From assembly GCA_050174015.1 (NCBI GenBank), contig JBFXKG010000012.1, forward strand, positions 44,622 through 108,621: a DNA stretch of 64,000 nucleotides, written 5' to 3'. A program made the position numbers and the translations under genes. A model generated the notes under the pieces. The model was not told the DNA's origin, did not search any database, and saw only the letters and a program-made list of their open reading frames with translations. The DNA comes from Candidatus Krumholzibacteriia bacterium (GTDB taxonomy: Bacteria > Krumholzibacteriota > Krumholzibacteriia > LZORAL124-64-63). Positions 1 to 64,000 of the stretch are shown here, piece by piece. How positions within the stretch are numbered: the stretch's first letter is position 1; the number at the start of each line of letters is the position of its first letter.

Positions 1-1
1 C

Positions 2-115
2 GCCGACGTCGAGGTCATCCCGATCCAGCAGGTCAACGAGGCGTACGAGCGGATGCTGAAGTCCGACGTGAAGTACCGTTTCTCCATCGACATGGCGTCG
101 TTGAAGAACGAATAG
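2..115 (+). CDS. C-terminal end of a Zn-dependent NAD(P) alcohol dehydrogenase (cinnamyl-ADH/YahK-like), 5'-truncated by the window edge
   Basis: Manual translation from position 2: [37 protein letters not shown]. This is the typical CAD-family C-terminus; TAG at 113-115. Confidence 0.8.
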
Positions 116-126
116 GATTCCGGTGG

Positions 127-153
127 GGAGGCCGGTCCCGAGGGCCGGCCTCC
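127..153 (+). terminator. GC-rich hairpin after the ADH stop
   Basis: GGAGGCCGGTCC-CGA-GGGCCGGCCTCC, a 12-bp stem with one G-U pair; no U-tract. Confidence 0.5.
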
Positions 154-375
154 ACGGAATCGCCTTGCCCCTTCCCTGGGGGCGTATTTGATGAATGGAC
201 TGGTAAAACCGGTCACGGCGGGCGTGATATTTGAACAAGTAGCTTCATTTCAGTCGATGATTTCGATAAACAACCCCGAAATTCTTAAAAAAGGATTGAC
301 GCGGTCCTGTTTTTGGGGGAGATTCTTCCCCTACCACATAGGTGGGGGTAAAAACCATAGCAGGAGGTCCCGCAA

Positions 376-891
376 ATGAAGCGAATGGGATCGGGGTGCG
401 GGGTGCTTGTGTGTCTTTTCCTTCTCGCCGGATGCCAGGGTGACGATTCGCCCATGTCCGTCGAGAGACAGCAGAAATGGAACGCGAAGCTGGCCGGGTA
501 CCAGGCCCAGGTCGACCAGGTCAAGGCCGAGGTCGAGGGCGTCACCGACCTGCGCGAGGTCTTCGGCGAAGGCAGCGGCGAGGTCGCCGGCGACGGCACC
601 TTCATCGGCGACGGTGTGGGCACCGCGACCCTGACGGGCGTCGGGGTCGTCACCGGCACGGTCGAGGGCAGCTTCAAGGTCAAGGGGACCCGCGATGTCA
701 GCGTCACCGGTCTGGTCTACCAGGGCAAGGAAGCGGAGTACGACCGTTACGCCGGATTCGGGTACTTCACAGCCACCTCGGACGTGGCCCAGGAGATCGA
801 GGTCGTCGTCGACGGTGATTGCTGGGTCGTGGGCGCGGGAACCGGCATGGTCTTCTGGTCGGGAGAGGGCTGGGCGTTCTGGTACCACTAG
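376..891 (+). CDS. Hypothetical lipoprotein with a Gly-periodic beta-rich C-terminal region
   Basis: GGAGG RBS upstream, lipobox LLAG-C20, GC3-biased codons; family not recognised. Confidence 0.75.
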   Translation: MKRMGSGCGVLVCLFLLAGCQGDDSPMSVERQQKWNAKLAGYQAQVDQVKAEVEGVTDLREVFGEGSGEVAGDGTFIGDGVGTATLTGVGVVTGTVEGSFKVKGTRDVSVTGLVYQGKEAEYDRYAGFGYFTATSDVAQEIEVVVDGDCWVVGAGTGMVFWSGEGWAFWYH

Positions 892-955
892 TCCGCTGGA
901 TGATGAGGCCGATCCTCCCGGCAACGGGAAATGAGGCCCGATCCGGATTTCTTGT

Positions 956-984
956 CCAGGCCCCGGGATTTTTCCGGGGCCTGG
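956..984. terminator. Hairpin between the lipoprotein and ABC-F genes
   Basis: CCAGGCCCCGG-N7-CCGGGGCCTGG, a perfect 11-bp stem; weak U-tract. Confidence 0.45.
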
Positions 985-1075
985 TGCTATATTCCCCGGT
1001 CCTTTCCGGTCTCCGGAACCCCCACAGCTTCAACCCGCGGCGGTCGGCCGTCCGCCAGATCCGGATGTCCCCGCA

Positions 1076-2734
1076 GTGATCAATCTGACCGGCATCTCCA
1101 AGCGCTACGGGCGCCAGATCCTCTTCGTGGAGACCTCGTTCCAGCTCAACCCCGGCGAGAAGGTCGGGCTCGTGGGACCCAACGGCGCGGGAAAGACCAC
1201 CGTCTTCCGCATGATCACCGGCGAGGAGAGCCCCGACGAGGGGACGGTCTCGGTGCCGAAGAGGACCACCATCGGGTACTTCAGGCAGGACATCGGGGAC
1301 ATGGCCGGCCGCTCGGTCCTGGACGAGACCATCGCGGGCTGCGGCGACCTGGGCGAACTCCACCACGATTTGCAGGACCTGGAGCACGCCCTGGCCGACC
1401 CCGACCGGGCCGACGAGATGGACGGGATCCTCGCCCGGTTCGGCGAGGTCCTGGACTCCTACCAGAGCCGCGGAGGCTACGAGCTGGAGGCCCGGGCCAA
1501 GGAGATCCTGCACGGCCTGGGGTTCGCCGACGACCGGATCGCAGGCGATGCGGGCCACCTGTCCGGGGGCTGGAAGATGCGCATCGGCATGGCCCGGGTG
1601 CTGCTCTCGCGGCCCGACGTGCTGCTCATGGACGAGCCCACCAACCACCTGGACATCGAATCCATCCTGTGGCTGGAGACCTTCATCAAGGGCTACCCCG
1701 GGGCGGTGCTGCTGACCTGCCACGACAAGGACTTCATGAACCGCGTGGTCTCGCGGATCATCGACATCGACGGCGGCGAGTTCGTCTCCTACACCGGGAA
1801 CTACGACTTCTTCGTCCAGCAACGGGCGGTGGCCGAGGCCAACCGCGAGGCCACCTTCGCCCGGCAGCAGGCCATGCTGGCCAAGGAGCGCCGCTTCGTC
1901 GAGCGGTTCGCGTCCCACGTGGCCAAGGCCGCCCAGGTGCAGAGCCGCCTGAAGAAGCTGGACAAGATCGAGATGGTCGAGCCGCCCCGGCGGCGCAAGG
2001 TCGTCGAGTTCGAGTACCGCAAGCCGCCGCGCTCGGGCGAGGACGTGGTCGCGATCAAGGGCCTGGCCAAGGCCTACGGGGACCGCGTCGTCTACGACGG
2101 CTTCGACCTGATGATCCGGCGCACCGAACGGTGGTGCGTCCTGGGCTGCAACGGGGCCGGCAAGACCACGCTGCTCAAGCTGGTGGCGGGGATCATCGAG
2201 CCCGATGCCGGCACGGTGAGGCTGGGGGCCAACCTGAAGGTCGGCTACTTCGCCCAGCAGGCCCTCGAACAGCTCGACCCCGGCCTGACCGTCTTCGAGC
2301 ACCTGCAGAAGGCCTTTCCTGCCGAGGGCCCCGGCGTCCTGCGGAATCTCCTGGGGGCCTTCCAGTTCAGCGGCGACGATGCGGACAAGCCCTGCCGCAT
2401 CCTCTCGGGCGGGGAGAAGTCGCGCCTGGTCCTGGCGCGCATGCTGCTGGATCCGCCCAACTTCCTGATCCTCGACGAGCCCACCAACCACCTCGACCTC
2501 GAGACCAAGGAGATGCTGGTGAAGTCGCTGGCGGACTTCGAGGGCACCATGCTCTTCGTCAGCCACGACCGGACCTTCCTCAAGGGCCTCAGCAATCGGG
2601 TCCTGGTTCTCGGCGGCGCCGGCGCCGCGGCCGCGGGGGAGGACCCCGGATACCAGGCGCCCCGGATCTACGACGGGTCCTACACGGAGTACGTGGCGAG
2701 CACTGGCAGCGAGTCGGCGGGCGTGCACCGCTGA
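1076..2734 (+). CDS. ABC-F family ATP-binding protein (ribosome-associated)
   Basis: Two NBDs (GPNGAGKTT...LSGGW...LLMDEPTNHLD; GCNGAGKTT...LSGGE...LILDEPTNHLD) with an interdomain linker and no TM segments; GTG start. Confidence 0.95.
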   Translation: MINLTGISKRYGRQILFVETSFQLNPGEKVGLVGPNGAGKTTVFRMITGEESPDEGTVSVPKRTTIGYFRQDIGDMAGRSVLDETIAGCGDLGELHHDLQDLEHALADPDRADEMDGILARFGEVLDSYQSRGGYELEARAKEILHGLGFADDRIAGDAGHLSGGWKMRIGMARVLLSRPDVLLMDEPTNHLDIESILWLETFIKGYPGAVLLTCHDKDFMNRVVSRIIDIDGGEFVSYTGNYDFFVQQRAVAEANREATFARQQAMLAKERRFVERFASHVAKAAQVQSRLKKLDKIEMVEPPRRRKVVEFEYRKPPRSGEDVVAIKGLAKAYGDRVVYDGFDLMIRRTERWCVLGCNGAGKTTLLKLVAGIIEPDAGTVRLGANLKVGYFAQQALEQLDPGLTVFEHLQKAFPAEGPGVLRNLLGAFQFSGDDADKPCRILSGGEKSRLVLARMLLDPPNFLILDEPTNHLDLETKEMLVKSLADFEGTMLFVSHDRTFLKGLSNRVLVLGGAGAAAAGEDPGYQAPRIYDGSYTEYVASTGSESAGVHR

Positions 2735-2837
2735 GACCGAGGCCGTGCCCAGGGCCTTGAATTCGGATCACCTGGGGGTTACGATGGGCAGGATTCTCGC
2801 GGAATCCGAGGGCGGATCCTATCCAGGGAGGTCACCG

Positions 2838-3335
2838 ATGCACGAGAAGAGCGTGACGCTGCTGAACCAGGCGGTCGCCGACGAGCTGTCGGCCGTCCAC
2901 CAGTACATGTACTGGCACTTCCACTGCGACGACCAGGGCTTCGACCTTCTCGCCGGCCTGTTCAAGCGGACGGCGATCGAGGAGATGATCCACATCGAGA
3001 AGCTGGCCGAACGCATCCTCTTCCTCAAGGGCGAGGTGGAGATGACTGCCAGTGATCCGGTCAAGAAGGAGACCGACGTCCAGAAGATGCTGGAGATGGC
3101 CGCCGGCATGGAGGAACACAGCGCCAAGGACTACAACCGCATGGCCAACGAGTGCGCCCAGAACGCCGACAGCCGATCCAAGCAGCTGTTCGAGGAACTG
3201 GTGGCCGACGAGGAGCGCCACTACGACCAGTACGACACCGAGCTGGACAACCTCGCCCGCTTCGGCAAGGACTACCTCGCCCTGCAGAGCATCGAGCGGG
3301 CCAGGAATCGCGGGGCCGGCAATCCTCCCGAATGA
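2838..3335 (+). CDS. bfr: Bacterioferritin
   Basis: Ferroxidase residues DELSAVHQY, EEMIH (heme-ligand Met retained), DEERH; ATG at 2838 after GGAGG. Confidence 0.88.
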   Translation: MHEKSVTLLNQAVADELSAVHQYMYWHFHCDDQGFDLLAGLFKRTAIEEMIHIEKLAERILFLKGEVEMTASDPVKKETDVQKMLEMAAGMEEHSAKDYNRMANECAQNADSRSKQLFEELVADEERHYDQYDTELDNLARFGKDYLALQSIERARNRGAGNPPE

Positions 3336-3356
3336 CCCACGATCCGGCGGTTCACC

Positions 3357-3388
3357 GGCGGAGCGGGAGGCTTCCCGCTCCGCCTTTT
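3357..3388 (+). terminator. Rho-independent terminator after bfr
   Basis: GGCGGAGCGGGA-loop-TCCCGCTCCGCC followed by TTTT. Confidence 0.8.
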
Positions 3389-3417
3389 GATGACACCCTC
3401 CCGGAAGGACCGTTCCC

Positions 3418-5640
3418 ATGTCCCGACCGATCTACCTCGACTACAACGCCACCACGCCCATCGATCCGGGCGTGGCCGCCGTCATGCGTCCCTACCTGGA
3501 GGAGTTCTTCGGCAACCCCTCCTCGAGCCACTGGTACGGGGTCCAGACCCACAAGGCGGTGGAGAAGGCCCGCCGGCAAGTCGCCGACCTGATCGGGGCG
3601 CGGCCGGGGGAGGTGGTCTTCACCAGCGGGGGCAGCGAGTCGAACAACTACGCCCTCAAGGGCGCGGCTTTCGCACTTCGATCCCGGGGCAACCACATCA
3701 TCACCTCGGTGGTGGAACATCCCGCCGTCGGGGAGGTCTGCCGTTACCTGGAGTCGCAGGGATTCACCGTCTCCCACCTGCCGGTCGACCGCACCGGAAG
3801 GGTCGATCCCGCCGACCTGGAGGATCTCATCACGCCGGGGACCATCCTGCTTTCGGTGATGCACGCCAACAACGAAACCGGCACGATCCAGCCCATCGCC
3901 GAGCTGGCGGAGATCGCCCGCCGTCACGGGATCGTGGTACATTCGGATGCGGCCCAGTCGGTCGGCAAGATCCCCGTGGACGTGGCCGGGCTAGGCGTCG
4001 ACCTGCTGTCGGTCGCCGGCCACAAGTTTTACGGGCCCAAGGGTATCGGGGCCCTGTACATCAGGCCGGGGGTCACCATCGAGAAGCTGATCCACGGCGC
4101 CGATCACGAGCGGAACCTGCGGGCCGGGACCGAGAACGTCCTGGAGATCGCCGGGTTGGGAGCTGCGGCCGAAATCGCCGCGGCCACCCTCGCGAAGAAC
4201 GCCGAGCACAGCCGCTCGCTGCGGGAACTGCTCTGGGACCGGCTGCATGCCGCCCTGCCGGAGATGCGTCTGAACGGGCATCCCGTCCTGCGCCTGCCCA
4301 ACACCCTGAACGTGAGCTTTCCCCGCATCGAAGCGAACACCCTCCTGGCCGAGCTGACGGGAGTGGCGGCTTCCGCCGGAGCGGCCTGCCACGCCGAGTC
4401 GGTCGAGGTGTCGAGCGTGATCGCCGCGATGAAGGTTCCGCCCGAATACGCCATGGGCACGGTCCGTTTCTCGACGGGGAAGTTCCTGACCCGCAAGGAG
4501 GTCGAGGAAGCGGCCGACCAGGTCATCGCCGCGGTGGAGCGGTTGCGCCCCCGGGAGGCCGGACCGGTCGGGCCGGTCGCGGTCCCCGAACGGGACTCCG
4601 TCAAGCTCACGCATTTCACCCATGGCCTGGGCTGCGCCTGCAAGTTGCGGCCCCAGGTGCTGGAAGAGGTGGTGCGGAACCTGCCCCCGGTGAACGACCC
4701 GGCGGTCCTGGTGGGAACCGGGTCGTCCGACGACGCAGCGGTCTATCGCCTCGACGAGAAGACGGCCATCGTGGGCACCGTGGATTTCTTCACACCCATC
4801 GTGGACGACCCCTACCATTTCGGGGCCATCGCCGCGGCCAACGCCCTCAGCGACGTTTACGCCATGGGGGCCGAGCCCCTGTTCGCCCTGAACATCGTCG
4901 GCTTTCCCACCAACCGGCTGCCGGTGTGGGTGCTCGAGGAGATCCTCAAGGGGGCGGCGGACAAGGCGGCCGAGGCCGGCATCCCCATCGTGGGCGGGCA
5001 CACGGTCGACGACACCGAACCGAAGTTCGGGATGGCGGTGACGGGCAGGGTCCATCCCGACCGGATCCTGTCCAATGCCGGAGCCCGGCCGGAGGATCGG
5101 TTGATCCTGACCAAGCCCCTGGGCCTGGGGATCATCACGACGGCTCTCAAGCGTGGTCTGGTGGACCCCGCGACCGCGGACCAGGCCATCCGGATCATGG
5201 CCGCCCTGAACCGGACGGCGGCTGAGGTCATGGGGCGTTTCGACGTTTCGGCCCTGACGGACGTCACGGGATTCGGCTTGCTGGGACATCTCCGGGAGAT
5301 GACCACCGGAAGCGGCGTGGATGCGGAAGTCTTCGCGGACAGGGTGCCGGTCATCCCCTCGGCGTGGGATCATGCGGCGGCGGGCATCGTCCCGGGGGGG
5401 ACCCGGGACAACCAGGCCTTCGTCGCCGATTCGGTGGACTGGGCCGACGGCGTCTCCGAACTCCAGAAGACCCTGCTCTGCGACGCCCAGACCAGCGGCG
5501 GCCTCCTGATCGCCGTGGCCGCGGACCAGGCGGACGACCTGGTGGCCGCCCTCCGCGAAGCCGGAGTGGATGCCGCCGTTGCGATCGGCAGCATCAGGGG
5601 CCCCGGCACGGGTCGGATCCGGGTTCGCCTGGATCGCTGA
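3418..5640 (+). CDS. selD: Fusion of a group I cysteine desulfurase/selenocysteine lyase (NifS/IscS-like) with selenophosphate synthetase SelD
   Basis: N-half: YLDYNATTP, FTSGGSESNN, PLP Lys in GHKFYGPKG, catalytic SAGAAC. C-half: HGLGCACKL, SDDAAVY, DFFTPIVDDP, ANALSDVYAMG, DVTGFGLLGH, DAQTSGGLL. One uninterrupted ORF. Confidence 0.93.
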   Translation: MSRPIYLDYNATTPIDPGVAAVMRPYLEEFFGNPSSSHWYGVQTHKAVEKARRQVADLIGARPGEVVFTSGGSESNNYALKGAAFALRSRGNHIITSVVEHPAVGEVCRYLESQGFTVSHLPVDRTGRVDPADLEDLITPGTILLSVMHANNETGTIQPIAELAEIARRHGIVVHSDAAQSVGKIPVDVAGLGVDLLSVAGHKFYGPKGIGALYIRPGVTIEKLIHGADHERNLRAGTENVLEIAGLGAAAEIAAATLAKNAEHSRSLRELLWDRLHAALPEMRLNGHPVLRLPNTLNVSFPRIEANTLLAELTGVAASAGAACHAESVEVSSVIAAMKVPPEYAMGTVRFSTGKFLTRKEVEEAADQVIAAVERLRPREAGPVGPVAVPERDSVKLTHFTHGLGCACKLRPQVLEEVVRNLPPVNDPAVLVGTGSSDDAAVYRLDEKTAIVGTVDFFTPIVDDPYHFGAIAAANALSDVYAMGAEPLFALNIVGFPTNRLPVWVLEEILKGAADKAAEAGIPIVGGHTVDDTEPKFGMAVTGRVHPDRILSNAGARPEDRLILTKPLGLGIITTALKRGLVDPATADQAIRIMAALNRTAAEVMGRFDVSALTDVTGFGLLGHLREMTTGSGVDAEVFADRVPVIPSAWDHAAAGIVPGGTRDNQAFVADSVDWADGVSELQKTLLCDAQTSGGLLIAVAADQADDLVAALREAGVDAAVAIGSIRGPGTGRIRVRLDR

Positions 5641-5641
5641 T

Positions 5642-6406
5642 CTACCAGCGTGCGGGATCCACGGCGAAGTGCTCGCTCAGCACGGCGTAGAGGTCCCCGA
5701 ACTCCTGACGGAGATCCCGGGGCAGGCTGAAGAAGAGCTCCACCGCGGTGGCGAAGAACTCGGCGGGGGATTCGGCGGCGTTGTCGTCGAAAAGGATCTC
5801 CCTTCTCCGCCGCAGGCTGCGTTCGTGGCGGCTGAAGGCCTGGGCGAAGGCGTCCGACCAGCGCGCCAGCAGTTCCTGGGACCCGATCAGGGGAGCCCCG
5901 TCCGCCTCGCCCGTCTGTTCGTCAAGCTGGTGGGCGAATTCGTGGAGGACGACGTTGTAGCCCCCCTCCGGCTCGCCGAGCTCCTCGGTGACGTCCTGCC
6001 AGCTGAGGATCACGGACCCGCGCTGCCACGACTCCCCGGCCAGCTCGTCCGGGTCCTCGCTGACGATCCCGAACTCGTCCTCGACCTGGTGTTGGACGGT
6101 GAACGCCTCGGGATAGATCAGGACCGTGTCGAGACCGGGGAAGTAGTCGGCGTGGGGATGGACCTGGAGCAGGGCTGCCTGGCAGCAGACCATCAGGGGC
6201 ATCTCGGGTTCGAGCGCGAGCCCTCCGCATCCCTCGAAGTGCTTCTCCTCCATCAGGACCCTGGCGGCCGCACGGACCCTCCCCGCCACGTCGTCGGGCA
6301 GGCGGCGCAGCATGGGCACGCGGCTGCAGGCCAGGCTCCAGGCCGGATCGTCCAGGCCTTCTGCCAGCAACTGCCGGCGCTTGCGGTTCCTCCTGAAGAA
6401 GATCAT
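5642..6406 (-). CDS. MtfA-like Zn-dependent peptidase (M90)
   Basis: GESWQRGSVILSW, NVVLHEFAHQLD (HExxH), AESPAEFFA. Confidence 0.88.
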   Translation of the reverse strand: MIFFRRNRKRRQLLAEGLDDPAWSLACSRVPMLRRLPDDVAGRVRAAARVLMEEKHFEGCGGLALEPEMPLMVCCQAALLQVHPHADYFPGLDTVLIYPEAFTVQHQVEDEFGIVSEDPDELAGESWQRGSVILSWQDVTEELGEPEGGYNVVLHEFAHQLDEQTGEADGAPLIGSQELLARWSDAFAQAFSRHERSLRRRREILFDDNAAESPAEFFATAVELFFSLPRDLRQEFGDLYAVLSEHFAVDPARW

Positions 6407-6451
6407 GCCCTTATGGTACCCGGGGAACCGCCGGGGGGCAACGGCCGGATT

Positions 6452-7669
6452 CTACTCGTACCTGAGGGCCTCGATGGGGTTCAGGGCGGCGGCCTTGCGG
6501 GCCGGCCAGAATCCGAAGAACACACCCACTCCGGCGGAGAACCCCAGGGCCAGGCCCACGGTTCCCGGATCGATCACCGTCGGCCATCCGGTGATCTCGC
6601 CCACCAGCCGGCTGCCGCCGTAGCCGAGGCCGACGCCCAGCAGGCCCCCGAACAATGAGAGCACCACGCTTTCGACCAGGAACTGGGTGAGGACGTCGCC
6701 GGGACGTGCGCCGATGGCCATGCGGATCCCGATCTCGCGGGTCCGCTCGGTGACCGACACCAGCATGATGTTCATGATGCCGATGCCGCCGACCAGGAGG
6801 GAGATCCCCGCGATGGCCGCCAGCAGGATGGTCATGACCTCGGTGGTGCCGGTGGCCGCCTCGGCGATGTCGTTCTGGTTGCGGACGGTGAAGTCGTCCT
6901 CCTCCCATTCGGCCAGGCCGTGGCTCTCCCGCAGGATCACCCCGGCCTCGTCCATGGCGGCGTCGACGTCGTCCGGGGACCAGGCCGATCCGAGGATCTG
7001 GGGGATGAACTGGCGGCCGGAGAGACGCTCCTGGACGGTGGTGTAGGGGCACAGGACCATGTCGTCCTGGTCGCTCCCGTCGGCGGTCTGGCCCTTCTCG
7101 GCCAGGACCCCGATGACGTTGAAGGGGACTCCGCGCAGGATGACCTGCTGCCCGATGGCGCTCTGCTCGGGAAAGAGGTTCTGAGCGACGGTGGCGCCGA
7201 GGACCGCCACCTTGCGGCGCGACCGGATGTCCTTGACGTCGAAGAACTGCCCGTCCTCCAGATTCCAGTCGCGGACGGTCCGGTAGGAGACGTCCACGCC
7301 GTAGATGGGGGCGCGCCAGTTGCCGCCGCCGCCGCGGATCCGGGAGAAGGTCATGATCACCGGGGAGACCTCGGCCAGGAGCAGGGATTCGCGGGCGAGC
7401 TTGACCGCGTCGTCGACGGTCAGGCTGCTCATCGTGCCCGCGCCCCGGCTGACCCCGCCCGTCGTGCTGGCGCCGGGAGTGATGACCACCATGTTGGTCC
7501 CGAGGTTGCGGATGTTCTCCTCGATGCGCGAGCGGGCTCCGCTGCCGATGGCCACCATGACGATCACCGCGCCGACGCCGATGATGATGCCCAGCATGGT
7601 CAGGGCGCTGCGCAGCTTGGTGCGGGCGATGCCCCGCAGGGCGATCCGGATCAGCTGGTCGGGGCGCAT
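6452..7669 (-). CDS. MacB-like ABC transporter permease
   Basis: RSALTMLGIIIGV, periplasmic domain, GGIGIMNIMLVSVTERTREIGIRMAIGA, LNPIEALRYE. Confidence 0.93.
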   Translation of the reverse strand: MRPDQLIRIALRGIARTKLRSALTMLGIIIGVGAVIVMVAIGSGARSRIEENIRNLGTNMVVITPGASTTGGVSRGAGTMSSLTVDDAVKLARESLLLAEVSPVIMTFSRIRGGGGNWRAPIYGVDVSYRTVRDWNLEDGQFFDVKDIRSRRKVAVLGATVAQNLFPEQSAIGQQVILRGVPFNVIGVLAEKGQTADGSDQDDMVLCPYTTVQERLSGRQFIPQILGSAWSPDDVDAAMDEAGVILRESHGLAEWEEDDFTVRNQNDIAEAATGTTEVMTILLAAIAGISLLVGGIGIMNIMLVSVTERTREIGIRMAIGARPGDVLTQFLVESVVLSLFGGLLGVGLGYGGSRLVGEITGWPTVIDPGTVGLALGFSAGVGVFFGFWPARKAAALNPIEALRYE

Positions 7670-8409
7670 GCGACACCTCCGGTGGGCAGGGCGGCCAGGT
7701 CGACCCGGGCGTCGCCGCGGCCGGCGACCGGCTCGTCCCTGACGATCCGTCCGTCCCGCAGCTCGACGATGCGCCGGGCGTAACGGGCGATGTCCTGTTC
7801 ATGGGTCACCATCAGCAGGGTCAGCCCCTGGTCGTTCAGTTCCTGGAACAGGGCGAGGACCTCGATGCTGGTGCGGGTGTCGAGATTGCCCGTGGGTTCG
7901 TCGGCCAGCAGCAGGGCCGGTCCGGTGACCAGCGCCCGGGCGATGGCCACCCGCTGCTGCTGCCCTCCCGACAGCTCGTTGGGCAGATGGGAGGCCCGGT
8001 CGGCCAGCCCCACACGCTCCAGAGCCTTGCGGGCCAGGTCCCGGGGCCGGCCGGGCCGGCCGGTGCGGTCGTAGAGCAGGGGCAGTTCGACGTTCTCCAG
8101 GGCGCTGGTCCGGGCCAGCAGGTTGAAGCCCTGGAAGACGAATCCCAGCCTGCGGTTGCGGATGTCGGCCAGCCGGTTGCGGTCCAGGCTCTCGACCCGT
8201 TCGCCGTCCAGCTCGTAGCTGCCGGAGGTCGGCTGGTCCAGGCAACCGATGATGTTCATCAGGGTGGACTTCCCCGACCCCGAGGCTCCCATCACGGCCA
8301 CCATCTCCCCCGGCTCCACGACCAGGTCGATGCCCGCCAGGGCGTCCACCCGCGTGGCGCCCATGTCGTAGGTCTTGGTCAGCTCCCGGATGCGGATGAT
8401 GTCGCCCAT
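7651..8409 (-). CDS. ABC transporter ATP-binding protein (MacB/LolD-type)
   Basis: GASGSGKST, LSGGQQQRVAIARAL, LLADEPTGNLD; start set at MGDII (8409); 19-bp overlap with the permease. Confidence 0.93.
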   Translation of the reverse strand: MGDIIRIRELTKTYDMGATRVDALAGIDLVVEPGEMVAVMGASGSGKSTLMNIIGCLDQPTSGSYELDGERVESLDRNRLADIRNRRLGFVFQGFNLLARTSALENVELPLLYDRTGRPGRPRDLARKALERVGLADRASHLPNELSGGQQQRVAIARALVTGPALLLADEPTGNLDTRTSIEVLALFQELNDQGLTLLMVTHEQDIARYARRIVELRDGRIVRDEPVAGRGDARVDLAALPTGGVACAPTS

Positions 8410-8410
8410 G

Positions 8411-9685
8411 CTAGAACCCGCCCGGTCGCGGCGGACCCGATGGCCGGCCCTGCTGCTGGAAGGGCGAGCTCGCCGCCGCGGCGGCCTTGCTGGCGACGCC
8501 CGCGATGACCTCCAGTCCCTCGACCAGGTCACGCCCCTCGACGGCCGTGTTGGTGCCGTCGGTGATGCCGGTGCGGACCATGACGACGTCCAGGGTCCCG
8601 TCCTCGCGGGTCACCCAGAGCATGCCCCGGTCGGCGGGCATCGTGCCGCCGGGTTGCCCGCCCTGCCCGCCGGGCCCGGAGTCGGCGCCTTGACCGCGGG
8701 GACCCGTCGTCCCCTCCTCGCCCGGGCCCCGGCCTCGCTCGGCCCGCCTGCGCGCGAAGGCCGCGGCCATCTCTTCCTGGGACGGGCGGAAGCGGAGGGC
8801 GGCGTTGGGTGCGAACAGGACGTCGGTGGCCTCGTCGACGATGAAGTCGACGGTGGCGGTCATGCCGGGGAGCAGCCGCATCCCGGGATTCTCCACGCGG
8901 ACGACCACCTGGTAGTTGACGACGTTGTCGTCGACCACCGACTGCAGCCGCAACTGCCTGACGGTTCCCTGGAAGGTATCGTCCGGGTAGGCCTGGACCG
9001 TGAATCTGGTGGCCTGGCCTTCACGGATCCGGCCGATGTCGCTCTCGTCCACGGCCGCCAGGATCTGCATCTCGGTCAGATCCCCGGCGATCTGGAAGAG
9101 TTCGGGGGCGGAAAAGGAGGACTGGACGGTCTGGCCCACGTCGACCGATCGCCGGACGACGGTCCCGGCGATGGGGGCCGTGATGGTGGCGTAGGCCAGG
9201 TTCCGCCGGGCCCGGTCCAGGTCTACCCGCGCGCCCTTCAGACCGGCCCGGGCCACGTCCAGGCCGTACTGGACCCCGTTGAACTCGCTGGCCGAGATCA
9301 TCTCCTCGCGGAAAAGGGGTTCGGTGCGGGCGAACTCCCGTTCGGCCTGGCGGAGCTCCGCGGTCGCACGGTCCAGCTGGGCCTCGGCCGAGGCCACCGC
9401 CGCGGCCAGCAGGGTCGTGTCGATGCGGGCGATGACCTGCCCTGCGGCGACCCGGTCGTTGAAGTCGGTCAGGATCTCGTCGACGATCCCGCTGACCTGG
9501 GTGCCGACCTGGACGGTCGTGACCGGTTCGAGGGTCCCGGTGCTGGTCACCACGGAAGCCAGGTCGCCGCGGGCGACGGCGACCAGACGGAAGGAGGCGG
9601 CCTGGTCGCCGTCTTCGCCGCGCACCTGCCAGTAGACGGCGGCCGCGACCAGACAGAAGGCCAGGACGGTCAGGGCTCTTTTCAT
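8411..9685 (-). CDS. MacA/HlyD-family periplasmic adaptor subunit
   Basis: N-terminal anchor, VQVGTQVSG, alpha-hairpin, ITAPIAGTV, LLPGMTA. Confidence 0.92.
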   Translation of the reverse strand: MKRALTVLAFCLVAAAVYWQVRGEDGDQAASFRLVAVARGDLASVVTSTGTLEPVTTVQVGTQVSGIVDEILTDFNDRVAAGQVIARIDTTLLAAAVASAEAQLDRATAELRQAEREFARTEPLFREEMISASEFNGVQYGLDVARAGLKGARVDLDRARRNLAYATITAPIAGTVVRRSVDVGQTVQSSFSAPELFQIAGDLTEMQILAAVDESDIGRIREGQATRFTVQAYPDDTFQGTVRQLRLQSVVDDNVVNYQVVVRVENPGMRLLPGMTATVDFIVDEATDVLFAPNAALRFRPSQEEMAAAFARRRAERGRGPGEEGTTGPRGQGADSGPGGQGGQPGGTMPADRGMLWVTREDGTLDVVMVRTGITDGTNTAVEGRDLVEGLEVIAGVASKAAAAASSPFQQQGRPSGPPRPGGF

Positions 9686-9796
9686 GAGGCGCTCCGATGC
9701 GAGAGGGGACGCGAGGGTGCTTGCGCAACACCGAACGACTGTGCATCCGGATTCCAGCGGCGGACAAGGGGATTTTTTCCAGGCAGGGTGTGGAGG

Positions 9797-9827
9797 AAAA
9801 AAGCCGGCGCCGCGGGGGCGCCGGCTT
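9797..9827 (-). terminator. Rho-independent terminator for the minus-strand paralog at 9848-10567
   Basis: AAGCCGGCGCC-GCGGG-GGCGCCGGCTT preceded on the plus strand by an A run (U-tract on the minus strand). Confidence 0.8.
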
Positions 9828-9847
9828 GGGGAATCGCCGATCCGGAC

Positions 9848-10567
9848 CTACTTGAACATGGCCTTGAGCGTGCCCCAGGAGGCGCTCTCGTTGTCCACGA
9901 TGCAGTTGACGTCCACCAGGGCGCAGCAGACGTCGAACAACTCGCCGCCGTTGGCTCCGCACAGGAAGGCGGGATAATCGGCAGGCATGGGGGAGGCCAT
10001 GCCGCTGTCCCAGACCTTCATGGCGTTGGCGATGGAGAAGCGGATCTCGCAGCCGTTGAGCTGGGGGCAGTTGTCGAACGTTCCGCTGAAGGTGATGTTC
10101 GAGGTCAGGCCGACGGGGACGCCACCGAAGAAGGTGATGGTGGCCACGACCTGGTAGCTGGTGAGCTGGCCGGACAGATCGGCCACCCCGTCGGACCAGG
10201 TGTTGTCCTTGGTCATCCAGAACTCCCCGCCGACGTAGTCGGTGGAGTAGGTGCGGGACCCGTTGCCGTACCCGTCGAGGGAGTCGTCGATGAGGGTGGC
10301 GCCGTTGGCGTCGATGGCCATCCCGAAGGCCTTCCATTCGGTGCCCAGGGTGGACCCGTTCCAGGACATGGCGTTCTGGGTGTTGCCGGGCTGGCCGGGT
10401 TGCAGGGGAGCTCCGTCGACGCCGCACCAGGCTTCGGAGGCGCGGCCGCCCAGCATGGTGCCGTTGTAGGTGGCCCAGGCGCCGTTGAGGTTGGGGCACT
10501 GGGCGGAGGCGAGGGTCGAGACGAGCAGGAGCAGCAAGACCAGGGAAGCCGTTCTCAAGATGTGCAT
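9848..10567 (-). CDS. Secreted Cys-rich hypothetical protein (239 aa) with C-terminal SWGTLKAMFK tail; paralog 2
   Basis: Signal peptide ending ASA-QC, GGAGG RBS, 8 Cys conserved with the neighbouring paralog. Confidence 0.88.
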   Translation of the reverse strand: MHILRTASLVLLLLLVSTLASAQCPNLNGAWATYNGTMLGGRASEAWCGVDGAPLQPGQPGNTQNAMSWNGSTLGTEWKAFGMAIDANGATLIDDSLDGYGNGSRTYSTDYVGGEFWMTKDNTWSDGVADLSGQLTSYQVVATITFFGGVPVGLTSNITFSGTFDNCPQLNGCEIRFSIANAMKVWDSGMASPMPADYPAFLCGANGGELFDVCCALVDVNCIVDNESASWGTLKAMFK

Positions 10568-10749
10568 GGGGTACCTCCGAACCGGTGTCAGGAATATCGA
10601 AACGATTCAGGATCCTTCTGGGGATTCGCCCTGGTCCGTCGGGCAGGACAATGATACGGCAAAAGAAAAGGCAATGTCAATAAATTCCGCCCATGGGCGG
10701 ATAGCCGCGGGGCCCGATCCGGCTCCGCGGCATCCCCCTCGCGTCCACG

Positions 10750-11469
10750 TCACTTGTACTGGGCCTTCAGGTCGCCCCAGGAGGTCGGTTCGGTGTCGAT
10801 GGCGCAGGCGATGTCCATGCTGATGCAGCAGACGTCGAAGAATTCCCCCGCACTCGCCGAGCACAGGAACGCGGGGTAATTGGCCGGCATGGGAGTGGCC
10901 ATGTTGGTGTCCCAGATCTTCATGGCGTTGGCGATGGCGAAACGGACCTCGCAGCCGTTGACCGCCGGACAGTTCAGGAAATCCCCGGTGAAGGAGATGT
11001 TGCTGGTGGCTCCCATGGGGATCCCCGTGTAGAAGGTGATGGTCGTGAACACGACGTAGGACGTCAGGACGCCCTCGAGGTCGGCCGCACCGTCGGCCCA
11101 GGTGTTGTCCCGGGTCAACCAGAACTGCCCGCCCAGGTAGTTGGTCCTGTAGGTCCGCGTCCCGGTCCCCGATCCGTCCAGGGTGTCGGAGATCAGGACG
11201 GCGCCGGCGCCGTCGATCTCCATGCCCCAGGCCTTCCACAGGGCCCCCAGGGCGGCCCCGTTCCAGGACATGGCGTTCTGCGTGTTGCCGGGCACTCCGC
11301 CCTGGATGGGCATCCCTCCGGACCCGCACCAGGCTTCCGAGGCCCGGCCGCCGGTCATGGAGCCGTCATTGGTGGTCCAGTAGCCGTTGAGGTTGGGGCA
11401 CTGGGCCCAGGCCGCCGCAGCGATCAGGACGAGCGCCGCCGTGAGAATGAGCATTGTCATGGTGCGCAT
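10750..11469 (-). CDS. Secreted Cys-rich hypothetical protein (239 aa) with C-terminal SWGDLKAQYK tail; paralog 1
   Basis: Start set at MRTMT (11469) after GGAGG; signal peptide ending AWA-QC; ungapped colinear with 9848-10567. Confidence 0.88.
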   Translation of the reverse strand: MRTMTMLILTAALVLIAAAAWAQCPNLNGYWTTNDGSMTGGRASEAWCGSGGMPIQGGVPGNTQNAMSWNGAALGALWKAWGMEIDGAGAVLISDTLDGSGTGTRTYRTNYLGGQFWLTRDNTWADGAADLEGVLTSYVVFTTITFYTGIPMGATSNISFTGDFLNCPAVNGCEVRFAIANAMKIWDTNMATPMPANYPAFLCSASAGEFFDVCCISMDIACAIDTEPTSWGDLKAQYK

Positions 11470-11868
11470 GGAAAACCTCCCGCGATAACGGTACCGCATC
11501 GGGACTCGAGGATCGATGAGTCGGCGAATGATGGGGGGCGAGAGGGCGAGGCTTACCGCATCGGTGTCGTCCAGCAACTGCCGGCTCACCAACGGAACCA
11601 GGTGAGGATATCAGAATGATCGGATGAATTCAAGAAAGATCATTGCCCCCAAATCCCACCGGATGGCTTATTTGCCGGGAAAATTTTGCCGGTCCGGACC
11701 AGGAGAGGGGGCAGATTTCAGGGACCAGTCGACCTGCGATCAATTATGAAAATCATTGTCGTTAAAAAAATAACTTAAGGTTGACGCGTACGACTCGAAA
11801 GCCCTAGGGTGCTTCTATGAGTAGGGCGGTCCGGCCCTGCTCGCGACCCCAATCGAGAGGTTTGAGTC

Positions 11869-12825
11869 TTGCGGACACGAACAAAACTTCGGGTTGAGCT
11901 GACGAGGCACGCCCTGGCGAGGGCGGCCGGGTTGGCTCTGGCGACGGGCCTCCTGCTGGCCCTGCCCGTGCTCGCCGCCCAGGGAGGGGCGGGCCAGGTT
12001 TGCCTGGATTGTCATGAGGATCAAGCAAGCAGTCTGGAATTCGGACCCCACAGCCTTTCCCCGGGCGGCGAGGGCAGGTTGAACTGCCTGTCGTGCCATG
12101 ACGGCGACCCCCGACACTGGGAGGACGATCCTTCTTCCTACCCCATGGCCAATCCGGCCGACATGGGCGGCGAGGAGGCCGGCAGGCTCTGCGGCCGGTG
12201 CCACGATTCGGTCCACCAGATCAACCAGCAGACGGTCAGCCCCCATGCGGCCGCCGGCGTCTCCTGCCTGGCCTGCCACCAGGTCCACGGCAGCGAGCTC
12301 CGCGGGTCGCTGGTCTCGGAGCAGCCGGGACTCTGCTTCGGATGCCACGCAGGGCAGCGGGCCGACTTCGCCCAACCGTTCCATCACCCTGCCGACGAAG
12401 GGTTCATGGACTGCAGCGATTGCCACCTGAAGTCCGACGACGGGTGGGATTCCCTGGTGATGCGCGGCGGCGACGCCGTCTGTCTCGGTTGCCATGCCGA
12501 GTTCCAGGGGCCGTTCCCCTTCGAACACCAGGCCGGAGTGGGATACTCCACCGAGGAGGGCAGCTGCCTCAACTGTCACGAGCCCCACGGTTCGGCCCAT
12601 CCCCGGCTGCTGAAGCAGCCTTACGAGGGGCCCCACTTCCAGCTCTGCTCCCAGTGCCACTCGGTTCCCGGGCACCGCGACAACAGCCAGCACGGAACGG
12701 AGTGGGCGGACATGGCCTGCGGTGAGTGCCACGTGGACATCCACGGCTCCTACACCAGCAGCAAGTTCTTCGCGCCGATCATCGAGGCCCAGGGCTGCAA
12801 CACCCTGGGTTGCCACCAGCGGTAG
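11869..12825 (+). CDS. MtrA/DmsE/PioA-like periplasmic decaheme cytochrome c, plus one CX4CH motif
   Basis: 10 CXXCH (CLDCH, CLSCH, CGRCH, CLACH, CFGCH, CSDCH, CLGCH, CLNCH, CSQCH, CGECH), GPFPFEH and CHEPHGS DmsE-type segments, signal peptide; TTG start is uncertain. Confidence 0.88.
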   Translation: MRTRTKLRVELTRHALARAAGLALATGLLLALPVLAAQGGAGQVCLDCHEDQASSLEFGPHSLSPGGEGRLNCLSCHDGDPRHWEDDPSSYPMANPADMGGEEAGRLCGRCHDSVHQINQQTVSPHAAAGVSCLACHQVHGSELRGSLVSEQPGLCFGCHAGQRADFAQPFHHPADEGFMDCSDCHLKSDDGWDSLVMRGGDAVCLGCHAEFQGPFPFEHQAGVGYSTEEGSCLNCHEPHGSAHPRLLKQPYEGPHFQLCSQCHSVPGHRDNSQHGTEWADMACGECHVDIHGSYTSSKFFAPIIEAQGCNTLGCHQR

Positions 12826-12837
12826 GAGGAGGCTGAA

Positions 12838-14400
12838 ATGCGACGGATTGCAACGATTTCAAGCCTGGCCGCCCTGCTGCTCGTGCTGGCCTTGCCGGCG
12901 GCTGCGGAATCCCTGAAGGGGACGGTCAAGCTCGGAGTCATCACCAAGGACGAGGACACGAGCGACGTGACGGCCATCCAGGAGACGGTCAACATCCACG
13001 ACGGATTCTCCGTCACCCAGGTGGCCCTGCGCGGGGCCCTGGGCGGCGGCAGCGCCTTCCGCCTCGACCTGGAGGAGATGAACCTCGATTCGCGGCGGGG
13101 TTACTTCAACTACCGGCTGCAGGATCGCCTCCACCTGACCGCGCGTTACGATCGCCGCCGGCATCTCTTCGACGCCGACGGGGCCGTGGAGAGCGAACGG
13201 GAGAAGTGGATGTTCGGCGCGAGGGTGACCCCGGCGGACTGGCTGCGGATCACCGGGGACTATTCCCGGCAGACCCGCCAGGGCGACCGTCTTGGTTACG
13301 GGGCCGGCTTCCAGAGCTGGCTGGGCGACGCCTACGATTACACCTTCGGGATCGGCCGGGTGGAGGCCGAGGCGCGCCGGGGCGCCCGGGCCTTCGCGGT
13401 CGGATTCGAGACCAGCAGCTTCGAGGACGCCCAGCTGACCGCGGCCGACCGGACCGGGCAGGTCTTCTCGGCCCGCGCCAACCTGCCTTGCCTGCTGTGG
13501 CCCGGCAAGCTGTCGCACTACCTGCGGGGCACCCTCGGCGAGCAGAAGCTCGACCAGGGGGGATTGGCCTACACCATGTCGACCTTCCAGTACGTCGGCG
13601 TCGCGCGGCCCGTCCGGCCCTTCCAGCTCGACTACCGGTTCTTCGGCAGCAGGGTGGAGGACGACGCCACCGGCCTGCAGACCGACGAGGTCCGCAACGA
13701 CTTCGACCTGACCTGGCATCACGCCCACGGCAAGGTCTTCGGCGGTTACGGCTACTTCACCAACGACAACGAGAGGTCGCTGACCAGCGACAACGTCTGG
13801 CGCGTCGGGACGGTGGTCGGCGACGGCAAGGTCTTCAAGGGCAAGGTCAGCTACGCCAGCAGCGAGAAGACGGACACCGAAGGCCTGACCCTCCTGAAGG
13901 ACATCGAGGCCAGCCGGCTCCGGTTTAGCCTGGACGTCAATCCCGACGACAAGATGAACTTCGGCGTCTCCTACATCGACCATGACCGGACCTTCCCGGT
14001 CATCGGGGTGGAATCCTCCGGACTCCGCTACGCGGCCCGGGGCGGCTACCGGCTGGACGGCCTCGGCGCCTTCAACCTGACCTACAGCTATTCGGACGAC
14101 GAATACCAGGACCTGGCAGGCTCCTTCCAGGCGGACAACCACGCCGTGACCGGTCGTCTGGACATCGATCGCTTCCGCGACCTGAAACTGTCGGCGGGGC
14201 TGACTTACCTCGACATCGGCAAGGACCTGGACATCGAGAAGTCCATCCTGATGTTCGCCGGCGAGTACGCCCTGCAGGACGATTACTTCGTGGAGGTGAA
14301 ATACAACGTCTACAACTACGACGATTTCATCCTCATGGATCGCTACTACACCGCGAACGTGGTGTGGGTGAATGTCGGCTACAAGCTTTCGATCGACTAG
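12838..14400 (+). CDS. Outer-membrane beta-barrel, MtrB/PioB-like porin
   Basis: Signal peptide, alternating amphipathic Tyr/Gly-rich strands, no CXXCH, directly after the decaheme gene with a GGAGG RBS; 520 aa. Confidence 0.78.
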   Translation: MRRIATISSLAALLLVLALPAAAESLKGTVKLGVITKDEDTSDVTAIQETVNIHDGFSVTQVALRGALGGGSAFRLDLEEMNLDSRRGYFNYRLQDRLHLTARYDRRRHLFDADGAVESEREKWMFGARVTPADWLRITGDYSRQTRQGDRLGYGAGFQSWLGDAYDYTFGIGRVEAEARRGARAFAVGFETSSFEDAQLTAADRTGQVFSARANLPCLLWPGKLSHYLRGTLGEQKLDQGGLAYTMSTFQYVGVARPVRPFQLDYRFFGSRVEDDATGLQTDEVRNDFDLTWHHAHGKVFGGYGYFTNDNERSLTSDNVWRVGTVVGDGKVFKGKVSYASSEKTDTEGLTLLKDIEASRLRFSLDVNPDDKMNFGVSYIDHDRTFPVIGVESSGLRYAARGGYRLDGLGAFNLTYSYSDDEYQDLAGSFQADNHAVTGRLDIDRFRDLKLSAGLTYLDIGKDLDIEKSILMFAGEYALQDDYFVEVKYNVYNYDDFILMDRYYTANVVWVNVGYKLSID

Positions 14401-14438
14401 TTGCAAGTCATGACGCCCGTCACAAGGAGGATCCGATA

Positions 14439-15428
14439 ATGACGGCAGCCCGCAAAAACCTGATGATCCTGATCTGCCTCGTGTCGTTGCTGGCCCTCGG
14501 CGCCTGTACCCGCGAGATCACCTACACCCAGGTGAACGAGAGCGCCTCGAGCTGCTTCGACTGCCACAACGATCAGGACACCTTCCTGATGGAAGCCCAG
14601 CTCGAGTGGACCTACTCCATGCACGCCATCGGCGCCAACGTCGCCTATGCCGGCGGCCGCAGCGGATGCTCCAATTGCCACTCCGGGGCGGGCTTCGAAG
14701 CTGCCCTGGCCGGCGAAACCGCAGTTCCTTACGCGACGTCCATCCGCTGCTTCAGCTGCCACGCTCCCCACACCAACGAGGACTTCCAGCTGCGGGTGAC
14801 GGAGGCCCAGACCCTGGCTGACGGAACGGTCCTGGACATCGGGGACGGCAATCTCTGCCTGTCCTGCCACCAGGCCCGCCGCGACGTGGCCACCGAGATC
14901 GTGGCCGACGACGAGGGCAACTACGTCATCCCCAGCAGCCACTGGGGCCCCCACCACGGTCCCCAGGGCGACCTCCTGGCCGGGACCAACGGCTACGAGT
15001 TCGAGGGCTACACCTACCGCAGTGCGGCTCCTCCGGCCCACCTGGCCAACGGCTGCATCAGCTGCCACTTCGCCGAGAACAGTGCCGCGGACCTGGGCGG
15101 CCACTCGTTCAACATGACCAACGCCGCCGGCGCCATGAACGTCAACGGCTGCAACCTCTGCCATACCGACCTGACGGACTTCAACTACGAAGGCCGCGTG
15201 GCGGAGATCGACGAGCTGGGCGAGGAACTGCACGCCCTGCTGGTCGCCGAGGGGACGGTCGACGAGGACGGGCATCCGATCCAGGACGCCGTCACGACCC
15301 TCGAGGGGAAGGCCGCGACGTGGAACTTCCTGTTCTGGGAAGAGGACCGGAGCCACGGCGTCCACAACCCCGACTATGCCGAAGACCTGCTCCGGGCCTC
15401 GATCGCGGTCATGAGCGGCGAGAAGTAG
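14439..15428 (+). CDS. Hexaheme c-type cytochrome lipoprotein (C-terminus resembles Geobacter OmcB-type surface cytochromes)
   Basis: Lipobox LALGA-C; 6 CXXCH (CFDCH, CSNCH, CFSCH, CLSCH, CISCH, CNLCH); C-terminal DRSHGVHNPDYAEDLL; AAGGAGG RBS. Confidence 0.85.
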   Translation: MTAARKNLMILICLVSLLALGACTREITYTQVNESASSCFDCHNDQDTFLMEAQLEWTYSMHAIGANVAYAGGRSGCSNCHSGAGFEAALAGETAVPYATSIRCFSCHAPHTNEDFQLRVTEAQTLADGTVLDIGDGNLCLSCHQARRDVATEIVADDEGNYVIPSSHWGPHHGPQGDLLAGTNGYEFEGYTYRSAAPPAHLANGCISCHFAENSAADLGGHSFNMTNAAGAMNVNGCNLCHTDLTDFNYEGRVAEIDELGEELHALLVAEGTVDEDGHPIQDAVTTLEGKAATWNFLFWEEDRSHGVHNPDYAEDLLRASIAVMSGEK

Positions 15429-15465
15429 GCTTGACCTACAGCGGGGAGTCGTTCCCCGGTTGAAA

Positions 15466-15493
15466 CGGCGGGCGGGGGATTCCCCGCCCGCCG
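15466..15493 (+). terminator. Hairpin ending the porin-cytochrome operon
   Basis: CGGCGGGCGGGG-GATT-CCCCGCCCGCCG, a perfect 12-bp stem, followed by an AT-rich promoter-like stretch (about 15510-15570). Confidence 0.65.
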
Positions 15494-15612
15494 GCGTTTA
15501 CAGGGGTCTTTCCCGTTAGGAAGTAAACGATGTTATTTTGTTAACGAATTTTGTTTTACTTTAGTCAGGTCTCATATTGGCCACGTGGATTGGGGAATCG
15601 GAGGTGATCCCG

Positions 15613-16029
15613 GTGGCCATGCCCCCCCCGGAGCCCAAGGCGGTGCTCCACCTGAGAATCGTCCTGTGGGCGGCGGCCCTTCACTCGTTCGCCGTCGGTC
15701 TGGGCCTCATCCTGCACCCGGCGCCCGTCCTGGCCTTTTTCGGCTATGCCCCCCTGACCGAACCGTTCTTTCCCACCCAGGGGGGCGTCTTCCACGTCCT
15801 GATGGCCGTGGGCTACGCGATGGGGGCCGTCCATCCGAACCGCTTCCGGTGCCTGGTGATCTTCGCGGTCATCGTGAAGACGGCGGCCACCGTTTTCCTG
15901 CTCACCTACTGGTCCCTGGTTTCCCCCCTGTTGATCGTCCTGCTGTCCGCAGTGGGCGACGGCGTCCTCGCCGCCGCGCTGTGGTTGACGTATCGCCGCT
16001 GGCGCCGGTCCGTGCGCCTGGGAGGTTGA
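15613..16029 (+). CDS. Small integral membrane protein (about 4 TM), function unknown
   Basis: Four hydrophobic segments; GTG 15613 after GGAGG (ATG 15619 is an alternative); stop is 2 nt before the next ATG. Confidence 0.75.
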   Translation: MAMPPPEPKAVLHLRIVLWAAALHSFAVGLGLILHPAPVLAFFGYAPLTEPFFPTQGGVFHVLMAVGYAMGAVHPNRFRCLVIFAVIVKTAATVFLLTYWSLVSPLLIVLLSAVGDGVLAAALWLTYRRWRRSVRLGG

Positions 16030-16031
16030 GG

Positions 16032-17711
16032 ATGGACAAGCAGCTTCCCGGAATCGTCGTCACCGGGGCTTCGGGTTTCGTCGGCCGGCATTTCCTGGCC
16101 AGCGCGGCGGGCCGCTACCGCCTGTTCTGCCTGGCCCGGCGCTCCCGTTCGGAGGCGGGCGTTCCCGAGGATCCCAACCTGCGCTGGACCCAGGTGGACA
16201 TCGCCAAGTGGGACACCATGCGCCAGGTGGTCAACTGCGTGAAGGAGCATGGCGGGGCGGACTACGTCCTGCACCTGGCGGGATATTACGACTTCAAGTT
16301 CATGGAGCATCCGGAGTACGAGCGGACGAACGTCCTGGGGACCCGGAACGTCCTGAAGCTGGCCAAGCAGCTCGGGGTCAAGCGGTTCCTGTTCGCCAGC
16401 TCCCTGGCGGCCTGCCGTTTCCCCCCCGCCGGCGGCAGCGTGAACGAGGATTCCCCCGCCGATGCGGAATTCGCCTACGCCCGGAGCAAGCGCCAGGGGG
16501 AGGACATGGTGCGGGACAGCGCCGAGTGGTTCCCCGGCGCCATCATCCGGCTCGCGGCGGTCTTCAGCGACTGGTGCGAGTATCCGCCCCTCTACGTATT
16601 CCTCCAGACCTGGTTGGGACAGCGCTGGAACAGCCGGATCCTCGGCGGTAAGGGAAATTCCGCGGTCACCTACATCCACATCCAGGATCTGGTGAAGCTC
16701 TTCCACACGGTGATCGAGAAGAGCGATTCCCTGCCTCGGATCGGCGTCTACAACGCGAGTCCCAACTTCTGCACCAGCCACCGGGATCTCTTCCAGATCG
16801 CCACGCGCTACTACACGGGCGAGCAGGTGCGCCCGCTCTTCATGCCCCGGCGTCTGGCGGGTCCGGGCATCTATCTCCGCTGGTGGCTGGGCCGTCTGGT
16901 GGGGCGGATTCCCTTCGAGGCCCCGTGGATGACCAGGTACATCGACCGTCAGCTGGTGGTGGACGCCTCGCGGACCTACGAGGCGCTGGGCTGGAGCCCC
17001 GCGCGCCGGTCGGACATCTCCCGCAGGTTGCTCCTGATGATCGAGAACATGAAGGCCCACCGGGAGACCTGGAACCAGCGCAACGAGGCCGCCCTGCGCC
17101 GGGTGGCGCGGCGGCCGAACTTCGTCATCGCGGAGGCCCTCCAGGAGATGCGGGAGCATTGCCTCGGGCTCCTCGAGGATTTCGTGGCCGATCCAGGCCA
17201 TCGGGACCGGTTCCCCCACTACAGCCTGATGGAACCGGAAGCCATGCGGTGGTTCCTCACCTTGATCTATCAGGTCCTTTATTCCGCGGTCCAGACGCGG
17301 GACCGCCAGCTGATGCGCCACTACGCCCAGGTCATCGCGGCCAGGCGACGCCAGGAGGGTTTCGAGGCATCCGAGGTCATGGACCTGATGACTTCGGTGG
17401 GCGAGATCGTCAGCGAGGCCCTGCGCCGCAGGCGGGACCTGGAGGACCTGGGCCAGCAGATCCACGACCACGTGGTGCTCAGTTTCCAGCTGGCCATCGA
17501 CGCGGTGGAGGACGCCTACGAGACGATGGAGTCGCGTCCCCAGGAACTTGACGAGCGGCTGGGCGGGGTGGAACTCCCCACCAACGCGTCCGATCTCGAA
17601 CACATGGTCCATCAGCTCAGCGACATCTGTGACGAGGCCCTGCCTTCGCTGTACGGCGGGACGGGCCGTCCGTTGACGCGGGAACAGGTCCTGGGAAAGG
17701 GGCAGCCATGA
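16032..17711 (+). CDS. Extended SDR (NAD-dependent epimerase/dehydratase) fused to a C-terminal helical RsbRD_N/globin-like domain
   Basis: VVTGASGFVG, HLAGYY, FASSLAA, YARSK (YxxxK). C-terminal about 170 aa helical with RRRQEGFEASEV. Start set at MDKQL (16032). Confidence 0.8.
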   Translation: MDKQLPGIVVTGASGFVGRHFLASAAGRYRLFCLARRSRSEAGVPEDPNLRWTQVDIAKWDTMRQVVNCVKEHGGADYVLHLAGYYDFKFMEHPEYERTNVLGTRNVLKLAKQLGVKRFLFASSLAACRFPPAGGSVNEDSPADAEFAYARSKRQGEDMVRDSAEWFPGAIIRLAAVFSDWCEYPPLYVFLQTWLGQRWNSRILGGKGNSAVTYIHIQDLVKLFHTVIEKSDSLPRIGVYNASPNFCTSHRDLFQIATRYYTGEQVRPLFMPRRLAGPGIYLRWWLGRLVGRIPFEAPWMTRYIDRQLVVDASRTYEALGWSPARRSDISRRLLLMIENMKAHRETWNQRNEAALRRVARRPNFVIAEALQEMREHCLGLLEDFVADPGHRDRFPHYSLMEPEAMRWFLTLIYQVLYSAVQTRDRQLMRHYAQVIAARRRQEGFEASEVMDLMTSVGEIVSEALRRRRDLEDLGQQIHDHVVLSFQLAIDAVEDAYETMESRPQELDERLGGVELPTNASDLEHMVHQLSDICDEALPSLYGGTGRPLTREQVLGKGQP

Positions 17712-18181
17712 CCTCCGACAGGGATAGCAGGAAGAGCGGCTGGGAAGACCTGGCCTGGCGCAGTACGCGCTACAACGACCGGACCGTGCTCAAGTCCGGA
17801 TCGTTCCTGAACACCTTCTGCCCGCACTGCGGCGCCTCCCTCCTCCACGAGGGGATGGTGTTGCTGGAAACGGTCACGGCCGAGGGCGTGGAGGGCCGTC
17901 TGGAGCTCAGCCCCTACCTGAACGTGTTCGAGAGGCGCAGCGACATCCACATTCCCGAAGGCCAGGAGGTCAAGGACCTGCGCTGCAGCAGCTGCCACGC
18001 CTCCCTGAAGGCCGAAGGCCGGGTGTGCGGGGACGGACAGTCGGCGGTGGCCTGCGTCCTGGTGGGGATCTCGACCATCCGGGTGCCTTTCTTCTTCTGC
18101 ATGCGGGAGGGCTGCCGCTGGCAGCTCATCGACCCCGACGACGAGCACAAGATCATCCTGGACGACAGCAGGGAGTGGTAG
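17708..18181 (+). CDS. Cytoplasmic Cys-rich, putative metal-binding hypothetical protein
   Basis: CPHC, CSSC(H), C..C and CMREGC motifs; no signal peptide; ATGA overlap with the SDR gene. Confidence 0.75.
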   Translation: MTSDRDSRKSGWEDLAWRSTRYNDRTVLKSGSFLNTFCPHCGASLLHEGMVLLETVTAEGVEGRLELSPYLNVFERRSDIHIPEGQEVKDLRCSSCHASLKAEGRVCGDGQSAVACVLVGISTIRVPFFFCMREGCRWQLIDPDDEHKIILDDSREW

Positions 18182-18185
18182 ACCC

Positions 18186-18689
18186 ATGACCAATGCCCAA
18201 CCGGGACGCGGACGTGCGGTGATGCTCGCGGTGGTCACCCTGGCCCTGCTCGTCGTGGGCGCCGGGGGATACCTGCGGGAAGGCCCGGCTGATGATCCCC
18301 CCCGCTTCTATCTCCCGAATTCGGCCGGTGCGGTCCTGTTCACCCACGCGGATCACCTGGACATCGTCGGCGATTGCGAGACGTGCCACCACGAAAGCGC
18401 GGCCATGGATCCGCGCAATTGCCGGAGCTGCCACCCGGCGACGGCGGCCGAAGGCGAGCCGTTCCGCGGTTGCGGGTCCTGCCACGACGACCCGGACTAC
18501 ACGGCGGACTTCCTCGACCACGCCGGACTCCTGGAGATCGAGGAGCACGAGTGTTCCGGGTGCCACGATCCGGTGGGGGTGTCCGACGCCTATCATGCCT
18601 TGTGCAACGGTTGCCACCTGGAGAACGATCCCGACCGGTTCGCCGGTCCGGGCGGGCAGCCCCTCTGCGCGGCCTGCCATCTCAGGTAA
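18186..18689 (+). CDS. Class III (c3-type) hexaheme cytochrome c
   Basis: N-terminal anchor/signal, GAVLFTHADH class III motif, 6 CXXCH (CETCH, CRSCH, CGSCH, CSGCH, CNGCH, CAACH). Confidence 0.88.
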   Translation: MTNAQPGRGRAVMLAVVTLALLVVGAGGYLREGPADDPPRFYLPNSAGAVLFTHADHLDIVGDCETCHHESAAMDPRNCRSCHPATAAEGEPFRGCGSCHDDPDYTADFLDHAGLLEIEEHECSGCHDPVGVSDAYHALCNGCHLENDPDRFAGPGGQPLCAACHLR

Positions 18690-18706
18690 CGAGGGAAGGA
18701 CCGAGG

Positions 18707-19987
18707 ATGAACCTGCTGGACATGCTCAGATCGCCGGCGCGCAGAGTTCCCGAACCGGGGGCGGCCCGTCCCGGCATCATCGACATCCCCGATCCCGACC
18801 GGGTGATCATCGCCCTGGAGTACCCGGGCAAGATCCTCTTCAGACCGGTGGTGAAGGAGGGGGACACGGTCGCCGCCAACCAGTTGATCGGCAGGTCCGG
18901 GCAGGGCAACTGCCTGCACGCTTCGATCGGGGGCACCGTGCAGGAGATCCGGCCGGTCTGGTCGGCCACCAGCGACCACGTGCCTGCGGTGGTCATCGCC
19001 CGCAGCGCGGTGCCGCCCCTTTCCCCGGAAAGGGTCCTGGCCCAGGCGGGCCTCGAATTGACGCGGGCCACGCGGGTGGAGTTGATGAAGGCCTGCGGGG
19101 TCGTCAGTCCCTGGACCACGCCGGGCCCGAACGACAGCGAGGAGGACGTCGCCCGGTATCCCGAGGTGCGGCACCTGGTGATCGTCGGGGTCAACCAGGA
19201 ACCGACCACCGTCAACTACGAGCTGCTGCTCCAGCAGGAGGTCGAGGCCGTCAAGATCGGCCTGCACCGGCTCCGGGAATTCTGCCCCCGGGTGCGCCCG
19301 CGGCTGCTGGTGGCGGCGGGCATGGCGGCCTGGGCGCGCAAGGAGCTGGGGGACTCCCTCGACATCGTGCCCCTCGGGGCGGACTACCGCAGGCGGATCA
19401 GGCGGCTGGTGATTCCGGAGCTCACCGGCGAAAAGGTGGCGGCGACCGAGGCCTTCCGGGCCCACGGGATCGCCTCGATCACCGTCGAACAGCTGCTGGC
19501 CATGGTGGATTCCCAGGCGGGCCTGCCGTTCGTCCGCAAGACGGTGTCGGTGGCGGGGGCCGGGCTGGACGGCACGGTCACCGTACGGGTCCCGGTGGGG
19601 ACGCCCGTCCGCTGGATCCTGGAACAGCTGGACCTCCCCGAACCCCGCGGCGGCCGCCTGATCATGGGCGGCCCCATGCGCGGCATGGCCCATTACACCC
19701 TCGACGCCCCGGTGAGCAAGTTCGAGAACGGGGTCTATCTGCTGGACCGTGAGCACCTGCCCTCCGAGGTGAACCTCACCTGCATCAACTGCGGGGTCTG
19801 CACCCGGACCTGCCCGGTGGGTCTGCAGGTCCACCTCCTGGGCCGGTGCGTGGAATTCGGCAGCCTGTCCGACACTCCCCGCTACCACCCCGAGGCCTGC
19901 CTGGAATGCGGCCTTTGCGCGTTCGTCTGTCCGGCGCACCGGCCCCTGGTGCAGATGATCAAGATGGCCAAGAAATACGGCGGTTGA
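18707..19987 (+). CDS. rnfC: RnfC-like subunit with a degenerate NADH/FMN-binding site
   Basis: N-terminal barrel (VKEGDTV...LHASIGGTV), SLBB region, GGPMRG, two ferredoxin motifs CINCGVCTRTCP and CLECGLCAFVCP. The GMGGAGFP motif is replaced by GVVSPWTT. Confidence 0.85.
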   Translation: MNLLDMLRSPARRVPEPGAARPGIIDIPDPDRVIIALEYPGKILFRPVVKEGDTVAANQLIGRSGQGNCLHASIGGTVQEIRPVWSATSDHVPAVVIARSAVPPLSPERVLAQAGLELTRATRVELMKACGVVSPWTTPGPNDSEEDVARYPEVRHLVIVGVNQEPTTVNYELLLQQEVEAVKIGLHRLREFCPRVRPRLLVAAGMAAWARKELGDSLDIVPLGADYRRRIRRLVIPELTGEKVAATEAFRAHGIASITVEQLLAMVDSQAGLPFVRKTVSVAGAGLDGTVTVRVPVGTPVRWILEQLDLPEPRGGRLIMGGPMRGMAHYTLDAPVSKFENGVYLLDREHLPSEVNLTCINCGVCTRTCPVGLQVHLLGRCVEFGSLSDTPRYHPEACLECGLCAFVCPAHRPLVQMIKMAKKYGG

Positions 19988-19989
19988 CC

Positions 19990-20988
19990 ATGGCGACTTC
20001 GCTCGAAAAATCCCCGTTCCTGACCTCCTCCGACTTCAACGTCGCCTCCAGTCCGCACTGGCGCGACGGCAGTTCGCTCGCCCAGATCCAGGTGCTGTGG
20101 CTCGTCGCCCTGATGCCCGCGGTCTGGGGGGCCTGGAGCCATTTCGGTCTGACGGGTGTGCGGGTCCTCTGCCTGGCCACCGCCACGGCGGTGATGTGGG
20201 ACGCCCTGGGCAACCGGATCTTCCCGGGCAAGGACCACACGACCAACCTCAGCAGCGTGACCCTGGGCCTGCTGCTGGGCCTGATCCTGCCGGTGGACGC
20301 CCCCTGGTGGCTGGTCACGGTCGGCACCTTGATGATGATCATGGTCGGCAAGAAGATGTTCGGGGGCTGGGGCGGATATCCGGTCCACCCGGTGGCGCTG
20401 AGCTACGCCATGCTCGCGGTCTCCTGGCCGGGACGACTGGACCGGACGGCGGCCCTGGCCGGGCTGGACTGGCCGGTGACCATGATCGAGCCCCTGCGCC
20501 TGGTCAAGACCCTGGGCCCGGCGGCCGAAGGGGCCTTCGCGCCCCTGGACCTGTTGCGCGGCGACCAGGTGGCGGGGGTGGGGGACGGGATGGTGATCCA
20601 CCTCGCCGCCGGCGGCCTTCTGCTGGTCCTGCTGCGCCAGGTTCCCTGGCAGATCCCGGTGGGGACGCTGCTGGGAACCGCGGGTACCGCGGCGGCCCTC
20701 GCCTGGCTGACCCCGGACAGGGTGGCGTCGGCCCAGTTCCATCTGCTGACCGGGGGCACGGTCCTCATGGCGTTCTTCCTGCTGGCCGAGCACACGACCT
20801 CCCCGGTGAACGCCCGACCGATGCTGCTCTACGGGCTGCTGGCGGGGTTGCTGATGGTCCTCATCCGCACCTTCAGCAGCCACGTCGACGGGGGCATGTT
20901 CGCGCTCCTGCTGGTGAACCTGTGTTCCCCCCTGCTGGACCGCTGGGTTCCCCGTCTCAAGGGTTTGGAGGTGGGAAGCGATGCGTGA
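19990..20988 (+). CDS. rnfD: RnfD-like membrane subunit lacking the FMN-carrying Thr
   Basis: SSPHWR, GKKMFGGWG...HPVA, AEHTTSP, FALLLVNL; VTMIEPL where RnfD has (S/T)GATPL. Confidence 0.88.
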   Translation: MATSLEKSPFLTSSDFNVASSPHWRDGSSLAQIQVLWLVALMPAVWGAWSHFGLTGVRVLCLATATAVMWDALGNRIFPGKDHTTNLSSVTLGLLLGLILPVDAPWWLVTVGTLMMIMVGKKMFGGWGGYPVHPVALSYAMLAVSWPGRLDRTAALAGLDWPVTMIEPLRLVKTLGPAAEGAFAPLDLLRGDQVAGVGDGMVIHLAAGGLLLVLLRQVPWQIPVGTLLGTAGTAAALAWLTPDRVASAQFHLLTGGTVLMAFFLLAEHTTSPVNARPMLLYGLLAGLLMVLIRTFSSHVDGGMFALLLVNLCSPLLDRWVPRLKGLEVGSDA

Positions 20989-21568
20989 CATCGGCCGTCT
21001 CGTCCTGGTTCTGGTGGCGATCTGCTCGCTCAGCGCAGCCTCCCTGTCCTACGTGAGGACGTCGCTGGCGACCCGGATCGAACAGCAGGGCGACTACTAC
21101 GTCAGGGGACCGGCCCTGGCCCGGCTGTTCCAGCAGCCGGCTTCCCAGCTGCTGGCCAACAAGGTCAAGATCACCAGGGATGGGATCGAGTATCCGGTCT
21201 TTTTCCGGAAGGACGGGGAGCAGGTCACCGGTCTCGCGGTGGAAGCCTCCGGCCAGGGAGGCTACGGCGGTCCCATCGTGATGATGATCGGGATCGATCT
21301 GGCCACCGACACGGTCCTGGGCGTGGAGATCGTCTTCCACAGCGAGACCCCCGGCCTGGGCGCCCAGGTCGAGAAGGCCGGGTTCCGGCAGCAATGGGTC
21401 GGGCTTCCCCTGGGGTCGTCCGTGGCCCTCGCCGGGTCCGGAGGGTCGGTGGACGCCATCACCGGGGCGACCTTCTCCTCCAGCGCCATGGTGGACGGAA
21501 CGAACCAGGTCCTTGACCTGATGAACACGAACAGGGCAGCCATTCTGGCCGAGATCGCCGGTCGCTGA
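20981..21568 (+). CDS. rnfG: RnfG periplasmic FMN-binding subunit
   Basis: N-terminal anchor, GYGGPI, HSETPGLG, covalent-FMN motif DAITGATFSS intact. Confidence 0.92.
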   Translation: MRDIGRLVLVLVAICSLSAASLSYVRTSLATRIEQQGDYYVRGPALARLFQQPASQLLANKVKITRDGIEYPVFFRKDGEQVTGLAVEASGQGGYGGPIVMMIGIDLATDTVLGVEIVFHSETPGLGAQVEKAGFRQQWVGLPLGSSVALAGSGGSVDAITGATFSSSAMVDGTNQVLDLMNTNRAAILAEIAGR

Positions 21569-21593
21569 CCGGGGAGCCGACGGGAGCGGGATC

Positions 21594-22205
21594 ATGGATT
21601 TCAAGCAGGCGTTGACCCACGGTTTCTGGCGCGACCTGCCGCCTTTCCGCCTGGTGCTGGGGCTGTGCCCCTCGCTCGCGGTGACCGCCGCGGCGGAGAA
21701 CGGTTTGGGCATGGGGCTGGCGGTCACCTTCGTGCTGATCTTCAGCAACATGTTCATCTCGCTGCTGCGCCGGGTGATCCCCGACAAGGTGAGGATCGCC
21801 AGCTACATCGTCGTCATCGCCACCCTGGTGGTTCTGGTGGAGCTGAGCATGAAGGCCTTCTTCTTCCCGCTCTCGCAGCAGCTCGGCATCTACATCCCCC
21901 TGATCGTGGTGAACTGCATCATCCTGGGACGGGCCGAGGCCTTCGCCAGCCGCAACCCGGTGCTGATCTCCATGGCCGACGGCCTGAGCGTGGGCCTGGG
22001 CTTCACCGTTTCGTTGACCCTGGTGGGATCGCTGCGGGAGATCCTGGGCTCGGGCACCTGGTTCGGGATGGGACTTTTCGGTCCGGGCTTCGAGCCGTTC
22101 GGTTTCATGGTCAAGGCCCCGGGCGCCTTCCTCTGCCTGGGGGTGCTGCTGGGGCTCATGAACGCGTGGAGCCGCCGCCGCGGGGAAATCTTCGTCCAGA
22201 CCTGA
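21594..22205 (+). CDS. rnfE: RnfE membrane subunit
   Basis: LGLCPSLAVT, IYIPLIVVNCIILGRAE, PGAFL. Confidence 0.95.
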   Translation: MDFKQALTHGFWRDLPPFRLVLGLCPSLAVTAAAENGLGMGLAVTFVLIFSNMFISLLRRVIPDKVRIASYIVVIATLVVLVELSMKAFFFPLSQQLGIYIPLIVVNCIILGRAEAFASRNPVLISMADGLSVGLGFTVSLTLVGSLREILGSGTWFGMGLFGPGFEPFGFMVKAPGAFLCLGVLLGLMNAWSRRRGEIFVQT

Positions 22206-22217
22206 GGAGCGTGACTC

Positions 22218-22793
22218 GTGGATCTGATCATCCTGGCCGTCGGGGCCATCTTCGTGCAGAACATCCTGCTCGCGCAGTACCTGGGCAACTGCCCGTTCTG
22301 CGGCGTCTCCAAGAAGACGGGGACCGCCGTCGGCATGGGGGTCGCGGTGATCTTCGTGGCCACCCTGGCCTCGATCTTCACGTGGCTGGCCTATTACCTG
22401 CTCCTGGTGCCGCGCCACCTGGAGTACCTGCAGACCATGGTCTTCATCCTCATCATCGCCGCCCTGGTCCAGCTGGTGGAGATCTTCCTGAAGAAGCAGA
22501 GCAGGACCCTGTACGACGCCCTGGGCATCTACCTGCCCTTGATCACGACCAACTGCGCCGTGATGGGCATCGCCCTGCTGAACATCAAGCACGGGTTCGG
22601 TTTCGTGGAGATGGTGGTGTATTCCGCGGCGAGCGCGGCGGGATTCGCCCTGGCGATCATCCTGTTCGCAGGAGTGCGGGAGCGGATGTTCCTGGCGCCC
22701 GTCCCCAAGGCGATGCGCGGCACCGCCATCGCCCTGGTCACGGCCGGGATCATGTCGCTCGCGTTCATGGGGTTCGCGGGCATGGGCAAGTAG
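22218..22793 (+). CDS. rnfA: RnfA membrane subunit
   Basis: YLGNCPF, LGIYLPLITTNCAVMG, GVRER; GTG start after GAGGAG. Confidence 0.95.
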   Translation: MDLIILAVGAIFVQNILLAQYLGNCPFCGVSKKTGTAVGMGVAVIFVATLASIFTWLAYYLLLVPRHLEYLQTMVFILIIAALVQLVEIFLKKQSRTLYDALGIYLPLITTNCAVMGIALLNIKHGFGFVEMVVYSAASAAGFALAIILFAGVRERMFLAPVPKAMRGTAIALVTAGIMSLAFMGFAGMGK

Positions 22794-22809
22794 CAGCCGA
22801 GGAGTCGAC

Positions 22810-24909
22810 ATGCTGGTTCCGGCAATGGTACTCGGGGGCATCGCGGCGGTGGCGGCCGTCGCCCTCGGCATCGCGGCGCGGATCTTCCACGTGGAGGAGG
22901 ATCCCCGCTTCAAAGGCGTGGCCGACCTGCTGCCCGGCGCCAACTGCGGCGGCTGCGGTTTCGCCGGCTGCTCGGCCTGCGCCGAGGCCATCGTGCGCGG
23001 CCAGGCCGAGGTGAACGCCTGCGTGGTCGGCCAGACCGATACCGCCCGGCAGGTGGCGGCCTTCCTGGGCATGGAGATGGTGGACAACGAGCCCCAGATC
23101 GCCTGCCCCGACTGTCGGGGGGGGATCCGGGCGACGCGCAAGTACGACTACGCGGGGTTCGACGACTGCCGGGCCGCCATGCAGCTCTTCCACGGTCCCA
23201 CCGTCTGCGACCACGGCTGCCTCGGTCTGGGGACCTGCATCCGGGCCTGCCAGTTCGGCGCCATCCGGATGGGGGACGAGGGCCTGCCGGTCTTCGATCC
23301 CTTGAGGTGCGTCGGTTGCGGCTCCTGCGTGCGGGCCTGTCCCAAGGGGATCATCTCCATCATCAGCGAGACCACCAAGATCCTGCACTGGAACCGCTAC
23401 AGCGAGTGCCTGGCGCCCTGCCGCCAGAAGTGCCCGGCCCAGGTCAACGTGCCCAAGTACATCGAGCACATCCGCAAGGGCGAGTACGCCCAGGCCCTGA
23501 TGACGGTGCGGGAAAGCAATCCGCTGCCCCTGAGCACCGGGCGGGTCTGCCCCGAACCCTGCTCCCTGGCCTGCCGGCGCCAGATCGAGGACGAACCGGT
23601 GGCCATCAACTACCTCAAGCGGTTCCTGGCCGACTGGGAGATGGAGCAGGAGACCAGGCTGCACATCCCCGTCGCCCCGGACACGGGCAAGCGGATCGCG
23701 GTGATCGGCGGGGGACCGGCCGGGCTGAGCGCCGCCTACTATCTGCGCCGCCTCGGCCACGCGGTCGCCATCTTCGAGAAGATGCCTGCCCTGGGCGGCA
23801 TGCTGCGCTACGGCATTCCCGAGTACCGGTTGCCCAAGCGGATCCTGGACTGGGAGATCCAGGGCATCCTGGGCCTGGGCATCCAGGCGACCTGCAACGT
23901 GGAGCTCGGCAAGCACTTCAGCATCGACTTCCTGCGGGCCGAGGGCTTCGACGCCATCTTCATGGCCGTGGGCGCCTGGCTGGACAAGGGCCTGGGCCTG
24001 GACGAGGACGGTCTGGAGGGCGTGGCGCCCGGCATCAAGTTCCTCGAGACCTACCACCACCAGAAGGACATCACCGTCACCGGGAGGGTGGCGGTCATCG
24101 GCGGCGGCAACACCGCCATCGATTGCGCCCGGACGTCCCTGCGGTCGGGCGCCGAGAAGGTGACCATCGTCTACCGTCGCAGCCGCGACGAGATGCCGGC
24201 CAATCCCGCCGAGATCATCGCCGCCGAGGAGGAAGGCATCGAGTTCCGCTTCCTCAGCGCACCGAGCTGCATCCTGAGCGAGGATGGGCGGGTCACGGGG
24301 CTGGAGGTCCTGCGCATGGAACTCGGCGAGCCCGACCCCAGCGGCAGGCGCCGTCCCGTGCCGGTGGCGGGCAGCGAGGAGACCGTGCCCTGCGACCTGA
24401 TCATCGAGGCCGTGGGCCAGGAGCCCGACCTCGAATTCCTGAAGTCCGAGGGCATGCCCAAGCTGCCGCTCACCCGCTGGAACACCATCGACGCCAAGGA
24501 GGAGACCCTGCAGACGGACGTCCCGTTCATCTTCACGGGGGGGGACTGCTTCACCGGTCCCGGCCTGATGGTGGAGGCCATCGGAGCGGGCCGGTACGCC
24601 GCCCGGTCCATCCACTACTACGTGACCGACGGGGTGATTCCCCCGATCGAGCACCGTCAGACCGACCTGATTCCCGCCTCGCTGTTCGAGTCGATCAGCG
24701 GGGTGGAGGAGAAGCCCAAGGTGCACGAACCCATCGTGTCGCTGGAGGACCGGCTGGGGACCTTCAAGGAGGTCGAGGGCACCATCGACGAGGAGGACGC
24801 GGTCTACGAGGCGAGCCGGTGCCTGCACTGCGGGACCTTCTGCTACGACCACGACCTCGAGGTGGCCAGGCAGGAGGCGGAACAGGACAGGATGCAGGAG
24901 AGCACCTGA
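22810..24909 (+). CDS. rnfB: RnfB fused to a GltD/NfnB-like FAD/NADP(H) oxidoreductase module
   Basis: LPGANCGGCGFAGCSAC, CLGLGTCIRAC, CVGCGSCVRACP; then PCRQKCP...GRVCPEPCSLAC, IGGGPAG (FAD), IGGGNTAID...YRRS (NADP-type), EASRCLHCG. Confidence 0.9.
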   Translation: MLVPAMVLGGIAAVAAVALGIAARIFHVEEDPRFKGVADLLPGANCGGCGFAGCSACAEAIVRGQAEVNACVVGQTDTARQVAAFLGMEMVDNEPQIACPDCRGGIRATRKYDYAGFDDCRAAMQLFHGPTVCDHGCLGLGTCIRACQFGAIRMGDEGLPVFDPLRCVGCGSCVRACPKGIISIISETTKILHWNRYSECLAPCRQKCPAQVNVPKYIEHIRKGEYAQALMTVRESNPLPLSTGRVCPEPCSLACRRQIEDEPVAINYLKRFLADWEMEQETRLHIPVAPDTGKRIAVIGGGPAGLSAAYYLRRLGHAVAIFEKMPALGGMLRYGIPEYRLPKRILDWEIQGILGLGIQATCNVELGKHFSIDFLRAEGFDAIFMAVGAWLDKGLGLDEDGLEGVAPGIKFLETYHHQKDITVTGRVAVIGGGNTAIDCARTSLRSGAEKVTIVYRRSRDEMPANPAEIIAAEEEGIEFRFLSAPSCILSEDGRVTGLEVLRMELGEPDPSGRRRPVPVAGSEETVPCDLIIEAVGQEPDLEFLKSEGMPKLPLTRWNTIDAKEETLQTDVPFIFTGGDCFTGPGLMVEAIGAGRYAARSIHYYVTDGVIPPIEHRQTDLIPASLFESISGVEEKPKVHEPIVSLEDRLGTFKEVEGTIDEEDAVYEASRCLHCGTFCYDHDLEVARQEAEQDRMQEST

Positions 24910-25986
24910 TCAGGAACCGGCGCCCGTCCTCAGGCGGTAGCGGTCCGCGTAGCCGGGCAGGACGGCGATCCTGCCGGCGAGGCCCGGGGTGGGGATGACG
25001 TCGATCTCGCCGGGGCCGGGACCGGGCACGACGAAGACGGCTTCGACTCCGGGGTGGTGGCGGGCGAGCAGCAGCGCCCCCTGCTCGGGCCCCAGGATGA
25101 ACAGGGTCGTCGAGAGCCCGTCGGCGAGGATCCCCGTGGGGGCGATGACGGTCGCGCTGAGGGTCCCGGCGGCCGGGCTGCCGGTGGCGGGATTCATGAT
25201 GTGACCGTACCGCACGCCGTCGATGGTCACGAACTTCTCGTAGGATCCGCTGGTCGCCACGGCCGCGTTCGAGACGGTGACGGTGGCGAAGATCCGGGTC
25301 TTGTCCAGGGGATCCTTGATCCCCACCCGCCAGTCGGCCCGGCCAGGCGCCCCGCCCAGGCAGAAGAGGTTTCCCCCCAGGTCGATCAGGCCGCCCTTGA
25401 CCCCTGCGGCGCGCAGGCGGGCGACGGCCAGATCCACGGCCAGGCCCTTGGCGATCCCGCCCAGATCGAACCGGGTCCCCCCCGATTCCTTGACCACGGC
25501 CCGCCCCTCCTGGACGAAGCGCCAGCGTCCCAGGAGGGCCCGGGCCGAGTCCACGGCCGCCGCACCCGGCAGGACCCCCCGCTTCCGGTGGAATCCCCAC
25601 AGGTCCAGCAGGGCGCCGGCGGTGGGGTCGAAGGCCCCGCCGCTCTGTTCTCCCAGCTGCCGGGACAGTTCCAGGCAACGGCCCAGCCAGGGCGATACGG
25701 CGACGGCGGAGTCCGCGGGGGCGCGGTTCAGGCGGCTGATCGCGGAATCCGGGCGCCGGATGCTCAGCTCCGACTCCAGGGAATCGTACACCGCCTGCAC
25801 CAGGGCCTCGGCCCGGGAGGCATCCAGCCCCGGGGGCAGCTCGAGGGAACAGGCGGCCACCGTCCCCATGCTGGCGAATTCGAAACTGCCCGAGGCGGGG
25901 CCGGGCGAGGATGAGCGGCAAGCCGGAAGGGCGGCCAGGAGGGGAACCAGGAACATGGCGGGAATCCGCAGGGTTCGGCTGATCAT
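24910..25986 (-). CDS. apbE: ApbE/Ftp FAD:protein FMN transferase (lipoprotein)
   Basis: SMGT, FDPTAG, DLGGIAKGLAVD, LGGN, ATSGSYE, GHIMNP, ADGLST; lipobox ALPA-C; start set at MISRT; stop abuts the rnfB stop (TGATCA). Confidence 0.92.
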   Translation of the reverse strand: MISRTLRIPAMFLVPLLAALPACRSSSPGPASGSFEFASMGTVAACSLELPPGLDASRAEALVQAVYDSLESELSIRRPDSAISRLNRAPADSAVAVSPWLGRCLELSRQLGEQSGGAFDPTAGALLDLWGFHRKRGVLPGAAAVDSARALLGRWRFVQEGRAVVKESGGTRFDLGGIAKGLAVDLAVARLRAAGVKGGLIDLGGNLFCLGGAPGRADWRVGIKDPLDKTRIFATVTVSNAAVATSGSYEKFVTIDGVRYGHIMNPATGSPAAGTLSATVIAPTGILADGLSTTLFILGPEQGALLLARHHPGVEAVFVVPGPGPGEIDVIPTPGLAGRIAVLPGYADRYRLRTGAGS

Positions 25987-26160
25987 CGGATCCTTCCCGG
26001 TCGGTTCTCGGGACCTGGCAAGGCGAGCTTCCCCCAAGATATCCCTCCGGATCACGAGATCAAATCGTGAGGATTCGTTGCGGGCGCCCAGGAAGCATAC
26101 TAAAATGATATGGTTTAAGAAATATGATTCTCATTTTCGCCGAACGGGAGCGCGCCGCTG

Positions 26161-26298
26161 CAGGGGAAGCAGGTCGGGCCGGACGTGATGGGGGAGCTGA
26201 TCCGCCGGGGCGGGATGGGCGAGGTCCACCGCGCCCGGGCCACCGCCATGACCCAGATCACCCGCCGGGGGAATCTGCTGGAAAGGAGGAGGGGATGA
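26161..26298 (+). pseudogene. Relic N-terminus of a Hanks-type Ser/Thr protein kinase
   Basis: Translation QGKQVGPDVMGELIRRGGMGEVHRARATAM... matches subdomain I (GxGGMGEVYRA); ends at a TGA overlapping the phosphatase ATG; no catalytic subdomains. Confidence 0.6.
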
Positions 26299-27953
26299 CC
26301 TCGCTTGACTGGAACCTGGTGGGCGTGGTGGGAGGGAAGCAGGTCCGGCACCCGCTGGGCGGCGGCGTGCATCTGGTGGGGCGGGCCGACGACGCCAACC
26401 TGAAACTGGCCGAGCCGAGCGTGTCCCGCCGCCATGCCGAGATCATCGTGGAGGGGGCGGGGGTCCGCGTCCGGGATTTGGGCAGCCACAACGGGACCCG
26501 GCTGAACGCCGCCGCGGTGGACGGGAATTCCGTCCAGGTCCGGCCGGGGGACGTCATCGAGTTCGCCCACCTGAGCTTCCGCGTGGAGACCGGCCGCGCG
26601 GGGTCGGCCACCGACATGGGCCTGACCATGCTCAACGAATCCCATTCCCTGGTGCCGAGCGCCGAGCTCAGCTGGGACGAGTTCCGGACGGGCCACGGAT
26701 CCCAGCAGGACAAGCGTTCCCAGCTCTTCCGCGTGCTGGCCGAGGCCGGAGACCTGCTGACCGCGGTGCGCACGCCAGCCGAGCTGTTCGATCCCATCCT
26801 GGACCTCGTGGAGGCGGCCCTCGGGCCCGAGCGGACCTTCCTGATGCTGCGGGAGTCGGCGGGCGACGAACCCCAGGTGGTGGCCGCCCGGGTGCCGGGC
26901 GAGCGCAGCACCGACAGCCTGGCCCTCAGCCGGACCATGATGGAGCAGGTGCTGAGCGAAAAGAAATCGTTCCTGACCTCCGATCCCCTGAACGACCCGG
27001 GCGGGGGGATGATGAGCATGATTTCCCTGGGCATCAGGTCGGCCATCGCCGTGCCCCTGTTCGACAACGAGGAGGTCATCGGGCTGCTCTACGCGGACGA
27101 CACGCGGGCCGGCAAGCGGTTCGAGCGCGACGAGCTCGCCGCCTGCACCATGCTGGCCAACGTCATCGCGGTCGCCCTGACCCGGGCCCGCCTGCACGCC
27201 CTGGAGGAGGAGAAGCGGCGCCAGGACGCCGAGCTCCAGGCGGCCGGCGACATCCTCGACGGGATCATCCCCGCGGAATTGCCCGCTTGCCCGGGCTACG
27301 AGGCGTTCGCCCGCATCCAGCCCTGCTTCGAGGTCGGCGGCGACCTCTACGACGCCCACCTGATGGCCGACGGCCGCTACGTCTTCCTGGTGGGGGACGT
27401 CTCGGGCAAGGGGATGGGGGCGGCGTTGCTCGTGTCCCACATCCTCTCGGTGGCGCGGTTCATGATCGAGGAGGGCTGGGAGCCCCTGGCCATGATCAAC
27501 CGGCTCAACCGCGAGATCTTCCGGATCACCGACTTCCTGCGCTTCGCCACCCTCTTCGTCGGCTACCTCACGCCCGCCACCGGGCGGATCGAGTACGTGA
27601 ACGCCGGCCACAACCCACCCCTGGTCCTGCGGCGCGACGGCCGCGTGGAGACTTGTCCGGCCACCGGAATGCCCGTCGGGGTCCTGGACGAAGCGGTCTA
27701 CCGGTCGGCCGAACTGGTGCTCGAACCCGGTGACATGATCAGCCTGTTCAGCGACGGGATCCCGGAGACCCAGCGCATCGACGACGAGGACGAGTTCGGC
27801 GACGAGCGGTTCCAGGAGTTCCTGCTCGGGCAGAGGAACGGTGAGCTGGAAGGGGTGTTCGGCAGGATCCAGGAGGAACTGGCGGCCTACCGGGAGGATG
27901 CTCCGGTGGGCGACGACATCACCCTGCTGCTGCTGCGCAGGGCGGCGGTCTGA
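26295..27953 (+). CDS. FHA-GAF-PP2C (SpoIIE-type) Ser/Thr phosphatase
   Basis: FHA: VGR...SVSRRHA...DLGSHNGT. GAF: RSAIAVPL. PP2C: VGGDLYD, GDVSGKG, NAGHNPP, FSDGIPE, DDITLL. AGGAGG RBS. Confidence 0.93.
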   Translation: MTSLDWNLVGVVGGKQVRHPLGGGVHLVGRADDANLKLAEPSVSRRHAEIIVEGAGVRVRDLGSHNGTRLNAAAVDGNSVQVRPGDVIEFAHLSFRVETGRAGSATDMGLTMLNESHSLVPSAELSWDEFRTGHGSQQDKRSQLFRVLAEAGDLLTAVRTPAELFDPILDLVEAALGPERTFLMLRESAGDEPQVVAARVPGERSTDSLALSRTMMEQVLSEKKSFLTSDPLNDPGGGMMSMISLGIRSAIAVPLFDNEEVIGLLYADDTRAGKRFERDELAACTMLANVIAVALTRARLHALEEEKRRQDAELQAAGDILDGIIPAELPACPGYEAFARIQPCFEVGGDLYDAHLMADGRYVFLVGDVSGKGMGAALLVSHILSVARFMIEEGWEPLAMINRLNREIFRITDFLRFATLFVGYLTPATGRIEYVNAGHNPPLVLRRDGRVETCPATGMPVGVLDEAVYRSAELVLEPGDMISLFSDGIPETQRIDDEDEFGDERFQEFLLGQRNGELEGVFGRIQEELAAYREDAPVGDDITLLLLRRAAV

Positions 27954-27965
27954 GGAAGGTCCCGC

Positions 27966-28364
27966 CTAGCGGGGGCGGCCGTAGTCGGTGTAGGACTTCT
28001 CCTCGACCAGGCGGCTGCCGAGCCTGAGGTTCAACTCGCGCTTGAGGGCGGCGCGCTCGTCGTTGCTGAAGTAGACCGAACGGGCCAGGGCGATGAACCG
28101 CTCCCCGAAATCCCCGGCGGCCTCCAGGTCGCGGATGCCGTCCTCGATGTCCCACAGCTTCTCGTTGACCGCCTTCAGGCGGACAAGGAGGCCGGCGATG
28201 TCCCCGCTGCTGAGGGGCGAGGCCGCCCAGGTTTCCCGCAGGGCCTGCAGCTCCGTGCGGACGTTCGCCAGCTTGGCGGGATCGGTGATCCGCTCCGACT
28301 TGATCTCCAGGATCGTGATCTTGTCCAGCAGTTCCCCCACCGAGATTTCGACCGTCAACGCCAT
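27966..28364 (-). CDS. DUF6165 family protein
   Basis: ISVGELLDKITILEIK, NEKLWDIED, ARSVYFSNDERAALK, EEKSY. Confidence 0.8.
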   Translation of the reverse strand: MALTVEISVGELLDKITILEIKSERITDPAKLANVRTELQALRETWAASPLSSGDIAGLLVRLKAVNEKLWDIEDGIRDLEAAGDFGERFIALARSVYFSNDERAALKRELNLRLGSRLVEEKSYTDYGRPR

Positions 28365-28448
28365 CGTATCCGCTTCCTTTGCGCCCGGGAGTGATGATTG
28401 TATTTTCAGGGCTCGCCCCGGAGCCTAATATACACCCGGGAGCGGCAG

Positions 28449-28483
28449 GGCCAAGACCCAAGAGCCAAGGGCCAGCAGCCAAG
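28449..28483. repeat. Five tandem imperfect heptamers (consensus RGCCAAG)
   Basis: GGCCAAG ACCCAAG AGCCAAG GGCCAGC AGCCAAG, intergenic. Confidence 0.75.
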
Positions 28484-28507
28484 TTCCCGCTGTCCAGAGG
28501 AGTCCCG

Positions 28508-29548
28508 GTGGCCGGTAGACCGAAGATCCTGATCGTGCGCGTGGGGCGGGCGGGCGATCTCATCATGATCACCCCGGCGGTGCGCAGCCTGCTCGAGGCC
28601 TTTCCCGCGGCGGAATTCCACCTGCTGACCGGGGCCGAGGGCAACCGGGTCATGCGGGGCTTCGATCCCCGCCTGACGAAGACCTGGATCTACAGCCGCC
28701 GTTTCCCGCGTTCCTGGATCCTCAAGGGCCCCCTGAAGCGGGCCTTCCTGCGCGAGGGATACGACCGGATCTACATCTTCGAGGCCAAGCCCATGTACCG
28801 GCGGTGGCTGGCGGATGCGGCCCCGGAATGCCACGGGTTCCCGTCGACCGTGGCGGACTCCCACTACTGCGAGCGCTGTCTCCGGGTCGTCGACGCCTCC
28901 TTGCCGGGCGCCGCGGCCCGGGGCTGGGTCGACCTGCCGGTGACCGCCGAGGGCCGCGCCAAGGCCAGGGCCCTGCTCGAGGAGAACGGGGTGGATCCCG
29001 ACGGCCTGGTGGTCGGCCTGCATCCCACCTTCAGCGGCAGCCGCCTGCCGTTCTTCCGGGATCGCGAGGGCATGCGCCACCGCCACTGGCCCCAGGAGAG
29101 CTTCGGCCGCCTGGCGGTCCTGCTGCGGGAGCAGGCGCGGAAGGAGGGCCGCGACCTCGCGGTCGTCATCGACGCCCTGCCCGAGGAGAAGCCCATCGTC
29201 GAACCCGTGGTCGCCGCGGCCGGGGGAGCGGCGACCCTGCTCTGCGCGCCGCCCGACTTCCAGCGCTACAAGGGGCTGCTGGCGGGGCTGTCGGTCCTGG
29301 TCACCCCCAACACCGGCCCCATGCACATCGCCGCCGCGGTGAACACGCCCCTGGTGGCCCTGTTCTCGCGCTGGTCGGCGGCCGATTGCGGCCCCTTCAT
29401 GGACCCCGCCCGCTACACCGTCCTGCGGTCCGAGGACACCCCTCATCCCGGCAGGGGACTGGCCGCCATCACGCCGGAGACGGCGGCTGCCGCGGTCTGG
29501 GACCTGATCGCGCGGACGGGTCAGTCCGCCCCGACCGGCTGCACGTAG
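28508..29548 (+). CDS. Glycosyltransferase family 9 (heptosyltransferase-like)
   Basis: KILIVRVGRAGDLIMITP, GLHP, RHWPQESF, NTGPMHIAAA; GTG start after GAGGAG. Confidence 0.9.
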   Translation: MAGRPKILIVRVGRAGDLIMITPAVRSLLEAFPAAEFHLLTGAEGNRVMRGFDPRLTKTWIYSRRFPRSWILKGPLKRAFLREGYDRIYIFEAKPMYRRWLADAAPECHGFPSTVADSHYCERCLRVVDASLPGAAARGWVDLPVTAEGRAKARALLEENGVDPDGLVVGLHPTFSGSRLPFFRDREGMRHRHWPQESFGRLAVLLREQARKEGRDLAVVIDALPEEKPIVEPVVAAAGGAATLLCAPPDFQRYKGLLAGLSVLVTPNTGPMHIAAAVNTPLVALFSRWSAADCGPFMDPARYTVLRSEDTPHPGRGLAAITPETAAAAVWDLIARTGQSAPTGCT

Positions 29549-30633
29549 CCGGCCCGGTGCAGTTCCTCGACGTCCTTGAACGGGTGGGCGGGCTTCAGGT
29601 GCCGTTCGAGGAAGCGGTAGACCTTGAGCCGGATCTCCTGGGCTCCTCGCGTGTCCAGCCGGTCGAAGCTGTGGCCGCCCGGGAAGTCCTGGTAGATCTC
29701 GTACTCGAACTGCTTGCCCTCGGCCTTGAGCGCCCGGATCAGGCTCTCGACCTCGAGCACGTTGACGTCCTCGTCGTTGGTGTTGGTGTGGATCAGCAGC
29801 GGGGTCTTCAGCTTCCCGGCGTTCCAGACCGGCGACCGCCGCTTGTACTCGGCGATGTTGTCGGTCACGGGCTGCCCGATGTGATAGTCGGCGCTGTAGA
29901 GATCCCGGTAGTCGTCGTCCAGATAACCGAGGCGGGCGATCAGGTCGCTCACGGGCACGCCGGCGTAGGCGCAGGCGTAGTCGTCGGGATGGGCGAAGAC
30001 GTTCATCAGGCTGATCAGGCCGCCGTGGCTCCAGCCGATCATGCCGACCCGGTCCCCGTCGATGAAGCCGTAGTTGTCCAGCATGTACCTGCGGCAGGCG
30101 TGGTTGTCCTCGACCTCCAGGCCGCCGTAGTCGATGTTCTCGTAGTAGCTCCTGCCGTAGCCCGTGCTGCCGCGGTATTCGGGCGCGATCACGGCGTAGC
30201 CCTGGGCCAGCATCTCCCTGACGATGTGGACGTAGTAGGTGGTGAAGTCCGCGTGGACGCCGCCGTGGGGAAAGACCAGCAGGGGCGTCTTGCGGGCTGT
30301 GTCCAGATCCCGCGGCAGGAAGACGTAGGCGTAGAACTTGACCGGATTGCCGGCCCCGATGGCCGTCTCGCTCTCCTCCTTCCAGCGGGGAGGGCCGTAG
30401 AGGCGCACCTTGTCCACGACCGCGACGTCGCCCAGGCGCGCGAACCACAGGTTGTCGTCGATCTGCTTCTGCAGCTCGTCGAGACGGTGCCCGAACCCCT
30501 CCAGCTTCTTCTCGATGCCCTGGAGCGCCTCCAGGACCGGGTCGGCCCCGCCGGCGGACACCTGGGCCGGGGCCGGACCCGCCGCGAGCGTCAGGGCGGG
30601 CAGCAAGGCGAGCAGCACGATCATCCTTTTCAT
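29521..30633 (-). CDS. Secreted S9 family (prolyl oligopeptidase-like) alpha/beta hydrolase
   Basis: Signal peptide, HGGVH, EYRGSTGYG, GWSHGG nucleophile, DEDV, GGHSF. Confidence 0.88.
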   Translation of the reverse strand: MKRMIVLLALLPALTLAAGPAPAQVSAGGADPVLEALQGIEKKLEGFGHRLDELQKQIDDNLWFARLGDVAVVDKVRLYGPPRWKEESETAIGAGNPVKFYAYVFLPRDLDTARKTPLLVFPHGGVHADFTTYYVHIVREMLAQGYAVIAPEYRGSTGYGRSYYENIDYGGLEVEDNHACRRYMLDNYGFIDGDRVGMIGWSHGGLISLMNVFAHPDDYACAYAGVPVSDLIARLGYLDDDYRDLYSADYHIGQPVTDNIAEYKRRSPVWNAGKLKTPLLIHTNTNDEDVNVLEVESLIRALKAEGKQFEYEIYQDFPGGHSFDRLDTRGAQEIRLKVYRFLERHLKPAHPFKDVEELHRAGYVQPVGAD

Positions 30634-30658
30634 CTCTGTCCTTTCCTCGGGCCGGGGG

Positions 30659-32359
30659 TCAGTACCCGGCAGCCTGTCCGTCCTTGCGCGATTCGCTGGC
30701 GCCGTAGTAGACGCCCTGAACGGGGTCGCGCATGATGGCCTGGTAGCCCCCGAACGAGCCGACGTCCACCTGGATGCGGTGGCCCATCCCGCTCAGGGCG
30801 CGGACGACTTCGTAAGCGAATCCGGTCTCCAGATGCGCGGTCCCGCCGTCCGTCATGGTGGCGCCCGTGGGCTCGCTGGATCCGGTGTGCAGCAGGCGGG
30901 GGGCGTCCCCGGCCTCCTGCAGGTTCATGCCGAAGTCCACCAGGTTCATGATGATCTGGGCGTGGGCCTGGGGCTGGGTGCCCCCGCCCATGACTCCGAA
31001 GGCCAGCCAGGGTTCGCCGTTCCGCGTGGCGAAGGCGGGGATGATGGTGTGGAAGGGACGCTTGCCCGGAGCGTAGGTGTTGGCCTGGCCGGGCACGAGG
31101 CTGAACAGCTCCCCCCGGTCCTGCAGGCCGAAGCCCAGGCCCTCGGGGCAGATCCCGCAGCCCATCCCCCGGTAGTTGCTCTGGATCAGGGAGACCATGT
31201 TGCCCTCGCCGTCGGCGGTGCACAGGTAGATGGTGTCGCCGTCGTGGAGGGCGGGATTGCCGGCGTCCAGCCGGCGCGAGGCGCGCGGGCCGATGAGCTT
31301 CCGGCGCTCGGCGGCGTACTCCTTGGAGATCAGGCCCCGGACGGGCACCGCGGCGAAGTCCATGTCGGCGTAGAACCGGGCCCGGTCCTCGAAGGCGAGC
31401 TTCTTGGCCTCGAGGAAGTGGTGGATGTGCTCGGCGCTGCCGAAGCCCCACTCGGACAGGGGATACCCTTCGAGGATGTTCAGGATCTGCAGGGCGGCGA
31501 TGCCCTGGCCGTTGGGCGGCAGTTCCCAGACGTCCACTCCCCGGTAGTTCGTGGAGACGGGGTCGATCCACTCGCTCCGGTGGGCCGCCAGGTCCTCGGT
31601 GGAGAGGAAGCCTCCGGCGGACTGGACGGTGCGGGCGATGACCTCGGCGATCTCCCCCCGGTAGAAGGCGTCGCGGCCGTCTTCGGCCAGGATCTCCAGG
31701 GTGCGGGCCAGGGGTTCGTTGCGCCAGATCTCGCCCTTGCGGGGGGCCTTGCCGTCCTTCGTGAACGTCTCCAGGAAGAACGGCTGGTCCTGCCGTGACG
31801 GCACCGAAAGGTCCCAGTAGTAGGCGATCAGTTCGCTGACCGGAAACCCCTCGCGGGCGTACCGGATGGCCGGGGCCAGCACCTCGGCCATGGGCAGGGC
31901 GCCGAACTTCCCGTGCAACTCGAACCAGCCGTCGACGCAGCCCGGGACGCTGACCGGCAGGGGGCCGTAGGGGGGGATCGAGGTCAGGCCGCGCTTCCGG
32001 AATTCCTCCAGGGTCAGCGACCGGGGCGACCGGCCGCTGGCGTTCAGGCCGTGGAGTTGCCGCGTTCCGGCATCCCAGACGATGGCGAACAGGTCGCCGC
32101 CCATGCCGCAGCCCGTGGGTTCCATCAGACCCAGGGCGGCGTTGGCGGCGATGGCCGCGTCCACCGCGTTGCCGCCTCGGCGCATGACGTCCAGGGCGAT
32201 CTGGGTCGCCAGGGGCTGGCTGGTGGCGGCCATGGCTTCGGGGGCGATCACCTCGCTGCGGGTGGCGAAGGTCCGGCCGGTGACGCGATCGCCTCCGGCG
32301 GCATCGCCGCAGCACAGGATCAGGGTTCCGAGAATCAAAAGGCGGGCATGGGCATTCAT
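30659..32359 (-). CDS. ggt: Gamma-glutamyltransferase
   Basis: GGNAVDAAIA, GMGGDLF, VPGCVDGW, LPPNGQG, GDTIYL autoproteolysis Thr, KRPFHTIIP, GVMGG. Confidence 0.95.
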   Translation of the reverse strand: MNAHARLLILGTLILCCGDAAGGDRVTGRTFATRSEVIAPEAMAATSQPLATQIALDVMRRGGNAVDAAIAANAALGLMEPTGCGMGGDLFAIVWDAGTRQLHGLNASGRSPRSLTLEEFRKRGLTSIPPYGPLPVSVPGCVDGWFELHGKFGALPMAEVLAPAIRYAREGFPVSELIAYYWDLSVPSRQDQPFFLETFTKDGKAPRKGEIWRNEPLARTLEILAEDGRDAFYRGEIAEVIARTVQSAGGFLSTEDLAAHRSEWIDPVSTNYRGVDVWELPPNGQGIAALQILNILEGYPLSEWGFGSAEHIHHFLEAKKLAFEDRARFYADMDFAAVPVRGLISKEYAAERRKLIGPRASRRLDAGNPALHDGDTIYLCTADGEGNMVSLIQSNYRGMGCGICPEGLGFGLQDRGELFSLVPGQANTYAPGKRPFHTIIPAFATRNGEPWLAFGVMGGGTQPQAHAQIIMNLVDFGMNLQEAGDAPRLLHTGSSEPTGATMTDGGTAHLETGFAYEVVRALSGMGHRIQVDVGSFGGYQAIMRDPVQGVYYGASESRKDGQAAGY

Positions 32360-32503
32360 GGGGCGCTCCAGGTCGGGTGGTTGAAGCCGGCGGGTCGCCG
32401 GCCATCATACCTCAACCTGGATGGCTGATCCACGCCCAAGGGACGGCCCAAGGGAAGGGACGGCAGGGCAGGGCGCCCCGCCGCGGCGGCGGCAGGGTCC
32501 GTT

Positions 32504-32602
32504 TCAGGCCCGGGAGACCGACTTCCGTCTGCTCCAGCGGAGCTGGATCCTCTTCCAGCCCAGGGCCTGGTAGGCGGCGGCCATCACGTCGAGGATTCTC
32601 AT
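32504..32602 (-). CDS. Probable unannotated 32-aa basic small protein MRILDVMAAAYQALGWKRIQLRWSRRKSVSRA
   Basis: GAGGAG RBS 7 nt upstream of the ATG; 30 of 32 codons end in G/C; missing from the supplied ORF track (too short). Confidence 0.55.
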   Translation of the reverse strand: MRILDVMAAAYQALGWKRIQLRWSRRKSVSRA

Positions 32603-32673
32603 GGCTACTCTCCTCAGGTTTGATCCGGGTCACTCCGGCCATGACCAGATCCGCATTCCGGGTTCCGGATAAA

Positions 32674-32773
32674 TATATACAAAAACTCTACAAAAATAAG
32701 AAAATAAATCCAAAAAATCGGCCATTTACGGCAATATAACAAATTTGTTTAGTTTGATATTGTTTTGTATATA
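32674..32773. promoter_or_regulatory. AT-rich divergent promoter region with a 12-bp palindrome and an 11-bp inverted repeat pair
   Basis: AACAAATTTGTT at 32738-32749; TATATACAAAA at 32674-32684 with TTTTGTATATA at 32763-32773. Confidence 0.5.
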
Positions 32774-32827
32774 AAATTTGGAAGGGAGGGGGAAGAAACC
32801 GCGGATCCATCAGCAGGTGGATTGCGC

Positions 32828-32857
32828 TTGTTCCGTCAAGTATCTTTGTGGTATCAT
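32828..32857 (+). promoter_or_regulatory. Possible sigma70 promoter for the GH57 operon
   Basis: TTGTTC-N18-TATCAT with an extended TG (TGgTATCAT). Confidence 0.4.
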
Positions 32858-32959
32858 TTCTTTTGCAATGGATTCGTCAGATTTGTTCACTTGCCCAACA
32901 CCTCCCCGCGAGGTGGTGGGGCTTTTCGGTGTGTGCAGCATCGTGAGGTTGGCCGAAAC

Positions 32960-35900
32960 ATGATGGACTCGCCCCTTCGCATCCTGGTTCCTGCCTGCCT
33001 GGCGATCCTCCTGACCGGGACCGCCGTGGCCGGAACCGATCTCGAACTGCGGTCGGTGCTCGCCGTCGACAGGGTGGGGGTCGAGGACTCGCTCTCCCCC
33101 GCCGCGGACATCCTGTCGGTGACCATGTATCGCGACGCCGCACTCGACCGGGACGTCCTGCGGATCGCCTTCCTGTCCCTGGGGCGGCAGGCTCCTCCGG
33201 ATCTGATGGCCGCCCTGGCCTCGGCGTCCGCGGCGCCCATCGATGTGATCGTGACCGACAGGTCGACGCCGTCGGAGGCCTTGCTGGCGGAGGCCACGCT
33301 CCATGACCGGGGATCGGTCTACCTCCCGGCCGAAATGCCCGTGAACAAGGCCCGCACGGGAACGGTGTGGACCGTGCCCGACGATCCCGACGCCCTCTAC
33401 CTGACGTTGCCCCGGGGACTGGCCGCCGGGGCCGATGCCGTGAATCCCCTGCGGATCGCGGTCCGGTCCTCCCACGCAACCCCGTCCGGGGCCATCGTCG
33501 CCGACGAGGTGACCGCGGCGTATCCCGCCGACAAGGCCTACCAGGCCAACTGCTCCCTGGTCCTTCACGGCAATCAGGGCCTCGGTTACAGCGACGTCTT
33601 CCACGGCCGCAGCGACGATCTCGAGGGCAGCGGTTTCGACGAGGCCCTGCAGGTGCATCAGGGGACGGGCGTCCCGGGCAACTTCCACCTCAGCGGGACC
33701 CTGCAGTCGTCCGCCGAGTGGGCGGCCAACAACGGGGACCCCACCGACTTCAACGCCTGGCTGGCCGCCGGGGTGACCGCCGGCTGGGCCGGAATGGTCA
33801 CCTCCGCCTACGCCCAGCACATCATGCCCTTCGTCACCGACGACATGAACGACTGGGCGGTCGCCATCCAGGCCCAGATGACCGACACGCGGTACGGCTA
33901 CTTCCCGACCGTGGCCTGGGTGCCCGAGCGCGTCTGGCTGAACACCGGCGGCTATCCCAGCAGCGGGGTGAACGACTGGATCGGCGACAACTGGCTCCCC
34001 CACGGAGTGGGCGCCGTGATCCTCGACGACGACGTCCACCTCACCGGCCACGACAATCACCAGATCCACACCCTCTCGGGCAGCAGCCTGCGTCTGGTGC
34101 CCCGCGACCGCGCCTTCACCGGCAACATCCTGGGCGGCAACGGCCAGGCGTCGCTGGACATCCTGACCGGTCTGGCCGGCAGCGGCGTGGGCGAATTCCG
34201 CATCGCGGTCCTGGCCGAGGACTGGGAGGCCATCGGCGAGATGGGGGGCTGGGCGACCATCACGCCCAACGCCAAGGAGACCTACGACTGGTTCGTGGGC
34301 AAGTGCAGCACCGAGAGCGCCTGGCTCAGCACCTGGAAGCTCGCCGACGCCGTCGCCAACCCCGACTTCAACGGCGGCACGATCACCGTGACGCCGGGCA
34401 CCTACCAGGAGATCGGCGGCTTCGACGGCTACGGGGGCGGGGACAACGGCTGGTACACCCACTGGGCAGGCTTCGTGCCGTACGCCAACGGCGGCGACGG
34501 CAACGGGTCCTGCGCCGGAACCGGAGGCAACTGCAAGGACTACGGCACTCTCTGGAGCGACGCCTACAACGCCCTGATGGCCGCCCCCGACAACAACATC
34601 AGCCAGGCCGGCTGGTACGTGATGATGACCAACCTGCACGAGACCGCCTGGCACGACTACCTCGGCGGGCCCATCTCGGGCTGGCAGCACAAGTACAGCG
34701 CGCACATCAAGAATGCCATGATCTACGCGGAGGCGGCCCACTGGGCCAACGGCGACTACGCGGTGACGACCGCCGCCTTCACCAGCGACGTCGACAACGA
34801 CGGGTACCTCGAAGTGGTCATGCACAACGACCGTCTGTTCGGCGTCTTCGAGGGCAACGGCGGCCGCTTGACCCACCTGTTCGTCAAGGGATCCGGCAAG
34901 GCCGGCATCTTCAACGACACCGCCATCGGGGTGGACAACGCCTACTGGTCCGACACCGAGGGCGACTTCAACGACGCCAACCACGTGGGGGCCTTCAGCG
35001 ACGTCTCCCCGAACTACCAGCATGACGGGTACGGGTGGGCCATCGGCCCGGTGGACCCCGCGGGGCCCACGGTCACCCTGACGTTGACCCGCAACGAGGT
35101 CGCCAAGACCGTCGCCCTGACCGAAGGCGACAGCTTCTTCGACGTGGTCTACGACGTGGGACCGGCCACCCACTGGATCCAGGCCGGGTTCTCGCCCAGC
35201 CTGGTGGATCTGGTCTGGAACGCGCAGATGGACCGGATCTGGGCCCCCGACGCGGCCTACATGGGGCAGCGCAATCCCAGCACCGGGGTGACCGCAGCCT
35301 GGGTCCTGGGTTCCGGAGGCGCCGGCCACCAGCGGGACTTCTCGGGAACCCTGATGAAGGGCGACGAGATCAAGGGCGAGGGCGTGTTCCAGCTGCGGCT
35401 GTTCGCCGGGGTCACGAGCGCTCCGGACGTCGCCGGCGACGTCGCCGAGCTGCGCGCCATGGTGCCCGAGGTGACCGACACCATCGGGCCGGCCGTCACC
35501 GCGGCGGTCTATTACCCTGCCACGGACCGGCTGCAGCTGACCTTCGACCAGATCGTGGCCGGCTGCGATCCGTCCGGCGTGGCCGTGGTCGAGGGGGCCG
35601 GCGCCACCACGGTGGTGACCTTGCCCGTGTCCACTCCGGTCAGCGAGACCGGACCTGCGATCACGCGGACCTTCGAGCTGGATGCCGGCACCGCCGCCGC
35701 CGTCGAGGCCCTGGCCGGCGACCTCTACCTGACGCTGGACGCCGATGCGGCCCTGGACGGGAACGGTGTGGGAAACCTGGCCGTCGTCGCAGGCGAGATC
35801 CCGGTGGATGTCGCAGCCACGGCCATCGCCGTCGACGGCAACGTCGAGGCGGGGGAATGGGAGAACGCCCTGGCCCTGGCCGACAGCAACGACTCGGCCT

Positions 35901-36790
35901 GGACGGCCGCCAACGAGATCGACCGGCTGCTGGTCCACTGGGACCAGGACTACCTGTACCTGGCCATCGACGGCCAGGTCAGCGCCAACAGCTGGCTGCT
36001 GTACCTGGACGTCGATCCCGGGACCGCAAGCGGGCAGACCGACCTGACGGCCATCGACTCCTGGGAGCGGGGCGCCTCGTTCAGCGCGCCCGGATTCGCC
36101 CCCGACTTCCAGTACGCCTGCTACCAGCACCAGTCGGTGTGGGACGGCGACGGGTTCTGGCAGCTCCTCTCGCCGACGGCGACCCAGGACCGGTCCGGCG
36201 AGGTCGAATCGGCCTTCGACTCCTACCACACCTTCGGCGACGCTTCCGGCAGCGAGATCGCCATCCCCTGGAACACCCTTTACGGCCTGGGGGCGGGCCA
36301 CGTCCCGCCGGGGGCCCAGCTCGCCCTGGCGGCCGCGATCTGCTGGGATCCCGAGCCGGGCGGGGAACTGGGCGGCGATTCGGCTCCCGACAATCTCGCG
36401 GCATCGTTGCCGGTGATCGACAACGCCTGGACCGTCCCCGTCGACGGTGATGGCGACGGGCGCCCCGACGGGAGCGGCCTGTCCCCGGTGCCGGCGGTCG
36501 ATCCGTCCCTGGTCCGGCTCCTGCCCAACGTGCCCAACCCCTTCAATCCCGTCACGTCCATCCATTTCGAGGTGTCGGGCTCCGAGGCCGTGGACGTCGA
36601 GCTGACGATCTACGACCTGAGGGGCCGCCTGGTGACGACCCTGGTGCGTGGGCCGATGGCACCCGGCGCCCACGAGGCCGTCTGGGACGGCCGCGCCGCC
36701 GACGGGCGTCCGGTTTCCGCCGGAACCTATTTCAGCAGACTGCAAAGCCGCGGGATGGCCTGGACCCGCCCGCTGTCACTCGTCAAGTAA
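32960..36790 (+). CDS. Secreted multidomain GH57-family glycoside hydrolase (GH57 + DUF1926-like + Ig-like + DOMON/CBM9-like + FlgD-Ig)
   Basis: Signal peptide; GH57-type regions LHGNQ, WVPERVW (Glu nucleophile) and AEDWE; DVDNDGYLEV...GGRL as in the 4-alpha-glucanotransferase C-domain; VDGNVEAGEW...DYLYLAI; PNPFNP FlgD-type tail. Confidence 0.75.
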   Translation: MMDSPLRILVPACLAILLTGTAVAGTDLELRSVLAVDRVGVEDSLSPAADILSVTMYRDAALDRDVLRIAFLSLGRQAPPDLMAALASASAAPIDVIVTDRSTPSEALLAEATLHDRGSVYLPAEMPVNKARTGTVWTVPDDPDALYLTLPRGLAAGADAVNPLRIAVRSSHATPSGAIVADEVTAAYPADKAYQANCSLVLHGNQGLGYSDVFHGRSDDLEGSGFDEALQVHQGTGVPGNFHLSGTLQSSAEWAANNGDPTDFNAWLAAGVTAGWAGMVTSAYAQHIMPFVTDDMNDWAVAIQAQMTDTRYGYFPTVAWVPERVWLNTGGYPSSGVNDWIGDNWLPHGVGAVILDDDVHLTGHDNHQIHTLSGSSLRLVPRDRAFTGNILGGNGQASLDILTGLAGSGVGEFRIAVLAEDWEAIGEMGGWATITPNAKETYDWFVGKCSTESAWLSTWKLADAVANPDFNGGTITVTPGTYQEIGGFDGYGGGDNGWYTHWAGFVPYANGGDGNGSCAGTGGNCKDYGTLWSDAYNALMAAPDNNISQAGWYVMMTNLHETAWHDYLGGPISGWQHKYSAHIKNAMIYAEAAHWANGDYAVTTAAFTSDVDNDGYLEVVMHNDRLFGVFEGNGGRLTHLFVKGSGKAGIFNDTAIGVDNAYWSDTEGDFNDANHVGAFSDVSPNYQHDGYGWAIGPVDPAGPTVTLTLTRNEVAKTVALTEGDSFFDVVYDVGPATHWIQAGFSPSLVDLVWNAQMDRIWAPDAAYMGQRNPSTGVTAAWVLGSGGAGHQRDFSGTLMKGDEIKGEGVFQLRLFAGVTSAPDVAGDVAELRAMVPEVTDTIGPAVTAAVYYPATDRLQLTFDQIVAGCDPSGVAVVEGAGATTVVTLPVSTPVSETGPAITRTFELDAGTAAAVEALAGDLYLTLDADAALDGNGVGNLAVVAGEIPVDVAATAIAVDGNVEAGEWENALALADSNDSAWTAANEIDRLLVHWDQDYLYLAIDGQVSANSWLLYLDVDPGTASGQTDLTAIDSWERGASFSAPGFAPDFQYACYQHQSVWDGDGFWQLLSPTATQDRSGEVESAFDSYHTFGDASGSEIAIPWNTLYGLGAGHVPPGAQLALAAAICWDPEPGGELGGDSAPDNLAASLPVIDNAWTVPVDGDGDGRPDGSGLSPVPAVDPSLVRLLPNVPNPFNPVTSIHFEVSGSEAVDVELTIYDLRGRLVTTLVRGPMAPGAHEAVWDGRAADGRPVSAGTYFSRLQSRGMAWTRPLSLVK

Positions 36791-36801
36791 GGAGGATTCG
36801 C

Positions 36802-39207
36802 ATGCGACTGATGAACGGAATGACCGGCGGGTTCCTGCCGGTGGTGGCTGTCCTGGCGCTGCTGGCGGGCGTGGCTTCGGCCCAGACCCCGCAGACCATC
36901 GTCCTGGACGGCGTCAACGACTTCCTGCCCGGAAACCTGATCGACCCCGACGGCGGCGACACCCAGTTTCCCAACATCGACCTGGGCGACTTCTACCTGA
37001 CCAACGACGCGGTCAACCTGTACGTGGGCATGGCCCACGATCAGGGCGGCTGGGGCAGCGTGCAGCTGGGCCTGGCCATCGACGTCGACACTGCAGCCGG
37101 CGGCGACACCGATCCCTGGGGCCGGCAGCTGGAATGGACCCTCGCGCCCTTCAAACCCGACTTCATCTTCTACGTCAACCTCGACAACAACTGGCAAGCG
37201 AGCTACCGCTGGGACGCCGGGAGCTGGACCAACCTGAACCAGGGCCCCGGCAGCTTGAACTGGCAGACCGGCACCGCCTTCCGGGAACTGGCCGTCATGC
37301 TCGGCACCCTGGGCGTGGCCCCCGGCGGCACCCTCCACGTCGAGGCCTGGGTGACCCAGGACGGCGGGACCAAGGGCCCCCTGGATGCGGCCGCGGGCGA
37401 CGGCGACCAGCTGTCCACTCCGGGCTTCACCCTCTGGGATACCGCGGTGGCCATCCCCATGACCGCCATGCATCCCTACGCCGTCCAGGCCGCCGCGGAT
37501 CCCAATCCGCCGGTGGTTTCGGGAGTCGAGCCCACGGGATTCCCCGTGGATTCCTTCTTCGACGTCTTCTTCAACGAGCCGGTGGACCAGGCGACCGCCG
37601 AGACCGCCGGCAACTACGCCCTGGCCGGCGCCACCGTCACCGGCGCGGTCCGGGACGCCGGCGACCCGAGCATCGTGCACCTGACCCTCGGCGCTCCCCT
37701 GGCCGAGTCGGCCTCCCTGTACAGCTTGACGGTGACGGGGGTCAAGGATCTGGCCGGCAACACCATCGTCAACGACGGTTCCGGCAACGTGGCCTGCTTC
37801 ATGCTCAAGAAGGTCGTGTTCCGCGGCCTGTTCGGCCCCTTCCTGGCCAACCAGGGCGTCGGTCCCCATGCCTTCTCGGTCGAGGGGGATACGCCCCCGC
37901 TGACCTTCGGGGCAACCTGCGACACCGGCATCATGACCGACACCGGCGTCGACGACATCTGGGAATTCGAGACCATCTTCCTGGTGAACGGGGACTGCGT
38001 CGGGGGCACGGCCACGGCCGACGTCCAATGGAAGTTCAACTACAACTGCACCACCTACGAGCCCCTGGCGAGCAACCGGGTCCACACCCTGGACCTGGCG
38101 AACGGCGCCACGGACGTCATCGAGGTCTACTGGAACGACCAGGATCCCTCGGCTTTCACCGCCCACGACATCGACGTCGAGTTCTTCGTGGACATGAACG
38201 ACTCGGCCTACCAGCCCGGCGACACGGTGACCCTCAACGGCTCCGTCCTGCCCCTGACCTTCGACGTTCCCTCGCTGACCGCGATGGTCGACGACGGGAC
38301 GGGCAACGACGCGACCGCGGGCGACGGGATCTTCTCCGGCCTGGTGACCTTCCCCGCCGGGGCCATCAAGGACGTCACCTACAAGTTCCTGCTCAACGAC
38401 GCGTACGAATGCGCCACCCAGGGCGACCGGTACCTGTTCCTCAACGACGAGATGTTCGACACGGTGGGAGGGACCCTCGGGCCCCTGACCCTTCCGGTCG
38501 TCCATTACGACTTCTGCAACACCCTGTGGCGCGCGGTCGAGGTGGTCTTCAGCGTCGACTTCAACGGCACCGGCTGGGAATCCATCGGCCCCGGCGACGT
38601 GGTCGGGGTCAACGGCACGCCGAACAACGCGGAGCCCCCGACGTTCGACTGGTCGGTGCCCTCGCTGAACACCATGGCCGACGACGGCGTGTATCCCGAC
38701 CTGGTGGCCGGCGACAAGATCTACACCGTGGCCGTGGTCTTCCCGGACACCAGCAGCCAGAACATCGAGTACAAGTTCCTGGTCAACGACGTGTACGAAT
38801 GCTCCACCCAGAGCAACCGCACGGCCTCGCTGGACCCGGACAACCACGATGCGACAGGCAATCCCCAGATCCTGGCGGTGGACGTGTTCCAGCGCTGCAA
38901 CATCACGGACGTCCCGCTCGCCGGCCGGTCCCGGGTGACCCTGCAGCAGAACGCCCCCAACCCGTTCAACCCCATGACGGAGATCCGCTTCACCGCGGCC
39001 CGCGAGGGCCGGGGCAGCCTGCGGATCTACAACGCGCGCGGCGAGCTGGTCCGCACCCTGCTGGACGGGGTCATCGCGGCCGGCGAGGGCTCGGTCATCT
39101 GGAACGGCCGGACCGACAACGGCAACCAGGCCGGCAGCGGCGTGTACTTCTACCGTCTCGAGGTGGCCGGTGACTCGGTCAGCAAGCGGATGGTGCTCTT
39201 GAAGTAG
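36802..39207 (+). CDS. Secreted non-catalytic multi-module carbohydrate-binding protein (DOMON-like + Ig-like + three CBM20-like/choice-of-anchor-X repeats + FlgD-Ig)
   Basis: Signal peptide ASA-Q; internal repeats V.F.VD...M.DDG...D..AGD.I...YKFL.ND.YEC; PNPFNP tail; AAGGAGG RBS 11 nt after the GH57 stop. Confidence 0.7.
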   Translation: MRLMNGMTGGFLPVVAVLALLAGVASAQTPQTIVLDGVNDFLPGNLIDPDGGDTQFPNIDLGDFYLTNDAVNLYVGMAHDQGGWGSVQLGLAIDVDTAAGGDTDPWGRQLEWTLAPFKPDFIFYVNLDNNWQASYRWDAGSWTNLNQGPGSLNWQTGTAFRELAVMLGTLGVAPGGTLHVEAWVTQDGGTKGPLDAAAGDGDQLSTPGFTLWDTAVAIPMTAMHPYAVQAAADPNPPVVSGVEPTGFPVDSFFDVFFNEPVDQATAETAGNYALAGATVTGAVRDAGDPSIVHLTLGAPLAESASLYSLTVTGVKDLAGNTIVNDGSGNVACFMLKKVVFRGLFGPFLANQGVGPHAFSVEGDTPPLTFGATCDTGIMTDTGVDDIWEFETIFLVNGDCVGGTATADVQWKFNYNCTTYEPLASNRVHTLDLANGATDVIEVYWNDQDPSAFTAHDIDVEFFVDMNDSAYQPGDTVTLNGSVLPLTFDVPSLTAMVDDGTGNDATAGDGIFSGLVTFPAGAIKDVTYKFLLNDAYECATQGDRYLFLNDEMFDTVGGTLGPLTLPVVHYDFCNTLWRAVEVVFSVDFNGTGWESIGPGDVVGVNGTPNNAEPPTFDWSVPSLNTMADDGVYPDLVAGDKIYTVAVVFPDTSSQNIEYKFLVNDVYECSTQSNRTASLDPDNHDATGNPQILAVDVFQRCNITDVPLAGRSRVTLQQNAPNPFNPMTEIRFTAAREGRGSLRIYNARGELVRTLLDGVIAAGEGSVIWNGRTDNGNQAGSGVYFYRLEVAGDSVSKRMVLLK

Positions 39208-39237
39208 CTCGCCTCATCGAGCGGGCGGTTCGCGATG

Positions 39238-39274
39238 GGCCGCCGGATCCGTCAGGGTCCGGCGGCCATCTTTT
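39238..39274 (+). terminator. Terminator between the convergent GH57 operon and the sigma54 regulator
   Basis: GGCCGCCGGATCC-GTCA-GGGTCCGGCGGCC then ATCTTTT. Confidence 0.75.
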
Positions 39275-40650
39275 CAGCCCAGGTCGTACTTCGAAAGCCG
39301 GTAGACCAGGACGTGCCGGGGGATGCCGAGGTACTCGGCGGTGCGGGTCTGGTTGCCGCCGCACAGGGCCAAGGCCCGGCGGATGGCTTCCTTTTCCAGC
39401 TCGACCAGGGAGAACCCCCCGGGAGGCAAAGGGCCGAGAGGCAGGGGATCGTCCCGTTCGGCGGCCGGCAGGGCTGGGGGGACCTCCCCGGCCCGGGGCG
39501 CCAGCCGTTGCAGGTCAGCCGCCGTCAGCTCGTCCCCCCGGCGCATGAGCACCAGCCGCTGGTTGAGGTTCCGCAGCTCGCGCACGTTGCCGCGCCAGGT
39601 CCGGCGCTTCAATTCCTCGATCAGCGCGGGTTCGCTGCGCAGGCTCTCCCCGTTGTGCAGGAGGGTGAAGTGCTCCCAGAGGAGGGGGACGTCATCCGGG
39701 CGTTGGCGCAGCGGCGGCATCGCGATCTCCACCACCTGGATCCGGTACAGCAGGTCTTCTCGGAAGCGGCCGGCCTTCACCTCGGCGGCGAGGTCACGGC
39801 TGGTGGCGCAGACGAGCCGGAAGTCCGCGGCGACGGGCCCGGTACCGCCGACCGGATCGACCTGCCGCGTCTCGAGCACGCGCAGGAGCTTGGGCTGGAG
39901 AGCCGGTGGGAGCTCGGCGATCTCGTCGAGGAACAGGGTGCCCCCTTCGGCGGCGCGAACGCGCCCCGTCGACTCGCGCACCGCGCCGGTGAACGCGCCC
40001 TTAGTGTGGCCGAACAGCTCGGACTCCATGAGCTCGGCGGGGATGGCCCCGCAGTTGACGGCCACGAAAGGGCGGTCCCAGCGGCCCGACAGATCGTGTA
40101 CGGCGCGGGCGGCCAGCTCCTTGCCGGTCCCGCTTTCCCCGGTGATCAGGACGGTGGCGTCGCTGGGGGCGGCGCGTCTCAGGGACTCCATGGTCTCCCG
40201 CATGGCCCCGCCCCCGAACACGAGGCCCGAAGCGTCGGTGCGTTTCCGGAGCAGGGTGCGCAGGCGGCGGTTGTCCTGTTCCAGCTCCCGGGTGTGGAGG
40301 GCCTGGGCGACGGAGTGACGCAGATCGTCCCGCTGGAAGGGCTTCAGCAGGTAGGTGAAGGCGCCGAGCTTCATGGCCGCCACGGCCTGCTCCACCGTGC
40401 CGTGCGCCGTCAGGATGATGACCGGCGGGGGGGATTCGTCGGCATCCTCGCGGACGCGCCGCAGCACCTCCATGCCGTCGATCCCGGGCATGCGAATGTC
40501 GGAGATGACCAGGTCGAATCCAGCCGGCAAGATCTTCAGGCCCTCCTCGCCGGAGGCGGCGACCGTCACGTCGTGGCCCGCGTCGGCCAGGATGAAGCGG
40601 ACGACCTCGCGCAGGCTGGCGTCGTCGTCGATGACCAGGATCCGGGCCAT
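39274..40650 (-). CDS. Sigma54-dependent response regulator (NtrC/ZraR family)
   Basis: Receiver ILVIDDD...SDIRMP, Walker A GESGTGKE, ESELFGHTKGAFTGA, FREDLLYR, Fis-type HTH. Confidence 0.95.
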   Translation of the reverse strand: MARILVIDDDASLREVVRFILADAGHDVTVAASGEEGLKILPAGFDLVISDIRMPGIDGMEVLRRVREDADESPPPVIILTAHGTVEQAVAAMKLGAFTYLLKPFQRDDLRHSVAQALHTRELEQDNRRLRTLLRKRTDASGLVFGGGAMRETMESLRRAAPSDATVLITGESGTGKELAARAVHDLSGRWDRPFVAVNCGAIPAELMESELFGHTKGAFTGAVRESTGRVRAAEGGTLFLDEIAELPPALQPKLLRVLETRQVDPVGGTGPVAADFRLVCATSRDLAAEVKAGRFREDLLYRIQVVEIAMPPLRQRPDDVPLLWEHFTLLHNGESLRSEPALIEELKRRTWRGNVRELRNLNQRLVLMRRGDELTAADLQRLAPRAGEVPPALPAAERDDPLPLGPLPPGGFSLVELEKEAIRRALALCGGNQTRTAEYLGIPRHVLVYRLSKYDLG

Positions 40651-40678
40651 GGGAGGCTCCTCAGGGTGTGACCGTCGG

Positions 40679-41818
40679 TCAGGTGCCATTTCGGATCATC
40701 TCCTCGGGATCGGCGGCAGGCAGCGCGAGAACGACGCAGGCGCCCGGTGCGAACCCCCGGTCGACGGTCAGGGTTCCGCCCATGTCCTCGGCCAGGCGCA
40801 GGCTGGTGGCCAGGCCAAGTCCGGTCCCCTCCCGGCGGGTGGAATAGAACGGGGTGCCGAAGTTTTCCAGACCCTCGGAGGTGAACCCCGGCCCGGTGTC
40901 GCAGACCCTGCAGACCGCCCGGTCGTCCCGGCGCTCCACCGAGAAGGAGGTGCGGCCGGAGGGACCGGACGCAGCCACCGCGTTCAGGCCCAGGTTCAGC
41001 AGCACCTGTCTGACCTGTTCCCGGTTGGCGAAGGCCGGGCAGGGTGCGCCGGCGATCCGCACGTCCACAACCGGATTTCCGGGCCGGTGGCGCAACAGAT
41101 CGGCTACGGTCCGGACCTCCTCCCCGAGGTCGAAGACGGCCCGCTCCCCGGGTTCGCTGCGGGCGAAAGTCAGGAACCGGGTGAGCACCTGGTTCAGCCG
41201 GCCGGCTTCCTGCAGCAGGATGCGCAGCAGGTCCGACTTGGGGTGGTCCGCGGGAAAGTCGTCGGCCAGGACTTCGGCCGATCCCTGGATGCTGGCCAGG
41301 GGGTTGCGGATCTCGTGCGCCAGCCCGGCCGATAGCCTTCCCACCGCCGCGAGCCGGGCCGTCCGGACCAGTTCGTCCTCCATCCGCGTCTTCTCGTCCA
41401 GGGCGTCCTGCAGGTCGGCGGCTGTCCGGGCGAGGCGGCCGCGGGCGGCGTCGATGCGTTCGACCAGCTTGCCGGCCAGCAGTCCCAGGGCCAGGTAGAG
41501 GACCATCTCCAGCACCTTCTCGGTGGTGGCCGCCGGATCGAAACCGATCAGGCCGAAGGCGTGGGGGAGGTACATCACCACCACCAGGACCGCGGCCAGC
41601 AGCCCGCCCCGGACCCCGCCCCGGAAGGCCGCGATCACGATGGGGAAGTAATACAGGCGCCGGTAGATGCCGTGCAGGGCGTGGATGTGGATGGCGGTGT
41701 TGTAATGCAGGAAGGACACCAGGGCGATCAGAAGGGCCGGCAGCCAGTAGCGGCGCACCAGGGCGACCGCCCGGCCGGGCGTGCTGGAGGAAGGGATCGG
41801 GGGTTGCTCGGTGACCAT
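40679..41818 (-). CDS. Membrane sensor histidine kinase with a His-rich N-terminal TM sensor region
   Basis: TM region with HYNTAIHIHALHGIYRRLYY; H-box LAHEIRNPL; N, G1 (DTGPG), F and G2 (GTGLGL) boxes. Confidence 0.92.
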   Translation of the reverse strand: MVTEQPPIPSSSTPGRAVALVRRYWLPALLIALVSFLHYNTAIHIHALHGIYRRLYYFPIVIAAFRGGVRGGLLAAVLVVVMYLPHAFGLIGFDPAATTEKVLEMVLYLALGLLAGKLVERIDAARGRLARTAADLQDALDEKTRMEDELVRTARLAAVGRLSAGLAHEIRNPLASIQGSAEVLADDFPADHPKSDLLRILLQEAGRLNQVLTRFLTFARSEPGERAVFDLGEEVRTVADLLRHRPGNPVVDVRIAGAPCPAFANREQVRQVLLNLGLNAVAASGPSGRTSFSVERRDDRAVCRVCDTGPGFTSEGLENFGTPFYSTRREGTGLGLATSLRLAEDMGGTLTVDRGFAPGACVVLALPAADPEEMIRNGT

Positions 41819-41889
41819 GGATCCTCGCCGGGGAACGTCGAACCTTTCCGTCATCATCGGTCAGGGTGCCGGCGCTGGCAACGGGCAAC

Positions 41890-44800
41890 TCAAGGGCCGG
41901 TCTCCCCGGGATCTTCCGTTCGGCCCAGGGCCACCTCCCGCCGCCAGCAGTAGAGTACCGGCACCACCAGCACCGTGAGCATGGCGATGGTCATGCCTCC
42001 GAAGGAGGGGATGGCCATGGGCACCATAATGTCGGATCCCCGTCCGGTCGAGGTCAGGACCGGCAGCAGGGCGAGGACGGTGGTCGCGGTGGTCATCATG
42101 GCCGGGCGGATGCGGCGTTCGGCTCCGTCCAGGACCAGGTCGCGCACCTCTCGCCGCGACCGGGCGCGGACTCCCCGGAAGGCCTGGTCGAGGTAGGTGG
42201 CCATGACCACGCCGTCGTCCGAGGCTATCCCGAACAGGGCGATGAATCCCACCCAAATGGCCACGCTGAGGTTGATGGCATCGACCTGGAAGAGTTCGCG
42301 CAGATCGACGCCCAGGAAACCGGCGTCCAGGAACCAGGGCTGACCGTAGAGCCAGATCATCAGGAAGCCCCCGGACCAGGCCACGAAGATGCCGGAGAAG
42401 ACCATGGCGGTGGTCAGCACCGACCTGAACTGGAAGTAGAGGATCAGGAAGATCAGGAAGAGGGCCAGGGGCAGGACCACCATCAGCTTCTTCTCGGACC
42501 GGACCTGGTTCTCGTAGCTGCCCGCGAAGGAGTAGCTGACGCCCGCGGGAATCACGAACTCCCCTTCGGCGATCCGGTCCTCCAGGTACGCCTGGGCGGC
42601 CCGCACGACGTCGACCTCGGCCCGGCCGGGCTGCTTGTCGAACAGCACGTAGCCGAGCAGGAAGGTGTCCTCGCTCTTGATGGCCTGGGGTCCGCGCACG
42701 TACTCGACCACCGCCAGCTGGCCCAGGGGGATCTGGGCCCCGGTGGGTGTGGGCACGAGGATGCGGGTCAGGTCCTCGGGGTTGTCCCTCAGCTCGCGGG
42801 CGTAGCGCACCCGCACCGGGTAGCGCTCCCGTCCCTCGACCGTCATGGTCAGGGGCTTGCCGCCGACGGCGGTCTCGATCACGTCCTGGACCTTGCCGAT
42901 GGTCAGGCCGTAGCGGGCGATGGCCTGCCGGTCGATGCGGATCTCCAGGTAGGGCTTGCCCACGATGCGGTCGGCGATGACCGCGGCGGGCTCCACGCCG
43001 GGAACCTGCTTCAGGAAGCGTTCGATCTGCATGCCCACCTGTTCGATGGTCTCCAGGTCGGGCCCCTTGACCTTGACGCCCATGGGCGCGCGCATGCCGC
43101 TCTGCAGCATGACCAGACGCGCCTCGATGGGCTGGAGGCGGGGCGCCGACGTGGTTCCGGGCAGCCTGGTCGCCCGGACGATCTCGTCCCAGATGTCGTC
43201 GGGGGTGCGGATTTCGTCGCGCCACTGGCGGTAGACCCGACCCCGCCGGTCGGGGACGAGTTCCCCCCGGGAATCCCTGGCGAACTCCCCCTTCTCCTCG
43301 TCGAAGCGGAAGCGCAGGCGGCGGCCGCTGTCGTCCGTCCTGTACTCCGGCACGTAGTTGATGACGGTCTCGATCATGGACACCGGGGCGGGGTCGAGGG
43401 GCGAATCGACCCGGCCCAGCTTGCCGACCACCGAATCCACCTCGGGAATCGCCCGGATGGCCAGGTCCAGCTTCTGCAGCACGTCCAGCGCCTCGCCGAT
43501 GGAGGCGTGCGGCATGGTCGTGGGCATGAACAGGAAGGATCCTTCGTCGAGGGGGGGCATGAACTCCTTGCCCAGGCCGGGCAGGGCGTGGCGGGGGCCG
43601 GACCAGAACCTTCCCGAGGCGGTGGAGGCGTCGTCGTGGATGCCGGGGATCCAGGTGAAGGTCCGTTCGAACCCCAGCCAGATGCAGAGGCCGAAGACCA
43701 CCAGGAAGAGAGGCATGGCCAGGAACGCGGCCTTGTGGTCGAGACACCAGCCGAGGACGGGTCGGTAGAACCGGATGAAGCCGAGGAACACCAGGAGCAG
43801 CCCGCCCAGCAGCAGGGCGACGAACAACGTGTTGAGGAGCAAGCCCCGGCCCGGACCCAGGGGCAGCCATTGCCGGGCCAGCACGATGCCGACCGCGAGC
43901 GCGGCCAGGATGTTGACGGTCCAGGTCGCCCGACGGGCGATCCGGTCCGGAACCGCGAGACGCGGCCGGGTCCCCTTCCGGCCGAACAGCAGGTGGGCCG
44001 CCGGAGGGATGATCGTCAGGGCGACGATGATCGAGGCGAACAGGGCGAAGGTCTTGGTGTAGGCCAGGGGCTTGAACAGCTTGCCTTCGGCCGCCACCAT
44101 GGTGAAGACCGGCAGGAAGCTGATGATGGTGGTCATCACCGCGGTGACGACGGCGCCGCCGACCTCGCTGGCGGCGGTGAAGATGATCTGGCGGCGGGAG
44201 GTCCGGGGGTCGGCCTCCTCGATCCGGCGCATGATGTTCTCCACCAGGATCACGCCCATGTCCACCATGGTCCCGATGGCGATGGCGATGCCCGAGAGGG
44301 CGACGATGTTGGCGTCGACACCGAAGAACTTCATGCCGATGAAGCTCATCAGCACGGCCAGCGGCAGCAGGCCCGCCACGAGCAGGCTGCTGCGCAGGTT
44401 CATCACCATCACCAGGACGACGATGATCGTCACCAGGATCTGCTGGGTCAGGGCGTCCCGGAGGGTGCCGAGGGTTTCGCCGATCAAGCCGCTGCGGTCG
44501 TAGAACGGGACGATGGTCACCCGGCTCTCGGTCCCGTCAGGCAGGGTCTTGCGGGGCAGGCCGCCGCTGATCTCGGCGATCTTGGCCTTCACGTTCTTGA
44601 TCGCCTCCAGGGGGTTCTCCCCGTACCTGACGACCACCACGCCTCCGACCGCCTCGGCGCCTTCCTTGTCCAGGGCCCCGCGCCTGGCGGCCGGTCCCAG
44701 CCCCACCGTGGCCACGTCGCCGACTGTGATGGGGACGTTGTCGCGCACGGTGATGACGGCGGCCGCCAGGTCGTCCACGCTCTTGACGAAGCCGACGCCG

Positions 44801-45582
44801 CGGATCAGGTACTCCACCCGGTTGATCTCCATGGTGCGGGCGCCGACGTCGAGGTTGGACCGGCGCACCGCCTGGAAGACCTGGTCCAGTCCGACGCCCG
44901 CCGCCAGCAGGGCGCCGGGATCCACGTCGATCTGGTATTCGCGCACGAATCCGCCCACCGAGGCCACCTCGGCCACGCCTTCGGCCGCAGCCAGGCCGTA
45001 CCGGACGTACCAGTCCTGGATGGACCGCAGCTCATCGAGATCCCAGCCCCCGGCGGGGTTCCCCTGAGGATCGCGCCCCTCGAGGGTGTACCAGAAGATC
45101 TGGCCCAGTGCGGTGGCGTCTGGCCCGAGGGCGGGCTGCACATCCGGAGGCAGGGTGCCCGGAGGCAGGCTACCCAGCTTCTCGATGATGCGGGTGCGCG
45201 AGTCGTAGAAGTCGGCCCGCTCGTCGAAGATGACGTAGATGGTCGAGAACCCGAAGTAGGAATAGCTGCGGATGGTCTTGACGTCCGGCAGCCCCAGCAG
45301 GGCCACGGTCAGGGGGTAGGTGACCTGGTCCTCCATGTCCTGGGGCGACCGGCCCATCCACTCGGTGAAGACGATCTGCTGGTTCTCGCCCAGGTCGGGA
45401 ATGGCATCGACGGCGACCGGGTCCCGGGGCAGGCCACCCAGGTGCCAGTCGAAGGGGGCGACCATCAGGCCGTAGCCGACGATCAGCAGGACCAGCAATC
45501 CGACCACCAGCTTGTTGTCCAGGCAGAAGGCCAGGACGGATTCGATCCAGGCGGGTCCGGCTCCTCTTTCCAGGGGTTTCAC
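41890..45582 (-). CDS. cusA: CusA/CzcA heavy-metal RND permease
   Basis: DAIPDLGENQQIV, IAIGTMVD, EFMPPLDEGS, GIASDDGV, RIRPAMMT, IMVPMAIP. Confidence 0.95.
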   Translation of the reverse strand: MKPLERGAGPAWIESVLAFCLDNKLVVGLLVLLIVGYGLMVAPFDWHLGGLPRDPVAVDAIPDLGENQQIVFTEWMGRSPQDMEDQVTYPLTVALLGLPDVKTIRSYSYFGFSTIYVIFDERADFYDSRTRIIEKLGSLPPGTLPPDVQPALGPDATALGQIFWYTLEGRDPQGNPAGGWDLDELRSIQDWYVRYGLAAAEGVAEVASVGGFVREYQIDVDPGALLAAGVGLDQVFQAVRRSNLDVGARTMEINRVEYLIRGVGFVKSVDDLAAAVITVRDNVPITVGDVATVGLGPAARRGALDKEGAEAVGGVVVVRYGENPLEAIKNVKAKIAEISGGLPRKTLPDGTESRVTIVPFYDRSGLIGETLGTLRDALTQQILVTIIVVLVMVMNLRSSLLVAGLLPLAVLMSFIGMKFFGVDANIVALSGIAIAIGTMVDMGVILVENIMRRIEEADPRTSRRQIIFTAASEVGGAVVTAVMTTIISFLPVFTMVAAEGKLFKPLAYTKTFALFASIIVALTIIPPAAHLLFGRKGTRPRLAVPDRIARRATWTVNILAALAVGIVLARQWLPLGPGRGLLLNTLFVALLLGGLLLVFLGFIRFYRPVLGWCLDHKAAFLAMPLFLVVFGLCIWLGFERTFTWIPGIHDDASTASGRFWSGPRHALPGLGKEFMPPLDEGSFLFMPTTMPHASIGEALDVLQKLDLAIRAIPEVDSVVGKLGRVDSPLDPAPVSMIETVINYVPEYRTDDSGRRLRFRFDEEKGEFARDSRGELVPDRRGRVYRQWRDEIRTPDDIWDEIVRATRLPGTTSAPRLQPIEARLVMLQSGMRAPMGVKVKGPDLETIEQVGMQIERFLKQVPGVEPAAVIADRIVGKPYLEIRIDRQAIARYGLTIGKVQDVIETAVGGKPLTMTVEGRERYPVRVRYARELRDNPEDLTRILVPTPTGAQIPLGQLAVVEYVRGPQAIKSEDTFLLGYVLFDKQPGRAEVDVVRAAQAYLEDRIAEGEFVIPAGVSYSFAGSYENQVRSEKKLMVVLPLALFLIFLILYFQFRSVLTTAMVFSGIFVAWSGGFLMIWLYGQPWFLDAGFLGVDLRELFQVDAINLSVAIWVGFIALFGIASDDGVVMATYLDQAFRGVRARSRREVRDLVLDGAERRIRPAMMTTATTVLALLPVLTSTGRGSDIMVPMAIPSFGGMTIAMLTVLVVPVLYCWRREVALGRTEDPGETGP

Positions 45583-45585
45583 GGG

Positions 45586-47454
45586 TCACCTCCGCTCTTC
45601 GGCGGCAGCGGTCCCGAGAGAGTCGGTCTGCAGGCCGCACCGCAGCATGGCCGCCCCGAAGTAGGGGTTGGCGGTCGTGGGATCCAGCTGCAGCCAGTCC
45701 CCGCCCTGGTTCCCGTAGGCCATGGGACAGTTGAAGCGCCGGACGGTTTCCCGGTATTCGACCTGGTAGCGCTCCAGCACGCGCCACAGGGCGAGGGTGA
45801 GATCCTGGAGAGGCCTGCGCCGGGAATCGATGTCCTCCGCGGCCGTCATGGCCGCCAGGGGCCCGGCCAGATCGGCGGCATCCCGGGTCCACGCCCGGGC
45901 GGCCTCGCCTCCCGGATCACCGGGAACGGCCTCCAGCGCGCGATGCAGGGAGCCGACGGCTGCGGCGGCTGCGCCGTCGGCGTCGGCGGCCAGGGCGGCG
46001 GTGAGCTCGAGGTAGGCGTCGAGGACCGGGACCAGCGCTGCGCGGAAGGCCCGGGGGGCGGGGACCGGCCCGGTGTCAGGCTCCGTGGGCGCGGGGGGCA
46101 TGGATGCGCCGTCACCGTGGTGGTGGGCCGGCGGGGCTCCGCCCCCCAGGGGGCTCATCATGCTCGGCTTGGCCTGGATCTGCAGGGCGCTGTCGATCTT
46201 GAACGCGCCGTTGGTGACCACCAGTTCCCCTTCCTCGAGGCCCTCGGCCACGATGAACCCCTCTGCGGTGCGGGGACCCAGGACGATTTCCCGTCCCTCG
46301 AAGGCCGGCTTGTCGTGATGGGGAAGACGAACGTAGACCACGGCGCGCTTGCCGGTGCGCAAGGGGGCGCTCGCCGGGATGACCAGGGGCCGGTCCGCCT
46401 CGGCCGGAGACCCGGCCCGGACGACCGCCCCGGCCAGCATGCCCGGTTTGAGCAACCGTTCCGCGTTGTCCACGCTCAGCCGGACTTCGGCGGTGCGGGT
46501 CTTCTCATCCACCACCGGGTCGATGAAGACCACCGATCCGGCGAAGGCGTGGCCGGGGACGGCCGAGACGGTGAAATCGACGTCCTGGCCGGTCCGCAGC
46601 CAGGGCAGGTCCTGCTCGTAGGCGTCCAGGACGACCCAGACCCTGGACAGGTCGGTCACCGTGTAGAGGGGGGTTCCGGTCTGGACGTAGGCGCCCATGG
46701 TGGCGTTCCGGTGGGTGACCACCCCGGCGATGGGGGCCTCGATGCGCAGGTGGGTCGCCGGCGTTTCCTGCCCGGCGATGCGGTCCACCTGCTCGGGCGA
46801 CAGCCCCCACAGCAGCAGGCGTCGGCGGGCCGCCTCCAGGGCGGTGGCGGCCGACGCCCGCACGGGCTCGCCGGCTGCGGCGAGGGACTCGACGTTCCTG
46901 CGGGCCGCGATCAGCTCGGTCTGGCCCGCGTAGAGGTCGGGGCTGTAGAGGGACAGGAGGGGTTGTCCCCGGGAGACTTCGGCCCCGGTGTAGTCCACGA
47001 ACAGGGTGTCGATGCGCCCGGCGATGCGGGCGGCGATGGTGCGGGTCCGGGTCTCGTCCGCCTGCACCTTGCCGATCAGGCGGACGGTGGTGCCGGCCGA
47101 GGCGCGCGTCACCGCCGTCGTCCGGATCTCCGCCAGGGCGGCCGCGCCTTCGGAGAGCTCGAGGGTGCGGGGCCCCAGGTCGTCGTCGCCGCCGTTTTCC
47201 AGGGGGATCAGATCCATGAAGCAGATGGGGCACTTGCCCTTTTCCGGCAGCTGGATCTGGGGGTGCATGGAACACGTCCAGACTTCCGGGGCGGAGGCGC
47301 CGTCCGGTCGACCGGCCTCCCGGTGCCCGGCGTGGGGGTCGGTGGCGGGGGAGTCCCCGGCCGTGCGTCCGCCCAGCATGAAGGCCAGGACCGCCACCAC
47401 GGCGATCAGGGCGGCCAGGCCCGGGGTCCGGAGGTTGAAGGTCCGCTTGGGCAT
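45586..47454 (-). CDS. cusB: CusB-type membrane fusion protein with a heavy-metal-binding domain and a DUF3347-like C-terminus
   Basis: WTCSMHPQI...CPICFMDL, LKPGML, CPMA...NPYFGAAMLRCG. Confidence 0.92.
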   Translation of the reverse strand: MPKRTFNLRTPGLAALIAVVAVLAFMLGGRTAGDSPATDPHAGHREAGRPDGASAPEVWTCSMHPQIQLPEKGKCPICFMDLIPLENGGDDDLGPRTLELSEGAAALAEIRTTAVTRASAGTTVRLIGKVQADETRTRTIAARIAGRIDTLFVDYTGAEVSRGQPLLSLYSPDLYAGQTELIAARRNVESLAAAGEPVRASAATALEAARRRLLLWGLSPEQVDRIAGQETPATHLRIEAPIAGVVTHRNATMGAYVQTGTPLYTVTDLSRVWVVLDAYEQDLPWLRTGQDVDFTVSAVPGHAFAGSVVFIDPVVDEKTRTAEVRLSVDNAERLLKPGMLAGAVVRAGSPAEADRPLVIPASAPLRTGKRAVVYVRLPHHDKPAFEGREIVLGPRTAEGFIVAEGLEEGELVVTNGAFKIDSALQIQAKPSMMSPLGGGAPPAHHHGDGASMPPAPTEPDTGPVPAPRAFRAALVPVLDAYLELTAALAADADGAAAAAVGSLHRALEAVPGDPGGEAARAWTRDAADLAGPLAAMTAAEDIDSRRRPLQDLTLALWRVLERYQVEYRETVRRFNCPMAYGNQGGDWLQLDPTTANPYFGAAMLRCGLQTDSLGTAAAEERR

Positions 47455-47455
47455 G

Positions 47456-48823
47456 TCATTCGCCTTTCAGGTTCGAATCCGCAGGCCCGACGAGGGGACC
47501 GGCGATCAGGCCCTCGATCCGGGCCCGGTGGACGTTCAGGTCGGCGGCCGCCCTGGCCCGCGCCCGCTCGAAGGAGAGCAGGTCGCGCTGGGCCTCGATC
47601 AGGTCGAGGTAGCCGGTCCGTCCGGCCTCGTAAGCGGAACGGGTCACCGCGAGCGCCTGCCTGGCCAGCGGCAGAAGCGTCGAATCGTGGAGCTCCAGGC
47701 TGCGGCGGGCGTTCCGGTAGGAGGCGAGTTCCCGTTCCAGGTCCCGCTGCAGATCCAGCAGCACGGCCTGCCGCCGGGCGGCCGCGCCCTGGAGGTTCCC
47801 GGCGGCTTCCCGCCGGGCGGCATCCACCTTGCCGCGCCACAGGGGCAGGGTCATGCCGAAGGCCACGCCGAAGGCGTCGCGGCCGTTGTCCGCATCCATG
47901 GATTCCGGGCGGGGGTCGACCTGGAGGTATTGCAGACCCAGGGTGAAGCCGGGCAGGCCCTGCTTCGCGGCCAGTGTCCCGGCCGACCGGAATCCGTCCA
48001 TCCTGCTCGACCAGATCCGGAGCTGGGGATTCGAGGCCGCCAACCGCGAGGTCAGGTCGAAGGTTGCGGTTTCCGCGACGGCGGCGGCCCCGGAGAAGGC
48101 ATGCGGATGGTCGCGGGGATCGACCGGGATTCCCACCGCCGCCTCGAGGGCCGCCAGGAGGGCGGGACGCCGGTCCTCGAGGGAAGCCAGGTCGTTGGCC
48201 AACGTGCCCAGTTCCTTCTGGATCTTCAGGACGTCGGCCAGCCCCGTCTGCCCGGCTGCGAACCGGGCCTGGGCCACGGCGTCGAGGTCGGCGACGAGGC
48301 GCTGGTGGTCCCGGATGATGGCCATGGCGGTGTCGAGATAGGCGAGTTCGTGGTAGGTCTCCCGGGTGCGCGTCAGGATGCCGAGAGCGACCAGGTCCCG
48401 TTCCGCGCGGGCGCCGGCGACCGCTGCCCGTTTCATGTCGGCCATGGCGCCGAGGGTGCCGAACCAGGGAAAAGACTGGCTGAGGGTCACCGCACGGACC
48501 TGGGGGCCCAGCCTGGTCTCGATGGGTTGCAGGTTCTCGCTGTACCCCAGGCGGGGATCGGGGAGACTGCCGGCCGCTTCCGCCGCTGCCCTTGCCGCGG
48601 CCAGCCGGGACTCGGCTGCCGCCAGCTCGGGGTTGCGGTCCAGGGCCAGGGCGAGCAGCTCGCGGGGAACCCCGTCCTCGCTGCCGCCGGCCTCGTCCGG
48701 GCCCAGGAAGGAATCGAGAAAGCGGCCGGAGGTCTCCAGCGGGGAATCGGCGTTCCCCGGGGCCGCGCCGGCCCAGAGGACCATCCCCAGGAAACCGATC
48801 ATGATGTTTAGCCGGAATTTCAT
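47456..48823 (-). CDS. TolC/CusC outer-membrane efflux protein
   Basis: Signal peptide, RNPEL, LPDP, TLPLWRGK, YEAG...YLDLIEAQ. Confidence 0.9.
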   Translation of the reverse strand: MKFRLNIMIGFLGMVLWAGAAPGNADSPLETSGRFLDSFLGPDEAGGSEDGVPRELLALALDRNPELAAAESRLAAARAAAEAAGSLPDPRLGYSENLQPIETRLGPQVRAVTLSQSFPWFGTLGAMADMKRAAVAGARAERDLVALGILTRTRETYHELAYLDTAMAIIRDHQRLVADLDAVAQARFAAGQTGLADVLKIQKELGTLANDLASLEDRRPALLAALEAAVGIPVDPRDHPHAFSGAAAVAETATFDLTSRLAASNPQLRIWSSRMDGFRSAGTLAAKQGLPGFTLGLQYLQVDPRPESMDADNGRDAFGVAFGMTLPLWRGKVDAARREAAGNLQGAAARRQAVLLDLQRDLERELASYRNARRSLELHDSTLLPLARQALAVTRSAYEAGRTGYLDLIEAQRDLLSFERARARAAADLNVHRARIEGLIAGPLVGPADSNLKGE

Positions 48824-48873
48824 GCCCTTGACGGTCCTTGGCGAAGGTCCACGTTCGTTCGCTTCAAGTGCAT

Positions 48874-48889
48874 TGCAGGGCCCGTGCCA
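48874..48889 (-). promoter_or_regulatory. Sigma54 -24/-12 promoter of the cus operon
   Basis: Minus strand reads TGGCACG-GGCC-CTGCA, with GG-N10-GC spacing, 51 nt upstream of the tolC ATG. Confidence 0.85.
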
Positions 48890-48957
48890 TGGCCCTGGGC
48901 GTAAAAACCGTTGCGGAACAAGGAATTATGGGTATTCTGGGGGGTGATCGACTCCTG

Positions 48958-49000
48958 GCTGGAGAATATTCTCCAGCAATATCGGAGAATTTTCTCCAGC
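48958..49000. promoter_or_regulatory. Tandem palindromic enhancer (bEBP binding) sites
   Basis: Perfect 20-bp palindrome GCTGGAGAATATTCTCCAGC and a second copy GGAGAATTTTCTCC starting 23 bp after the first core. Confidence 0.75.
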
Positions 49001-49043
49001 TTCGTTCCGAGGCCCGCGCAGGTTGCCCGCAAAGGATGCCCAC

Positions 49044-49796
49044 ATGGAATTGATCTCCTGGAACGTCAACGGTTTGCGTTCGTGCATCGCCGGAGGCTTC
49101 GAATCGTTCGTGGCGGAATGCGGGGCGGACGTCATCTGTCTGCAGGAGGTCCGGGCGTTGCCCGAGCAGGTCCGCCCGGAGGTTCCGGGATATTCCATGT
49201 TCTGGAACCCGGCCCTGAAGCGGGGCTACAGCGGGACGGCGATCCTCACCCGGACCGCGCCGCTGGCGGTGTTCCCCGGCCTGGGCATCGCCGACCACGA
49301 CACCGAGGGCCGGGTCCTGACCGCCGAGTTCGCCGATTTCTTCGTCGTGACGGTCTACACCCCCAACGTCCAGCGGGAACTGACGCGACTGGAATACCGG
49401 GACCGGCGGTGGGATCCGGATTTCCTGAAGTTCCTCAAGAACCTCGAGAAGACCAAGCCCGTGGTCTTCTGCGGGGACCTCAACGTGTCCCACCGGGAGA
49501 TCGACCTGGCCAATCCCCGCGCCAACCGGGGCAACGCCGGGTTCACCGACGAGGAACGCGCGGGTTTCGACCGCCTGCTGCAGGCCGGCTTCATCGACAC
49601 CTTCCGCGAGTTCGAACCGGGCGGGGGCCATTACACCTGGTGGAGCAACCGCAAGGGGGTCCGGGAGCGGAACGTCGGCTGGCGGATCGATTACTTCCTG
49701 ATCTCCTCGAGCCTCCGGCCCCGTCTGCGGGGGGCCGGCATCCTGCCTCATGTCATGGGTTCGGACCACTGTCCCATCACTCTCTCCCTGGAATAG
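49044..49796 (+). CDS. xth: Exodeoxyribonuclease III / AP endonuclease
   Basis: ISWNVNGLR, CLQEV, EGRV, VYTPN, GDLNVSH, YTWWS, GWRIDY, GSDHCP. Confidence 0.95.
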   Translation: MELISWNVNGLRSCIAGGFESFVAECGADVICLQEVRALPEQVRPEVPGYSMFWNPALKRGYSGTAILTRTAPLAVFPGLGIADHDTEGRVLTAEFADFFVVTVYTPNVQRELTRLEYRDRRWDPDFLKFLKNLEKTKPVVFCGDLNVSHREIDLANPRANRGNAGFTDEERAGFDRLLQAGFIDTFREFEPGGGHYTWWSNRKGVRERNVGWRIDYFLISSSLRPRLRGAGILPHVMGSDHCPITLSLE

Positions 49797-49876
49797 CCCG
49801 GAAATACCGGGATGAACCAGGGAAAGCCCAGGTCGCCCGGGGCGCGCCGGGCGGTTCGCCCGGCCCCGCCGGGGAT

Positions 49877-49892
49877 CGGCACCCCCCTTGCA
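49877..49892 (+). promoter_or_regulatory. Sigma54 -24/-12 promoter upstream of the LysM-DUF4015 gene
   Basis: CGGCAC-CCCCC-TTGCA, with GG-N10-GC spacing, about 70 nt before the start. Confidence 0.65.
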
Positions 49893-49960
49893 ATGACCGC
49901 CGTGAAGTCCGGTTCCACCGATCACGATGCACATTCCAGGGGGAGGATGGGGTGGGAGCC

Positions 49961-51268
49961 ATGCAGTTTGCCCGAATCGTCGCCCTGCCCTTGATCCTGT
50001 CGGCGGCAGCCTTCCTGCCGACGCTGCAGGCGCCCCGCGCCCTGGCCGGCATCGTCGCCGCCGGCGCGGACACCCTCGCCTACAAGGTCGAACCCGGCGA
50101 CACGATCCTGGGCATCTGCGCCGAGGTCCGGGACCGGACCGGCCACTACGCGCTCGAGGACCTGCGAGAGGACATCCGCCGGATCAACGGGCTCCGGAAC
50201 CACCACCTGTCCGTGGGCCAAATCCTGGCCATCCCCGTGGCCGGTCCCGACCCGGGGCCCCGGGTGGCCCTCCCCGTCGCCAGCGGGGCCGAGCCCAGGG
50301 GCATCTACATCTCCGGACCGGCGGCCGGGGTGTCGACCGTGCTCCAGCGGATCGACAGGTTCGTCGAGGCCGGCGGCAACGCCGTGGTCCTCGATGCCAA
50401 GGACATCGACGGCATCCTCACCTACCGGTCGGCCGCGGCGGGGCCCAGGACGGGCCCGGGCCCGTACGTCCCGTCCCTGCCCCGATTGCTGGACCGGCTG
50501 GGCGCGCAGGACCTCTACCGCATCGCCCGCCTCGCCGTGTTCCTGGACGGGAACCTGGGCGCCCGGCGTCCGGACCTGGCCCTGGCGGACCCTGATGGGG
50601 AGGCCTGGCGAGAACGAGGCTGCGTCTGGATGGACCCGGCCGATCCGGAAGTGCGCGGTTACAATCTCGCCCTGATCGCGGAACTGGCCCGGGCGGGATT
50701 CGAGGAGATCCAGCTGGACTACATCCGCTATCCCACCAACGGTTGGAAGGGGGACTGGACCGGGACCCTCGAAGGGACGGCTGCGGCGCGGCGGGCCCAA
50801 ATCGGCAGCTTCGTGGCGGCGGCCAGGGACACGGCGGCGCGCTACGGGAGTCGCCTGTCCGTGGCCCTTTTCGGCGTGATGGCCTGGGGGAGGACGGCGG
50901 ATCTGGCCCTGACCGGGCAGGACGTCCGCGAGCTGGCGGGCTGCGTGGACGTCATCTGTCCCATGGTCTATCCATCCCATTTCGGTCCGGGATTCGGCGG
51001 CTACGCGGATCCGGCGGAGAATCCCGAGGACATCGTGGGTGAGGCGGTCCTGCGGTTCCGGGAACTGGCCGGCCCGGGGACGGAGATCCGTCCGTGGCTG
51101 CAGTCCTTCCCATTCGGCGTCCGGGATTTCGGGCCGGAGTACGTGGGCCGCCAGGCGGCGGCCTCGCGCCTGTCCGGGGGGGACGGCTGGTGCTTCTGGA
51201 ACCCGGCCTGCAGGTACGAGGTCCTCGCCGACCATCTCCAGGGCAAATTCGCCATGGCATCCCCCTGA
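49961..51268 (+). CDS. Secreted LysM + DUF4015 putative glycoside hydrolase
   Basis: Signal peptide; LysM YKVEPGDTI...INGL...LSVGQILAIP; PRGIYIS, EIQLDYIRYP, PMVYPSHF, RPWLQ, WCFWNP; GTG 49952 is an alternative start. Confidence 0.82.
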   Translation: MQFARIVALPLILSAAAFLPTLQAPRALAGIVAAGADTLAYKVEPGDTILGICAEVRDRTGHYALEDLREDIRRINGLRNHHLSVGQILAIPVAGPDPGPRVALPVASGAEPRGIYISGPAAGVSTVLQRIDRFVEAGGNAVVLDAKDIDGILTYRSAAAGPRTGPGPYVPSLPRLLDRLGAQDLYRIARLAVFLDGNLGARRPDLALADPDGEAWRERGCVWMDPADPEVRGYNLALIAELARAGFEEIQLDYIRYPTNGWKGDWTGTLEGTAAARRAQIGSFVAAARDTAARYGSRLSVALFGVMAWGRTADLALTGQDVRELAGCVDVICPMVYPSHFGPGFGGYADPAENPEDIVGEAVLRFRELAGPGTEIRPWLQSFPFGVRDFGPEYVGRQAAASRLSGGDGWCFWNPACRYEVLADHLQGKFAMASP

Positions 51269-51332
51269 TCCGTAGCTTAGATTTGCGGTCAGCCAACGAG
51301 GTCACGACCGCATCCTCGCAGGGGACGAAGCC

Positions 51333-52541
51333 ATGCCATTCAGCCAGATCGCCCGATCCATCTCCGCTTCCGCCACACTGAAACTCAACGCCCAGGCGGC
51401 CAGGATGCGCGCCGCCGGCGAACCGGTCATCCATCTGGGCGGAGGTGAACCGAAGTCTCCGGCGCCCGCGTCCGCCGTCGACGCGGGTGTGGCCATGCTG
51501 AAGACCGGCGAGATCCGGTACACGCCCGCAGCGGGGACCCCGGCCATGCGCGATGCGATCATCGCCTACACGGAGCGGTACTACGGCAGGAAGGTCGACC
51601 GCGCCAACGTCATGGCCTCGGCGGGCGCCAAGCAGGCCATCATGGTGGCGATGATGGCGCTGGTCGACCCGGACGACGAGATCGTCTTCCCCGTGCCCTA
51701 CTGGGTGAGCTATCCGGACATGACCCGCCTGGCCGGAGGCAGGCCCGTTCCCGTGCGGTCGGCCGACGGCTCGCTGGAGCCTGCGGCGTCCGAGATGGAG
51801 GCCGCACTCACCGACCGCACCCGGGCGATCCTGCTCAACAGCCCCAACAACCCCTCGGGTCACGTCTATTCGGACGCCTTCATCCGGGCCATGGTGAAGC
51901 TCTGCGAGGATCGAGACATCTACCTGCTGATGGACGACATCTACCACCGCCTGGTCTTCGACGGCAGGAAGGCCCTGCACTGCTACGACTGCACCGACCG
52001 CAGCGTGGACGACGCGAAGATCGTGGTCCTCAACGGCGTGTCGAAGCAGTACGCCATGACCGGCTTCCGGATCGGCTGGGCCGTGGGGCCGCGCGAACTG
52101 ATCACGGCCATGAGCAACATCCAGTCCCACCAGTCGGGCGGTCCCTGCAGCCTGAGCCAGGTCGCCGCCGCGGCGGCCATCGAGGGTCAGCAGGGGTCGG
52201 TCGCCCGCCTGCGGGAGGAACTGGAGATCCGCCGCAACGAGCTGGTCGCGCTGCTGGGCGACGTGCCCGGAGTGAAGGTCCACGTCCCGGGGGGCACCTT
52301 CTACGGCTTCTTCGACTTCTCGGCCCACGACACCGATTCGGCCCGCCTGGCCGCCTACCTGCTGGACAAGGTGCAGGTGGTCACGGTGCCCGGCATCGAG
52401 TTCGGCCTGGACGGTTTCCTGCGCCTGAGCTTCTGCGGTCCCATCGAGGACGTGCGCGAGGGCGTGCGCCGCATCAAGTGGCTGCTGGATCCGGCCAGTC
52501 CCGCGGAACTCGCGGCGGGGGACCGGATCTTCCGCAAGTGA
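51333..52541 (+). CDS. Class I PLP-dependent aminotransferase (aspartate aminotransferase-like)
   Basis: LGGGEP, NSPNNPSG, DDIY, NGVSKQYAMTGFRIG, FLRLSF. Confidence 0.93.
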   Translation: MPFSQIARSISASATLKLNAQAARMRAAGEPVIHLGGGEPKSPAPASAVDAGVAMLKTGEIRYTPAAGTPAMRDAIIAYTERYYGRKVDRANVMASAGAKQAIMVAMMALVDPDDEIVFPVPYWVSYPDMTRLAGGRPVPVRSADGSLEPAASEMEAALTDRTRAILLNSPNNPSGHVYSDAFIRAMVKLCEDRDIYLLMDDIYHRLVFDGRKALHCYDCTDRSVDDAKIVVLNGVSKQYAMTGFRIGWAVGPRELITAMSNIQSHQSGGPCSLSQVAAAAAIEGQQGSVARLREELEIRRNELVALLGDVPGVKVHVPGGTFYGFFDFSAHDTDSARLAAYLLDKVQVVTVPGIEFGLDGFLRLSFCGPIEDVREGVRRIKWLLDPASPAELAAGDRIFRK

Positions 52542-53071
52542 GGCGCTCTCCCCGCAGCTTTTCCGGGGAGGACCTCGACCGGCTGTCCCGGCTGCACGCG
52601 GAGATCGACGGACGGGCCGCCGAGGTGGCGCGCCGGGTCGCAGGGAGCCTGGCCTGTCGCCGGGGTTGCTGCGATTGCTGCCAGGATGGTCTGACGGTCC
52701 TGGAGATCGAGGCCGCGCTGATCCTGGCGAACCGGGACGGATGGTCGGATCCCCTTTCCGGCCCGGCGGCTCCCGGCGGCTGCCCCTTCCTCGCTGCGGA
52801 CGGTTCCTGCCGTACCTACCGGTGGCGGCCCTACATCTGCCGCACCCAGGGCCTGCCCTTGCGCTGGTTGACGCAAGAGCCCCCGGGCGAGGGCCGCAGC
52901 ATCTGCCCGCTCAACGACGGCCGGACCGCCCCGTCGGGCGTGAACCTCGACGAACTCGCTGCCGGATCCATGTGGACGCTCGGGGAGTGGGAGGGCAGGT
53001 TGGCCTCGCTGCAGGCCGAAGCGTCGGGCGAGTTCGCCCTGGTCAGGATTCCTCTGCGGGACCTCTGGTAG
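52538..53071 (+). CDS. YkgJ/CxxCxxCC family cysteine-cluster protein
   Basis: CRRGCCDCC, CPFL...CRTYRWRPYICR; GTGA overlap with the aminotransferase stop. Confidence 0.8.
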   Translation: MRRSPRSFSGEDLDRLSRLHAEIDGRAAEVARRVAGSLACRRGCCDCCQDGLTVLEIEAALILANRDGWSDPLSGPAAPGGCPFLAADGSCRTYRWRPYICRTQGLPLRWLTQEPPGEGRSICPLNDGRTAPSGVNLDELAAGSMWTLGEWEGRLASLQAEASGEFALVRIPLRDLW

Positions 53072-53083
53072 GGGCGGCCGCCC

Positions 53084-53761
53084 TCAGTCGCGCTCGTCCT
53101 CGTCCTCGACCCCGTGCCTCACGATGATGCCTTCCACCGTGTAGATCGTATCCTCGGCGATGTTGGTGGCGTGATCGGCCACCCGTTCCAGGCTCTTGGC
53201 CGCCAGCAGCCAGCAATAGTGGCTCTCGGCCCGTTCCGGAGTGCGGGAAAGCTCCTGGAGCATCAACCGGGCAAGGTCGTGGTAGGCGGCGTCGACCTCG
53301 TCGTCCGCGGCAAGGACGGTGCGGGCCTTGGCGGCGTCCATCTCCATCAGGGCATCCAGGCTGTTGCGGAGCATGCGGCTGGCCATGGCGCCGAGTTCCC
53401 GGAACTTCTCCACCAGGGATGGGGGCAGGGGACTGCCGGCGAAGCACCCCTTGCCCCGGGCGATGTTTACGGCCCGGTCCCCGATCCGTTCGATGTCGTT
53501 GTTCATCTTCAGGACCGCGATCAGGTAGCGCAGATCCACCGCCACGGGCTGGTGCAGGGCCAGGATCTTCAGGCAATCCTCCTCGACCTCCACCTCCAGC
53601 AGATCGATCTCCCGGTCCCTGCGCCGCACTTCCCGGGCCAGTTCGGTGTCCCCGTCGCAGACGGCGCGGATGGACCGTTCCAGGTTCTCCTCCACCAGGG
53701 AGCTCAGGTGGAACAGGCGCTTCTTGAGTCTGTCGATTTCCTTCTGCAGGTGGATCTTCAT
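53084..53761 (-). CDS. phoU: Phosphate signalling protein PhoU
   Basis: HQPVAVDLR, DIERIGD, DDEVD, LERVADHATNIAE. Confidence 0.95.
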   Translation of the reverse strand: MKIHLQKEIDRLKKRLFHLSSLVEENLERSIRAVCDGDTELAREVRRRDREIDLLEVEVEEDCLKILALHQPVAVDLRYLIAVLKMNNDIERIGDRAVNIARGKGCFAGSPLPPSLVEKFRELGAMASRMLRNSLDALMEMDAAKARTVLAADDEVDAAYHDLARLMLQELSRTPERAESHYCWLLAAKSLERVADHATNIAEDTIYTVEGIIVRHGVEDEDERD

Positions 53762-55545
53762 GCCTCGACCTCACGGGGGATGTGCAGGGTGAAGGTGCTG
53801 CCCTCGCCCAGCCGGCTTCGGACCTCAACGCGGCCGTGGTGGACCTGGGCGATGTGCTTGACGATGGCCAGGCCCAGACCGGTTCCGCCCATCTGGCGGC
53901 TGCGGGCCTTGTCCACCCGGTAGAACCGTTCGAACAGGCGGGGCAGATGCTCGGCGGCGATGCCGGGGCCCTCGTCGCGGACGCTGATCACCACGTCGGG
54001 GCCGGCCAGGGAGCATTCCAGGGCGATGGGAGAGCCTTCGGGACTGTACTTCAGGGCGTTCTCCAGCAGGTTGGTCACGGCCTGTTCGACCAGGGGGGCG
54101 TTGATGCGGGCCCGGGCCTCGGCGGGACAACGCAGGGCCACCCTGGTTTCGGCTTCCGGGCGCCTCGTGAACAGGTCGCGCAGGACCCGTTCGAGGACCG
54201 GGCCCAGGGGCAGGGAATGGACTTCGATGCCTCCGCCGTCCGTCTCCTTTTCCAGGCGGGACAGGGCGAGCAGGTCGCTGATGATGGAATCCAGACGGTC
54301 CGCCTGCTTGCTGATGATGGCGAGGAACCGCTCCAGTTCGGCGGGGTCCTCCGGGGGGTCCTCGATCAGGGTCTCCACGAAACCCTTGATGGAGGTGATG
54401 GGAGTCTTCAGTTCGTGGCTCACGTTGGCCACGAAGTCCCGCCGCATGTTCTCCAGCCGCCGCAGGCGCGTGATGTCGTTCAGCACGAGCAGGGCGCCGA
54501 TCGTCTTTCCGCCCGGCCCGACCACGCAGGAGGCGTGGACCTGGACCCAGACGTCCCTTTCGGCGCCCAGGTGGAGATCCCTTTCCAGGGGACCCCTGCC
54601 GGCAAGGGCGTCCTGGGCCAGGCGGGTGAGCATGGGATTCTTGCCGACCTCCTGGATGGTCCGCCCCAGGGCGGTGTCCCGGTTGACGCCCAGCAGCCGG
54701 CAACCGGCCCGGTTGAGATTCATGACGTTCTCGTCGGTGTCCACGGCCAGGACGCCCTCCACCATGCTGGTCAGCACGGCTTCGAGTTCGTTGCGCTGGT
54801 TCTCGATGGTGGCGATGCGTTCGCCCAGCTGTTCGGCCATGGCGTTCATGGCCTCGGCGACCGCGGCGATCTCGGTGGTGCTGCTGATCCGCAGGCGGCG
54901 GGTCAGATCCCCCCGGGCGAAGGCCTGGGCTCCCGCCTGCAGCCTGCCCAGGGATTGCGCGAAGGCCCGCGACAGCAGGATGCTGGCCCCCCCGGCCACC
55001 AGGAAGAGAGCCAGGCCCACCAGGGCGATCCTGCGGTTGACCCGGCCGGTGACCTCGTTCAGCTGGGTCAGGGGCAAGGAGATGCGCAGGACGAAACCCA
55101 CCGCGGCAGGGTCTGCGGCGAAGGAGGGGACGGCCACATAGAGCCGTTGATGGCCGAGGGTGGGGCTGTACCGGATGGCGGATCCGGTCTCGCCCCGCAG
55201 GGCGGCGGCGATTTCCGGACGGTCGGCGTGATTCTCCATCTTTTCCGGCCGGCTGCGGGAATCGCCGATCACCTTCCCGTCGGGCAGGACGACGGTCAGC
55301 CGGGATCCGCTGACCCGGCCCAGGTCCTGGCAGGCGGCCTGGACGCCGGGAAAATCACCATCCGACACCAGCGGGGCGAACCGGGCCTCGAGGACCTCGC
55401 CCTGCCGCTGGAGTTCCTCGGTGGACCTCTCGATGAAGAAGATCCGCATGGCCCGGCCCGCGAAACCGGTCACCAGCACGATCGCCACCAGCAGGATGAC
55501 GAACAGGGGAGGGGCGAACGTCCACAGCAGATTGCGCCTGGCCAT
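53758..55545 (-). CDS. phoR: Phosphate regulon sensor kinase PhoR (HAMP, PAS)
   Basis: MENHADRPE sensor region, RRDFVANVSHELKTP, FERFYRVDKARSR, GGTGLGLAIVKH. Confidence 0.93.
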   Translation of the reverse strand: MARRNLLWTFAPPLFVILLVAIVLVTGFAGRAMRIFFIERSTEELQRQGEVLEARFAPLVSDGDFPGVQAACQDLGRVSGSRLTVVLPDGKVIGDSRSRPEKMENHADRPEIAAALRGETGSAIRYSPTLGHQRLYVAVPSFAADPAAVGFVLRISLPLTQLNEVTGRVNRRIALVGLALFLVAGGASILLSRAFAQSLGRLQAGAQAFARGDLTRRLRISSTTEIAAVAEAMNAMAEQLGERIATIENQRNELEAVLTSMVEGVLAVDTDENVMNLNRAGCRLLGVNRDTALGRTIQEVGKNPMLTRLAQDALAGRGPLERDLHLGAERDVWVQVHASCVVGPGGKTIGALLVLNDITRLRRLENMRRDFVANVSHELKTPITSIKGFVETLIEDPPEDPAELERFLAIISKQADRLDSIISDLLALSRLEKETDGGGIEVHSLPLGPVLERVLRDLFTRRPEAETRVALRCPAEARARINAPLVEQAVTNLLENALKYSPEGSPIALECSLAGPDVVISVRDEGPGIAAEHLPRLFERFYRVDKARSRQMGGTGLGLAIVKHIAQVHHGRVEVRSRLGEGSTFTLHIPREVEA

Positions 55546-55547
55546 GC

Positions 55548-56234
<687 letters not shown>

Positions 56235-56386
56235 GTCGGTCCGCCCTTTCCCGTGTTAACCCGATGCCAACACGAAACCATTCGCGGGAAGCGTCCAAGA
56301 GGGTCGGTCCGCGGGCCGGTTTGCGCAAGTTAGGAATTGGTAAAGGCGGCAGGCGAGTCCGGATCGTAAAGTCCACGGCGGCGGTA

Positions 56387-56425
56387 TTTACGTTCTTTTT
56401 ACATTGCATTGGTTTTCCATTGACA
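56387..56425. promoter_or_regulatory. Pho box: 11-bp-periodic direct repeats between phoB and pstS
   Basis: TTTACG-N5-TTTACA-N5-TTGGTT-N5-TTGACA; the minus strand reads TGTCAA, TGTAAA and CGTAAA. Confidence 0.65.
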
Positions 56426-56538
56426 TACGGGGCCTACCGTGTGGTCCGAGTTCCGGTCCCCGTTCCGGCCCATCGACCCGGTGGCGGGGGATGACGGATA
56501 CCTGAATCCGGTTGGGTTGCGATGAAAGGATGGTTGAC

Positions 56539-57534
56539 ATGTCCCGACGCATGACCAGGATCGCGGCCGCGGTCACCCTCTGTCTGTTCAGCATCAGCGG
56601 CGCGCTTGCCGCGGTGGCGGTGGACCCGGCCCTGCCCGGCTACCGGAAGCAGTCCGAGGTCTCAGGCAACATCAAGAGCATCGGCTCCGACACCATGAAC
56701 AACGAGATGGCCCTGTGGGCCGAGGGCTTCCGGGCCTTCCACCCCGGCGTCAAGGTCGAGGTCGAGGGCAAGGGGTCCTCCACCGCTCCCCCGGCCCTGA
56801 TCGCGGGGACCAGCAACTTCGGCCCCATGAGCCGGCAGATGAAGAGCAAGGAGATCGACGAGTTCGAGAAGCGGTTCGGCTACAAGCCCGTGCAGCTGCG
56901 CACCAGCATCGACATGCTGGCGGTCTACGTCCACAAGGACAACCCCATCAAGGGGCTGACCCTCCAGCAGATCGACGCGATCTTCAGCAAGACCCGCAAG
57001 GGCGGCTACGATCGGGACATCAGGACCTGGGGCGACCTGGGCCTCGGCGGAGAATGGGCCGACAAGCCCATCAGCCTCTACGGCCGCAACAGCGCCTCCG
57101 GCACCTACGGGTACTTCAAGGACCACGCGCTGTTCAAGGGCGACTACAAGGACGAGGTCAAGGAGCAGCCGGGCAGCAGCTCCGTGGTCCAGGGCGTCGC
57201 TTCCGATCTCTACGGCATCGGCTACAGCGGCATCGGCTACATGACGTCGGACGTCCGCCCCGTGCCCCTTTCCGCCGAGACCGGCGCCCAGGTGGAATTC
57301 ATGGACGCGGCCCCGGAGAACGCCTACTCTGGCGACTATCCCCTGGCCCGATTCCTCTACCTGGTCGTCAACCACAAGCCCGGCAGCCAGCTCGACGACC
57401 TGCGCAGGGAATTCGTCAGGTTCGTGTTCAGCAAGGACGGCCAGGAAGTGGTGGTCAAGGACGGCTACCTGCCGGTGCCGGCGACCGTCGCCCGCCAGGA
57501 GCTGGAATCGGTGGGCATCGAGGCCGGATTCTGA
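56539..57534 (+). CDS. pstS: Phosphate ABC transporter binding protein PstS
   Basis: GSDTM, GKGSSTAP, GPMSR, GRNSASGTY, IGYSGIGY, YPLARFLY. Confidence 0.95.
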   Translation: MSRRMTRIAAAVTLCLFSISGALAAVAVDPALPGYRKQSEVSGNIKSIGSDTMNNEMALWAEGFRAFHPGVKVEVEGKGSSTAPPALIAGTSNFGPMSRQMKSKEIDEFEKRFGYKPVQLRTSIDMLAVYVHKDNPIKGLTLQQIDAIFSKTRKGGYDRDIRTWGDLGLGGEWADKPISLYGRNSASGTYGYFKDHALFKGDYKDEVKEQPGSSSVVQGVASDLYGIGYSGIGYMTSDVRPVPLSAETGAQVEFMDAAPENAYSGDYPLARFLYLVVNHKPGSQLDDLRREFVRFVFSKDGQEVVVKDGYLPVPATVARQELESVGIEAGF

Positions 57535-57567
57535 TTCCGATCCGTTCGACCCGAAACGACCGGAGCC

Positions 57568-60177
57568 ATGAGCCAGGACAAGGACAACCAGCCCAAGCGG
57601 ACCTTCACCGGCCAGAGGTTCGCCAGGAAGCCCCGCCGCCGGGTCCTCCTGGTGGACCGCTGGGCCGAAGGTCTGATCACCCTCAGCGGAATCGGCGGCA
57701 TCGCCGCCGTTTCCCTCGTGGGGTTGTTCCTCCTCTGGGTGGTCCTGCCCCTGCTCCGGTCCACCGGGCTCGAGAGGGAGACCGATCTGACCCGTCCCGG
57801 GGGACCGTCCTCCGGTGAGGGAGGGCCGATCGTGGCGCAAGCCACGGACGGCTATGGGACCATGCTCTGGAGCCTGCGCCGGGATGGCCGGATCTTCGTC
57901 CAGGATCTGGCATCCGGGGCGGAGCTCGACCATACTCTTCTGAACGGGGAGTCCGGGCTGCGTGCCTGGTCCGGGGTCAGCGAGGATCGGGTGGCCTGCG
58001 GATTCGCCGACGGAACCGTGATCCTGGCCGGCATCGGGTTCGCCACCGCCTACTACGAGGGCGGGGACGTCCCGCCGGGATTCGGCGATTTGGAGTCCGG
58101 GCAAAGCCGGGTCTACGGCGACGGCCTGCTGACCAGAACGCCCGAGGGCCAGTTCCGGCACCAGTATCTTGCCCTGGACCTGCCCGATCCGCTGGAATTG
58201 AGCCCGCATCCCCTGGTCCTGGTCGACTTCACCCGGACCACCAGCGGTTTCGTGGTGGCGGCCCTGGATTCGGCCGGGATCTTCCATTACCGCAAAATCA
58301 CCCGGAAGACCAACATGCTGACGGGCAAGACGACTCTCCGCAGTGCAGGCGAGAGTCTGGATCTTGTCGACTTCGGGGTGGAGCGGGTCGACCGGATCAC
58401 CCACCTGAAGCTGAGCGACACCGGTGACCTCTCCCTGTTGATCCATGCGGACGGCGTGGCCTCGCTCCTGGAGGTCCGGGAGGGAACCTTCCGTTTGCTG
58501 GGCGATCAGGATCTGATCCCGGAACCGGGAGTGCGGGTGACGGCCGTCGCGTTCCTGGCGGGGCACGCCTCGCTCGCGGTCGGGGACAGCGGGGGCGGGG
58601 TCACGGTCTGGTTCCCGGTCCTGGGGGAGATGGGGGAGTCGTCGGCTTACGTTCCGGCCCACGAGCTGGAGCCGGGCCCCGCCCCGGTGACGGCCCTGGC
58701 CCCCTCGACCCGGTCGCGGATGCTCGCCGCGGGTTTCGCCGACGGGAGCCTGCGGGTCTATCACGTGACCGCCGACCGGCTGCTGGGCGAAGGCCGGACG
58801 TCGGGGGGAGAGGTCGAGCGGATCGTCATCGCGCCCCGCGAGGATCTGGTCGTCGTTTCGGGAGCCGCCGGGGTCGGGTTGTGGGCCCTGGACGCCCCCT
58901 ACGCCGAGATCAGCCTCAAGACCCTCCTGCGGCCGGTCTGGTACGAAGGATACCCCGCTCCGGCGTACGTCTGGCAGTCCAGCGGGGCCGCGGACAGCTT
59001 CGAGCCCAAGATGAGCCTGGTCCCCCTGGTGTTCGGCACCCTGAAGGCAACCTTCTACTCCCTGTTCTTCGGTCTGCCCCTGGCGGTGCTGGCGGCGATC
59101 TACACCAGCGAATTCCTGCACAAGAGGACCAGGGCCCGGGTCAAGCCGGTCATCGAGATCATGGCCAGCCTGCCGAGCGTCGTCCTCGGATTCCTGGCCG
59201 CCCTGGTGATGGCGCCCCTGGTGGAACGCCACGCCATGCCCATCATCGGGGTGATCGTCATGACTCCCGTGTTCGTGCTGCTCGGGGCCCAGCTGTGGCA
59301 GTTCATGCCCAGGCACCTCGCGGCCAGGTTCGACCATTCCCGTCCGGTGGCCATGTTCGCGGCCATGGCCCTGGGGGCCGTCGCTGCGTGGAATCTGGCG
59401 CCGTTGCTGGAGCGCATCGCCTTCGCGGGCGACTTCAAGCTCTGGCTGGACGGGCAGGTCGGTTCGGGAGTCGCCGGCTGGGTGGTCATGCTCATGGTTC
59501 CGGCCGGCATGCTCATGGGCTGGCTGAACGCCCTGCACGGGGAGAGGATCATCCGGACGCTGAACCCCGCCTGGAGCCTGCAGCGGATCGCCCTTGTCGA
59601 TCTCCTCCGCTTCCTGGTCAGCCTGGGCGGGGCCCTGGTGATCGCCCTGGCCCTCGGGTGGCTCCTGGACTCCGCAGGGTGGGATCCGCGCGGGTCGGTC
59701 CTGGGCACCTACGTCCAGCGCAACGCCCTGATCGTGGGGATCGCCATGGGCTTCGCGGTCATTCCCATCATCTACTCCATCAGCGAGGACGCCCTGGTCT
59801 CGGTGCCCGATTCCTTGCGGGCGGCCTCGCTCGGGGCCGGGGCGACCCCCTGGCAGACCGCCCTCCTGGTGGTCATCCCCCCGGCGATGAGCGGCTTGTT
59901 CTCCGCGGCCATGATCGGGGTGGGGCGCGCGGTGGGTGAGACCATGATCGTCCTGATGGCGGCCGGCAATACACCCATCATGGACATGAACATCTTCAAC
60001 GGATTCCGGACGCTCTCGGCCAACCTGGCCGTGGAACTGCCTGAAGCGGTCCAGAACAGCACGCACTACCGGACCCTGTTCCTGGCCGCCTTGACCCTGT
60101 TCGTGATGACCTTCATCCTGAACACGGTGGCTGAAGGGGTCCGCCTCCACTTCCGGAAGAAGACGAGCCAGCTGTGA
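57568..60177 (+). CDS. pstC: Long-form PstC with a large periplasmic beta-propeller-like insertion
   Basis: GTLKATFY, EIMASLPSVVLG, AVIPIIYSISEDA, GRAVGETMIV, RTLFLAAL; WD-like segments in the first half. Confidence 0.9.
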   Translation: MSQDKDNQPKRTFTGQRFARKPRRRVLLVDRWAEGLITLSGIGGIAAVSLVGLFLLWVVLPLLRSTGLERETDLTRPGGPSSGEGGPIVAQATDGYGTMLWSLRRDGRIFVQDLASGAELDHTLLNGESGLRAWSGVSEDRVACGFADGTVILAGIGFATAYYEGGDVPPGFGDLESGQSRVYGDGLLTRTPEGQFRHQYLALDLPDPLELSPHPLVLVDFTRTTSGFVVAALDSAGIFHYRKITRKTNMLTGKTTLRSAGESLDLVDFGVERVDRITHLKLSDTGDLSLLIHADGVASLLEVREGTFRLLGDQDLIPEPGVRVTAVAFLAGHASLAVGDSGGGVTVWFPVLGEMGESSAYVPAHELEPGPAPVTALAPSTRSRMLAAGFADGSLRVYHVTADRLLGEGRTSGGEVERIVIAPREDLVVVSGAAGVGLWALDAPYAEISLKTLLRPVWYEGYPAPAYVWQSSGAADSFEPKMSLVPLVFGTLKATFYSLFFGLPLAVLAAIYTSEFLHKRTRARVKPVIEIMASLPSVVLGFLAALVMAPLVERHAMPIIGVIVMTPVFVLLGAQLWQFMPRHLAARFDHSRPVAMFAAMALGAVAAWNLAPLLERIAFAGDFKLWLDGQVGSGVAGWVVMLMVPAGMLMGWLNALHGERIIRTLNPAWSLQRIALVDLLRFLVSLGGALVIALALGWLLDSAGWDPRGSVLGTYVQRNALIVGIAMGFAVIPIIYSISEDALVSVPDSLRAASLGAGATPWQTALLVVIPPAMSGLFSAAMIGVGRAVGETMIVLMAAGNTPIMDMNIFNGFRTLSANLAVELPEAVQNSTHYRTLFLAALTLFVMTFILNTVAEGVRLHFRKKTSQL

Positions 60178-61700
60178 GCAGGAATCCGGAATCAACCCGG
60201 CCAGGGCGCCCCCGGCGCTCCCCGACCGCGACCTCCATGCTGGCGCGGGGCGAACCCGTCGTCTGGTTGACGGGGTCGGGCCTGGTCATCGGCCTGTTGA
60301 TGGTGACGGTGCTGGTGGGCTACGTCTTCCACCAGGGGCTGATCACCTTCTGGCCCCGGCCGGTGGTCGCCCTGACGACGCCGGATGGACGGACCCATCT
60401 GGGCGAGGTCACGCGCGAGGACAGCTTCATCCCCCCGCCGGACCTGATCCCGGGGCTCGATGGCGAGCCGCGGGGGCGGGCCGAGGCCGAAGCCGCCCTG
60501 AGGGAGGGAGCCCTGGGTCGACGTCTGCTGCGCACCGGCAACTTCGAACTGACCGGGGAGCACTTCCGCTGGGTCGAGGATTACCTGATCGCCGAAGGCG
60601 GCGAAACGCGCCCCGAATGGGCGCTGGTCATCGAGAGGATGACCTGGGGCCGGTTCTACGGGTTCCCCACGGCCTTCTTGCTGGGAGGCGAGGTGACGGC
60701 GGAGGATCCGTCCCGCATCTGGGACCTCTTCCAGGCCCATCATGGCGATGACCATTCCGCCGGGGCCGTCCTGAGGGTGCGGGCCGCCTCCGGCGAGGAA
60801 AAGGATCTGGAGCTGGCGGAGATCGTGCGGGCCTACCCCGCCAACCGGCTGGGTTTCCTGGACAAGGTCCGGGTGTACGCGAGCCGGTGGAACGAGTTCC
60901 TGACCGCCGAGCCCCGTGAGGCCAACAGCGAGGGGGGCGTGTTTCCCGCCATCTTCGGCACGGTGGTCATGACCCTGGCCATGACCATCCTGGTGATGCC
61001 GTTCGGCGTCATGGCCGCGCTGTACCTGCGGGAATATGCCAGGCAGGGCTGGCTGACCAGCGTGGTCCGGATCTCCATCAACAACCTGGCCGGGGTGCCC
61101 AGCATCGTCTTCGGGGTGTTCGGCCTCGGCTTCTTCTGCTACATCGTCGGAGGCGGCATCGACCAGGTGTTCTTCTCCGACAAGCTGCCCAGCCCTACCT
61201 TCGGGACCGGAGGGATCATGTGGGCCTCGCTGACCCTGGCCCTGCTGACCCTGCCGGTGGTCATCGTGGCGACGGAGGAGGCCCTGGCGGCCGTGCCGAC
61301 CTCGATGCGCGAGGGCTCCTTCGCCTGCGGGGCGACGCGCTGGCAGACCATCCGGCGCGTGGTCCTGCCCCGAGCCCTGCCCGGCGTCATGACGGGGGCG
61401 ATCCTGGCCATGGCGAGGGGCGCGGGAGAGGTCGCCCCGTTGATGCTGGTCGGCGCGGTCAAGCTGGCGCCCGACCTGCCGCTGGACCTGGAATGGCCCT
61501 TCATGCATCCCGAGCGCAGCTTCATGCACCTGGGTTTCCACATCTACGATCTGGGCTTCCAGAGCCAGAATTCGGAAGCCGCCAAACCCATGGTCTTCAC
61601 CACGACGCTGCTCTTGATGGGCATCGTCCTGTTCCTGAACGCGGCGGCGATCCGGCTCCGTTCCGGTCTGACCCGCAAGTACACGGGATCGAAGTTCTGA
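60174..61700 (+). CDS. pstA: Long-form PstA
   Basis: [40 protein letters not shown]; GTGA overlap. Confidence 0.93.
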
Positions 61701-62581
61701 TGACCATGCCCCTGATGCGAAAGGAAAGCAACGCCATGGACGCCAAGCCCGCCGCCTTCGACAGGCTGGCCGCCATCGTCGCCGGGGAAACCGTGCCCCC
61801 GGAGATCCACTCCGAGGTGAGGGCGGAGGAGGCGATCCTCCAGGTCGAGGGTTTCAACCTCTGGTACGGGGCGAAGCAGGCGCTCTTCGACATCGGCATG
61901 CCCATTCCCCGGGGCAAGGTGACCGCCCTGATCGGTCCGTCGGGGTGCGGAAAAAGCACCCTGCTGCGGTCCGTCAACCGCATGAACGACCTCATCGATA
62001 CGGTCCGGATCTCGGGCAACATGCGCATCGCCGGGGACGAGATCTACGGCAAGGCGGTGGACGTCATCGAGCTGCGGCGCCGCATGGGCATGGTCTTCCA
62101 GAAGTCCAACCCGTTTCCCATGAGCATCCGGGAGAACGTGGTCTACGCCCTGCGCATCAACGGCGAGCGCAACCGCGCGGTTCTCGACGAGGTCTGCGAG
62201 AAGGCCCTGCGGGGGGCCGCCCTGTGGGACGAGGTCAAGGACCGCCTGGACGAGAGCGCCCTGGGGATGTCGGGAGGGCAGCAGCAGCGGCTGTGCATCG
62301 CCCGGGCCATCGCCGCCGAGCCCGAGATGCTGCTCATGGACGAGCCCTGCAGCGCCCTGGACCCCATCGCCACCAGCCGGGTGGAGGAGCTCATCCTCGA
62401 ACTCAGGGGCGACTACACCGTCCTGATCGTCACCCACAACATGCAGCAAGCCTCCCGGGTGAGCGACTACACCGCCTTCATGTACCTCGGCCAGGTCGTC
62501 GAATACGGTCCGACCGCACGGCTCTTCACCAATCCCCGCCTCAAGGAGACCGAGGACTACATCACCGGCCGTTTCGGTTGA
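61700..62581 (+). CDS. pstB: Phosphate ABC transporter ATPase PstB
   Basis: [44 protein letters not shown]; start could be 61736. Confidence 0.95.
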
Positions 62582-63173
62582 AACGGCCCTTCGGTACGGC
62601 GCGAAACGGCCTGTTCATCGCAATTTGAGACTGTTAATCATTTGTCCGGGGCCTCGCCGGCGGGCCTGGGATGGGACGCCTGGTCGTTCCGTCATGTCCA
62701 AGCCAACGCATGAAGCCGTTGATTGAAAACAGGATCCTGCGGGTCCGGCCTTAGCGAAGTTTTTTTCTCACAATGGCTTGTCATTATCCTGAAAATGGCC
62801 CTCGCTGCCGGGGCAGCGGCCCCGGTATCGAGGGAGCCTCCTGTCGGGCGCGGAATGTTCTTGAAAAAACACCCATGAACCTACTATGTTTTAACTGTTT
62901 CTTTTCGCTTAAGTTAGGAGATTAAAGTCTTTGAAGTCATGTGGGTGTTGACTAGATTTGTGACAGGACCATGACGGCGGATGCTTGCCGTGACCCCTGG
63001 CGGACCTTGTGCCGGGGGCGAGTCGAGACAAGCCGGCTGTTAAGGACGTGACAGGTTCTGGGCCCGTCGCGTTTCCGGGCCGCAGGGCCGTCGTCGGGGT
63101 TCCCATGACGACGGTCGCCATTGGAGCCATCGCCATACCGGGCCGACCGGTAGCAGGGAAAGGTAGCGGAACC

Positions 63174-64000
63174 ATGTCCAGCAGCAGATCGACGCTGACT
63201 GCCCTCATCCTCCTGACCGGGATCCTCGGCTGGTCGTCTGCGCTTGCCGGGGACTTCCCCGACGCCATCTGCAACGACTGCCATACCAACACCGGCGGTT
63301 CCCCCACGGAGGTCAGCCTGCACGAGCTGGAGGGGAGCATCCACGAGGGGCTTTCCTGCACCGATTGCCACGTGGGAATCAAGTCGGTTCCCCACCCCCG
63401 GGAACTGGCCAGGCCCGATTGCGAGTCCTGTCACGAGGACGTGGTCGAAACCTACGTCCAGCACGGCCGGGGATTCGTGGGCGTGTCTCCCCACGTGCCC
63501 GCCTGCCAGGATTGTCACGGCAGCCATCAGATCCTGCCGCACACCGATCCGCAATCGACGGTCCACGCGTCCAACCTGCCGGCGACCTGCGGCGCCTGCC
63601 ACGAGGACCAGGACTTCCTCGAGCAGCTCAACATCAAGTTCAAGCACCCCATCGAGGTCTACCAGCAGGGGGTGCACGGCAAGGCGACCGCCGGCGGCAA
63701 GGACACCGCCGCATCCTGCAACGATTGCCACTCGACCGGCGGCAGCGCCCACCGGATCCTGCCTCCCGGCAACATCGAATCGACCATCAACTTCTTCAAC
63801 ATCTCCAAGACCTGCGGCAAGTGCCACGGCACCATCCAGGAGGAATTCGAAACCGGCATCCACGGCGAATTCGTGGCCCGCGGCGAGGTGGACGCTCCCA
63901 CTTGCACCCACTGCCACGGCGAACACGGCATCCTGGCGACGGACGATCCGCGGTCGCCCGTCAGTCCCTTCCGCGTCGCGGAGGCGACCTGCTCCCCCTG
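63174..64000 (+). CDS. Multiheme c-type cytochrome, 3'-truncated by the window edge; repeat pattern like CbcL/CbcA-type cytochromes
   Basis: Manual translation (not in the ORF track): signal peptide, then CNDCH, CTDCH, CESCH, CQDCH, CGACH, CNDCH, CGKCH, CTHCH and a truncated CSPC at the edge. Confidence 0.88.
   Translation, partial: MSSSRSTLTALILLTGILGWSSALAGDFPDAICNDCHTNTGGSPTEVSLHELEGSIHEGLSCTDCHVGIKSVPHPRELARPDCESCHEDVVETYVQHGRGFVGVSPHVPACQDCHGSHQILPHTDPQSTVHASNLPATCGACHEDQDFLEQLNIKFKHPIEVYQQGVHGKATAGGKDTAASCNDCHSTGGSAHRILPPGNIESTINFFNISKTCGKCHGTIQEEFETGIHGEFVARGEVDAPTCTHCHGEHGILATDDPRSPVSPFRVAEATCSP

Follow-up and report, generated by a model that had tools for sequence, protein, structure and literature searches.

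C-terminal sorting signals are standard tools for the prediction of surface proteomes, and behind each of the LPXTG, PEP-CTERM, GlyGly-CTERM, and T9SS C-terminal domain (CTD) signals a new enzyme or secretion system came to light. The PEP-CTERM signal read by exosortase is tripartite, comprising a PEP motif, a TM helix of about 18–20 residues, and an Arg cluster. The signals known for T9SS are 70–100 aa long and fold into beta-sandwich (Ig-like) domains. Families named choice-of-anchor in NCBIfam are recognized by one domain that carries two or more C-terminal sorting signals. The C-terminal helix anchors of PBP5 and PBP6 are about 18 aa long, clearly amphipathic, and poorly conserved in sequence, and the beta-signal of outer-membrane proteins (OMPs; C-terminal Y-x-F; BAM, DegS PDZ) ends in an aromatic residue, usually Phe, with the alternating hydrophobics of the last, amphipathic strand of a barrel.

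The 64-kb window, i.e., the whole stretch of DNA analyzed here, contains two paralogous genes whose products are 64% identical and share the ending E-x-x-S-W-G-x-L-K-A-x-[FY]-K-stop (Table 1). The C-terminus of paralog A reads ...CIVDNESASWGTLKAMFK and that of paralog B ...CAIDTEPTSWGDLKAQYK, each followed directly by the stop codon. Both N-termini resemble Sec signal peptides (M and a basic residue, then a hydrophobic stretch and A-x-A just before QCP); for paralog A, the signal peptide is predicted as helix 2–20 in the AF2 model. A sequence-only reading of the window had described two secreted paralogs with a common tail at 9848–9898 and 10750–10800. Both tails lie at these positions, on the minus strand, and the Sec-like N-termini and matching C-termini confirm the description. 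The pattern WG.[ILVM]K occurs only twice in all six frames of the window, in the tails of these two proteins.

Table 1. Coordinates of the two tagged genes and of related features in the 64-kb window.
Feature	Position	Strand	Description
Terminator-like hairpin	9801..9827	-	11 bp, 9 GC, then T-run; directly 3' of paralog A
Tag A with stop codon	9848..9904	-	C(-18) IVDN E(-13) SA S-W-G-T-L-K-A-M-F-K-stop
Paralog A	9848..10567	-	239-aa ORF; secreted, Cys-rich, all-beta; uncharacterised family; C-terminal tag
Signal peptide, paralog A	10499..10567	-	MHILRTASLVLLLLLVSTLASA, then QCP; cleavage site inferred; read from sequence
Terminator-like hairpin (10686-10701) after paralog B, with promoter-like site for paralog A	10651..10701	-	
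Promoter-like site for paralog A	10651-10680	-	TTGACA-18-TATCAT
Tag B with stop codon	10750..10806	-	C(-18) AIDT E(-13) PT S-W-G-D-L-K-A-Q-Y-K-stop
Paralog B	10750..11469	-	239 aa from MRTMTM...; architecture as in paralog A
Signal peptide, paralog B	11404..11469	-	MRTMTMLILTAALVLIAAAAWA, then QCP; cleavage site inferred; read as for paralog A
FlgD_ig / T9SS-like C-terminal domain	36524..36790	+	PF13860 at 4.6e-10; weak PF18962/TIGR04183 matches
FlgD_ig / T9SS-like C-terminal domain	38956..39207	+	PF13860 1.1e-9; TIGR04183 22.3 bits; NF041940 5.6e-10

Neither paralog has a Pfam or NCBIfam match, and the body domain is without a curated model. The AF2 model of paralog A is all-beta (pLDDT 90), and a Foldseek comparison of it with the PDB gave nothing significant (best E 0.06, TM < 0.3). 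The tail is predicted to lie outside the beta body, as a linker (residues 222–230) and a helix (231–238), with moderate confidence (pLDDT about 75). A search with the body sequence found 95 homologues, one entry being identical in sequence to paralog B; 89 of the 95 end in W-[GS]-x-[ILVM]-K-x-x-[YFH] plus one residue. The window tails, with L, F/Y, and K, are variants of an I, Y, R consensus, and the same variants are seen in many family members. AQC is present at the end of the signal peptide in 47/95 homologues. The suggestion that these proteins begin with Gln, as T9SS cargos often do, accordingly holds for both paralogs and about half of the family; as a general rule it failed, with Gln at +1 in only about 10% of tail-bearing proteins (by a crude guess of the cleavage site).

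No Pfam or NCBIfam model covers the tail and no description of it was found in the literature searched; nothing relevant turned up under the motif itself or under T9SS or sorting in the host phyla. The earlier statement that no machinery has been described for such a tail thus holds so far, as no curated model or paper was found. The PEP-CTERM model TIGR02595 matches neither the paralogs (E<=1) nor the isolated 40-aa tails (E<=10). Like PEP-CTERM, the tail occupies the extreme C-terminus of Sec-exported proteins, is modular over unrelated domains, is lineage-restricted, takes the place that PEP-CTERM fills on distant homologues of the window body, and has a Pro/Glu-containing motif before the terminal segment. 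Unlike it, the tail runs only about 10 residues past the linker, lacks a TM helix, and ends in a lone basic residue: nine residues follow the Trp, ending in LKAMFK or LKAQYK. Neither paralog has a TM segment after the motif, and the stop comes one residue past [FY]. The tripartite layout of LPXTG/sortase, GlyGly-CTERM/rhombosortase, and MYXO-CTERM signals is likewise not met, there being no TM segment and no match to an NCBIfam sorting-signal model. The prior judgment that the tail is not a TM helix and is unlike PEP-CTERM or LPXTG is therefore upheld.

The T9SS CTDs (TIGR04183/PF18962 and FlgD_ig-like PF13860) are also C-terminal signals, carried by soluble periplasmic intermediates of extracellular or surface proteins; they occur in the same genomes and window as the tail, on related bodies, and share its basic last residue. 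The tail, by contrast, is a linear motif whose roughly 17 aa include a 10-residue helix. A folded C-terminal beta-sandwich is not found, AF2 predicting a linker and an 8-residue helix, and PF18962, PF13860, and TIGR04183 match neither the paralogs nor, even at E<=10, the isolated tails. Nor does the tail meet the description of the OMP beta-signal. Both are short motifs for which the register to the free C-terminus matters, but the tail ends in Arg/Lys, is predicted to be helical, and is carried by soluble domains (beta-helix, propeller, CBM, and cupredoxin). Type I secretion, which implies no Sec signal and an ABC/MFP/TolC exporter, does not fit either, since about 92% of tail proteins have a signal-peptide-like N-terminus.

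Across families, the tag has a consensus of about 17 residues: P-[TV]-P-[VT]-E-x-[ST]-[ST]-W-G-x-I-K-[AS]-[LM]-Y-R-COOH. Tag A fits the cross-family profile (Cys at -18, Glu at -13, and [ST]WGx[IL]Kxx[YF][RK]), and both paralogs have all features of the proposed class, namely, a Sec-type signal peptide, a motif that ends one residue before the stop, and a Glu/Pro-rich linker, here with E(-13) and C(-18). The tag is strictly C-terminal. When the pattern was used without a stop codon, 110/123 in-frame matches were followed directly by a stop, a further 10 had one within three codons, and none was internal; in the GTDB loci, 156/168 matches to a relaxed motif end exactly one residue short of the stop. 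Among 134 aligned tails, W and K are invariant and Gly nearly so, most of these tails having come from searches that demanded W and K. Conservation extends beyond the searched residues to P(-17), T/V, P(-15), V/T, E(-13), A/S(-4), and L/M(-3), also under equal weighting of 53 body clusters, and more than 95% of tails end in R or K. This cross-family conservation is limited to the last 17–20 residues and falls to background upstream of about -20. Every Gly, Arg, and Tyr codon and each of the three stop codons occurs in the tails; this free synonymous variation shows that the tag is under protein-level selection. A DNA-repeat or REP-like origin is ruled out for the same reason.

A scan of GTDB DNA returned at least 120 loci with the tail, and an independent metagenome scan likewise at least 120. 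In both scans nearly all matches terminate long ORFs (about 130 of 133 for GTDB). Grouped by body, approximately 119 GTDB tail ORFs fall into 69 BLAST clusters, one of which is the window family with 4 ORFs; in the metagenome replicate, 112 tail ORFs form about 67 body clusters and the window family contributes 2. Pfam domains on tail-bearing bodies include Beta_helix, NosD, LTD, NHL, CBM_20, InhA MAM, pectate lyase, CHRD, and plastocyanin, while NCBIfam matches include choice-of-anchor V, W, and J, ScyF (PEP-CTERM), ExeM/NucH, and rhombosortase- and myxosortase-dependent M36 peptidases. Where organisms are named, the hosts are mainly Eisenbacteria, Krumholzibacteriota, and Latescibacterota, with fewer Cloacimonadota, Gemmatimonadota, and Zixibacteria and no Bacteroidota; all are uncultured MAGs. 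A profile search of a 5.8-billion protein set with a 40-aa tail as the query passed only 19 short candidates through its word prefilter and yielded 14 fragments, which add nothing to this picture. The tail is thus modular and confined to a group of FCB-type candidate phyla, as far as scans of 120 loci each can show. The sequence-only reading had placed such tails on many unrelated secreted proteins of Krumholzibacteria, Eisenbacteria, and Poribacteria: the occurrence on unrelated proteins was confirmed (about 65–70 BLAST-unrelated body groups per scan), as were the first two hosts, whereas Poribacteria were not seen among the named matches. Restriction of the motif to the paralog family, proposed as a refuting outcome, was tested and rejected (4/~119 and 2/112).

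It could still be argued that the tail is merely the last structural element of one paralog family, a chance likeness, or a DNA repeat, with no general meaning; within the window it is indeed found on the two paralogs only. This explanation is all but excluded. Firstly, two independent collections each place it on about 70 body clusters that are unrelated to one another. Secondly, conservation is at background upstream of about -20 and synonymous sites are free. Thirdly, just 3 of 120 GTDB loci (Sulfurimonas, Herpetosiphon, and Methylococcales) look like chance matches. Since 89/95 body homologues and hundreds of unrelated ORFs end in the motif, the tail is far beyond chance.

The tail is restricted to proteins with signal peptides, within the limits of crude calls that cover about 92% of tail ORFs. 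A signal-peptide-like N-terminus was called for 96/104 full-length tail ORFs from GTDB and 87/94 from the metagenomes, compared with 131/397 (33%) control ORFs from the same loci, by a home-made heuristic rather than SignalP. The second refuting outcome, an equal frequency in proteins without signal peptides, was thereby also tested and rejected.

An exhaustive profile search with the window family retrieved 272 representatives, and the endings of the best 150 were examined. The tail or a close variant was present on about 107 of them, a PEP-CTERM ending on 12, and a T9SS type A domain on one (TIGR04183, 35.5 bits). TIGR02595 scored above its cutoff of 16 bits in 6/6 tested PEP-CTERM homologues (18.7–28.6 bits). 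The members with PEP-CTERM or T9SS endings are distant homologues of the window body domain; in some other body families, members end in the tail or else in a FlgD_ig CTD. Hence, the tag is interchangeable with PEP-CTERM and the T9SS CTD on the same body domain. With its alternative endings (tail, PEP-CTERM, T9SS CTD), the window body resembles the NCBIfam choice-of-anchor families and meets their criterion, differing in that the tail is not among the anchors that defined them and that the body has no curated model. This finding establishes the uncharacterised window family as a surface or secreted domain of the choice-of-anchor type, its cellular location being inferred. The earlier interpretation of the tail as a minimal export or anchoring tag gains support because PEP-CTERM or a T9SS type A domain takes the tail position in distant body homologues; an export or anchoring function itself remains an inference.

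The same data bear on the possibility that the tail is a processing or quality-control handle, i.e., a C-terminal propeptide or degron that would control maturation or turnover rather than location and be read by a periplasmic PDZ-type protease or chaperone (a Prc/Ctp/DegS-like logic). In its favor, the motif keeps an exact distance from the free C-terminus, as PDZ ligands do, and cleavage could take place in the conserved P-x-P-[VT]-E linker. We regard it as very unlikely: within one domain family the tail gives way to PEP-CTERM or a T9SS CTD, and bodies of the choice-of-anchor type bear it, both of which argue for sorting over turnover, and hundreds of stable extracellular-type domains would be unusual carriers of a degron.

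The two FlgD_ig/T9SS-like domains of the window (Table 1), another and known kind of C-terminal signal in the same genome, end large secreted proteins at about 32960–36790 and 36802–39207, the latter also with choice-of-anchor X and Big_5 domains. PF13860-type CTD models do match these two proteins, so the FlgD-Ig tails reported earlier for this window are real. The tail might accordingly be a second, minimal cargo signal of a T9SS-like system that handles FlgD_ig-type CTDs, a short label recognized by the T9SS shuttle, translocon, or sortase without any new machinery. Proteins of both kinds occur together in the window, and 27 CTD-like ORFs were counted in 23 of the 120 GTDB 8-kb loci with a strict regex, more by clustering. 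The same body families carry either ending, both endings close on a basic residue, and T9SS is known from the FCB group, to which all host phyla belong. Against this, the tail has no likeness to T9SS CTDs in sequence or length, their models being silent and their signals folded domains several times longer, and Bacteroidota, the main phylum for T9SS, are absent from the matches with a named organism. We consider this explanation unlikely, although the T9SS core genes in these MAGs have not been examined.

Another alternative is that the tail is a self-sufficient envelope anchor, whose short helix, with interfacial Trp/Tyr and Lys/Arg, would directly bind anionic lipid, LPS, or peptidoglycan with no sorting machinery. 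By analogy, it would act as the membrane-binding C-terminal helices of PBP5/PBP6, which are likewise short C-terminal helices on Sec-exported proteins lacking a TM segment. The helix predicted by AF2, a composition (W, Y, I/L, K, R) typical of interfacial peptides, and the flexible Pro/Thr-rich linker speak for it. However, the tail is only 10 aa, very short for a membrane anchor, and its amphipathicity is not significant: the window tails have helical hydrophobic moments of 0.33 and 0.16, and the consensus has one of 0.52, a value reached by 17% of shuffles. The idea of an amphipathic helix, part of the earlier description, is therefore not supported. Further, W, G, and K are nearly invariant and the one-residue distance to the C-terminus is fixed in about 70 families and several phyla. 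This constancy, partly imposed by the search for W and K, speaks for sequence-specific recognition, which lipid binding does not need. Direct anchoring also leaves unexplained how beta-helix, CBM, and nuclease-type domains arrive at the surface, and appears unlikely.

The paralogs adjoin MacAB-like exporter genes (HlyD, ABC, and MacB_PCD/FtsX). A tie to this exporter was considered and rejected, given the hairpins after each paralog, the promoter-like site before paralog A, and the unrelated neighbors of three homologues. The hairpin directly downstream of paralog A separates it from the MacAB-like operon. The gene context of the window family is not conserved, and MacAB-like genes are absent beside the three homologues inspected in other genomes. 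More generally, all-vs-all clustering of 701 ORFs from 120 GTDB loci revealed no recurrent non-cargo family beside tail genes: the multi-locus neighbor clusters, identified by eye, contain only FlgD_ig-CTD cargo, large regulators/kinases, and housekeeping genes. No candidate receptor, peptidase, or translocon was found among these neighbors.

On balance, we favor, with reservations, the interpretation that both paralogs carry, as their last ~17 residues, a portable address tag for Sec-exported proteins; no experimental datum supports it, and the sorting or anchoring role, a protein receptor, and the cargo destination are all inferred. The tag would consist of a Cys closing the folded domain, an extended Pro/Thr/Val-rich linker with Glu at -13, and the terminal motif [ST]-W-G-x-[IL]-K-x-x-[YF]-[RK] finishing at the free carboxylate. 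After Sec passage over the inner membrane and removal of the signal peptide, the Cys-rich beta domain would fold and oxidise in the periplasm, with the linker presenting the short terminal helix. A dedicated receptor would then read W-G-x-I-K-x-x-Y-R and its exact spacing from the C-terminus and pass the cargo on for outer-membrane crossing, attachment to the outer membrane, or both; the tag may be cleaved off at the linker during this hand-over. It would thus do for its cargo what PEP-CTERM/exosortase and the T9SS CTD do for homologous domains elsewhere. Two observations count against a sorting tag: it is shorter by far than any known post-Sec sorting signal, and it lacks a TM anchor to keep the cargo at a membrane-bound enzyme.

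A bolder version of this hypothesis, which we hold possible but would not at present back, is that the tail is the address label of an undescribed sorting system specific to a cluster of candidate phyla in the FCB superphylum (Eisenbacteria, Krumholzibacteriota, Latescibacterota, Cloacimonadota, Zixibacteria, and some Gemmatimonadota). A dedicated receptor, translocon, or transpeptidase would read the 10-residue motif and export or surface-attach the periplasmic cargo. If true, this would be a third solution beside the exosortase-type and T9SS-type signals. The phyla that bear the tag have no cultured members, are common in soils, sediments, and groundwater, and their envelope biology is unknown. 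In these bacteria, the tag marks a large and diverse set of probable extracellular enzymes and binding proteins, and its recognition would improve the annotation of hundreds of "hypothetical" proteins. The tag-bearing proteins provide a query set for phylogenetic profiling that could expose the machinery, and the tag itself, at 10–17 residues, is a very short transplantable label for export tests in diderm bacteria.

Both paralogs end in the same tail (consensus core [ST]WGxIKxxYR-COOH), and across all frames of the 64-kb window, whose GC content is 68%, the pattern WG.[ILVM]K occurs only in these two proteins. They are 64% identical and begin with typical Sec signal peptides (M, a basic residue, a hydrophobic stretch and A-x-A, with cleavage before QCP inferred by our own heuristic). 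Each mature part contains eight cysteines, consistent with an oxidising extracytoplasmic location, and neither paralog is matched by any Pfam or NCBIfam model. Given a hairpin after each gene and a separate promoter-like site for paralog A, the two genes look monocistronic. A terminator-like hairpin stands between paralog A and the MacAB-like exporter genes; as such neighbours are absent beside three homologues from other assemblies, this adjacency was treated as incidental. Nearby, a multihaem cytochrome and the secreted protein following it form a layout (11869-14400) that resembles porin-cytochrome electron conduits.

Features of the window, and tail-bearing ORFs with in-frame TGA at three GTDB loci
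Feature	Position	Strand	Basis or remark
Paralog A	9848..10567	-	239-aa ORF, C-terminal end ...CIVDNESASWGTLKAMFK, then stop
Paralog B	10750..11469	-	239-aa ORF counted from MRTMTM..., C-terminal end ...CAIDTEPTSWGDLKAQYK, then stop
Terminator-like hairpin 3' of paralog A	9827-9801	-	sequence prediction
Terminator-like hairpin 3' of paralog B	10701-10686	-	sequence prediction
Promoter-like site of paralog A	10680-10651	-	sequence prediction
MacAB-type tripartite exporter, then M90 peptidase	5642-9685	-	directly downstream of paralogs, same strand
HlyD-family adaptor (HlyD_D23)	8411-9685	-	Pfam domain
ABC ATPase (ABC_tran)	about 7651-8412	-	Pfam domain
MacB_PCD/FtsX permease	6452-7672	-	Pfam domains
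M90 (MtfA-like) peptidase, after exporter genes	5642-6406	-	side observation
Multihaem c-type cytochrome	11869-12825	+	paired CXXCH, cytochrome c7/c3-like
520-aa secreted protein, directly after cytochrome	12838-14400	+	no Pfam match; beta-strand-like alternating C-terminus
Further multihaem cytochrome	begins ~63100		judged by eye
Secreted protein with FlgD_ig/T9SS-like CTD	about 32960-36790	+	Pfam/NCBIfam
Secreted protein with FlgD_ig/T9SS-like CTD	about 36802-39207	+	Pfam/NCBIfam
ORF with in-frame TGA	L115:2461-3000	-
ORF with in-frame TGA	L051:2551-3123	-
ORF with in-frame TGA	L083:589-1365	+

A word-indexed search yielded 95 homologues of the paralogs (188-285 aa, mostly about 235-240 aa), the few named sources being Krumholzibacteria, Latescibacterota and unclassified "bacterium" MAGs. 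In 89 of them the C-terminal end is W-[GS]-x-[ILVM]-K-x-x-[YFH] plus one residue, usually with S or T before the W and with R, K, Q, E or N in last place. AlphaFold2, run on the family alignment, predicts with confidence (mean pLDDT 90, pTM 0.81) an all-beta body whose long strands run antiparallel; it is followed by a linker of lower confidence at residues 222-230 and a short terminal helix at residues 231-238 (pLDDT about 75). A Foldseek search of the predicted structure against the PDB gave nothing significant (best E 0.06, TM < 0.3). At locus L123, within 10 kb of the homologue P0017, a 287-aa ORF on the minus strand, unrelated to this family, ends ...VPVRSATWSAVKALFR, where the motif takes its W-S and F forms; thus, strict search patterns miss part of the tail class.

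The tail extends far beyond this family. GTDB was scanned, at one genome per species, for [ST]WGxIKxxYR codons followed by a stop codon, a pattern expected by chance roughly 50 times in 596 Gb (our own estimate from its information content). The scan gave at least 120 loci, and about 130 of 133 matches end long ORFs; three loci lack such an ORF, and only these three belong to unrelated taxa (Sulfurimonas, Herpetosiphon, Methylococcales). Eisenbacteria/Eiseniibacteriota account for about 45 of the at least 120 loci, the other named hosts being Krumholzibacteriota, Latescibacterota, Cloacimonadota, Gemmatimonadota, Zixibacteria and "Effluviviaceae". MAGs labelled Acidobacteriota and Udaeobacter contribute one locus each, which may be binning noise, and many loci are labelled "bacterium" alone. 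No Bacteroidota are found among the named hosts of these loci, nor are Poribacteria, which the sequence-only reading had given as hosts.

Without their last 14 residues, the GTDB tail proteins fall into 69 BLAST clusters, of which the window family is one, with four loci; a metagenome set forms about 67, with two members in the window family. Pfam matches of the GTDB set include Beta_helix/NosD (15 proteins), LTD, NHL, CBM_20, InhA-like MAM, pectate lyase, CHRD and plastocyanin, among others. NCBIfam identifies choice-of-anchor V, W and J, rhombosortase-/myxosortase-dependent M36 peptidases, ScyF (a PEP-CTERM protein) and ExeM/NucH nucleases, families that elsewhere carry other C-terminal sorting signals. 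As each DNA scan was limited to 120 loci, the totals, the counts per genome and the range of taxa are lower bounds only. I, Y and R were fixed in the search patterns, with I as ATC in the metagenome search, and window-like variants (L, F, K) are under-sampled. Tail genes commonly form tandem arrays of two to four side-by-side paralogs (GTDB loci L002, L019, L032, L053, L069, L111, L014 and L035; window 9848-11469), which suggests that these cargo families have expanded rapidly in place.

Since the GTDB pattern had required a stop codon, JGI metagenomes were scanned with a pattern lacking one (at least 127 matches). Among 123 matches in long ORFs, a stop follows immediately in 110 (about 5% expected by chance), after 1-3 further codons in 10 and after 4-13 in 3, and none of the 123 is internal. 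At the GTDB loci, a relaxed regex without the stop requirement gave 168 matches, and in 156 of them exactly one residue separates the match from the stop. By our own heuristic (start codon, non-negative n-region, and a stretch of 10 uncharged residues averaging >= 1.9 on the Kyte-Doolittle scale), a signal-peptide-like N-terminus is present in 96/104 full-length GTDB tail ORFs and 87/94 metagenome tail ORFs, versus 131/397 (33%) control long ORFs from the same GTDB loci. The tail is a portable tag of ~17 residues whose place is strictly C-terminal and which is confined to proteins with signal peptides. Two outcomes would have refuted the sequence-only reading, namely, confinement of the motif to the paralog family and equal frequency in proteins without signal peptides; the ~67-69 body clusters per scan exclude the former, and the excess over the 33% control the latter. 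One rival explanation, a family-specific or chance feature, is thereby refuted.

The tag is interchangeable with PEP-CTERM and T9SS C-terminal domains (CTDs) on homologous domains. When 1.84 billion representatives were searched exhaustively by HMMER, the window-family profile found 272 proteins at E <= 0.001. Of the best 150, about 107 have this tail or one close to it, 12 have a C-terminal end made up of ...[IV]-[PT]-E-P, then a hydrophobic helix, then RRRR, and one, of 985 aa, has a terminal FlgD_ig-like domain; the remainder are fragments. NCBIfam confirmed PEP_CTERM (TIGR02595) in 6/6 tested (18.7-28.6 bits, cutoff 16) and the T9SS type A sorting domain (TIGR04183) on the 985-aa protein (35.5 bits, cutoff 23). 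In these relatives the profile alignment ends at the last beta-strand, and the other signal starts where the linker of the tail starts. Some body families in the wider tail set likewise have either the tail or a FlgD_ig CTD. In five PEP-CTERM relatives (P0211, P0221, P0222, P0249, P0250) the last body strand, ...WG[VI]xQKIxMxI, immediately precedes the PEP motif; its alignment is with the body strand ELFDVCCITxxI rather than with the tail, and its loose likeness to WGxIK is probably coincidental.

Tail and FlgD_ig/T9SS-like CTDs are both encoded in the window, and hence the two endings coexist in one genome. The tail could be a minimal second signal for the resident T9SS-like system, which we consider unlikely; a processing or quality-control handle is less likely still. 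The second T9SS-like protein of the window also contains a Big_5 domain and choice-of-anchor X, the latter as two repeats (NF041940, 5.6e-10); in this genome, curated domains of the choice-of-anchor kind thus already occur with a T9SS-like ending.

A profile of the last 30 residues of tail proteins, inspected outside the search pattern, shows Cys enrichment at -18 to -21, a linker (Pro -17; Thr, Val or Ser -16; Pro -15; Val or Thr -14; Glu -13), Ser or Thr at -11, Ala or Ser at -4 and Leu or Met at -3. Information content is at background upstream of about -20, and the profile is retained when each of 53 body clusters has equal weight. The window tails match it (C -18, E -13, S-W-G), with L in place of I, F or Y at the Y position, and K in place of R. 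Four Gly, six Arg and both Tyr codons and all three stops are in use; synonymous codons vary freely, so selection acts on the peptide, and origin from a DNA repeat was rejected. The helical hydrophobic moment is unremarkable, and the earlier description of the tail as amphipathic is not endorsed; a self-sufficient envelope-binding helix seems improbable. The near-invariance of W, G and K and their constant distance from the carboxylate would better suit the ligand of a protein receptor, an inference for which no receptor has been identified.

Two observations concern stop codons. TAG ends 60% of tail genes (n=116) versus 30% of other ORFs of >=150 aa (n=402) at the same GTDB loci, under a search pattern admitting all three stops equally; in FlgD_ig-CTD genes the share is 54% (n=26), and the excess could reflect codon context after Arg/Lys or secreted-protein genes generally. 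In three small secreted proteins that bear the tail, homologous to one another and each from a different MAG, an in-frame TGA occupies one shared conserved site (G-[LI]-[GS]-TGA-[GS]); it precedes the TWGxIKxxYR end by about 62 codons, and in each case a stem-loop lies roughly 18-23 nt downstream of it. A secreted selenoprotein (Sec codon and bSECIS-like hairpin) or programmed readthrough is possible.

No model in Pfam-A (2025) or NCBIfam 20.0 (June 2026) matches the tail, even as isolated 40-aa tails at E <= 10, and nothing relevant came from full-text literature searches on the motif or on sorting and T9SS in the host phyla. PEP-CTERM-type signals are defined by a TM helix, which the tag lacks; in T9SS CTDs the signal is a domain, whereas the tag has none; the OMP beta-signal is not met by a basic terminus on soluble domains, nor T1SS signals by proteins with a Sec signal. 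It is therefore rated as new among C-terminal tags; what it does is inferred, and all hosts are uncultured. Neighbours of tail genes at the GTDB loci include no machinery candidate and no recurrent non-cargo family. On balance we lean towards the most economical reading, itself an inference, that the tag would direct sorting or anchoring after Sec export and be recognised by a receptor as yet unidentified.

What the first reader, a model, noticed from the sequence alone, without database searches (positions are those of the whole stretch)
11869..25986. Candidate NADPH-to-cell-surface electron conduit: porin-cytochrome operon adjoining a rewired Rnf with its own c3 cytochrome
Seen: 12 co-directional genes plus apbE. 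They encode a decaheme, a beta-barrel porin, a hexaheme lipoprotein, three accessory genes, a hexaheme c3 and RnfCDGEAB, with 22 CXXCH motifs in total. Established: canonical Rnf passes electrons ferredoxin > RnfB > RnfAE FeS > RnfG-FMN (outside) > RnfD-FMN > RnfC > NAD+. Seen here: the inward half (RnfB, A, E, G) keeps its ligands and RnfB gains an NADP(H) module, while the return half (RnfD FMN-Thr, RnfC NADH site) is degenerate. Inference: electrons may leave at RnfG to the c3 cytochrome, then the MtrA/MtrB-like pair and the surface lipoprotein (or flow the reverse way), making a half-Rnf coupled to extracellular electron transfer. Caveats: cytochrome-associated Rnf is known in Desulfovibrio and Methanosarcina, and I recall long-RnfB variants in Desulfobacteraceae, so novelty needs checking. 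A hairpin at 15466-15493 shows there are two transcription units.
Basis: partly seen in the sequence, partly recalled or inferred. Interest (0 to 1): 0.88.

Follow-up and report, generated by a model that had tools for sequence, protein, structure and literature searches.

The report
Cytochrome-linked Rnf variant beside outer-membrane conduit
Two neighbouring operons in a probable Krumholzibacteria genome encode an outer-membrane cytochrome conduit of the Shewanella MtrAB kind and an already described variant ("Rnf2") of the Rnf ion pump. In Rnf2 the NAD(P)H site has moved to another subunit and the complex has its own periplasmic cytochrome. The two operons could together carry electrons between NADPH and the cell surface, but they are neighbours in only a minority of related genomes.

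Summary
There are 13 co-directional genes, not 12, plus a convergent apbE.

Operon 1 (11869-15428) is a self-contained porin-cytochrome cassette: an MtrA/DmsE-like decahaem, a 26-strand barrel whose model matches MtrB (6R2Q_B, TM 0.72), and a hexahaem lipoprotein.

Operon 2 (15577-24909) is an Rnf complex with these features:
- RnfB is fused to an NfnB/GltD-type NAD(P)H-FAD module.
- RnfC lacks the NADH/FMN loops.
- RnfD has Glu168 where the FMN-Thr should be.
- RnfG, RnfA, RnfE and RnfB keep all their ligands, and RnfC keeps both [4Fe-4S] clusters.

Across 62 comparable loci these traits co-vary almost perfectly, so this is a class of enzyme and not decay. That class is already in the literature as the "Rnf2" or Desulfobacula toluolica Tol2-type Rnf: large RnfB, NADH-less RnfC and a cluster-encoded cytochrome c3, with function untested. 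The RnfD threonine loss is not mentioned in the papers I could search.

The conduit cassette lies next to Rnf2 in only 2 of 9 cassette lineages and 2 of about 10 FCB Rnf2 lineages. A CbcL-like quinol route is also present. The NADPH-to-surface chain is therefore plausible but unproven.

Verdict: a new member, in new phyla, of a known kind; moderate interest.

The parts
11869..12825 (+). Periplasmic decahaem cytochrome c, MtrA/DmsE-like, with a signal peptide
   Evidence: It has 10 CXXCH plus one CX4CH. It scores 163 bits (E 8e-48) against TIGR03508 DmsE-family decahaem, below the cutoff of 192, and 138 bits against the GSU2203 family. It is always the first gene of the conserved three-gene cassette.
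12838..14400 (+). Outer-membrane 26-strand beta-barrel, MtrB-type porin
   Evidence: The AlphaFold2 model has pLDDT 87 and 26 strands. The top Foldseek PDB hit is 6R2Q_B, MtrB of the Mtr complex, with E 2.4e-15 and TMq 0.72; the next hits are 22-strand TonB receptors at TM 0.51 or below. The Pfam MtrB_PioB match is only 17.7 bits, below the cutoff. The family has at least 184 clusters, nearly all unnamed.
14439..15428 (+). Hexahaem lipoprotein cytochrome, the presumed cell-surface partner
   Evidence: It has 6 CXXCH and the lipobox L-G-A-C23. The match to MtrC/MtrF domain II/IV is weak, at 29.6 bits, just below the cutoff of 30. It is always the third gene of the cassette.
15466..15493 (+). 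GC-rich hairpin between the two gene groups, followed by an AT-rich stretch
   Evidence: It is a perfect 12-bp stem with a 4-nt loop. The region folds at -53.3 kcal/mol with z = -4.1. There is no U-tract, and the terminator scan does not call it.
15577..16029 (+). Small membrane protein (orf150) with no known family, paired with the SDR gene
   Evidence: Its GC3 is 0.89, against 0.48 for the overlapping frame. It has no Pfam hit. Homologues at 43-54% identity lie directly upstream of the SDR gene in L017, L002, L006, L007 and L024.
16032..17711 (+). SDR/NAD-dependent epimerase-dehydratase domain with a helical C-terminal extension of about 300 aa
   Evidence: It matches PF01370 at E 1.7e-29. 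It is conserved next to the Rnf cluster in the FCB clade only, either upstream (L001, L003, L017, window) or downstream (L002, L006-L008, L024).
17708..18181 (+). Cytoplasmic Cys-rich Zn-ribbon-like protein (157 aa)
   Evidence: It gives only a sub-threshold double zinc ribbon hit. The pattern CPxC...CxxC...C...C...C and a C-terminal DSxEW are conserved. It lies immediately upstream of the cytochrome gene in the FCB clade and in the Desulfocapsaceae/Geopsychrobacteraceae clade.
18186..18689 (+). Membrane-anchored periplasmic hexahaem cytochrome c, a deleted form of the octahaem of Rnf2 clusters
   Evidence: It has 6 CXXCH and an N-terminal hydrophobic anchor. It matches PF14522 Cytochrome_C7. 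Alignment with 12 orthologues shows that they carry 8 haem motifs and that the window lacks a segment of about 48 aa holding motifs 2-3.
18707..19987 (+). RnfC of the Rnf2 type: it keeps the 2x[4Fe-4S] clusters and has lost the NADH/FMN loops
   Evidence: It scores 172 bits against TIGR01945, below the cutoff of 246, and has no PF01512 hit. Alignment to 9ERI_C and 7ZC6_C shows GLGGATFPT replaced by SPWTTPGPN and NGAECEP replaced by VGVNQEP. A clade of about 69 clusters is set apart from canonical RnfC by a large score gap. S134, P135 and W136 are invariant, T137 is nearly so, and 8 Cys are invariant.
19987..20988 (+). RnfD without the flavinylation threonine (Glu168, codon 20488-20490)
   Evidence: It matches PF03116 at E 3e-68. 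In the alignment to 7ZC6_D, E168 falls at the covalent-FMN Thr (Thr153 as named in PMC9588780). The same loss is seen in 39 of 41 GltD-type loci.
20981..21568 (+). RnfG, the periplasmic FMN subunit, with its flavinylation motif intact (TGAT, T164)
   Evidence: It matches PF04205. The best NCBIfam model is RnfG_DVU2794. The S/T-G-A-T/S motif is kept in every locus examined.
21594..22205 (+). RnfE, with both metal-ligand cysteines kept (C25, C108)
   Evidence: It matches PF02508 at E 5e-63. The Cys columns are conserved in 18 of 18 canonical loci, and in 22 of 23 (C25 column, one gap) and 23 of 23 (C108 column) GltD-type loci. It is 67-91% identical across the class.
22218..22793 (+). RnfA, with both metal-ligand cysteines kept (C25, C113)
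   Evidence: It matches PF02508 at E 1e-53. The Cys columns are conserved in all loci.
22810..24909 (+). RnfB (residues 1-195) fused to an NfnB/GltD-type module with two [4Fe-4S] clusters, FAD and an NAD(P)H site (residues about 196-699)
   Evidence: Pfam domains are PF04060 plus Fer4, PF14691 and PF07992. It scores 517 bits against NF009410, above the cutoff. The C-terminal part matches the NfnB/StnC-like modules 9BOV_A, 9N5U_A and 8OH5_C, NfnI 5JCA_L and GltD 2VDC_G; the N-terminal part matches RnfB 9ERI_B and 7ZC6_B. GGGPAGL(300-306), GGGNTAID(431-438) and VYRR(454-457) are present.
24910..25986 (-). ApbE flavin transferase lipoprotein, convergent with rnfB
   Evidence: It matches PF02424 at E 2e-76. 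It has the lipobox LPAC23. An apbE gene is adjacent in many Rnf2-type loci.

Best explanation
The region holds two separate, individually conserved modules that happen to be neighbours in this lineage.

(1) An MtrAB-type porin-cytochrome cassette. A periplasmic decahaem is threaded into a 26-strand outer-membrane barrel and is capped outside by a hexahaem lipoprotein. Together they carry electrons across the outer membrane.

(2) An Rnf2-type (Desulfobacula toluolica Tol2-type) Rnf complex. Its most likely mode of action is as an ion-coupled NAD(P)H:periplasmic-cytochrome-c oxidoreductase. The inferred path is: NAD(P)H reduces the FAD of the NfnB/GltD-like module fused to RnfB; electrons run through the RnfB [4Fe-4S] clusters to the RnfA/RnfE metal centre, cross the membrane to the ApbE-attached FMN of RnfG, and leave to the membrane-anchored multihaem cytochrome encoded just upstream of rnfC. 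They do not return through RnfD-FMN and RnfC to NAD+. The path is reversible in principle.

In this organism the reduced cytochrome can then feed periplasmic acceptors, of which the neighbouring conduit is one candidate.

Shown: gene identities, the cofactor-ligand pattern, the class-wide co-variation, the MtrB fold and the published existence of the Rnf2 type. Inferred: the direction of flow, the RnfG-to-cytochrome step, ion coupling and any hand-over to the decahaem.
For: -
- Co-variation over 62 loci: 41 of 41 GltD-type RnfB loci lack the RnfC NADH/FMN loop; 39 of 41 lack the RnfD Thr/Ser; at least 32 of 41 have a cytochrome gene with 4 or more haems directly upstream of rnfC; 19 of 21 plain-RnfB loci have the Thr, the canonical RnfC and no cytochrome.
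- RnfG keeps its flavinylation motif everywhere, and apbE is adjacent.
- The NAD(P)H module is homologous to the NADPH-binding NfnB/StnC/GltD modules and keeps GxGxxG, GxGxxA and YRR. Reading YRR as NADPH-specific rests on my own knowledge of GltD.
- The RnfD Thr is the covalent FMN site in the solved Rnf (PMC9588780).
- The literature describes the same type and proposes that the cytochrome is an additional entry or exit point. It also reports that RnfC needs a partner other than NAD+ (PMC5109826; PMC11887813 supplement).
- Rnf2 subunits are made abundantly and constitutively in Desulfobacteraceae.
- Conduit: DmsE-family decahaem, 26-strand model with MtrB as by far the best structural match, lipobox cytochrome, and a three-gene cassette conserved in 9 lineages.
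- Adjacency to Rnf2 recurs in two lineages with different gene orders.
Against: - The 'return half' is not discarded. RnfD is well conserved, RnfC keeps all eight cluster cysteines, and the loop that replaces the NADH site is itself conserved. This argues that RnfC and RnfD still do redox or partner-binding work.
- A non-covalent flavin in RnfD cannot be excluded.
- The groups that study Rnf2 still draw it as linking the ferredoxin and NAD(H) pools.
- At least some GltD-type loci show no adjacent cytochrome gene: up to 9 of 41, some because of contig ends or my window criterion.
- In D. multivorans the cluster cytochrome was detected only in lactate-grown cells.
- In D. alaskensis, whose Rnf is the other, Rnf1 type, loss of the operon's decahaem had no phenotype although rnf mutants did (PMC4215793).
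- The conduit is next to Rnf2 in only 2 of 9 cassette lineages.
- A CbcL-like multihaem/cytochrome-b fusion, the conventional quinol-side feeder, lies beside such cassettes in L081 and L086, and a homologue starts at 63174 in this window.
- No interaction or activity was tested.
Confidence: 0.5

Rival explanations
1. Rnf2 is still a full-loop, ion-translocating ferredoxin:NAD(P)+ oxidoreductase with its substrate sites redistributed. NAD(P)H binds the RnfB fusion, and ferredoxin or another low-potential carrier docks on the RnfC [4Fe-4S] domain. Electrons still pass through RnfD, using a non-covalent flavin or riboflavin. The cytochrome is an optional side branch. The conduit next door is fed by a quinol-dependent CbcL-like enzyme, and its adjacency to Rnf2 is incidental.
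For: - The RnfC clusters and the RnfD fold are strictly conserved.
- The cassette is unlinked to Rnf2 in 7 of 9 lineages.
- CbcL-like genes lie beside the cassette in L081 and L086, and one starts at the window's end.
- dhcA is dispensable in D. alaskensis.
Against: - The covalent FMN site of RnfD, which bridges RnfG-FMN and the cytoplasmic side in solved Rnf and Nqr, is gone in 39 of 41 loci. The replacing residues are diverse (E, Y, A, P, D, W), which is not what a conserved alternative flavin site would show.
- The loss correlates tightly with gain of a periplasmic cytochrome gene.
- Adjacency of the cassette and Rnf2 arose or persisted in two different gene orders.
Confidence: 0.3
2. The same machinery runs inward. 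Electrons taken up at the cell surface (from Fe(II), reduced humics, a partner cell or a cathode) pass through the MtrAB-type conduit and the periplasmic cytochrome to RnfG. They are then pushed uphill to NAD(P)+ by cation influx through RnfA/E/D. Rnf2 would thus be a reverse-electron-transport route for making NADPH.
For: - MtrAB-type conduits work in both directions in different organisms (Mto/Pio, as reviewed in PMC3903129).
- Krumholzibacteria MAGs have been reported with both iron-oxidation and iron-reduction markers (PMC7914226).
- Rnf is reversible.
- SRB with Rnf2 oxidise periplasmic donors.
Against: - Characterised Fe(II)-oxidising MtoAB/PioAB systems lack an outer lipoprotein cytochrome, whereas this cassette has one. 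This comparison rests on my own knowledge.
- Nothing in the window points to autotrophy.
- Direction cannot be read from sequence.
Confidence: 0.12
3. The NfnB-like FAD of the RnfB fusion is a flavin-based electron-bifurcating site. NADPH oxidation would send one electron down the exergonic membrane path to the high-potential cytochrome and the other to a low-potential acceptor (ferredoxin).
For: The best structural relatives of the fused module are the NADPH-binding subunits of the bifurcating enzymes NfnI (5JCA_L), StnC-like 8OH5_C and Nfn-type 9N5U_A/9BOV_A.
Against: - GltD and dihydropyrimidine dehydrogenase carry the same module without bifurcating.
- No second acceptor branch is recognisable in RnfB beyond the usual cluster chain.
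- No ferredoxin gene is found in the cluster.
Confidence: 0.05

Closest known systems
Rnf2 / Desulfobacula toluolica Tol2-type Rnf of Desulfobacteraceae (Wöhlbrand 2016 Proteomics 16:973, as cited in PMC5109826; PMC11887813 with supplement)
   Same: - RnfB of about 700 aa carrying a pyridine-nucleotide oxidoreductase/NAD-binding domain.
- RnfC without the NADH/FMN domain.
- A cytochrome c gene inside the cluster.
- Gene order cyt-rnfCDGEAB.

Desulfobacterales loci in my set share all the traits tested.
   Different: - Here it is in an FCB-group (probably Krumholzibacteria) genome.
- RnfC keeps its N-terminal barrel-sandwich domain and a conserved SPWTTPG loop, whereas the Desulfobacterales RnfC has a deletion there.
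- The cytochrome belongs to an octahaem family and is cut down to six haems here.
- Extra conserved genes are present: the Zn-ribbon protein, the SDR gene and orf150.
- The published descriptions call the other subunits 'very similar' and do not mention the RnfD threonine loss.
Canonical Rnf (Acetobacterium woodii 9ERI, Clostridium tetanomorphum 7ZC6, Azotobacter 8AHX)
   Same: - Six homologous subunits.
- RnfA/E cysteines, RnfB N-terminal clusters, RnfG flavinylation site and RnfC 2x[4Fe-4S] are all present.
   Different: - No NADH/FMN site in RnfC.
- No FMN-Thr in RnfD.
- An NAD(P)H-FAD module on RnfB.
- An associated multihaem cytochrome.
Na+-NQR (NqrA-F)
   Same: The logic is the same. The NADH dehydrogenase module sits on the subunit that feeds the NqrD/E (= RnfA/E) centre, and the RnfC homologue NqrA has no NADH site. 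A 2024 paper draws the same analogy for Desulfovibrionaceae (PMC11434368). RnfC here gives a weak NqrA hit.
   Different: - NqrF is an FNR-type FAD/[2Fe-2S] protein, not a GltD-type one.
- NqrB keeps its covalent FMN, and the exit is to quinone.
- NqrA has no Fe-S clusters.
- Nqr has no cytochrome partner.
Methanosarcina acetivorans Rnf with the multihaem cytochrome MmcA
   Same: An Rnf whose electrons leave through a co-encoded multihaem cytochrome to non-NAD acceptors, including extracellular ones. The Methanosarcinales locus L039 also lacks the RnfC NADH loop.
   Different: - The donor is ferredoxin through a plain RnfB, with no NAD(P)H module.
- The acceptor is methanophenazine.
- It is archaeal, with no outer membrane and no porin-cytochrome partner.
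Desulfovibrio DhcA-RnfCDGEABF (D. alaskensis G20, D. vulgaris)
   Same: - A multihaem cytochrome gene heads the operon and apbE (rnfF) ends it.
- RnfG here scores best against the DVU2794-type model.
   Different: - It is reported to be of the small-RnfB (Rnf1) type.
- dhcA mutants have no phenotype.
- I could not retrieve those sequences to test their RnfC and RnfD sites.
Shewanella MtrCAB and Geobacter porin-cytochrome (Pcc) complexes
   Same: - A periplasmic decahaem of the DmsE/MtrA family.
- A 26-strand barrel with the MtrB fold.
- An outer lipoprotein multihaem cytochrome.
- The three genes form one cassette.
   Different: - The barrel is 520 aa, against about 650-700 aa, and falls below the Pfam MtrB_PioB threshold.
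- The outer cytochrome has 6 haems, not 10, and shows only a faint MtrC-domain match.
- The gene order is A-B-C.
- The decahaem is below the TIGR03508 cutoff.

Membership tests
Canonical Rnf (ferredoxin:NAD+ oxidoreductase, RnfABCDGE) | Six subunits RnfA-E and G encoded together | tested here: met
   All six are found in the order CDGEAB.
Canonical Rnf (ferredoxin:NAD+ oxidoreductase, RnfABCDGE) | RnfC with a NuoF-like NADH/FMN site (GxGGAxFPT, NGAECEP; PF01512) | tested here: not met
   There is no PF01512 hit. The loops are replaced by SPWTTPG and VNQEP. The protein scores 172 bits against TIGR01945, below the cutoff of 246.
Canonical Rnf (ferredoxin:NAD+ oxidoreductase, RnfABCDGE) | RnfD threonine that carries covalent FMN | tested here: not met
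   Glu168 aligns with the Thr of 7ZC6_D (Thr153 as named). The protein scores 177 bits against TIGR01946, below the cutoff of 207.
Canonical Rnf (ferredoxin:NAD+ oxidoreductase, RnfABCDGE) | RnfG flavinylation motif, RnfA/E ligand cysteines and RnfB clusters | tested here: met
   TGAT (T164) is present, as are RnfA C25/C113, RnfE C25/C108 and 14 RnfB cysteines.
Canonical Rnf (ferredoxin:NAD+ oxidoreductase, RnfABCDGE) | Ferredoxin:NAD+ oxidoreductase activity coupled to Na+/H+ transport | not testable with these tools
   This needs an enzyme assay.
Rnf2 / Tol2-type Rnf | [quoted passage not shown] | tested here: met
   RnfB is 699 aa. PF04060 plus Fer4 is followed by PF14691 and PF07992.
Rnf2 / Tol2-type Rnf | RnfC lacking the NADH-ubiquinone oxidoreductase/FMN-binding domain | tested here: met
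   However, the N-terminal barrel-sandwich domain (PF13375) is retained here.
Rnf2 / Tol2-type Rnf | A cytochrome c gene inside the cluster | tested here: met
   A hexahaem gene lies 18 nt upstream of rnfC.
Rnf2 / Tol2-type Rnf | Sequence relatedness to Desulfobacteraceae Rnf2 subunits | tested here: met
   Desulfobacterales loci (for example L023, L025, L035, L076) have a fused RnfB whose C-terminal GltD-like part is 53-56% identical to the window's (N-terminal part 46-51%), and an RnfE 60-62% identical. D. toluolica itself was not in my set.
MtrAB / porin-cytochrome complex | Periplasmic multihaem cytochrome of the MtrA/DmsE family | tested here: inconclusive
   It scores 163 bits (E 8e-48) against TIGR03508 over 255 of 258 profile positions, but the curated cutoff is 192. 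It has ten CXXCH.
MtrAB / porin-cytochrome complex | Large (26-strand) outer-membrane barrel of the MtrB type | tested here: met
   By fold: 26 strands, with 6R2Q_B as top hit at TM 0.72 and E 2e-15. By sequence profile it is not met: PF11854 scores 17.7 bits against a cutoff of 23.
MtrAB / porin-cytochrome complex | Surface-exposed lipoprotein multihaem cytochrome encoded alongside | tested here: met
   It has a lipobox and six CXXCH, and it is conserved as the third cassette gene. Surface exposure itself was not tested.
MtrAB / porin-cytochrome complex | Trans-outer-membrane electron transfer to or from extracellular substrates | not testable with these tools
   This needs physiology or proteoliposome assays.
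NfnB/GltD-type NAD(P)H-FAD-[4Fe-4S]2 module | Fer4_20 two-cluster domain, an FAD dinucleotide fold and an NAD(P)H dinucleotide fold | tested here: met
   PF14691 and PF07992 match. It scores 517 bits against NF009410, at or above the cutoff of 516. It aligns end to end with 9BOV_A, 9N5U_A, 4YLF_B and 2VDC_G.

The most novel reading that the evidence does not exclude
In Krumholzibacteria-like bacteria the Rnf2 complex works as a 'half-Rnf'. It bypasses the quinone pool and, with ion coupling, passes electrons from cytoplasmic NADPH through RnfG-FMN and its anchored cytochrome straight to an MtrAB-type conduit and the cell surface. Run backwards, it would draw extracellular electrons up to NADP+. 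The class-wide loss of the RnfD flavin site would be the structural signature of that broken return path.
Probability: 0.22. Interest if true: 0.75.

Novelty: new member of a known kind. Interest (0 to 1): 0.45.

Why it matters
Rnf2 belongs to the core genome of the Desulfobacteraceae, which carry out much of the carbon oxidation in marine sediments, and it is made abundantly there (PMC11887813). Its reaction has nevertheless 'awaited experimental verification' since 2016.

This work shows three things:
- The same type occurs in several FCB-group phyla.
- Its RnfD has lost the covalent-flavin threonine wherever RnfB carries the NAD(P)H module.
- A periplasmic cytochrome gene nearly always comes with it.

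Together these sharpen the question into a testable one: does the enzyme stop at RnfG and reduce a cytochrome? If it does, NAD(P)H could be coupled to periplasmic or extracellular acceptors without quinones. That would change how energy budgets of sulfate reducers and of uncultured iron-cycling phyla are drawn.

The neighbouring MtrAB-like cassette adds a widespread and so far unnamed family (at least 184 clusters, annotated 'hypothetical') of compact porin-cytochrome conduits.

Tried and rejected
- **Source contig.** An exact-sequence look-up of the window's RnfB found no record. The source was inferred instead from near-identical relatives (L019, L082, L083) and from named Krumholzibacteria hits.
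- **Decay of rnfC and rnfD.** I considered that the 'degenerate' sites mean decaying genes. I rejected this because the replacement motifs and all cluster ligands are conserved across phyla.
- **ORFs overlapping the cytochrome and rnfC (18292-19752; the start of 18374-19987).** These are high-GC artefacts. The real rnfC starts at 18707.
- **The 708-aa ORF at 15585.** It is an artefact upstream of 16032, where GC3 is 0.48. A different frame carries orf150.
- **Barrel as a TonB receptor or generic porin.** I rejected this on the fold search.
- **Terminator and promoter scans.** They gave nothing useful in this 68% GC DNA.
- **D. vulgaris and D. alaskensis Rnf sites.** I tried to learn whether their RnfC and RnfD share these sites by searching with a Desulfovibrio-MAG RnfB. 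Only large-RnfB relatives came back, so this remains untested.
- **Pereira et al. 2011.** The paper is not held in the library.
- **Reviews.** Two reviews (PMC12174285, PMC8238504) do not mention this Rnf type. It was found only through the Desulfobacteraceae genome papers.
- **Second structure job.** I did not use it. Without cofactors, a model of RnfC or RnfD would not settle electron-transfer distances. The lipoprotein cytochrome had no admissible alignment.

Full report
**What is there.**
The window is 64-72% GC, so mechanical ORF lists are crowded with artefacts. Third-position GC and homology resolve 13 co-directional genes between 11869 and 24909, plus a convergent apbE.
- The first three genes are a decahaem with a signal peptide (11869-12825), a 520-aa protein with no named family (12838-14400) and a hexahaem lipoprotein (14439-15428).
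- A 148-nt gap follows. It holds a perfect 12-bp GC hairpin at 15466-15493 and then an AT-rich stretch.
- Ten genes come next: a small membrane ORF (15577-16029), an SDR/epimerase with a long C-terminal extension (16032-17711), a Cys-rich 157-aa protein (17708-18181), a hexahaem cytochrome with an N-terminal anchor (18186-18689), and rnfC, D, G, E, A, B (18707-24909).
- The haem-motif count of 22 is correct.

**The Rnf residue claims.**
- HMMER alignments to the solved complexes show the RnfC loops GLGGATFPT and NGAECEP replaced by SPWTTPGPN and VGVNQEP. There is no Complex1_51K hit.
- In RnfD the motif VTTATPL of C. tetanomorphum aligns with VTMIEPL, so Glu168 stands where the covalently flavinylated Thr153 sits (PMC9588780).
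- RnfG keeps TGAT.
- Every cysteine column that is conserved in canonical RnfA, RnfE, the N-terminal 200 residues of RnfB and the ferredoxin domain of RnfC is also kept.
- RnfB residues about 196-699 are an NfnB/GltD-type module with two [4Fe-4S] clusters, FAD and an NAD(P)H site. The closest solved relatives are the NADPH-binding subunits of Nfn/Stn-type enzymes and GltD.

RnfC is not a wreck: its clusters and its replacement loop are conserved.

**It is a class, not an oddity.**
- A protein search with RnfC found about 69 clusters at 39-99% identity, all without PF01512. A large score gap separates them from ordinary RnfC.
- A scan of species-representative genomes returned 80 loci. I mapped all window proteins onto them and tabulated the diagnostic sites.
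- Of 41 loci whose RnfB carries the GltD-type module (38 fused, 3 split), 41 lack the RnfC NADH/FMN loop, 39 lack Thr/Ser at the RnfD site, and at least 32 have a cytochrome gene with 4 or more haems just upstream of rnfC.
- Of 21 plain-RnfB loci, 19 have the Thr, the canonical RnfC and no cytochrome. One of the two exceptions is Methanosarcinales, whose Rnf is known to work with the cytochrome MmcA.
- The carriers include Desulfobacterales, Desulfocapsaceae, Geopsychrobacteraceae, Desulfovibrionaceae and Aminicenantes, as well as an FCB-group clade (Krumholzibacteria, Zixibacteria, Calditrichota, MAGs labelled Fibrobacteraceae, Thermoanaerobaculales).
- The FCB clade and the Desulfocapsaceae/Geopsychrobacteraceae clade share a subclass signature: Glu at the RnfD site (xVEPLRL), an octahaem cytochrome of about 210 aa and the Zn-ribbon-like gene.
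- The window's cytochrome is that octahaem with an internal deletion that removes haem motifs 2 and 3. Its 93%-identical relative has the same 167-aa form.

**It is already known.**
- Papers on Desulfobacteraceae describe exactly this type as the D. toluolica Tol2-type Rnf, or Rnf2. [quoted passage not shown] Expression is abundant and constitutive, and the function is still unverified (PMC5109826; PMC11887813 and supplement).
- A 2024 survey of Desulfovibrionaceae saw the same thing but read it as loss of rnfB and gain of an 'FAD-dependent oxidoreductase' (PMC11434368).
- The fused protein is common in cultured Pseudodesulfovibrio, Maridesulfovibrio, Desulfocurvibacter and others, under assorted names.
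- Two things I did not find in the searchable literature. One is the RnfD threonine loss; the supplement calls the remaining subunits 'very similar'. The other is the occurrence of the type outside the Desulfobacterota.

**The upstream cassette.**
- The decahaem matches the DmsE/MtrA family over its full length, though below the curated cutoff.
- The 520-aa protein has only a sub-threshold MtrB_PioB hit.
- An AlphaFold2 model built on 53 homologues is confident (pLDDT 87) and has 26 strands.
- Its best PDB match by a wide margin is MtrB of the Shewanella Mtr complex (6R2Q_B, E 2.4e-15, TM 0.72). The next matches are 22-strand TonB receptors at TM 0.51 or below.
- With the lipobox cytochrome as the third gene, this is a compact MtrAB(C)-type porin-cytochrome cassette.
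- Its barrel family has at least 184 clusters, almost all 'hypothetical', largely from Krumholzibacteria and Eisenbacteria.
- The three genes keep their order and spacing in every context I fetched.

**Are the two modules linked?**
- From the cassette side, nine lineages were examined. Rnf2 is adjacent in the window's own lineage (L082/L083, same order) and in L081. In L081 the order is cyt-rnfCDGEAB-orf-SDR-(one reverse gene)-cassette, which is a different arrangement.
- In seven others (L084-L090) the neighbours are unrelated: beta-oxidation genes, efflux pumps, nitrate reductase, other MtrAB-like pairs.
- From the Rnf side, eight other FCB loci and all Desulfobacterota loci have no cassette within the fetched flanks.
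- Two adjacencies in different gene orders are more than a random 20-kb coincidence would predict. The link is nevertheless facultative, and the two cases may share ancestry.
- In L081 the cassette is followed by an 873-aa fusion of a 19-haem cytochrome c to a cytochrome b (PF01292), which is the architecture of Geobacter CbcL by my recollection. L086 has a similar gene near a second MtrAB-like pair.
- The ORF that runs off the window's end (63174-64000, at least 8 haems) is 53% identical to the N-terminus of the L086 protein. A conventional quinol-side feeder for the conduit therefore probably exists in this genome too.

**Mechanism.**
The pattern is best read as follows.
- The NAD(P)H site has moved onto the subunit that feeds RnfA/E.
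- The outward half is intact, with RnfG and ApbE retained.
- The covalent flavin that starts the return path is gone, replaced by varied residues.
- A periplasmic multihaem cytochrome has been gained.

On this reading electrons travel between NAD(P)H and the cytochrome through RnfB, RnfA/E and RnfG, with ion coupling at the RnfA/E/D core. This parallels Na+-NQR in where NADH enters and Methanosarcina Rnf-MmcA in where electrons leave.

Against it, RnfC and RnfD stay under clear selection, and the specialists' working model keeps Rnf2 between ferredoxin and NAD(H). The only genetic test of an Rnf-operon cytochrome (D. alaskensis dhcA, in an Rnf1-type operon) was negative.

**Verdict.**
The region adds a new phylogenetic home and one new diagnostic trait to a known but uncharacterised enzyme type, and it puts a name and a fold on a widespread unnamed conduit family.

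Noticed in passing
window 63174-64000 (+), runs off the end: This is a secreted multihaem cytochrome with at least 8 CXXCH and an MtrC/MtrF-domain hit. It is 53% identical over 263 aa to the N-terminus of a multihaem-c/cytochrome-b (PF01292) fusion in L086, and it is related to the 873-aa 19-haem fusion that follows the conduit cassette in L081. It is probably a CbcL-like quinol:cytochrome oxidoreductase.
   Followed up: partly
window 9848-10567 (-) and 10750-11466 (-): These are two paralogous (66% identical) secreted proteins of about 239 aa with no Pfam family. They lie directly upstream of, and divergent from, the conduit cassette. Both are also present in the 93%-identical relatives L082 and L083.
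   Followed up: partly
window 3394-5640 (+): This is a single 748-aa protein that fuses a class-V aminotransferase (NifS/cysteine desulfurase-like) to an AIR-synthase-related (SelD/ThiL-type) domain. The same fusion is present in L082 and L083.
   Followed up: no
window 32753-36790 (+) and 36451-39207 (+): These are two very large proteins (about 1345 and 918 aa) whose only recognisable part is a C-terminal FlgD_ig-like domain. Proteins with that C-terminal domain recur around the conduit cassettes in L081, L086 and L088, so it may be a sorting signal of this phylum.
   Followed up: no
window 26292-27953 (+): An FHA-GAF-SpoIIE (PP2C) phosphatase gene diverges from apbE at the end of the Rnf cluster. 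It is a possible regulator, but this was not examined in relatives.
   Followed up: no
L007 3370-4503 (+): In this FCB-clade MAG a 13-haem cytochrome ORF lies just upstream of the Zn-ribbon/octahaem/Rnf2 genes. This is a further case of extra cytochromes gathering at Rnf2 clusters.
   Followed up: no
L009 RnfB (L009:14053-16272), compared with window 22810-24909: The second dinucleotide fold reads VYRRSRD in the window and in the Desulfovibrio/Desulfobacterales forms, but LFRFSRD in the Desulfocapsaceae form. Nucleotide preference (NADPH against NADH) may therefore differ between subclasses.
   Followed up: no
L082 versus L083, intergenic region after the lipoprotein cytochrome gene (window 15429-15576): The gap between the conduit cassette and the Rnf-side operon is 148 nt in the window, 271 nt in L082 and 344 nt in L083, although the flanking genes are near-identical. 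This spacer is therefore variable.
   Followed up: no

Follow-up and report, generated by a model that had tools for sequence, protein, structure and literature searches.

The two-part conduits MtoAB of Sideroxydans and PioAB of Rhodopseudomonas combine a DmsE-family decahaem cytochrome with a long MtrB-type barrel and have no MtrC. In DmsEFAB of Shewanella, an MtrAB-type module feeds an extracellular terminal reductase that is not MtrC. In the MtrCAB complex of Shewanella (6R2Q), MtrB has 26 strands with a capping helix in the first surface loop, and the C-terminal haem of MtrA (A10) is the one presented to the extracellular MtrC (Edwards et al. 2020, PMC7198977). The Geobacter Pcc complex OmbB-OmaB-OmcB has a porin with 18-22 predicted strands, an 8-haem periplasmic part and the 12-haem OmcB (Shi et al. 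2014, PMC4245776). OcwA of Thermincola potens (6I5B; Costa 2019) and OmhA of Carboxydothermus ferrireducens (6QVM) are surface terminal reductases of Gram-positive bacteria. Clusters with mtrAB in Zixibacteria have been described as MtoAB/PioAB-like two-part conduits, with extracellular cytochromes stated to be absent (Castelle 2013; Baker 2015).

The three genes analysed here, A, B and C, lie on the plus strand of a 64,000-nucleotide stretch of DNA (the window) and are closely packed, with B starting 12 nt past the A stop and C 38 nt past the B stop; a strong ribosome-binding site precedes each gene as read from the sequence. With a probability of roughly 0.6, they encode an MtrAB-type electron conduit across the outer membrane, in which C would serve as terminal oxidoreductase at the cell surface. 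The features of the locus are as follows.

11855-11860, plus strand: Shine-Dalgarno-like GAGAGG, 8 nt upstream of the TTG start of A (direct sequence reading)
11869-12825, plus strand: gene A, MtrA/DmsE-type multihaem cytochrome, predicted to lead from periplasm to surface (motifs, profiles, homologues)
12796-12816, plus strand: extra haem-type motif CNTLGCH of A, aa 310-316 (motif conservation)
12826-12832, plus strand: Shine-Dalgarno GAGGAGG of B, 5 nt upstream of its ATG
12838-14400, plus strand: gene B, predicted compact MtrB-like 26-strand outer-membrane sheath (AlphaFold, Foldseek)
14424-14430, plus strand: Shine-Dalgarno AAGGAGG of C, 8 nt upstream of its ATG
14439-15428, plus strand: gene C, hexahaem lipoprotein of OcwA/OmhA/NrfA fold (motifs, AlphaFold, Foldseek, profiles)
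14505-14507, plus strand: lipobox cysteine C23 of C; the conserved T-R-E-I-T comes next (homologue alignment)
14952-14957, plus strand: His-His of C, H172-H173 in WGPHHGPQGD, aligned to OmhA GVHHPQ
15466-15493, plus strand: GC-rich hairpin with a 12 bp stem and a 4 nt loop, then GCGUUUAC; probable operon terminator

The earlier note had described a decahaem cytochrome, a 520-aa barrel and a lipoprotein with six CXXCH motifs, tightly spaced, with strong ribosome-binding sites and a closing hairpin. These observations are confirmed, as is the placing of the operon in a poorly studied lineage (Krumholzibacteria-like MAGs), whereas the interpretation given to them was only partly right. The 92-nt stretch containing the hairpin has a folding energy of -53.3 kcal/mol (z = -4.07 vs shuffles). 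The hairpin is absent from the output of the consensus terminator scan because its U-tract is weak and the T-run short. Homologues number in the hundreds for each gene, with E values reaching 1e-100 or better, and the gene order is kept; A, B and C are therefore taken as real genes and not chance ORFs. The order A-B-C is conserved in about 60 of the best 80 related loci, on one strand in loci L001-L062 and L079, covering Krumholzibacteria, Eisenbacteria, Zixibacteria, Ignavibacteria, Calditrichota and GN15. No further flanking gene is conserved across these lineages. The trio is kept in many uncultured sediment phyla previously thought to be without such a surface cytochrome.

Gene A encodes 318 aa from a TTG start, with a signal peptide at about aa 1-36 and ten CXXCH motifs (aa 45, 73, 108, 133, 156, 182, 205, 233, 260 and 284). 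It aligns end-to-end with the DmsE-family profile TIGR03508 (E 8.4e-48, profile positions 3-257 of 258) but scores 163.1 bits against a cut-off of 192.2, which places it outside the core of the family, as a diverged relative. Matches to NF041028 (E 3.5e-40) and to the MtrA chain 6r2q_A over aa 43-277 (E 2.9e-22) were also found, and the homologues carry the JGI label 'DmsE family decaheme'. The family traits are present, namely ten CXXCH motifs in about 300-350 aa, a signal peptide and an adjoining gene for an MtrB-type barrel. These sequence comparisons show the homology of A with MtrA and the DmsE family and bear out the earlier description of a three-gene porin-cytochrome operon with an MtrA-like member.

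The count of ten CXXCH motifs in A also stands; a conserved further motif, C310-NTLG-C315-H316 (CX4CH), past the end of the DmsE-family profile, had been overlooked. Cytochromes c3 are known to bind haem at CX4CH sites, and the motif suggests that A probably carries an eleventh haem and that 'decaheme' probably undercounts it. The extra motif occurs as CX4CH, CX1CH or CXXCH in 55 of the 56 A genes adjoining B-C, the sole exception (L004) being a frameshifted fragment, and in all 120 best homologues. It is absent from six DmsE-family paralogues within the same loci and from MtrA of S. baltica. Seven loci have the CX1CH version, which to our knowledge is not established as a haem-binding motif. 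As haem A10 of MtrA faces MtrC on the outside, the C-terminal extension of A would lie at the docking end for an outer partner. This extra CXnCH distinguishes A from its counterpart in MtrCAB, and the eleventh motif, together with a conserved multihaem lipoprotein gene always following the barrel gene, distinguishes the operon from MtoAB and PioAB.

Gene B encodes 520 aa from an ATG start, with a signal peptide and no haem motifs. The AlphaFold model (pLDDT 86, pTM 0.74) has 26 strands, no plug or N-terminal domain, and a small helix (aa 43-49) between strands 1 and 2. The predicted outer loops, with the topology assigned by analogy, are all 15 aa or shorter. MtrB (6r2q_B) is the top Foldseek match (E 7.8e-15, TM 0.74). 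Thus, B is confidently modelled as an unplugged 26-strand barrel with MtrB as its best structural match, in agreement with the earlier view of an MtrB-like barrel shorter than that of Shewanella. Sequence comparisons are less direct. The match to Pfam MtrB_PioB (PF11854) is local and below the gathering threshold (17.7 vs. 23 bits), only 2 of 120 B homologues have a precomputed PF11854 match, and a B-family HMMER profile searched against 1.84 billion representatives reached no MtrB or PioB of canonical length. It is thus fold and context that support homology between B and MtrB. Conservation of B is 0.64 in the outer loops, 0.63 in the strands and 0.44 in the periplasmic turns, and 17 of the 36 invariant residues are in or adjoin outer loops. 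Such conservation of outer loops is unusual among outer-membrane proteins and is consistent with a permanent protein partner at the outer surface.

Gene C encodes 329 aa from the ATG at 14439, ending in ...EDRSHGVHNPDYAEDLLRASIAVMSGEK; the reading frame is open from a GTG at 14364, but this first in-frame GTG is not the true start. The protein has a lipobox (LALGA-C23) and six CXXCH motifs, at aa 39, 77, 104, 140, 206 and 238, which together with H62, H111, H172, H222 and H309 are invariant in 34 homologues. The AlphaFold model (pLDDT 83.7) is helical without a beta-barrel domain, and its C-terminal part forms a three-helix bundle (helices 251-272, 289-303 and 312-326). The best Foldseek matches are OcwA (6i5b, E 1.8e-5, TM 0.54) and OmhA (6qvm, E 8e-5), and the next are octahaem nitrite reductases and NrfA. 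Profile comparisons gave the same families, with OcwA at E 8.8e-12, OmhA at 4e-7 over near full length and NrfA at 5e-5. By fold and sequence profile, C belongs to the OcwA/OmhA group within the NrfA superfamily. Its match to Pfam PF22113 is partial, with 29.6 bits, below the cut-off of 30. Proteins of the MtrC, OmcA, UndA and MtrF type have 10-11 haems in a staggered cross, with two pentahaem and two beta-barrel domains. This type was considered for C and rejected, as C has six haems and no beta-barrel domain and none of these proteins was among its 40 Foldseek matches. The earlier proposal of a hexahaem lipoprotein in place of MtrC is upheld accordingly.

In alignments, the haem sites of C correspond to the last six of OmhA and to haems 4-9 of OcwA. 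All three proteins have the C-terminal three-helix bundle with D.S.G.HN and the His-His motif associated with the NrfA-type open haem, but neither the cytochrome c554-like tetrahaem module at the N-terminus nor the beta-sheet domain is present in C. The first haem site of C is the counterpart of OcwA haem 4 or OmhA haem 6, so that C has only six sites, compared with 9 or 11. The His-His pair H172-H173 is present in 115 of 120 C homologues. In OcwA, the corresponding HH380/381 sits above the penta-coordinate haem 5 (Costa 2019). Since this pocket motif is kept, one haem of C, haem 2 under the His-His pocket, probably has open coordination. We infer such a penta-coordinate haem in C, and haem occupancy of the CX4CH site in A, from the motifs. 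Unlike OcwA and OmhA, C is the lipoprotein of a diderm, encoded with an outer-membrane conduit, and is not associated with a cell wall or S-layer.

The operon thus resembles MtrCAB in having a periplasmic wire of the same family as A, a 26-strand sheath with a helix in the first surface loop, and a multihaem lipoprotein cytochrome encoded in the same operon. The differences are the gene order (A-B-C vs. C-A-B), a B that is smaller by about 130-180 residues, has outer loops of at most 15 aa and lies outside Pfam MtrB_PioB by sequence, and a six-haem C of NrfA/OcwA fold without the pentahaem or beta-barrel domains of MtrC. It also shares with DmsEFAB the principle of fitting an MtrAB-type module with another, possibly catalytic, partner at the cell surface, which would be a c-type hexahaem protein in this operon and is a molybdoenzyme in DmsEFAB.

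In the proposed conduit, A would be exported to the periplasm and threaded through B, forming a chain of ten canonical haems with a probable atypical eleventh at its outward C-terminal tip. B would be an MtrB-like sheath whose surface loops, long in MtrB, are cut back to at most 15 residues, which should expose the tip of A more than in Shewanella. C would be lipid-anchored on the outer face, docked to the tip of A and to the conserved rim of B on that side, and would give or take electrons via six haems arranged like the NrfA-like half of OcwA and OmhA. The assembly of this complex and the surface location of C are what we infer from such comparisons. Outer docking of C is favoured by its lipoprotein nature in 116 of 120 homologues and by its closest solved relatives being cell-surface terminal reductases. 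The third gene of loci L040 and L041 encodes a fusion protein with 13-14 haems and the C domain at its end, as expected for an outward-extending wire. If the proposal is right, the cell could exchange electrons with partners unable to cross the outer membrane, such as Fe(III) or Mn(IV) minerals, humics, flavins, electrodes or partner cells.

Outward flow, that is reduction, is the direction we lean towards by analogy, since OcwA and OmhA are terminal Fe(III) reductases. The same architecture with inward flow, for electron uptake or Fe(II) oxidation like Mto and Pio and as proposed for Zixibacteria RBG-1, is somewhat less likely. The Zixibacteria mtrAB cluster was read as possibly serving Fe(II) oxidation (Castelle 2013; Baker 2015), Mtr-type conduits are described in the literature as bidirectional, and FeGenie treats the direction of MtoAB/MtrAB as ambiguous. 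However, the Fe(II) reading was built on the stated absence of an extracellular cytochrome, a premise that the conserved third gene removes, and among characterised proteins those most closely related to C are terminal Fe(III) reductases. The direction of flow concerns physiology rather than architecture, and sequence by itself gives no direction.

Somewhat less probable, at about one chance in four, is that A and B alone form the conduit, as in MtoAB and PioAB, and that C faces the periplasm, on the inner leaflet of the outer membrane or on the inner membrane. C would then be a periplasmic electron donor or acceptor for A, or an NrfA-like enzyme merely sharing the operon (e.g. a nitrite or hydroxylamine reductase, or a detoxifier). 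The earlier note had itself regarded a periplasmic catalytic enzyme as the outcome against its reading, and it stays a rival because of the NrfA-like core. C has a pentahaem core of the NrfA type and one further haem, the three-helix bundle and the HH pocket motif; in its C-terminal two-thirds, the haem core and the bundle are homologous to those of NrfA and the octahaem nitrite reductases. OcwA turns over nitrite and hydroxylamine (Costa 2019), and MtrAB and MtoAB are able to function without an outer cytochrome (Shi et al. 2014, PMC4245776). C has invariant R, Y, H and Q residues; its alignments to NrfA begin past the region of the NrfA active site, with the catalytic Arg/Tyr/His and the Ca site. 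However, all six motifs of C are CXXCH and the CXXCK active-site motif is absent; C further differs from NrfA by one extra N-terminal haem, by its lipid anchor and by being encoded with an outer-membrane conduit, which nitrite does not require. Three features favour an outer partner, namely the strictly kept order A-B-C, the A-specific C-terminal haem extension, at the outward end, and the conservation of the outer loops in B. A shuttle role could be filled by the separate small tetrahaem periplasmic cytochrome encoded after C in nine Zixibacteria and Ignavibacteria loci.

Among the 116 C homologues with a lipobox, 107 have Arg at +3, and the pattern C-x-R-x-[IV]-[TV] from the lipid cysteine is almost confined to copies linked to A-B, with L014 (C-E-R-T-K-I) as the one exception; this too favours the proposed conduit. 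In relatives that stand alone, a plain signal peptide or a Gly-Pro linker is found instead. Most members of the NrfA superfamily are periplasmic; the distant relatives of C without a lipobox, in Spirochaetes and Desulfobacterota, are probably soluble periplasmic proteins and occur without A-B, an observation that speaks against a surface location.

The earlier note had regarded C as an OmcB-like, Geobacter-type cytochrome joined to an MtrAB pair. This is now a very doubtful reading, although both systems follow the plan of a porin combined with one cytochrome in the periplasm and a lipoprotein cytochrome outside, and OmcB and C are both multihaem lipoproteins encoded after the porin gene (Shi et al. 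2014, PMC4245776). All significant structure and profile matches of C are to OcwA, OmhA or the NrfA family, including octahaem nitrite reductases. Pfam and NCBIfam searches of C gave nothing pointing to OmcB, itself compared by description. The GVHNP..Y...LL ending, which the earlier note had recorded, is a three-helix-bundle motif of the NrfA superfamily. OmcB has 12 haems and C six, the barrel here has 26 strands, and the DmsE-type A differs from OmaB, which is unrelated to MtrA; no link of A, B or C to the Geobacter Pcc parts was detectable, with OmcB compared by description. The operon is a hybrid, as had been stated, but of an Mtr-type conduit and a Gram-positive OcwA-type (NrfA-fold) third part rather than of Mtr and Geobacter Pcc parts.

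TonB-dependent receptors occur lower in the Foldseek list of B (E 4e-8 and weaker, TM 0.4-0.5), but MtrB is seven orders of magnitude ahead in E-value, B has 26 strands instead of 22 and neither plug nor N-terminal domain, and its gene stands between A and C in about 60 loci of several phyla, so that an ordinary porin or TonB-dependent receptor beside unrelated cytochrome genes is hardly conceivable. A plugged TonB receptor, which the earlier note had named as an outcome against its reading, is excluded. Beside the operon, this window holds no gene for an inner-membrane quinol dehydrogenase; one of the NapC/NirT type is close by in 11 related loci.

Three consecutive open reading frames on the + strand span 11869-15428 of the window, and reading of this region gave the following features:

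11869-12825, + strand: gene A, MtrA/DmsE-type cytochrome of 318 aa with ten CXXCH motifs; TTG start, GAGAGG 8 nt upstream.
12838-14400, + strand: gene B, MtrB-like barrel of 520 aa with zero CXXCH motifs; ATG start, GAGGAGG just 5' of the ATG.
ATG 14439 (frame open from GTG 14364), + strand: gene C, lipoprotein of 329 aa with six CXXCH motifs; AAGGAGG 8 nt upstream.
15466-15493, + strand: GC hairpin with a 12-bp stem and a 4-nt loop, forty nt past the C stop.

Gene B starts 12 nt past the A stop, and the ATG of C lies 38 nt past the B stop. The real start of C is ATG 14439 rather than GTG 14364, giving a protein with the N-terminus MTAARKNLMILICLVSLLALGA-C. The G+C content of the window is 64-72% throughout, and folding of the 92-nt hairpin region gave -53.3 kcal/mol (z = -4.07 against shuffles). 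A scan of 11400-15800 for consensus promoters and terminators returned no matches, the hairpin being missed because the U-run after its stem is short. The three-protein design is compact, with about 1,170 residues in total. The earlier note had described these genes, haem counts, ribosome-binding sites and the hairpin, and its description is accurate, since all these elements are present; its interpretation as a hybrid operon is partly supported.

Gene A matches the DmsE-family decahaem model TIGR03508 from end to end (E 8.4e-48), with a score of 163 bits that lies under the curated cut-off of 192 bits. The GSU2203 decahaem family was also matched in the family-model scan, and the relatives of A carry the JGI name 'DmsE family decaheme c-type cytochrome'. 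Comparison with solved structures gave MtrA of the Shewanella baltica Mtr complex (6r2q_A, E 2.9e-22). The family profile stops at residue 297 of A, and the 21-residue tail past it holds C310-NTLG-C315-H316, a CX4CH motif that is absent from S. baltica MtrA. Among the related loci, the tail motif occurs in 55 of the 56 A genes adjoining B and C, that is, in every intact one; the single exception (L004) is a frameshifted fragment. Its form beside B and C is mostly CX4CH, with CX1CH in seven loci and the canonical CXXCH in one. The motif is present in all 120 best database homologues of A. It is missing from six further DmsE-family paralogues encoded within the related loci, proteins that end soon after haem 10. 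CX4CH is an established haem c site of tetrahaem cytochromes c3. Sites of the CX3-4CH type have also been discussed by Shi 2014 (PMC4245776), and on these two grounds A is probably an undecahaem cytochrome. In the Mtr structure (Edwards et al. 2020, PMC7198977), MtrA reaches the cell surface, facing MtrC, only with residues 284-306 and its C-terminal haem A10. Because the C-terminal end of MtrA is thus the surface-presented end, the extra haem-type site of A would by analogy lie at the outward tip.

Gene B is close to an orphan at the sequence level. The Pfam model MtrB_PioB (PF11854) scored 17.7 bits against a cut-off of 23, comparison with PDB sequences gave no match, and the homologues are annotated as 'hypothetical', with a precomputed PF11854 match in 2 of 120. 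When 36 B homologues were combined into a profile for a search of 1.84 billion representative proteins, 188 clusters were reached, but no canonical MtrB/PioB; all the full-length clusters were 504-557 aa long, so that no sequence bridge from B to MtrB/PioB was found. The AlphaFold model of B, built from the alignment of 36 members (pLDDT 86, pTM 0.74), is an unplugged barrel whose 26 strands begin at the end of the signal peptide; strands 1 and 2 are joined by a loop with a small helix. Foldseek against the PDB placed MtrB first (6r2q_B, E 7.8e-15, TM 0.74), with 22-strand TonB receptors next, the best of them at E 4e-8 (TM 0.4-0.5). A plugged TonB receptor, named in the earlier note as the outcome that would overturn its reading of B, was rejected on the strand number, the missing plug and the best match, and the assignment of A and B as an MtrA/MtrB-like pair stands on TIGR03508 and the two chains of 6r2q. 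In the Mtr structure, the MtrB barrel has 26 strands, and its surface loops, of which the first holds a capping helix, extend up to about 45 Å, whereas all predicted outer loops of B have 15 residues or fewer. Assuming the usual barrel topology, conservation was 0.64 in the outer loops, 0.63 in the strands and 0.44 in the periplasmic turns, and 17 of the 36 invariant residues are located in or beside outer loops, for example TLLKD (loop L9), DLDIEK (loop L12) and YNVYNYDD (loop L13). Outer loops are usually the most variable part of outer-membrane proteins, and their conservation here suggests a fixed partner at the outer face of B.

At least 669 proteins match C, and relatives of it are encoded at no fewer than 554 loci in species-representative genomes. 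The six CXXCH motifs, the lipobox cysteine and five further histidines (H63, H112, H173, H223 and H310 in alignment numbering) are invariant in 34 aligned members, and H174 is nearly so. No significant NCBIfam match was obtained for C, and its Pfam matches are generic multihaem-motif domains only (Cytochrome_C7, c3 and paired CXXCH). The MtrC/MtrF domain model (PF22113) reached 29.6 bits against a cut-off of 30 with partial coverage; this score is attributed to the haem motifs, because no Foldseek match backs it, and an MtrC-like identity was rejected. The AlphaFold model (pLDDT 83.7) combines a haem domain that is mainly helical with three long helices at the C-terminus. Its Foldseek matches are OcwA, a surface reductase of Thermincola potens (6i5b, E 1.8e-5, TM 0.54, 21% identity), the S-layer undecahaem cytochrome OmhA of Carboxydothermus ferrireducens (6qvm, E 8e-5), and octahaem nitrite reductases and NrfA (E 7e-4 and weaker), with no MtrC-family protein among them. 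Phmmer searches of the PDB sequences with C alone or its middle segment gave nothing significant. OcwA (E 8.8e-12), 6qvm (E 4e-7, C 31-328 against 374-677) and NrfA (E 5e-5) were reached by sequence only with the family profile, which confirms the Foldseek placement. The earlier claim that the lipoprotein is not MtrC is thereby borne out. The OmcB-like or Geobacter-type label, in contrast, found no supporting match and was dropped in favour of OcwA, OmhA and NrfA as relatives, OmcB having been compared by description rather than by sequence.

In the profile alignment, each of the six haems of C has a partner among haems 4-9 of OcwA and among the last six of OmhA. Its 'GVHNPDYA..LL' end matches the D.S.G.HN helix motif of the NrfA superfamily, and the motif WGPHHGPQGD, present in 115 of 120 C homologues, aligns to GVHHPQ of OmhA. 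In OcwA, His-His 380/381 lie above the open distal face of the penta-coordinate haem 5, an NrfA-type site (Costa 2019), and the substrates are iron oxides and also nitrite and hydroxylamine (Costa 2019 and Soares 2022). Haem 2 of C is the predicted counterpart of this haem 5, and the six conserved extra histidines would fit five bis-His haems and one pocket histidine.

The 80 best related loci with a C relative, of at least 554, come from Krumholzibacteria, Eisenbacteria, Zixibacteria, Ignavibacteria, Calditrichota and GN15, as well as Bacteroidota (including the cultured Roseimarinus sediminis), Spirochaetes and a few Desulfobacterota. Genes A, B and C occur in that order on one strand in L001-L062 and L079, the exceptions being contig ends, L014 and L055; the C protein of L001, a close relative, is 96% identical. 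The trio is widespread in poorly studied phyla. At L004:4367-6963, in a MAG of Krumholzibacteria, the genes homologous to A and B are broken up across several frames, which reflects either assembly frameshifts or pseudogenes. In L040:5876-7945 (FCB-group MAG) and L041:5819-8011 (Calditrichota MAG), the third gene is about twice the length of C, and its product has 13-14 CXXCH motifs and ends in the C-type hexahaem domain. The stretch after the lipid cysteine (14505-14522 and the matching site in L001-L062) reads C-[TSDE]-R-[EKDN]-[IV]-[TV] across phyla. Arginine is found at +3 in 107 of 116 lipoprotein homologues, and C-x-R-x-[IV]-[TV] is almost confined to copies linked to A and B, with the exception of L014 (C-E-R-T-K-I). 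This motif may act as a signal for sorting or as a strand for docking.

The distant C relatives (L063-L080, 33-40% identity) stand alone or beside other cytochromes, and those of Spirochaetes and Desulfobacterota have plain signal peptides. Stand-alone relatives in Bacteroidota (L065, L069, L078 and L080), with no A or B nearby, carry long collagen-like Gly-Pro-X or Gly-X-Asp repeats between the lipobox cysteine and the first haem, which look like an extended tether. All-against-all clustering of the flanks of 64 loci revealed no further gene universally linked to the trio. A NapC/NirT-type membrane cytochrome of roughly 510 aa with six CXXCH and N-terminal transmembrane helices is found near the trio in 11 loci (among them L003, L004, L011 at 2565-4097 on the - strand, L024, L026, L028, L037 and L043) and may be the inner-membrane quinol dehydrogenase of the pathway. 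One such gene also lies near the stand-alone C homologue of a Bacteroidales MAG (L080:8553-10058). A tetrahaem cytochrome of roughly 185 aa follows C in nine loci. No homologue of either cytochrome was detected within the window.

A and B probably form an MtrAB-type insulated wire through the outer membrane, with the lipid-anchored C most likely on the outer face as the terminal oxidoreductase. The main rival places C facing the periplasm as a donor, an acceptor or an NrfA-like enzyme, with A and B working alone like MtoAB; NrfA is indeed among the relatives of C. An outer location is favoured by five indirect arguments, namely by the extra haem site at the outward end of A, which co-occurs only with C, by the conserved outer face of B and by the N-terminal motif nearly specific to A-B-linked copies. 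The characterised relatives of C are cell-surface reductases, and the longer fused versions point the same way. Sequence does not reveal whether electrons run outward or inward. The trio may represent a distinct conduit family spread over the FCB superphylum (Fibrobacterota-Chlorobiota-Bacteroidota with allied candidate phyla). Its wire would be an MtrA-like undecahaem cytochrome with an atypical CX4CH haem at the outer tip, enclosed by a low-profile sheath of 26 strands and connected directly to a hexahaem protein of NrfA fold that is anchored at the surface and has an open-coordination haem. This full reading is tentative, with a probability of a little over one in three.

MtrA/MtrB homologues were reported in Zixibacteria RBG-1 by Castelle 2013, who stressed the lack of Shewanella- or Geobacter-type extracellular cytochrome homologues and for this reason leaned to iron oxidation; Baker 2015 read another Zixibacteria bin in the same way. 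The first MtrB-like porin-cytochrome cluster from Ignavibacteria was described by Arbour 2020, and in a 2021 study an anode-enriched Bacteroidetes MAG was noted to carry an uncharacterised cluster of barrel and multihaem genes. Baker 2022 stressed that MtrAB is modular and combines with MtrC homologues and 'other novel cytochromes', these phyla not being covered. Soares 2022 defined the OcwA/OmhA/MccA/c554 clade, with no mention of Gram-negative bacteria and a single use of 'porin'. In the literature outside subscription journals, no description of an OcwA-type third gene, an eleventh haem motif or a compact barrel was found, an absence that is not proof. MtrAB-type genes of Zixibacteria and related sediment and aquifer phyla have so far been read as lacking an extracellular cytochrome, suggesting Fe(II) oxidation. 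If the third gene is the missing surface cytochrome, the iron-cycling roles assigned to these abundant and uncultured lineages (Krumholzibacteria, Eisenbacteria, Zixibacteria, Ignavibacteria and Calditrichota) need revisiting; a C relative is encoded in at least 554 species-level genomes. The terminal component would go unnoticed by annotation tools that seek proteins of the MtrC or OmcB type. A distinct family would provide an extracellular-enzyme module for mineral reduction and for binding or turnover of soluble substrates outside the cell, and an evolutionary link between the Gram-positive OcwA/OmhA reductases and Gram-negative Mtr conduits. In mechanistic terms, the trio would show that the MtrAB module can pair with an NrfA-fold cytochrome, that the MtrA wire is extendable by one atypical haem and that the sheath functions with minimal surface loops. 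These points bear on extracellular electron transfer research and iron-cycle annotation, and the compact conduit could interest work on engineered electron conduits.

An rnf operon directly preceded by a cytochrome gene (18186-24909, + strand) lies 2.7 kb downstream of the conduit operon:

18186-18689, + strand: membrane-anchored cytochrome c with six CXXCH.
About 18707-19987, + strand: RnfC.
19990-20988, + strand: RnfD.
20981-21568, + strand: RnfG.
21594-22205, + strand: RnfE.
22218-22793, + strand: RnfA.
22810-24909, + strand: RnfB-like protein of 699 aa, the last gene, with a C-terminal part that is NAD(P)/FAD oxidoreductase-like by sequence motifs.

The cytochrome-linked Rnf recalls MmcA-Rnf of Methanosarcina. 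Its adjacency to the conduit is not conserved in related loci, and a functional link is therefore held unproven. Just upstream of A, two divergent genes (9848-10567 and 10750-11592, both - strand) encode paralogous secreted Cys-rich proteins of about 240 aa with common motifs that include AQCPNLNG.W and NAMSWNG; they gave no Pfam match and have no homologues beside the trio in other loci. A secreted multihaem cytochrome with at least eight CXXCH and a plain signal peptide is cut by the window end (63174-64000, + strand), and this incomplete protein scored 30.3 bits on the MtrC/MtrF domain II/IV model (cut-off 30). A MacAB-type efflux set upstream of the conduit (6411-9685, - strand) looks ordinary and unrelated:

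8411-9685, - strand: membrane-fusion protein, by sequence motifs.
7651-8532, - strand: ABC ATPase, by sequence motifs.
6411-7802, - strand: presumed permease reading frame, next after the ATPase.
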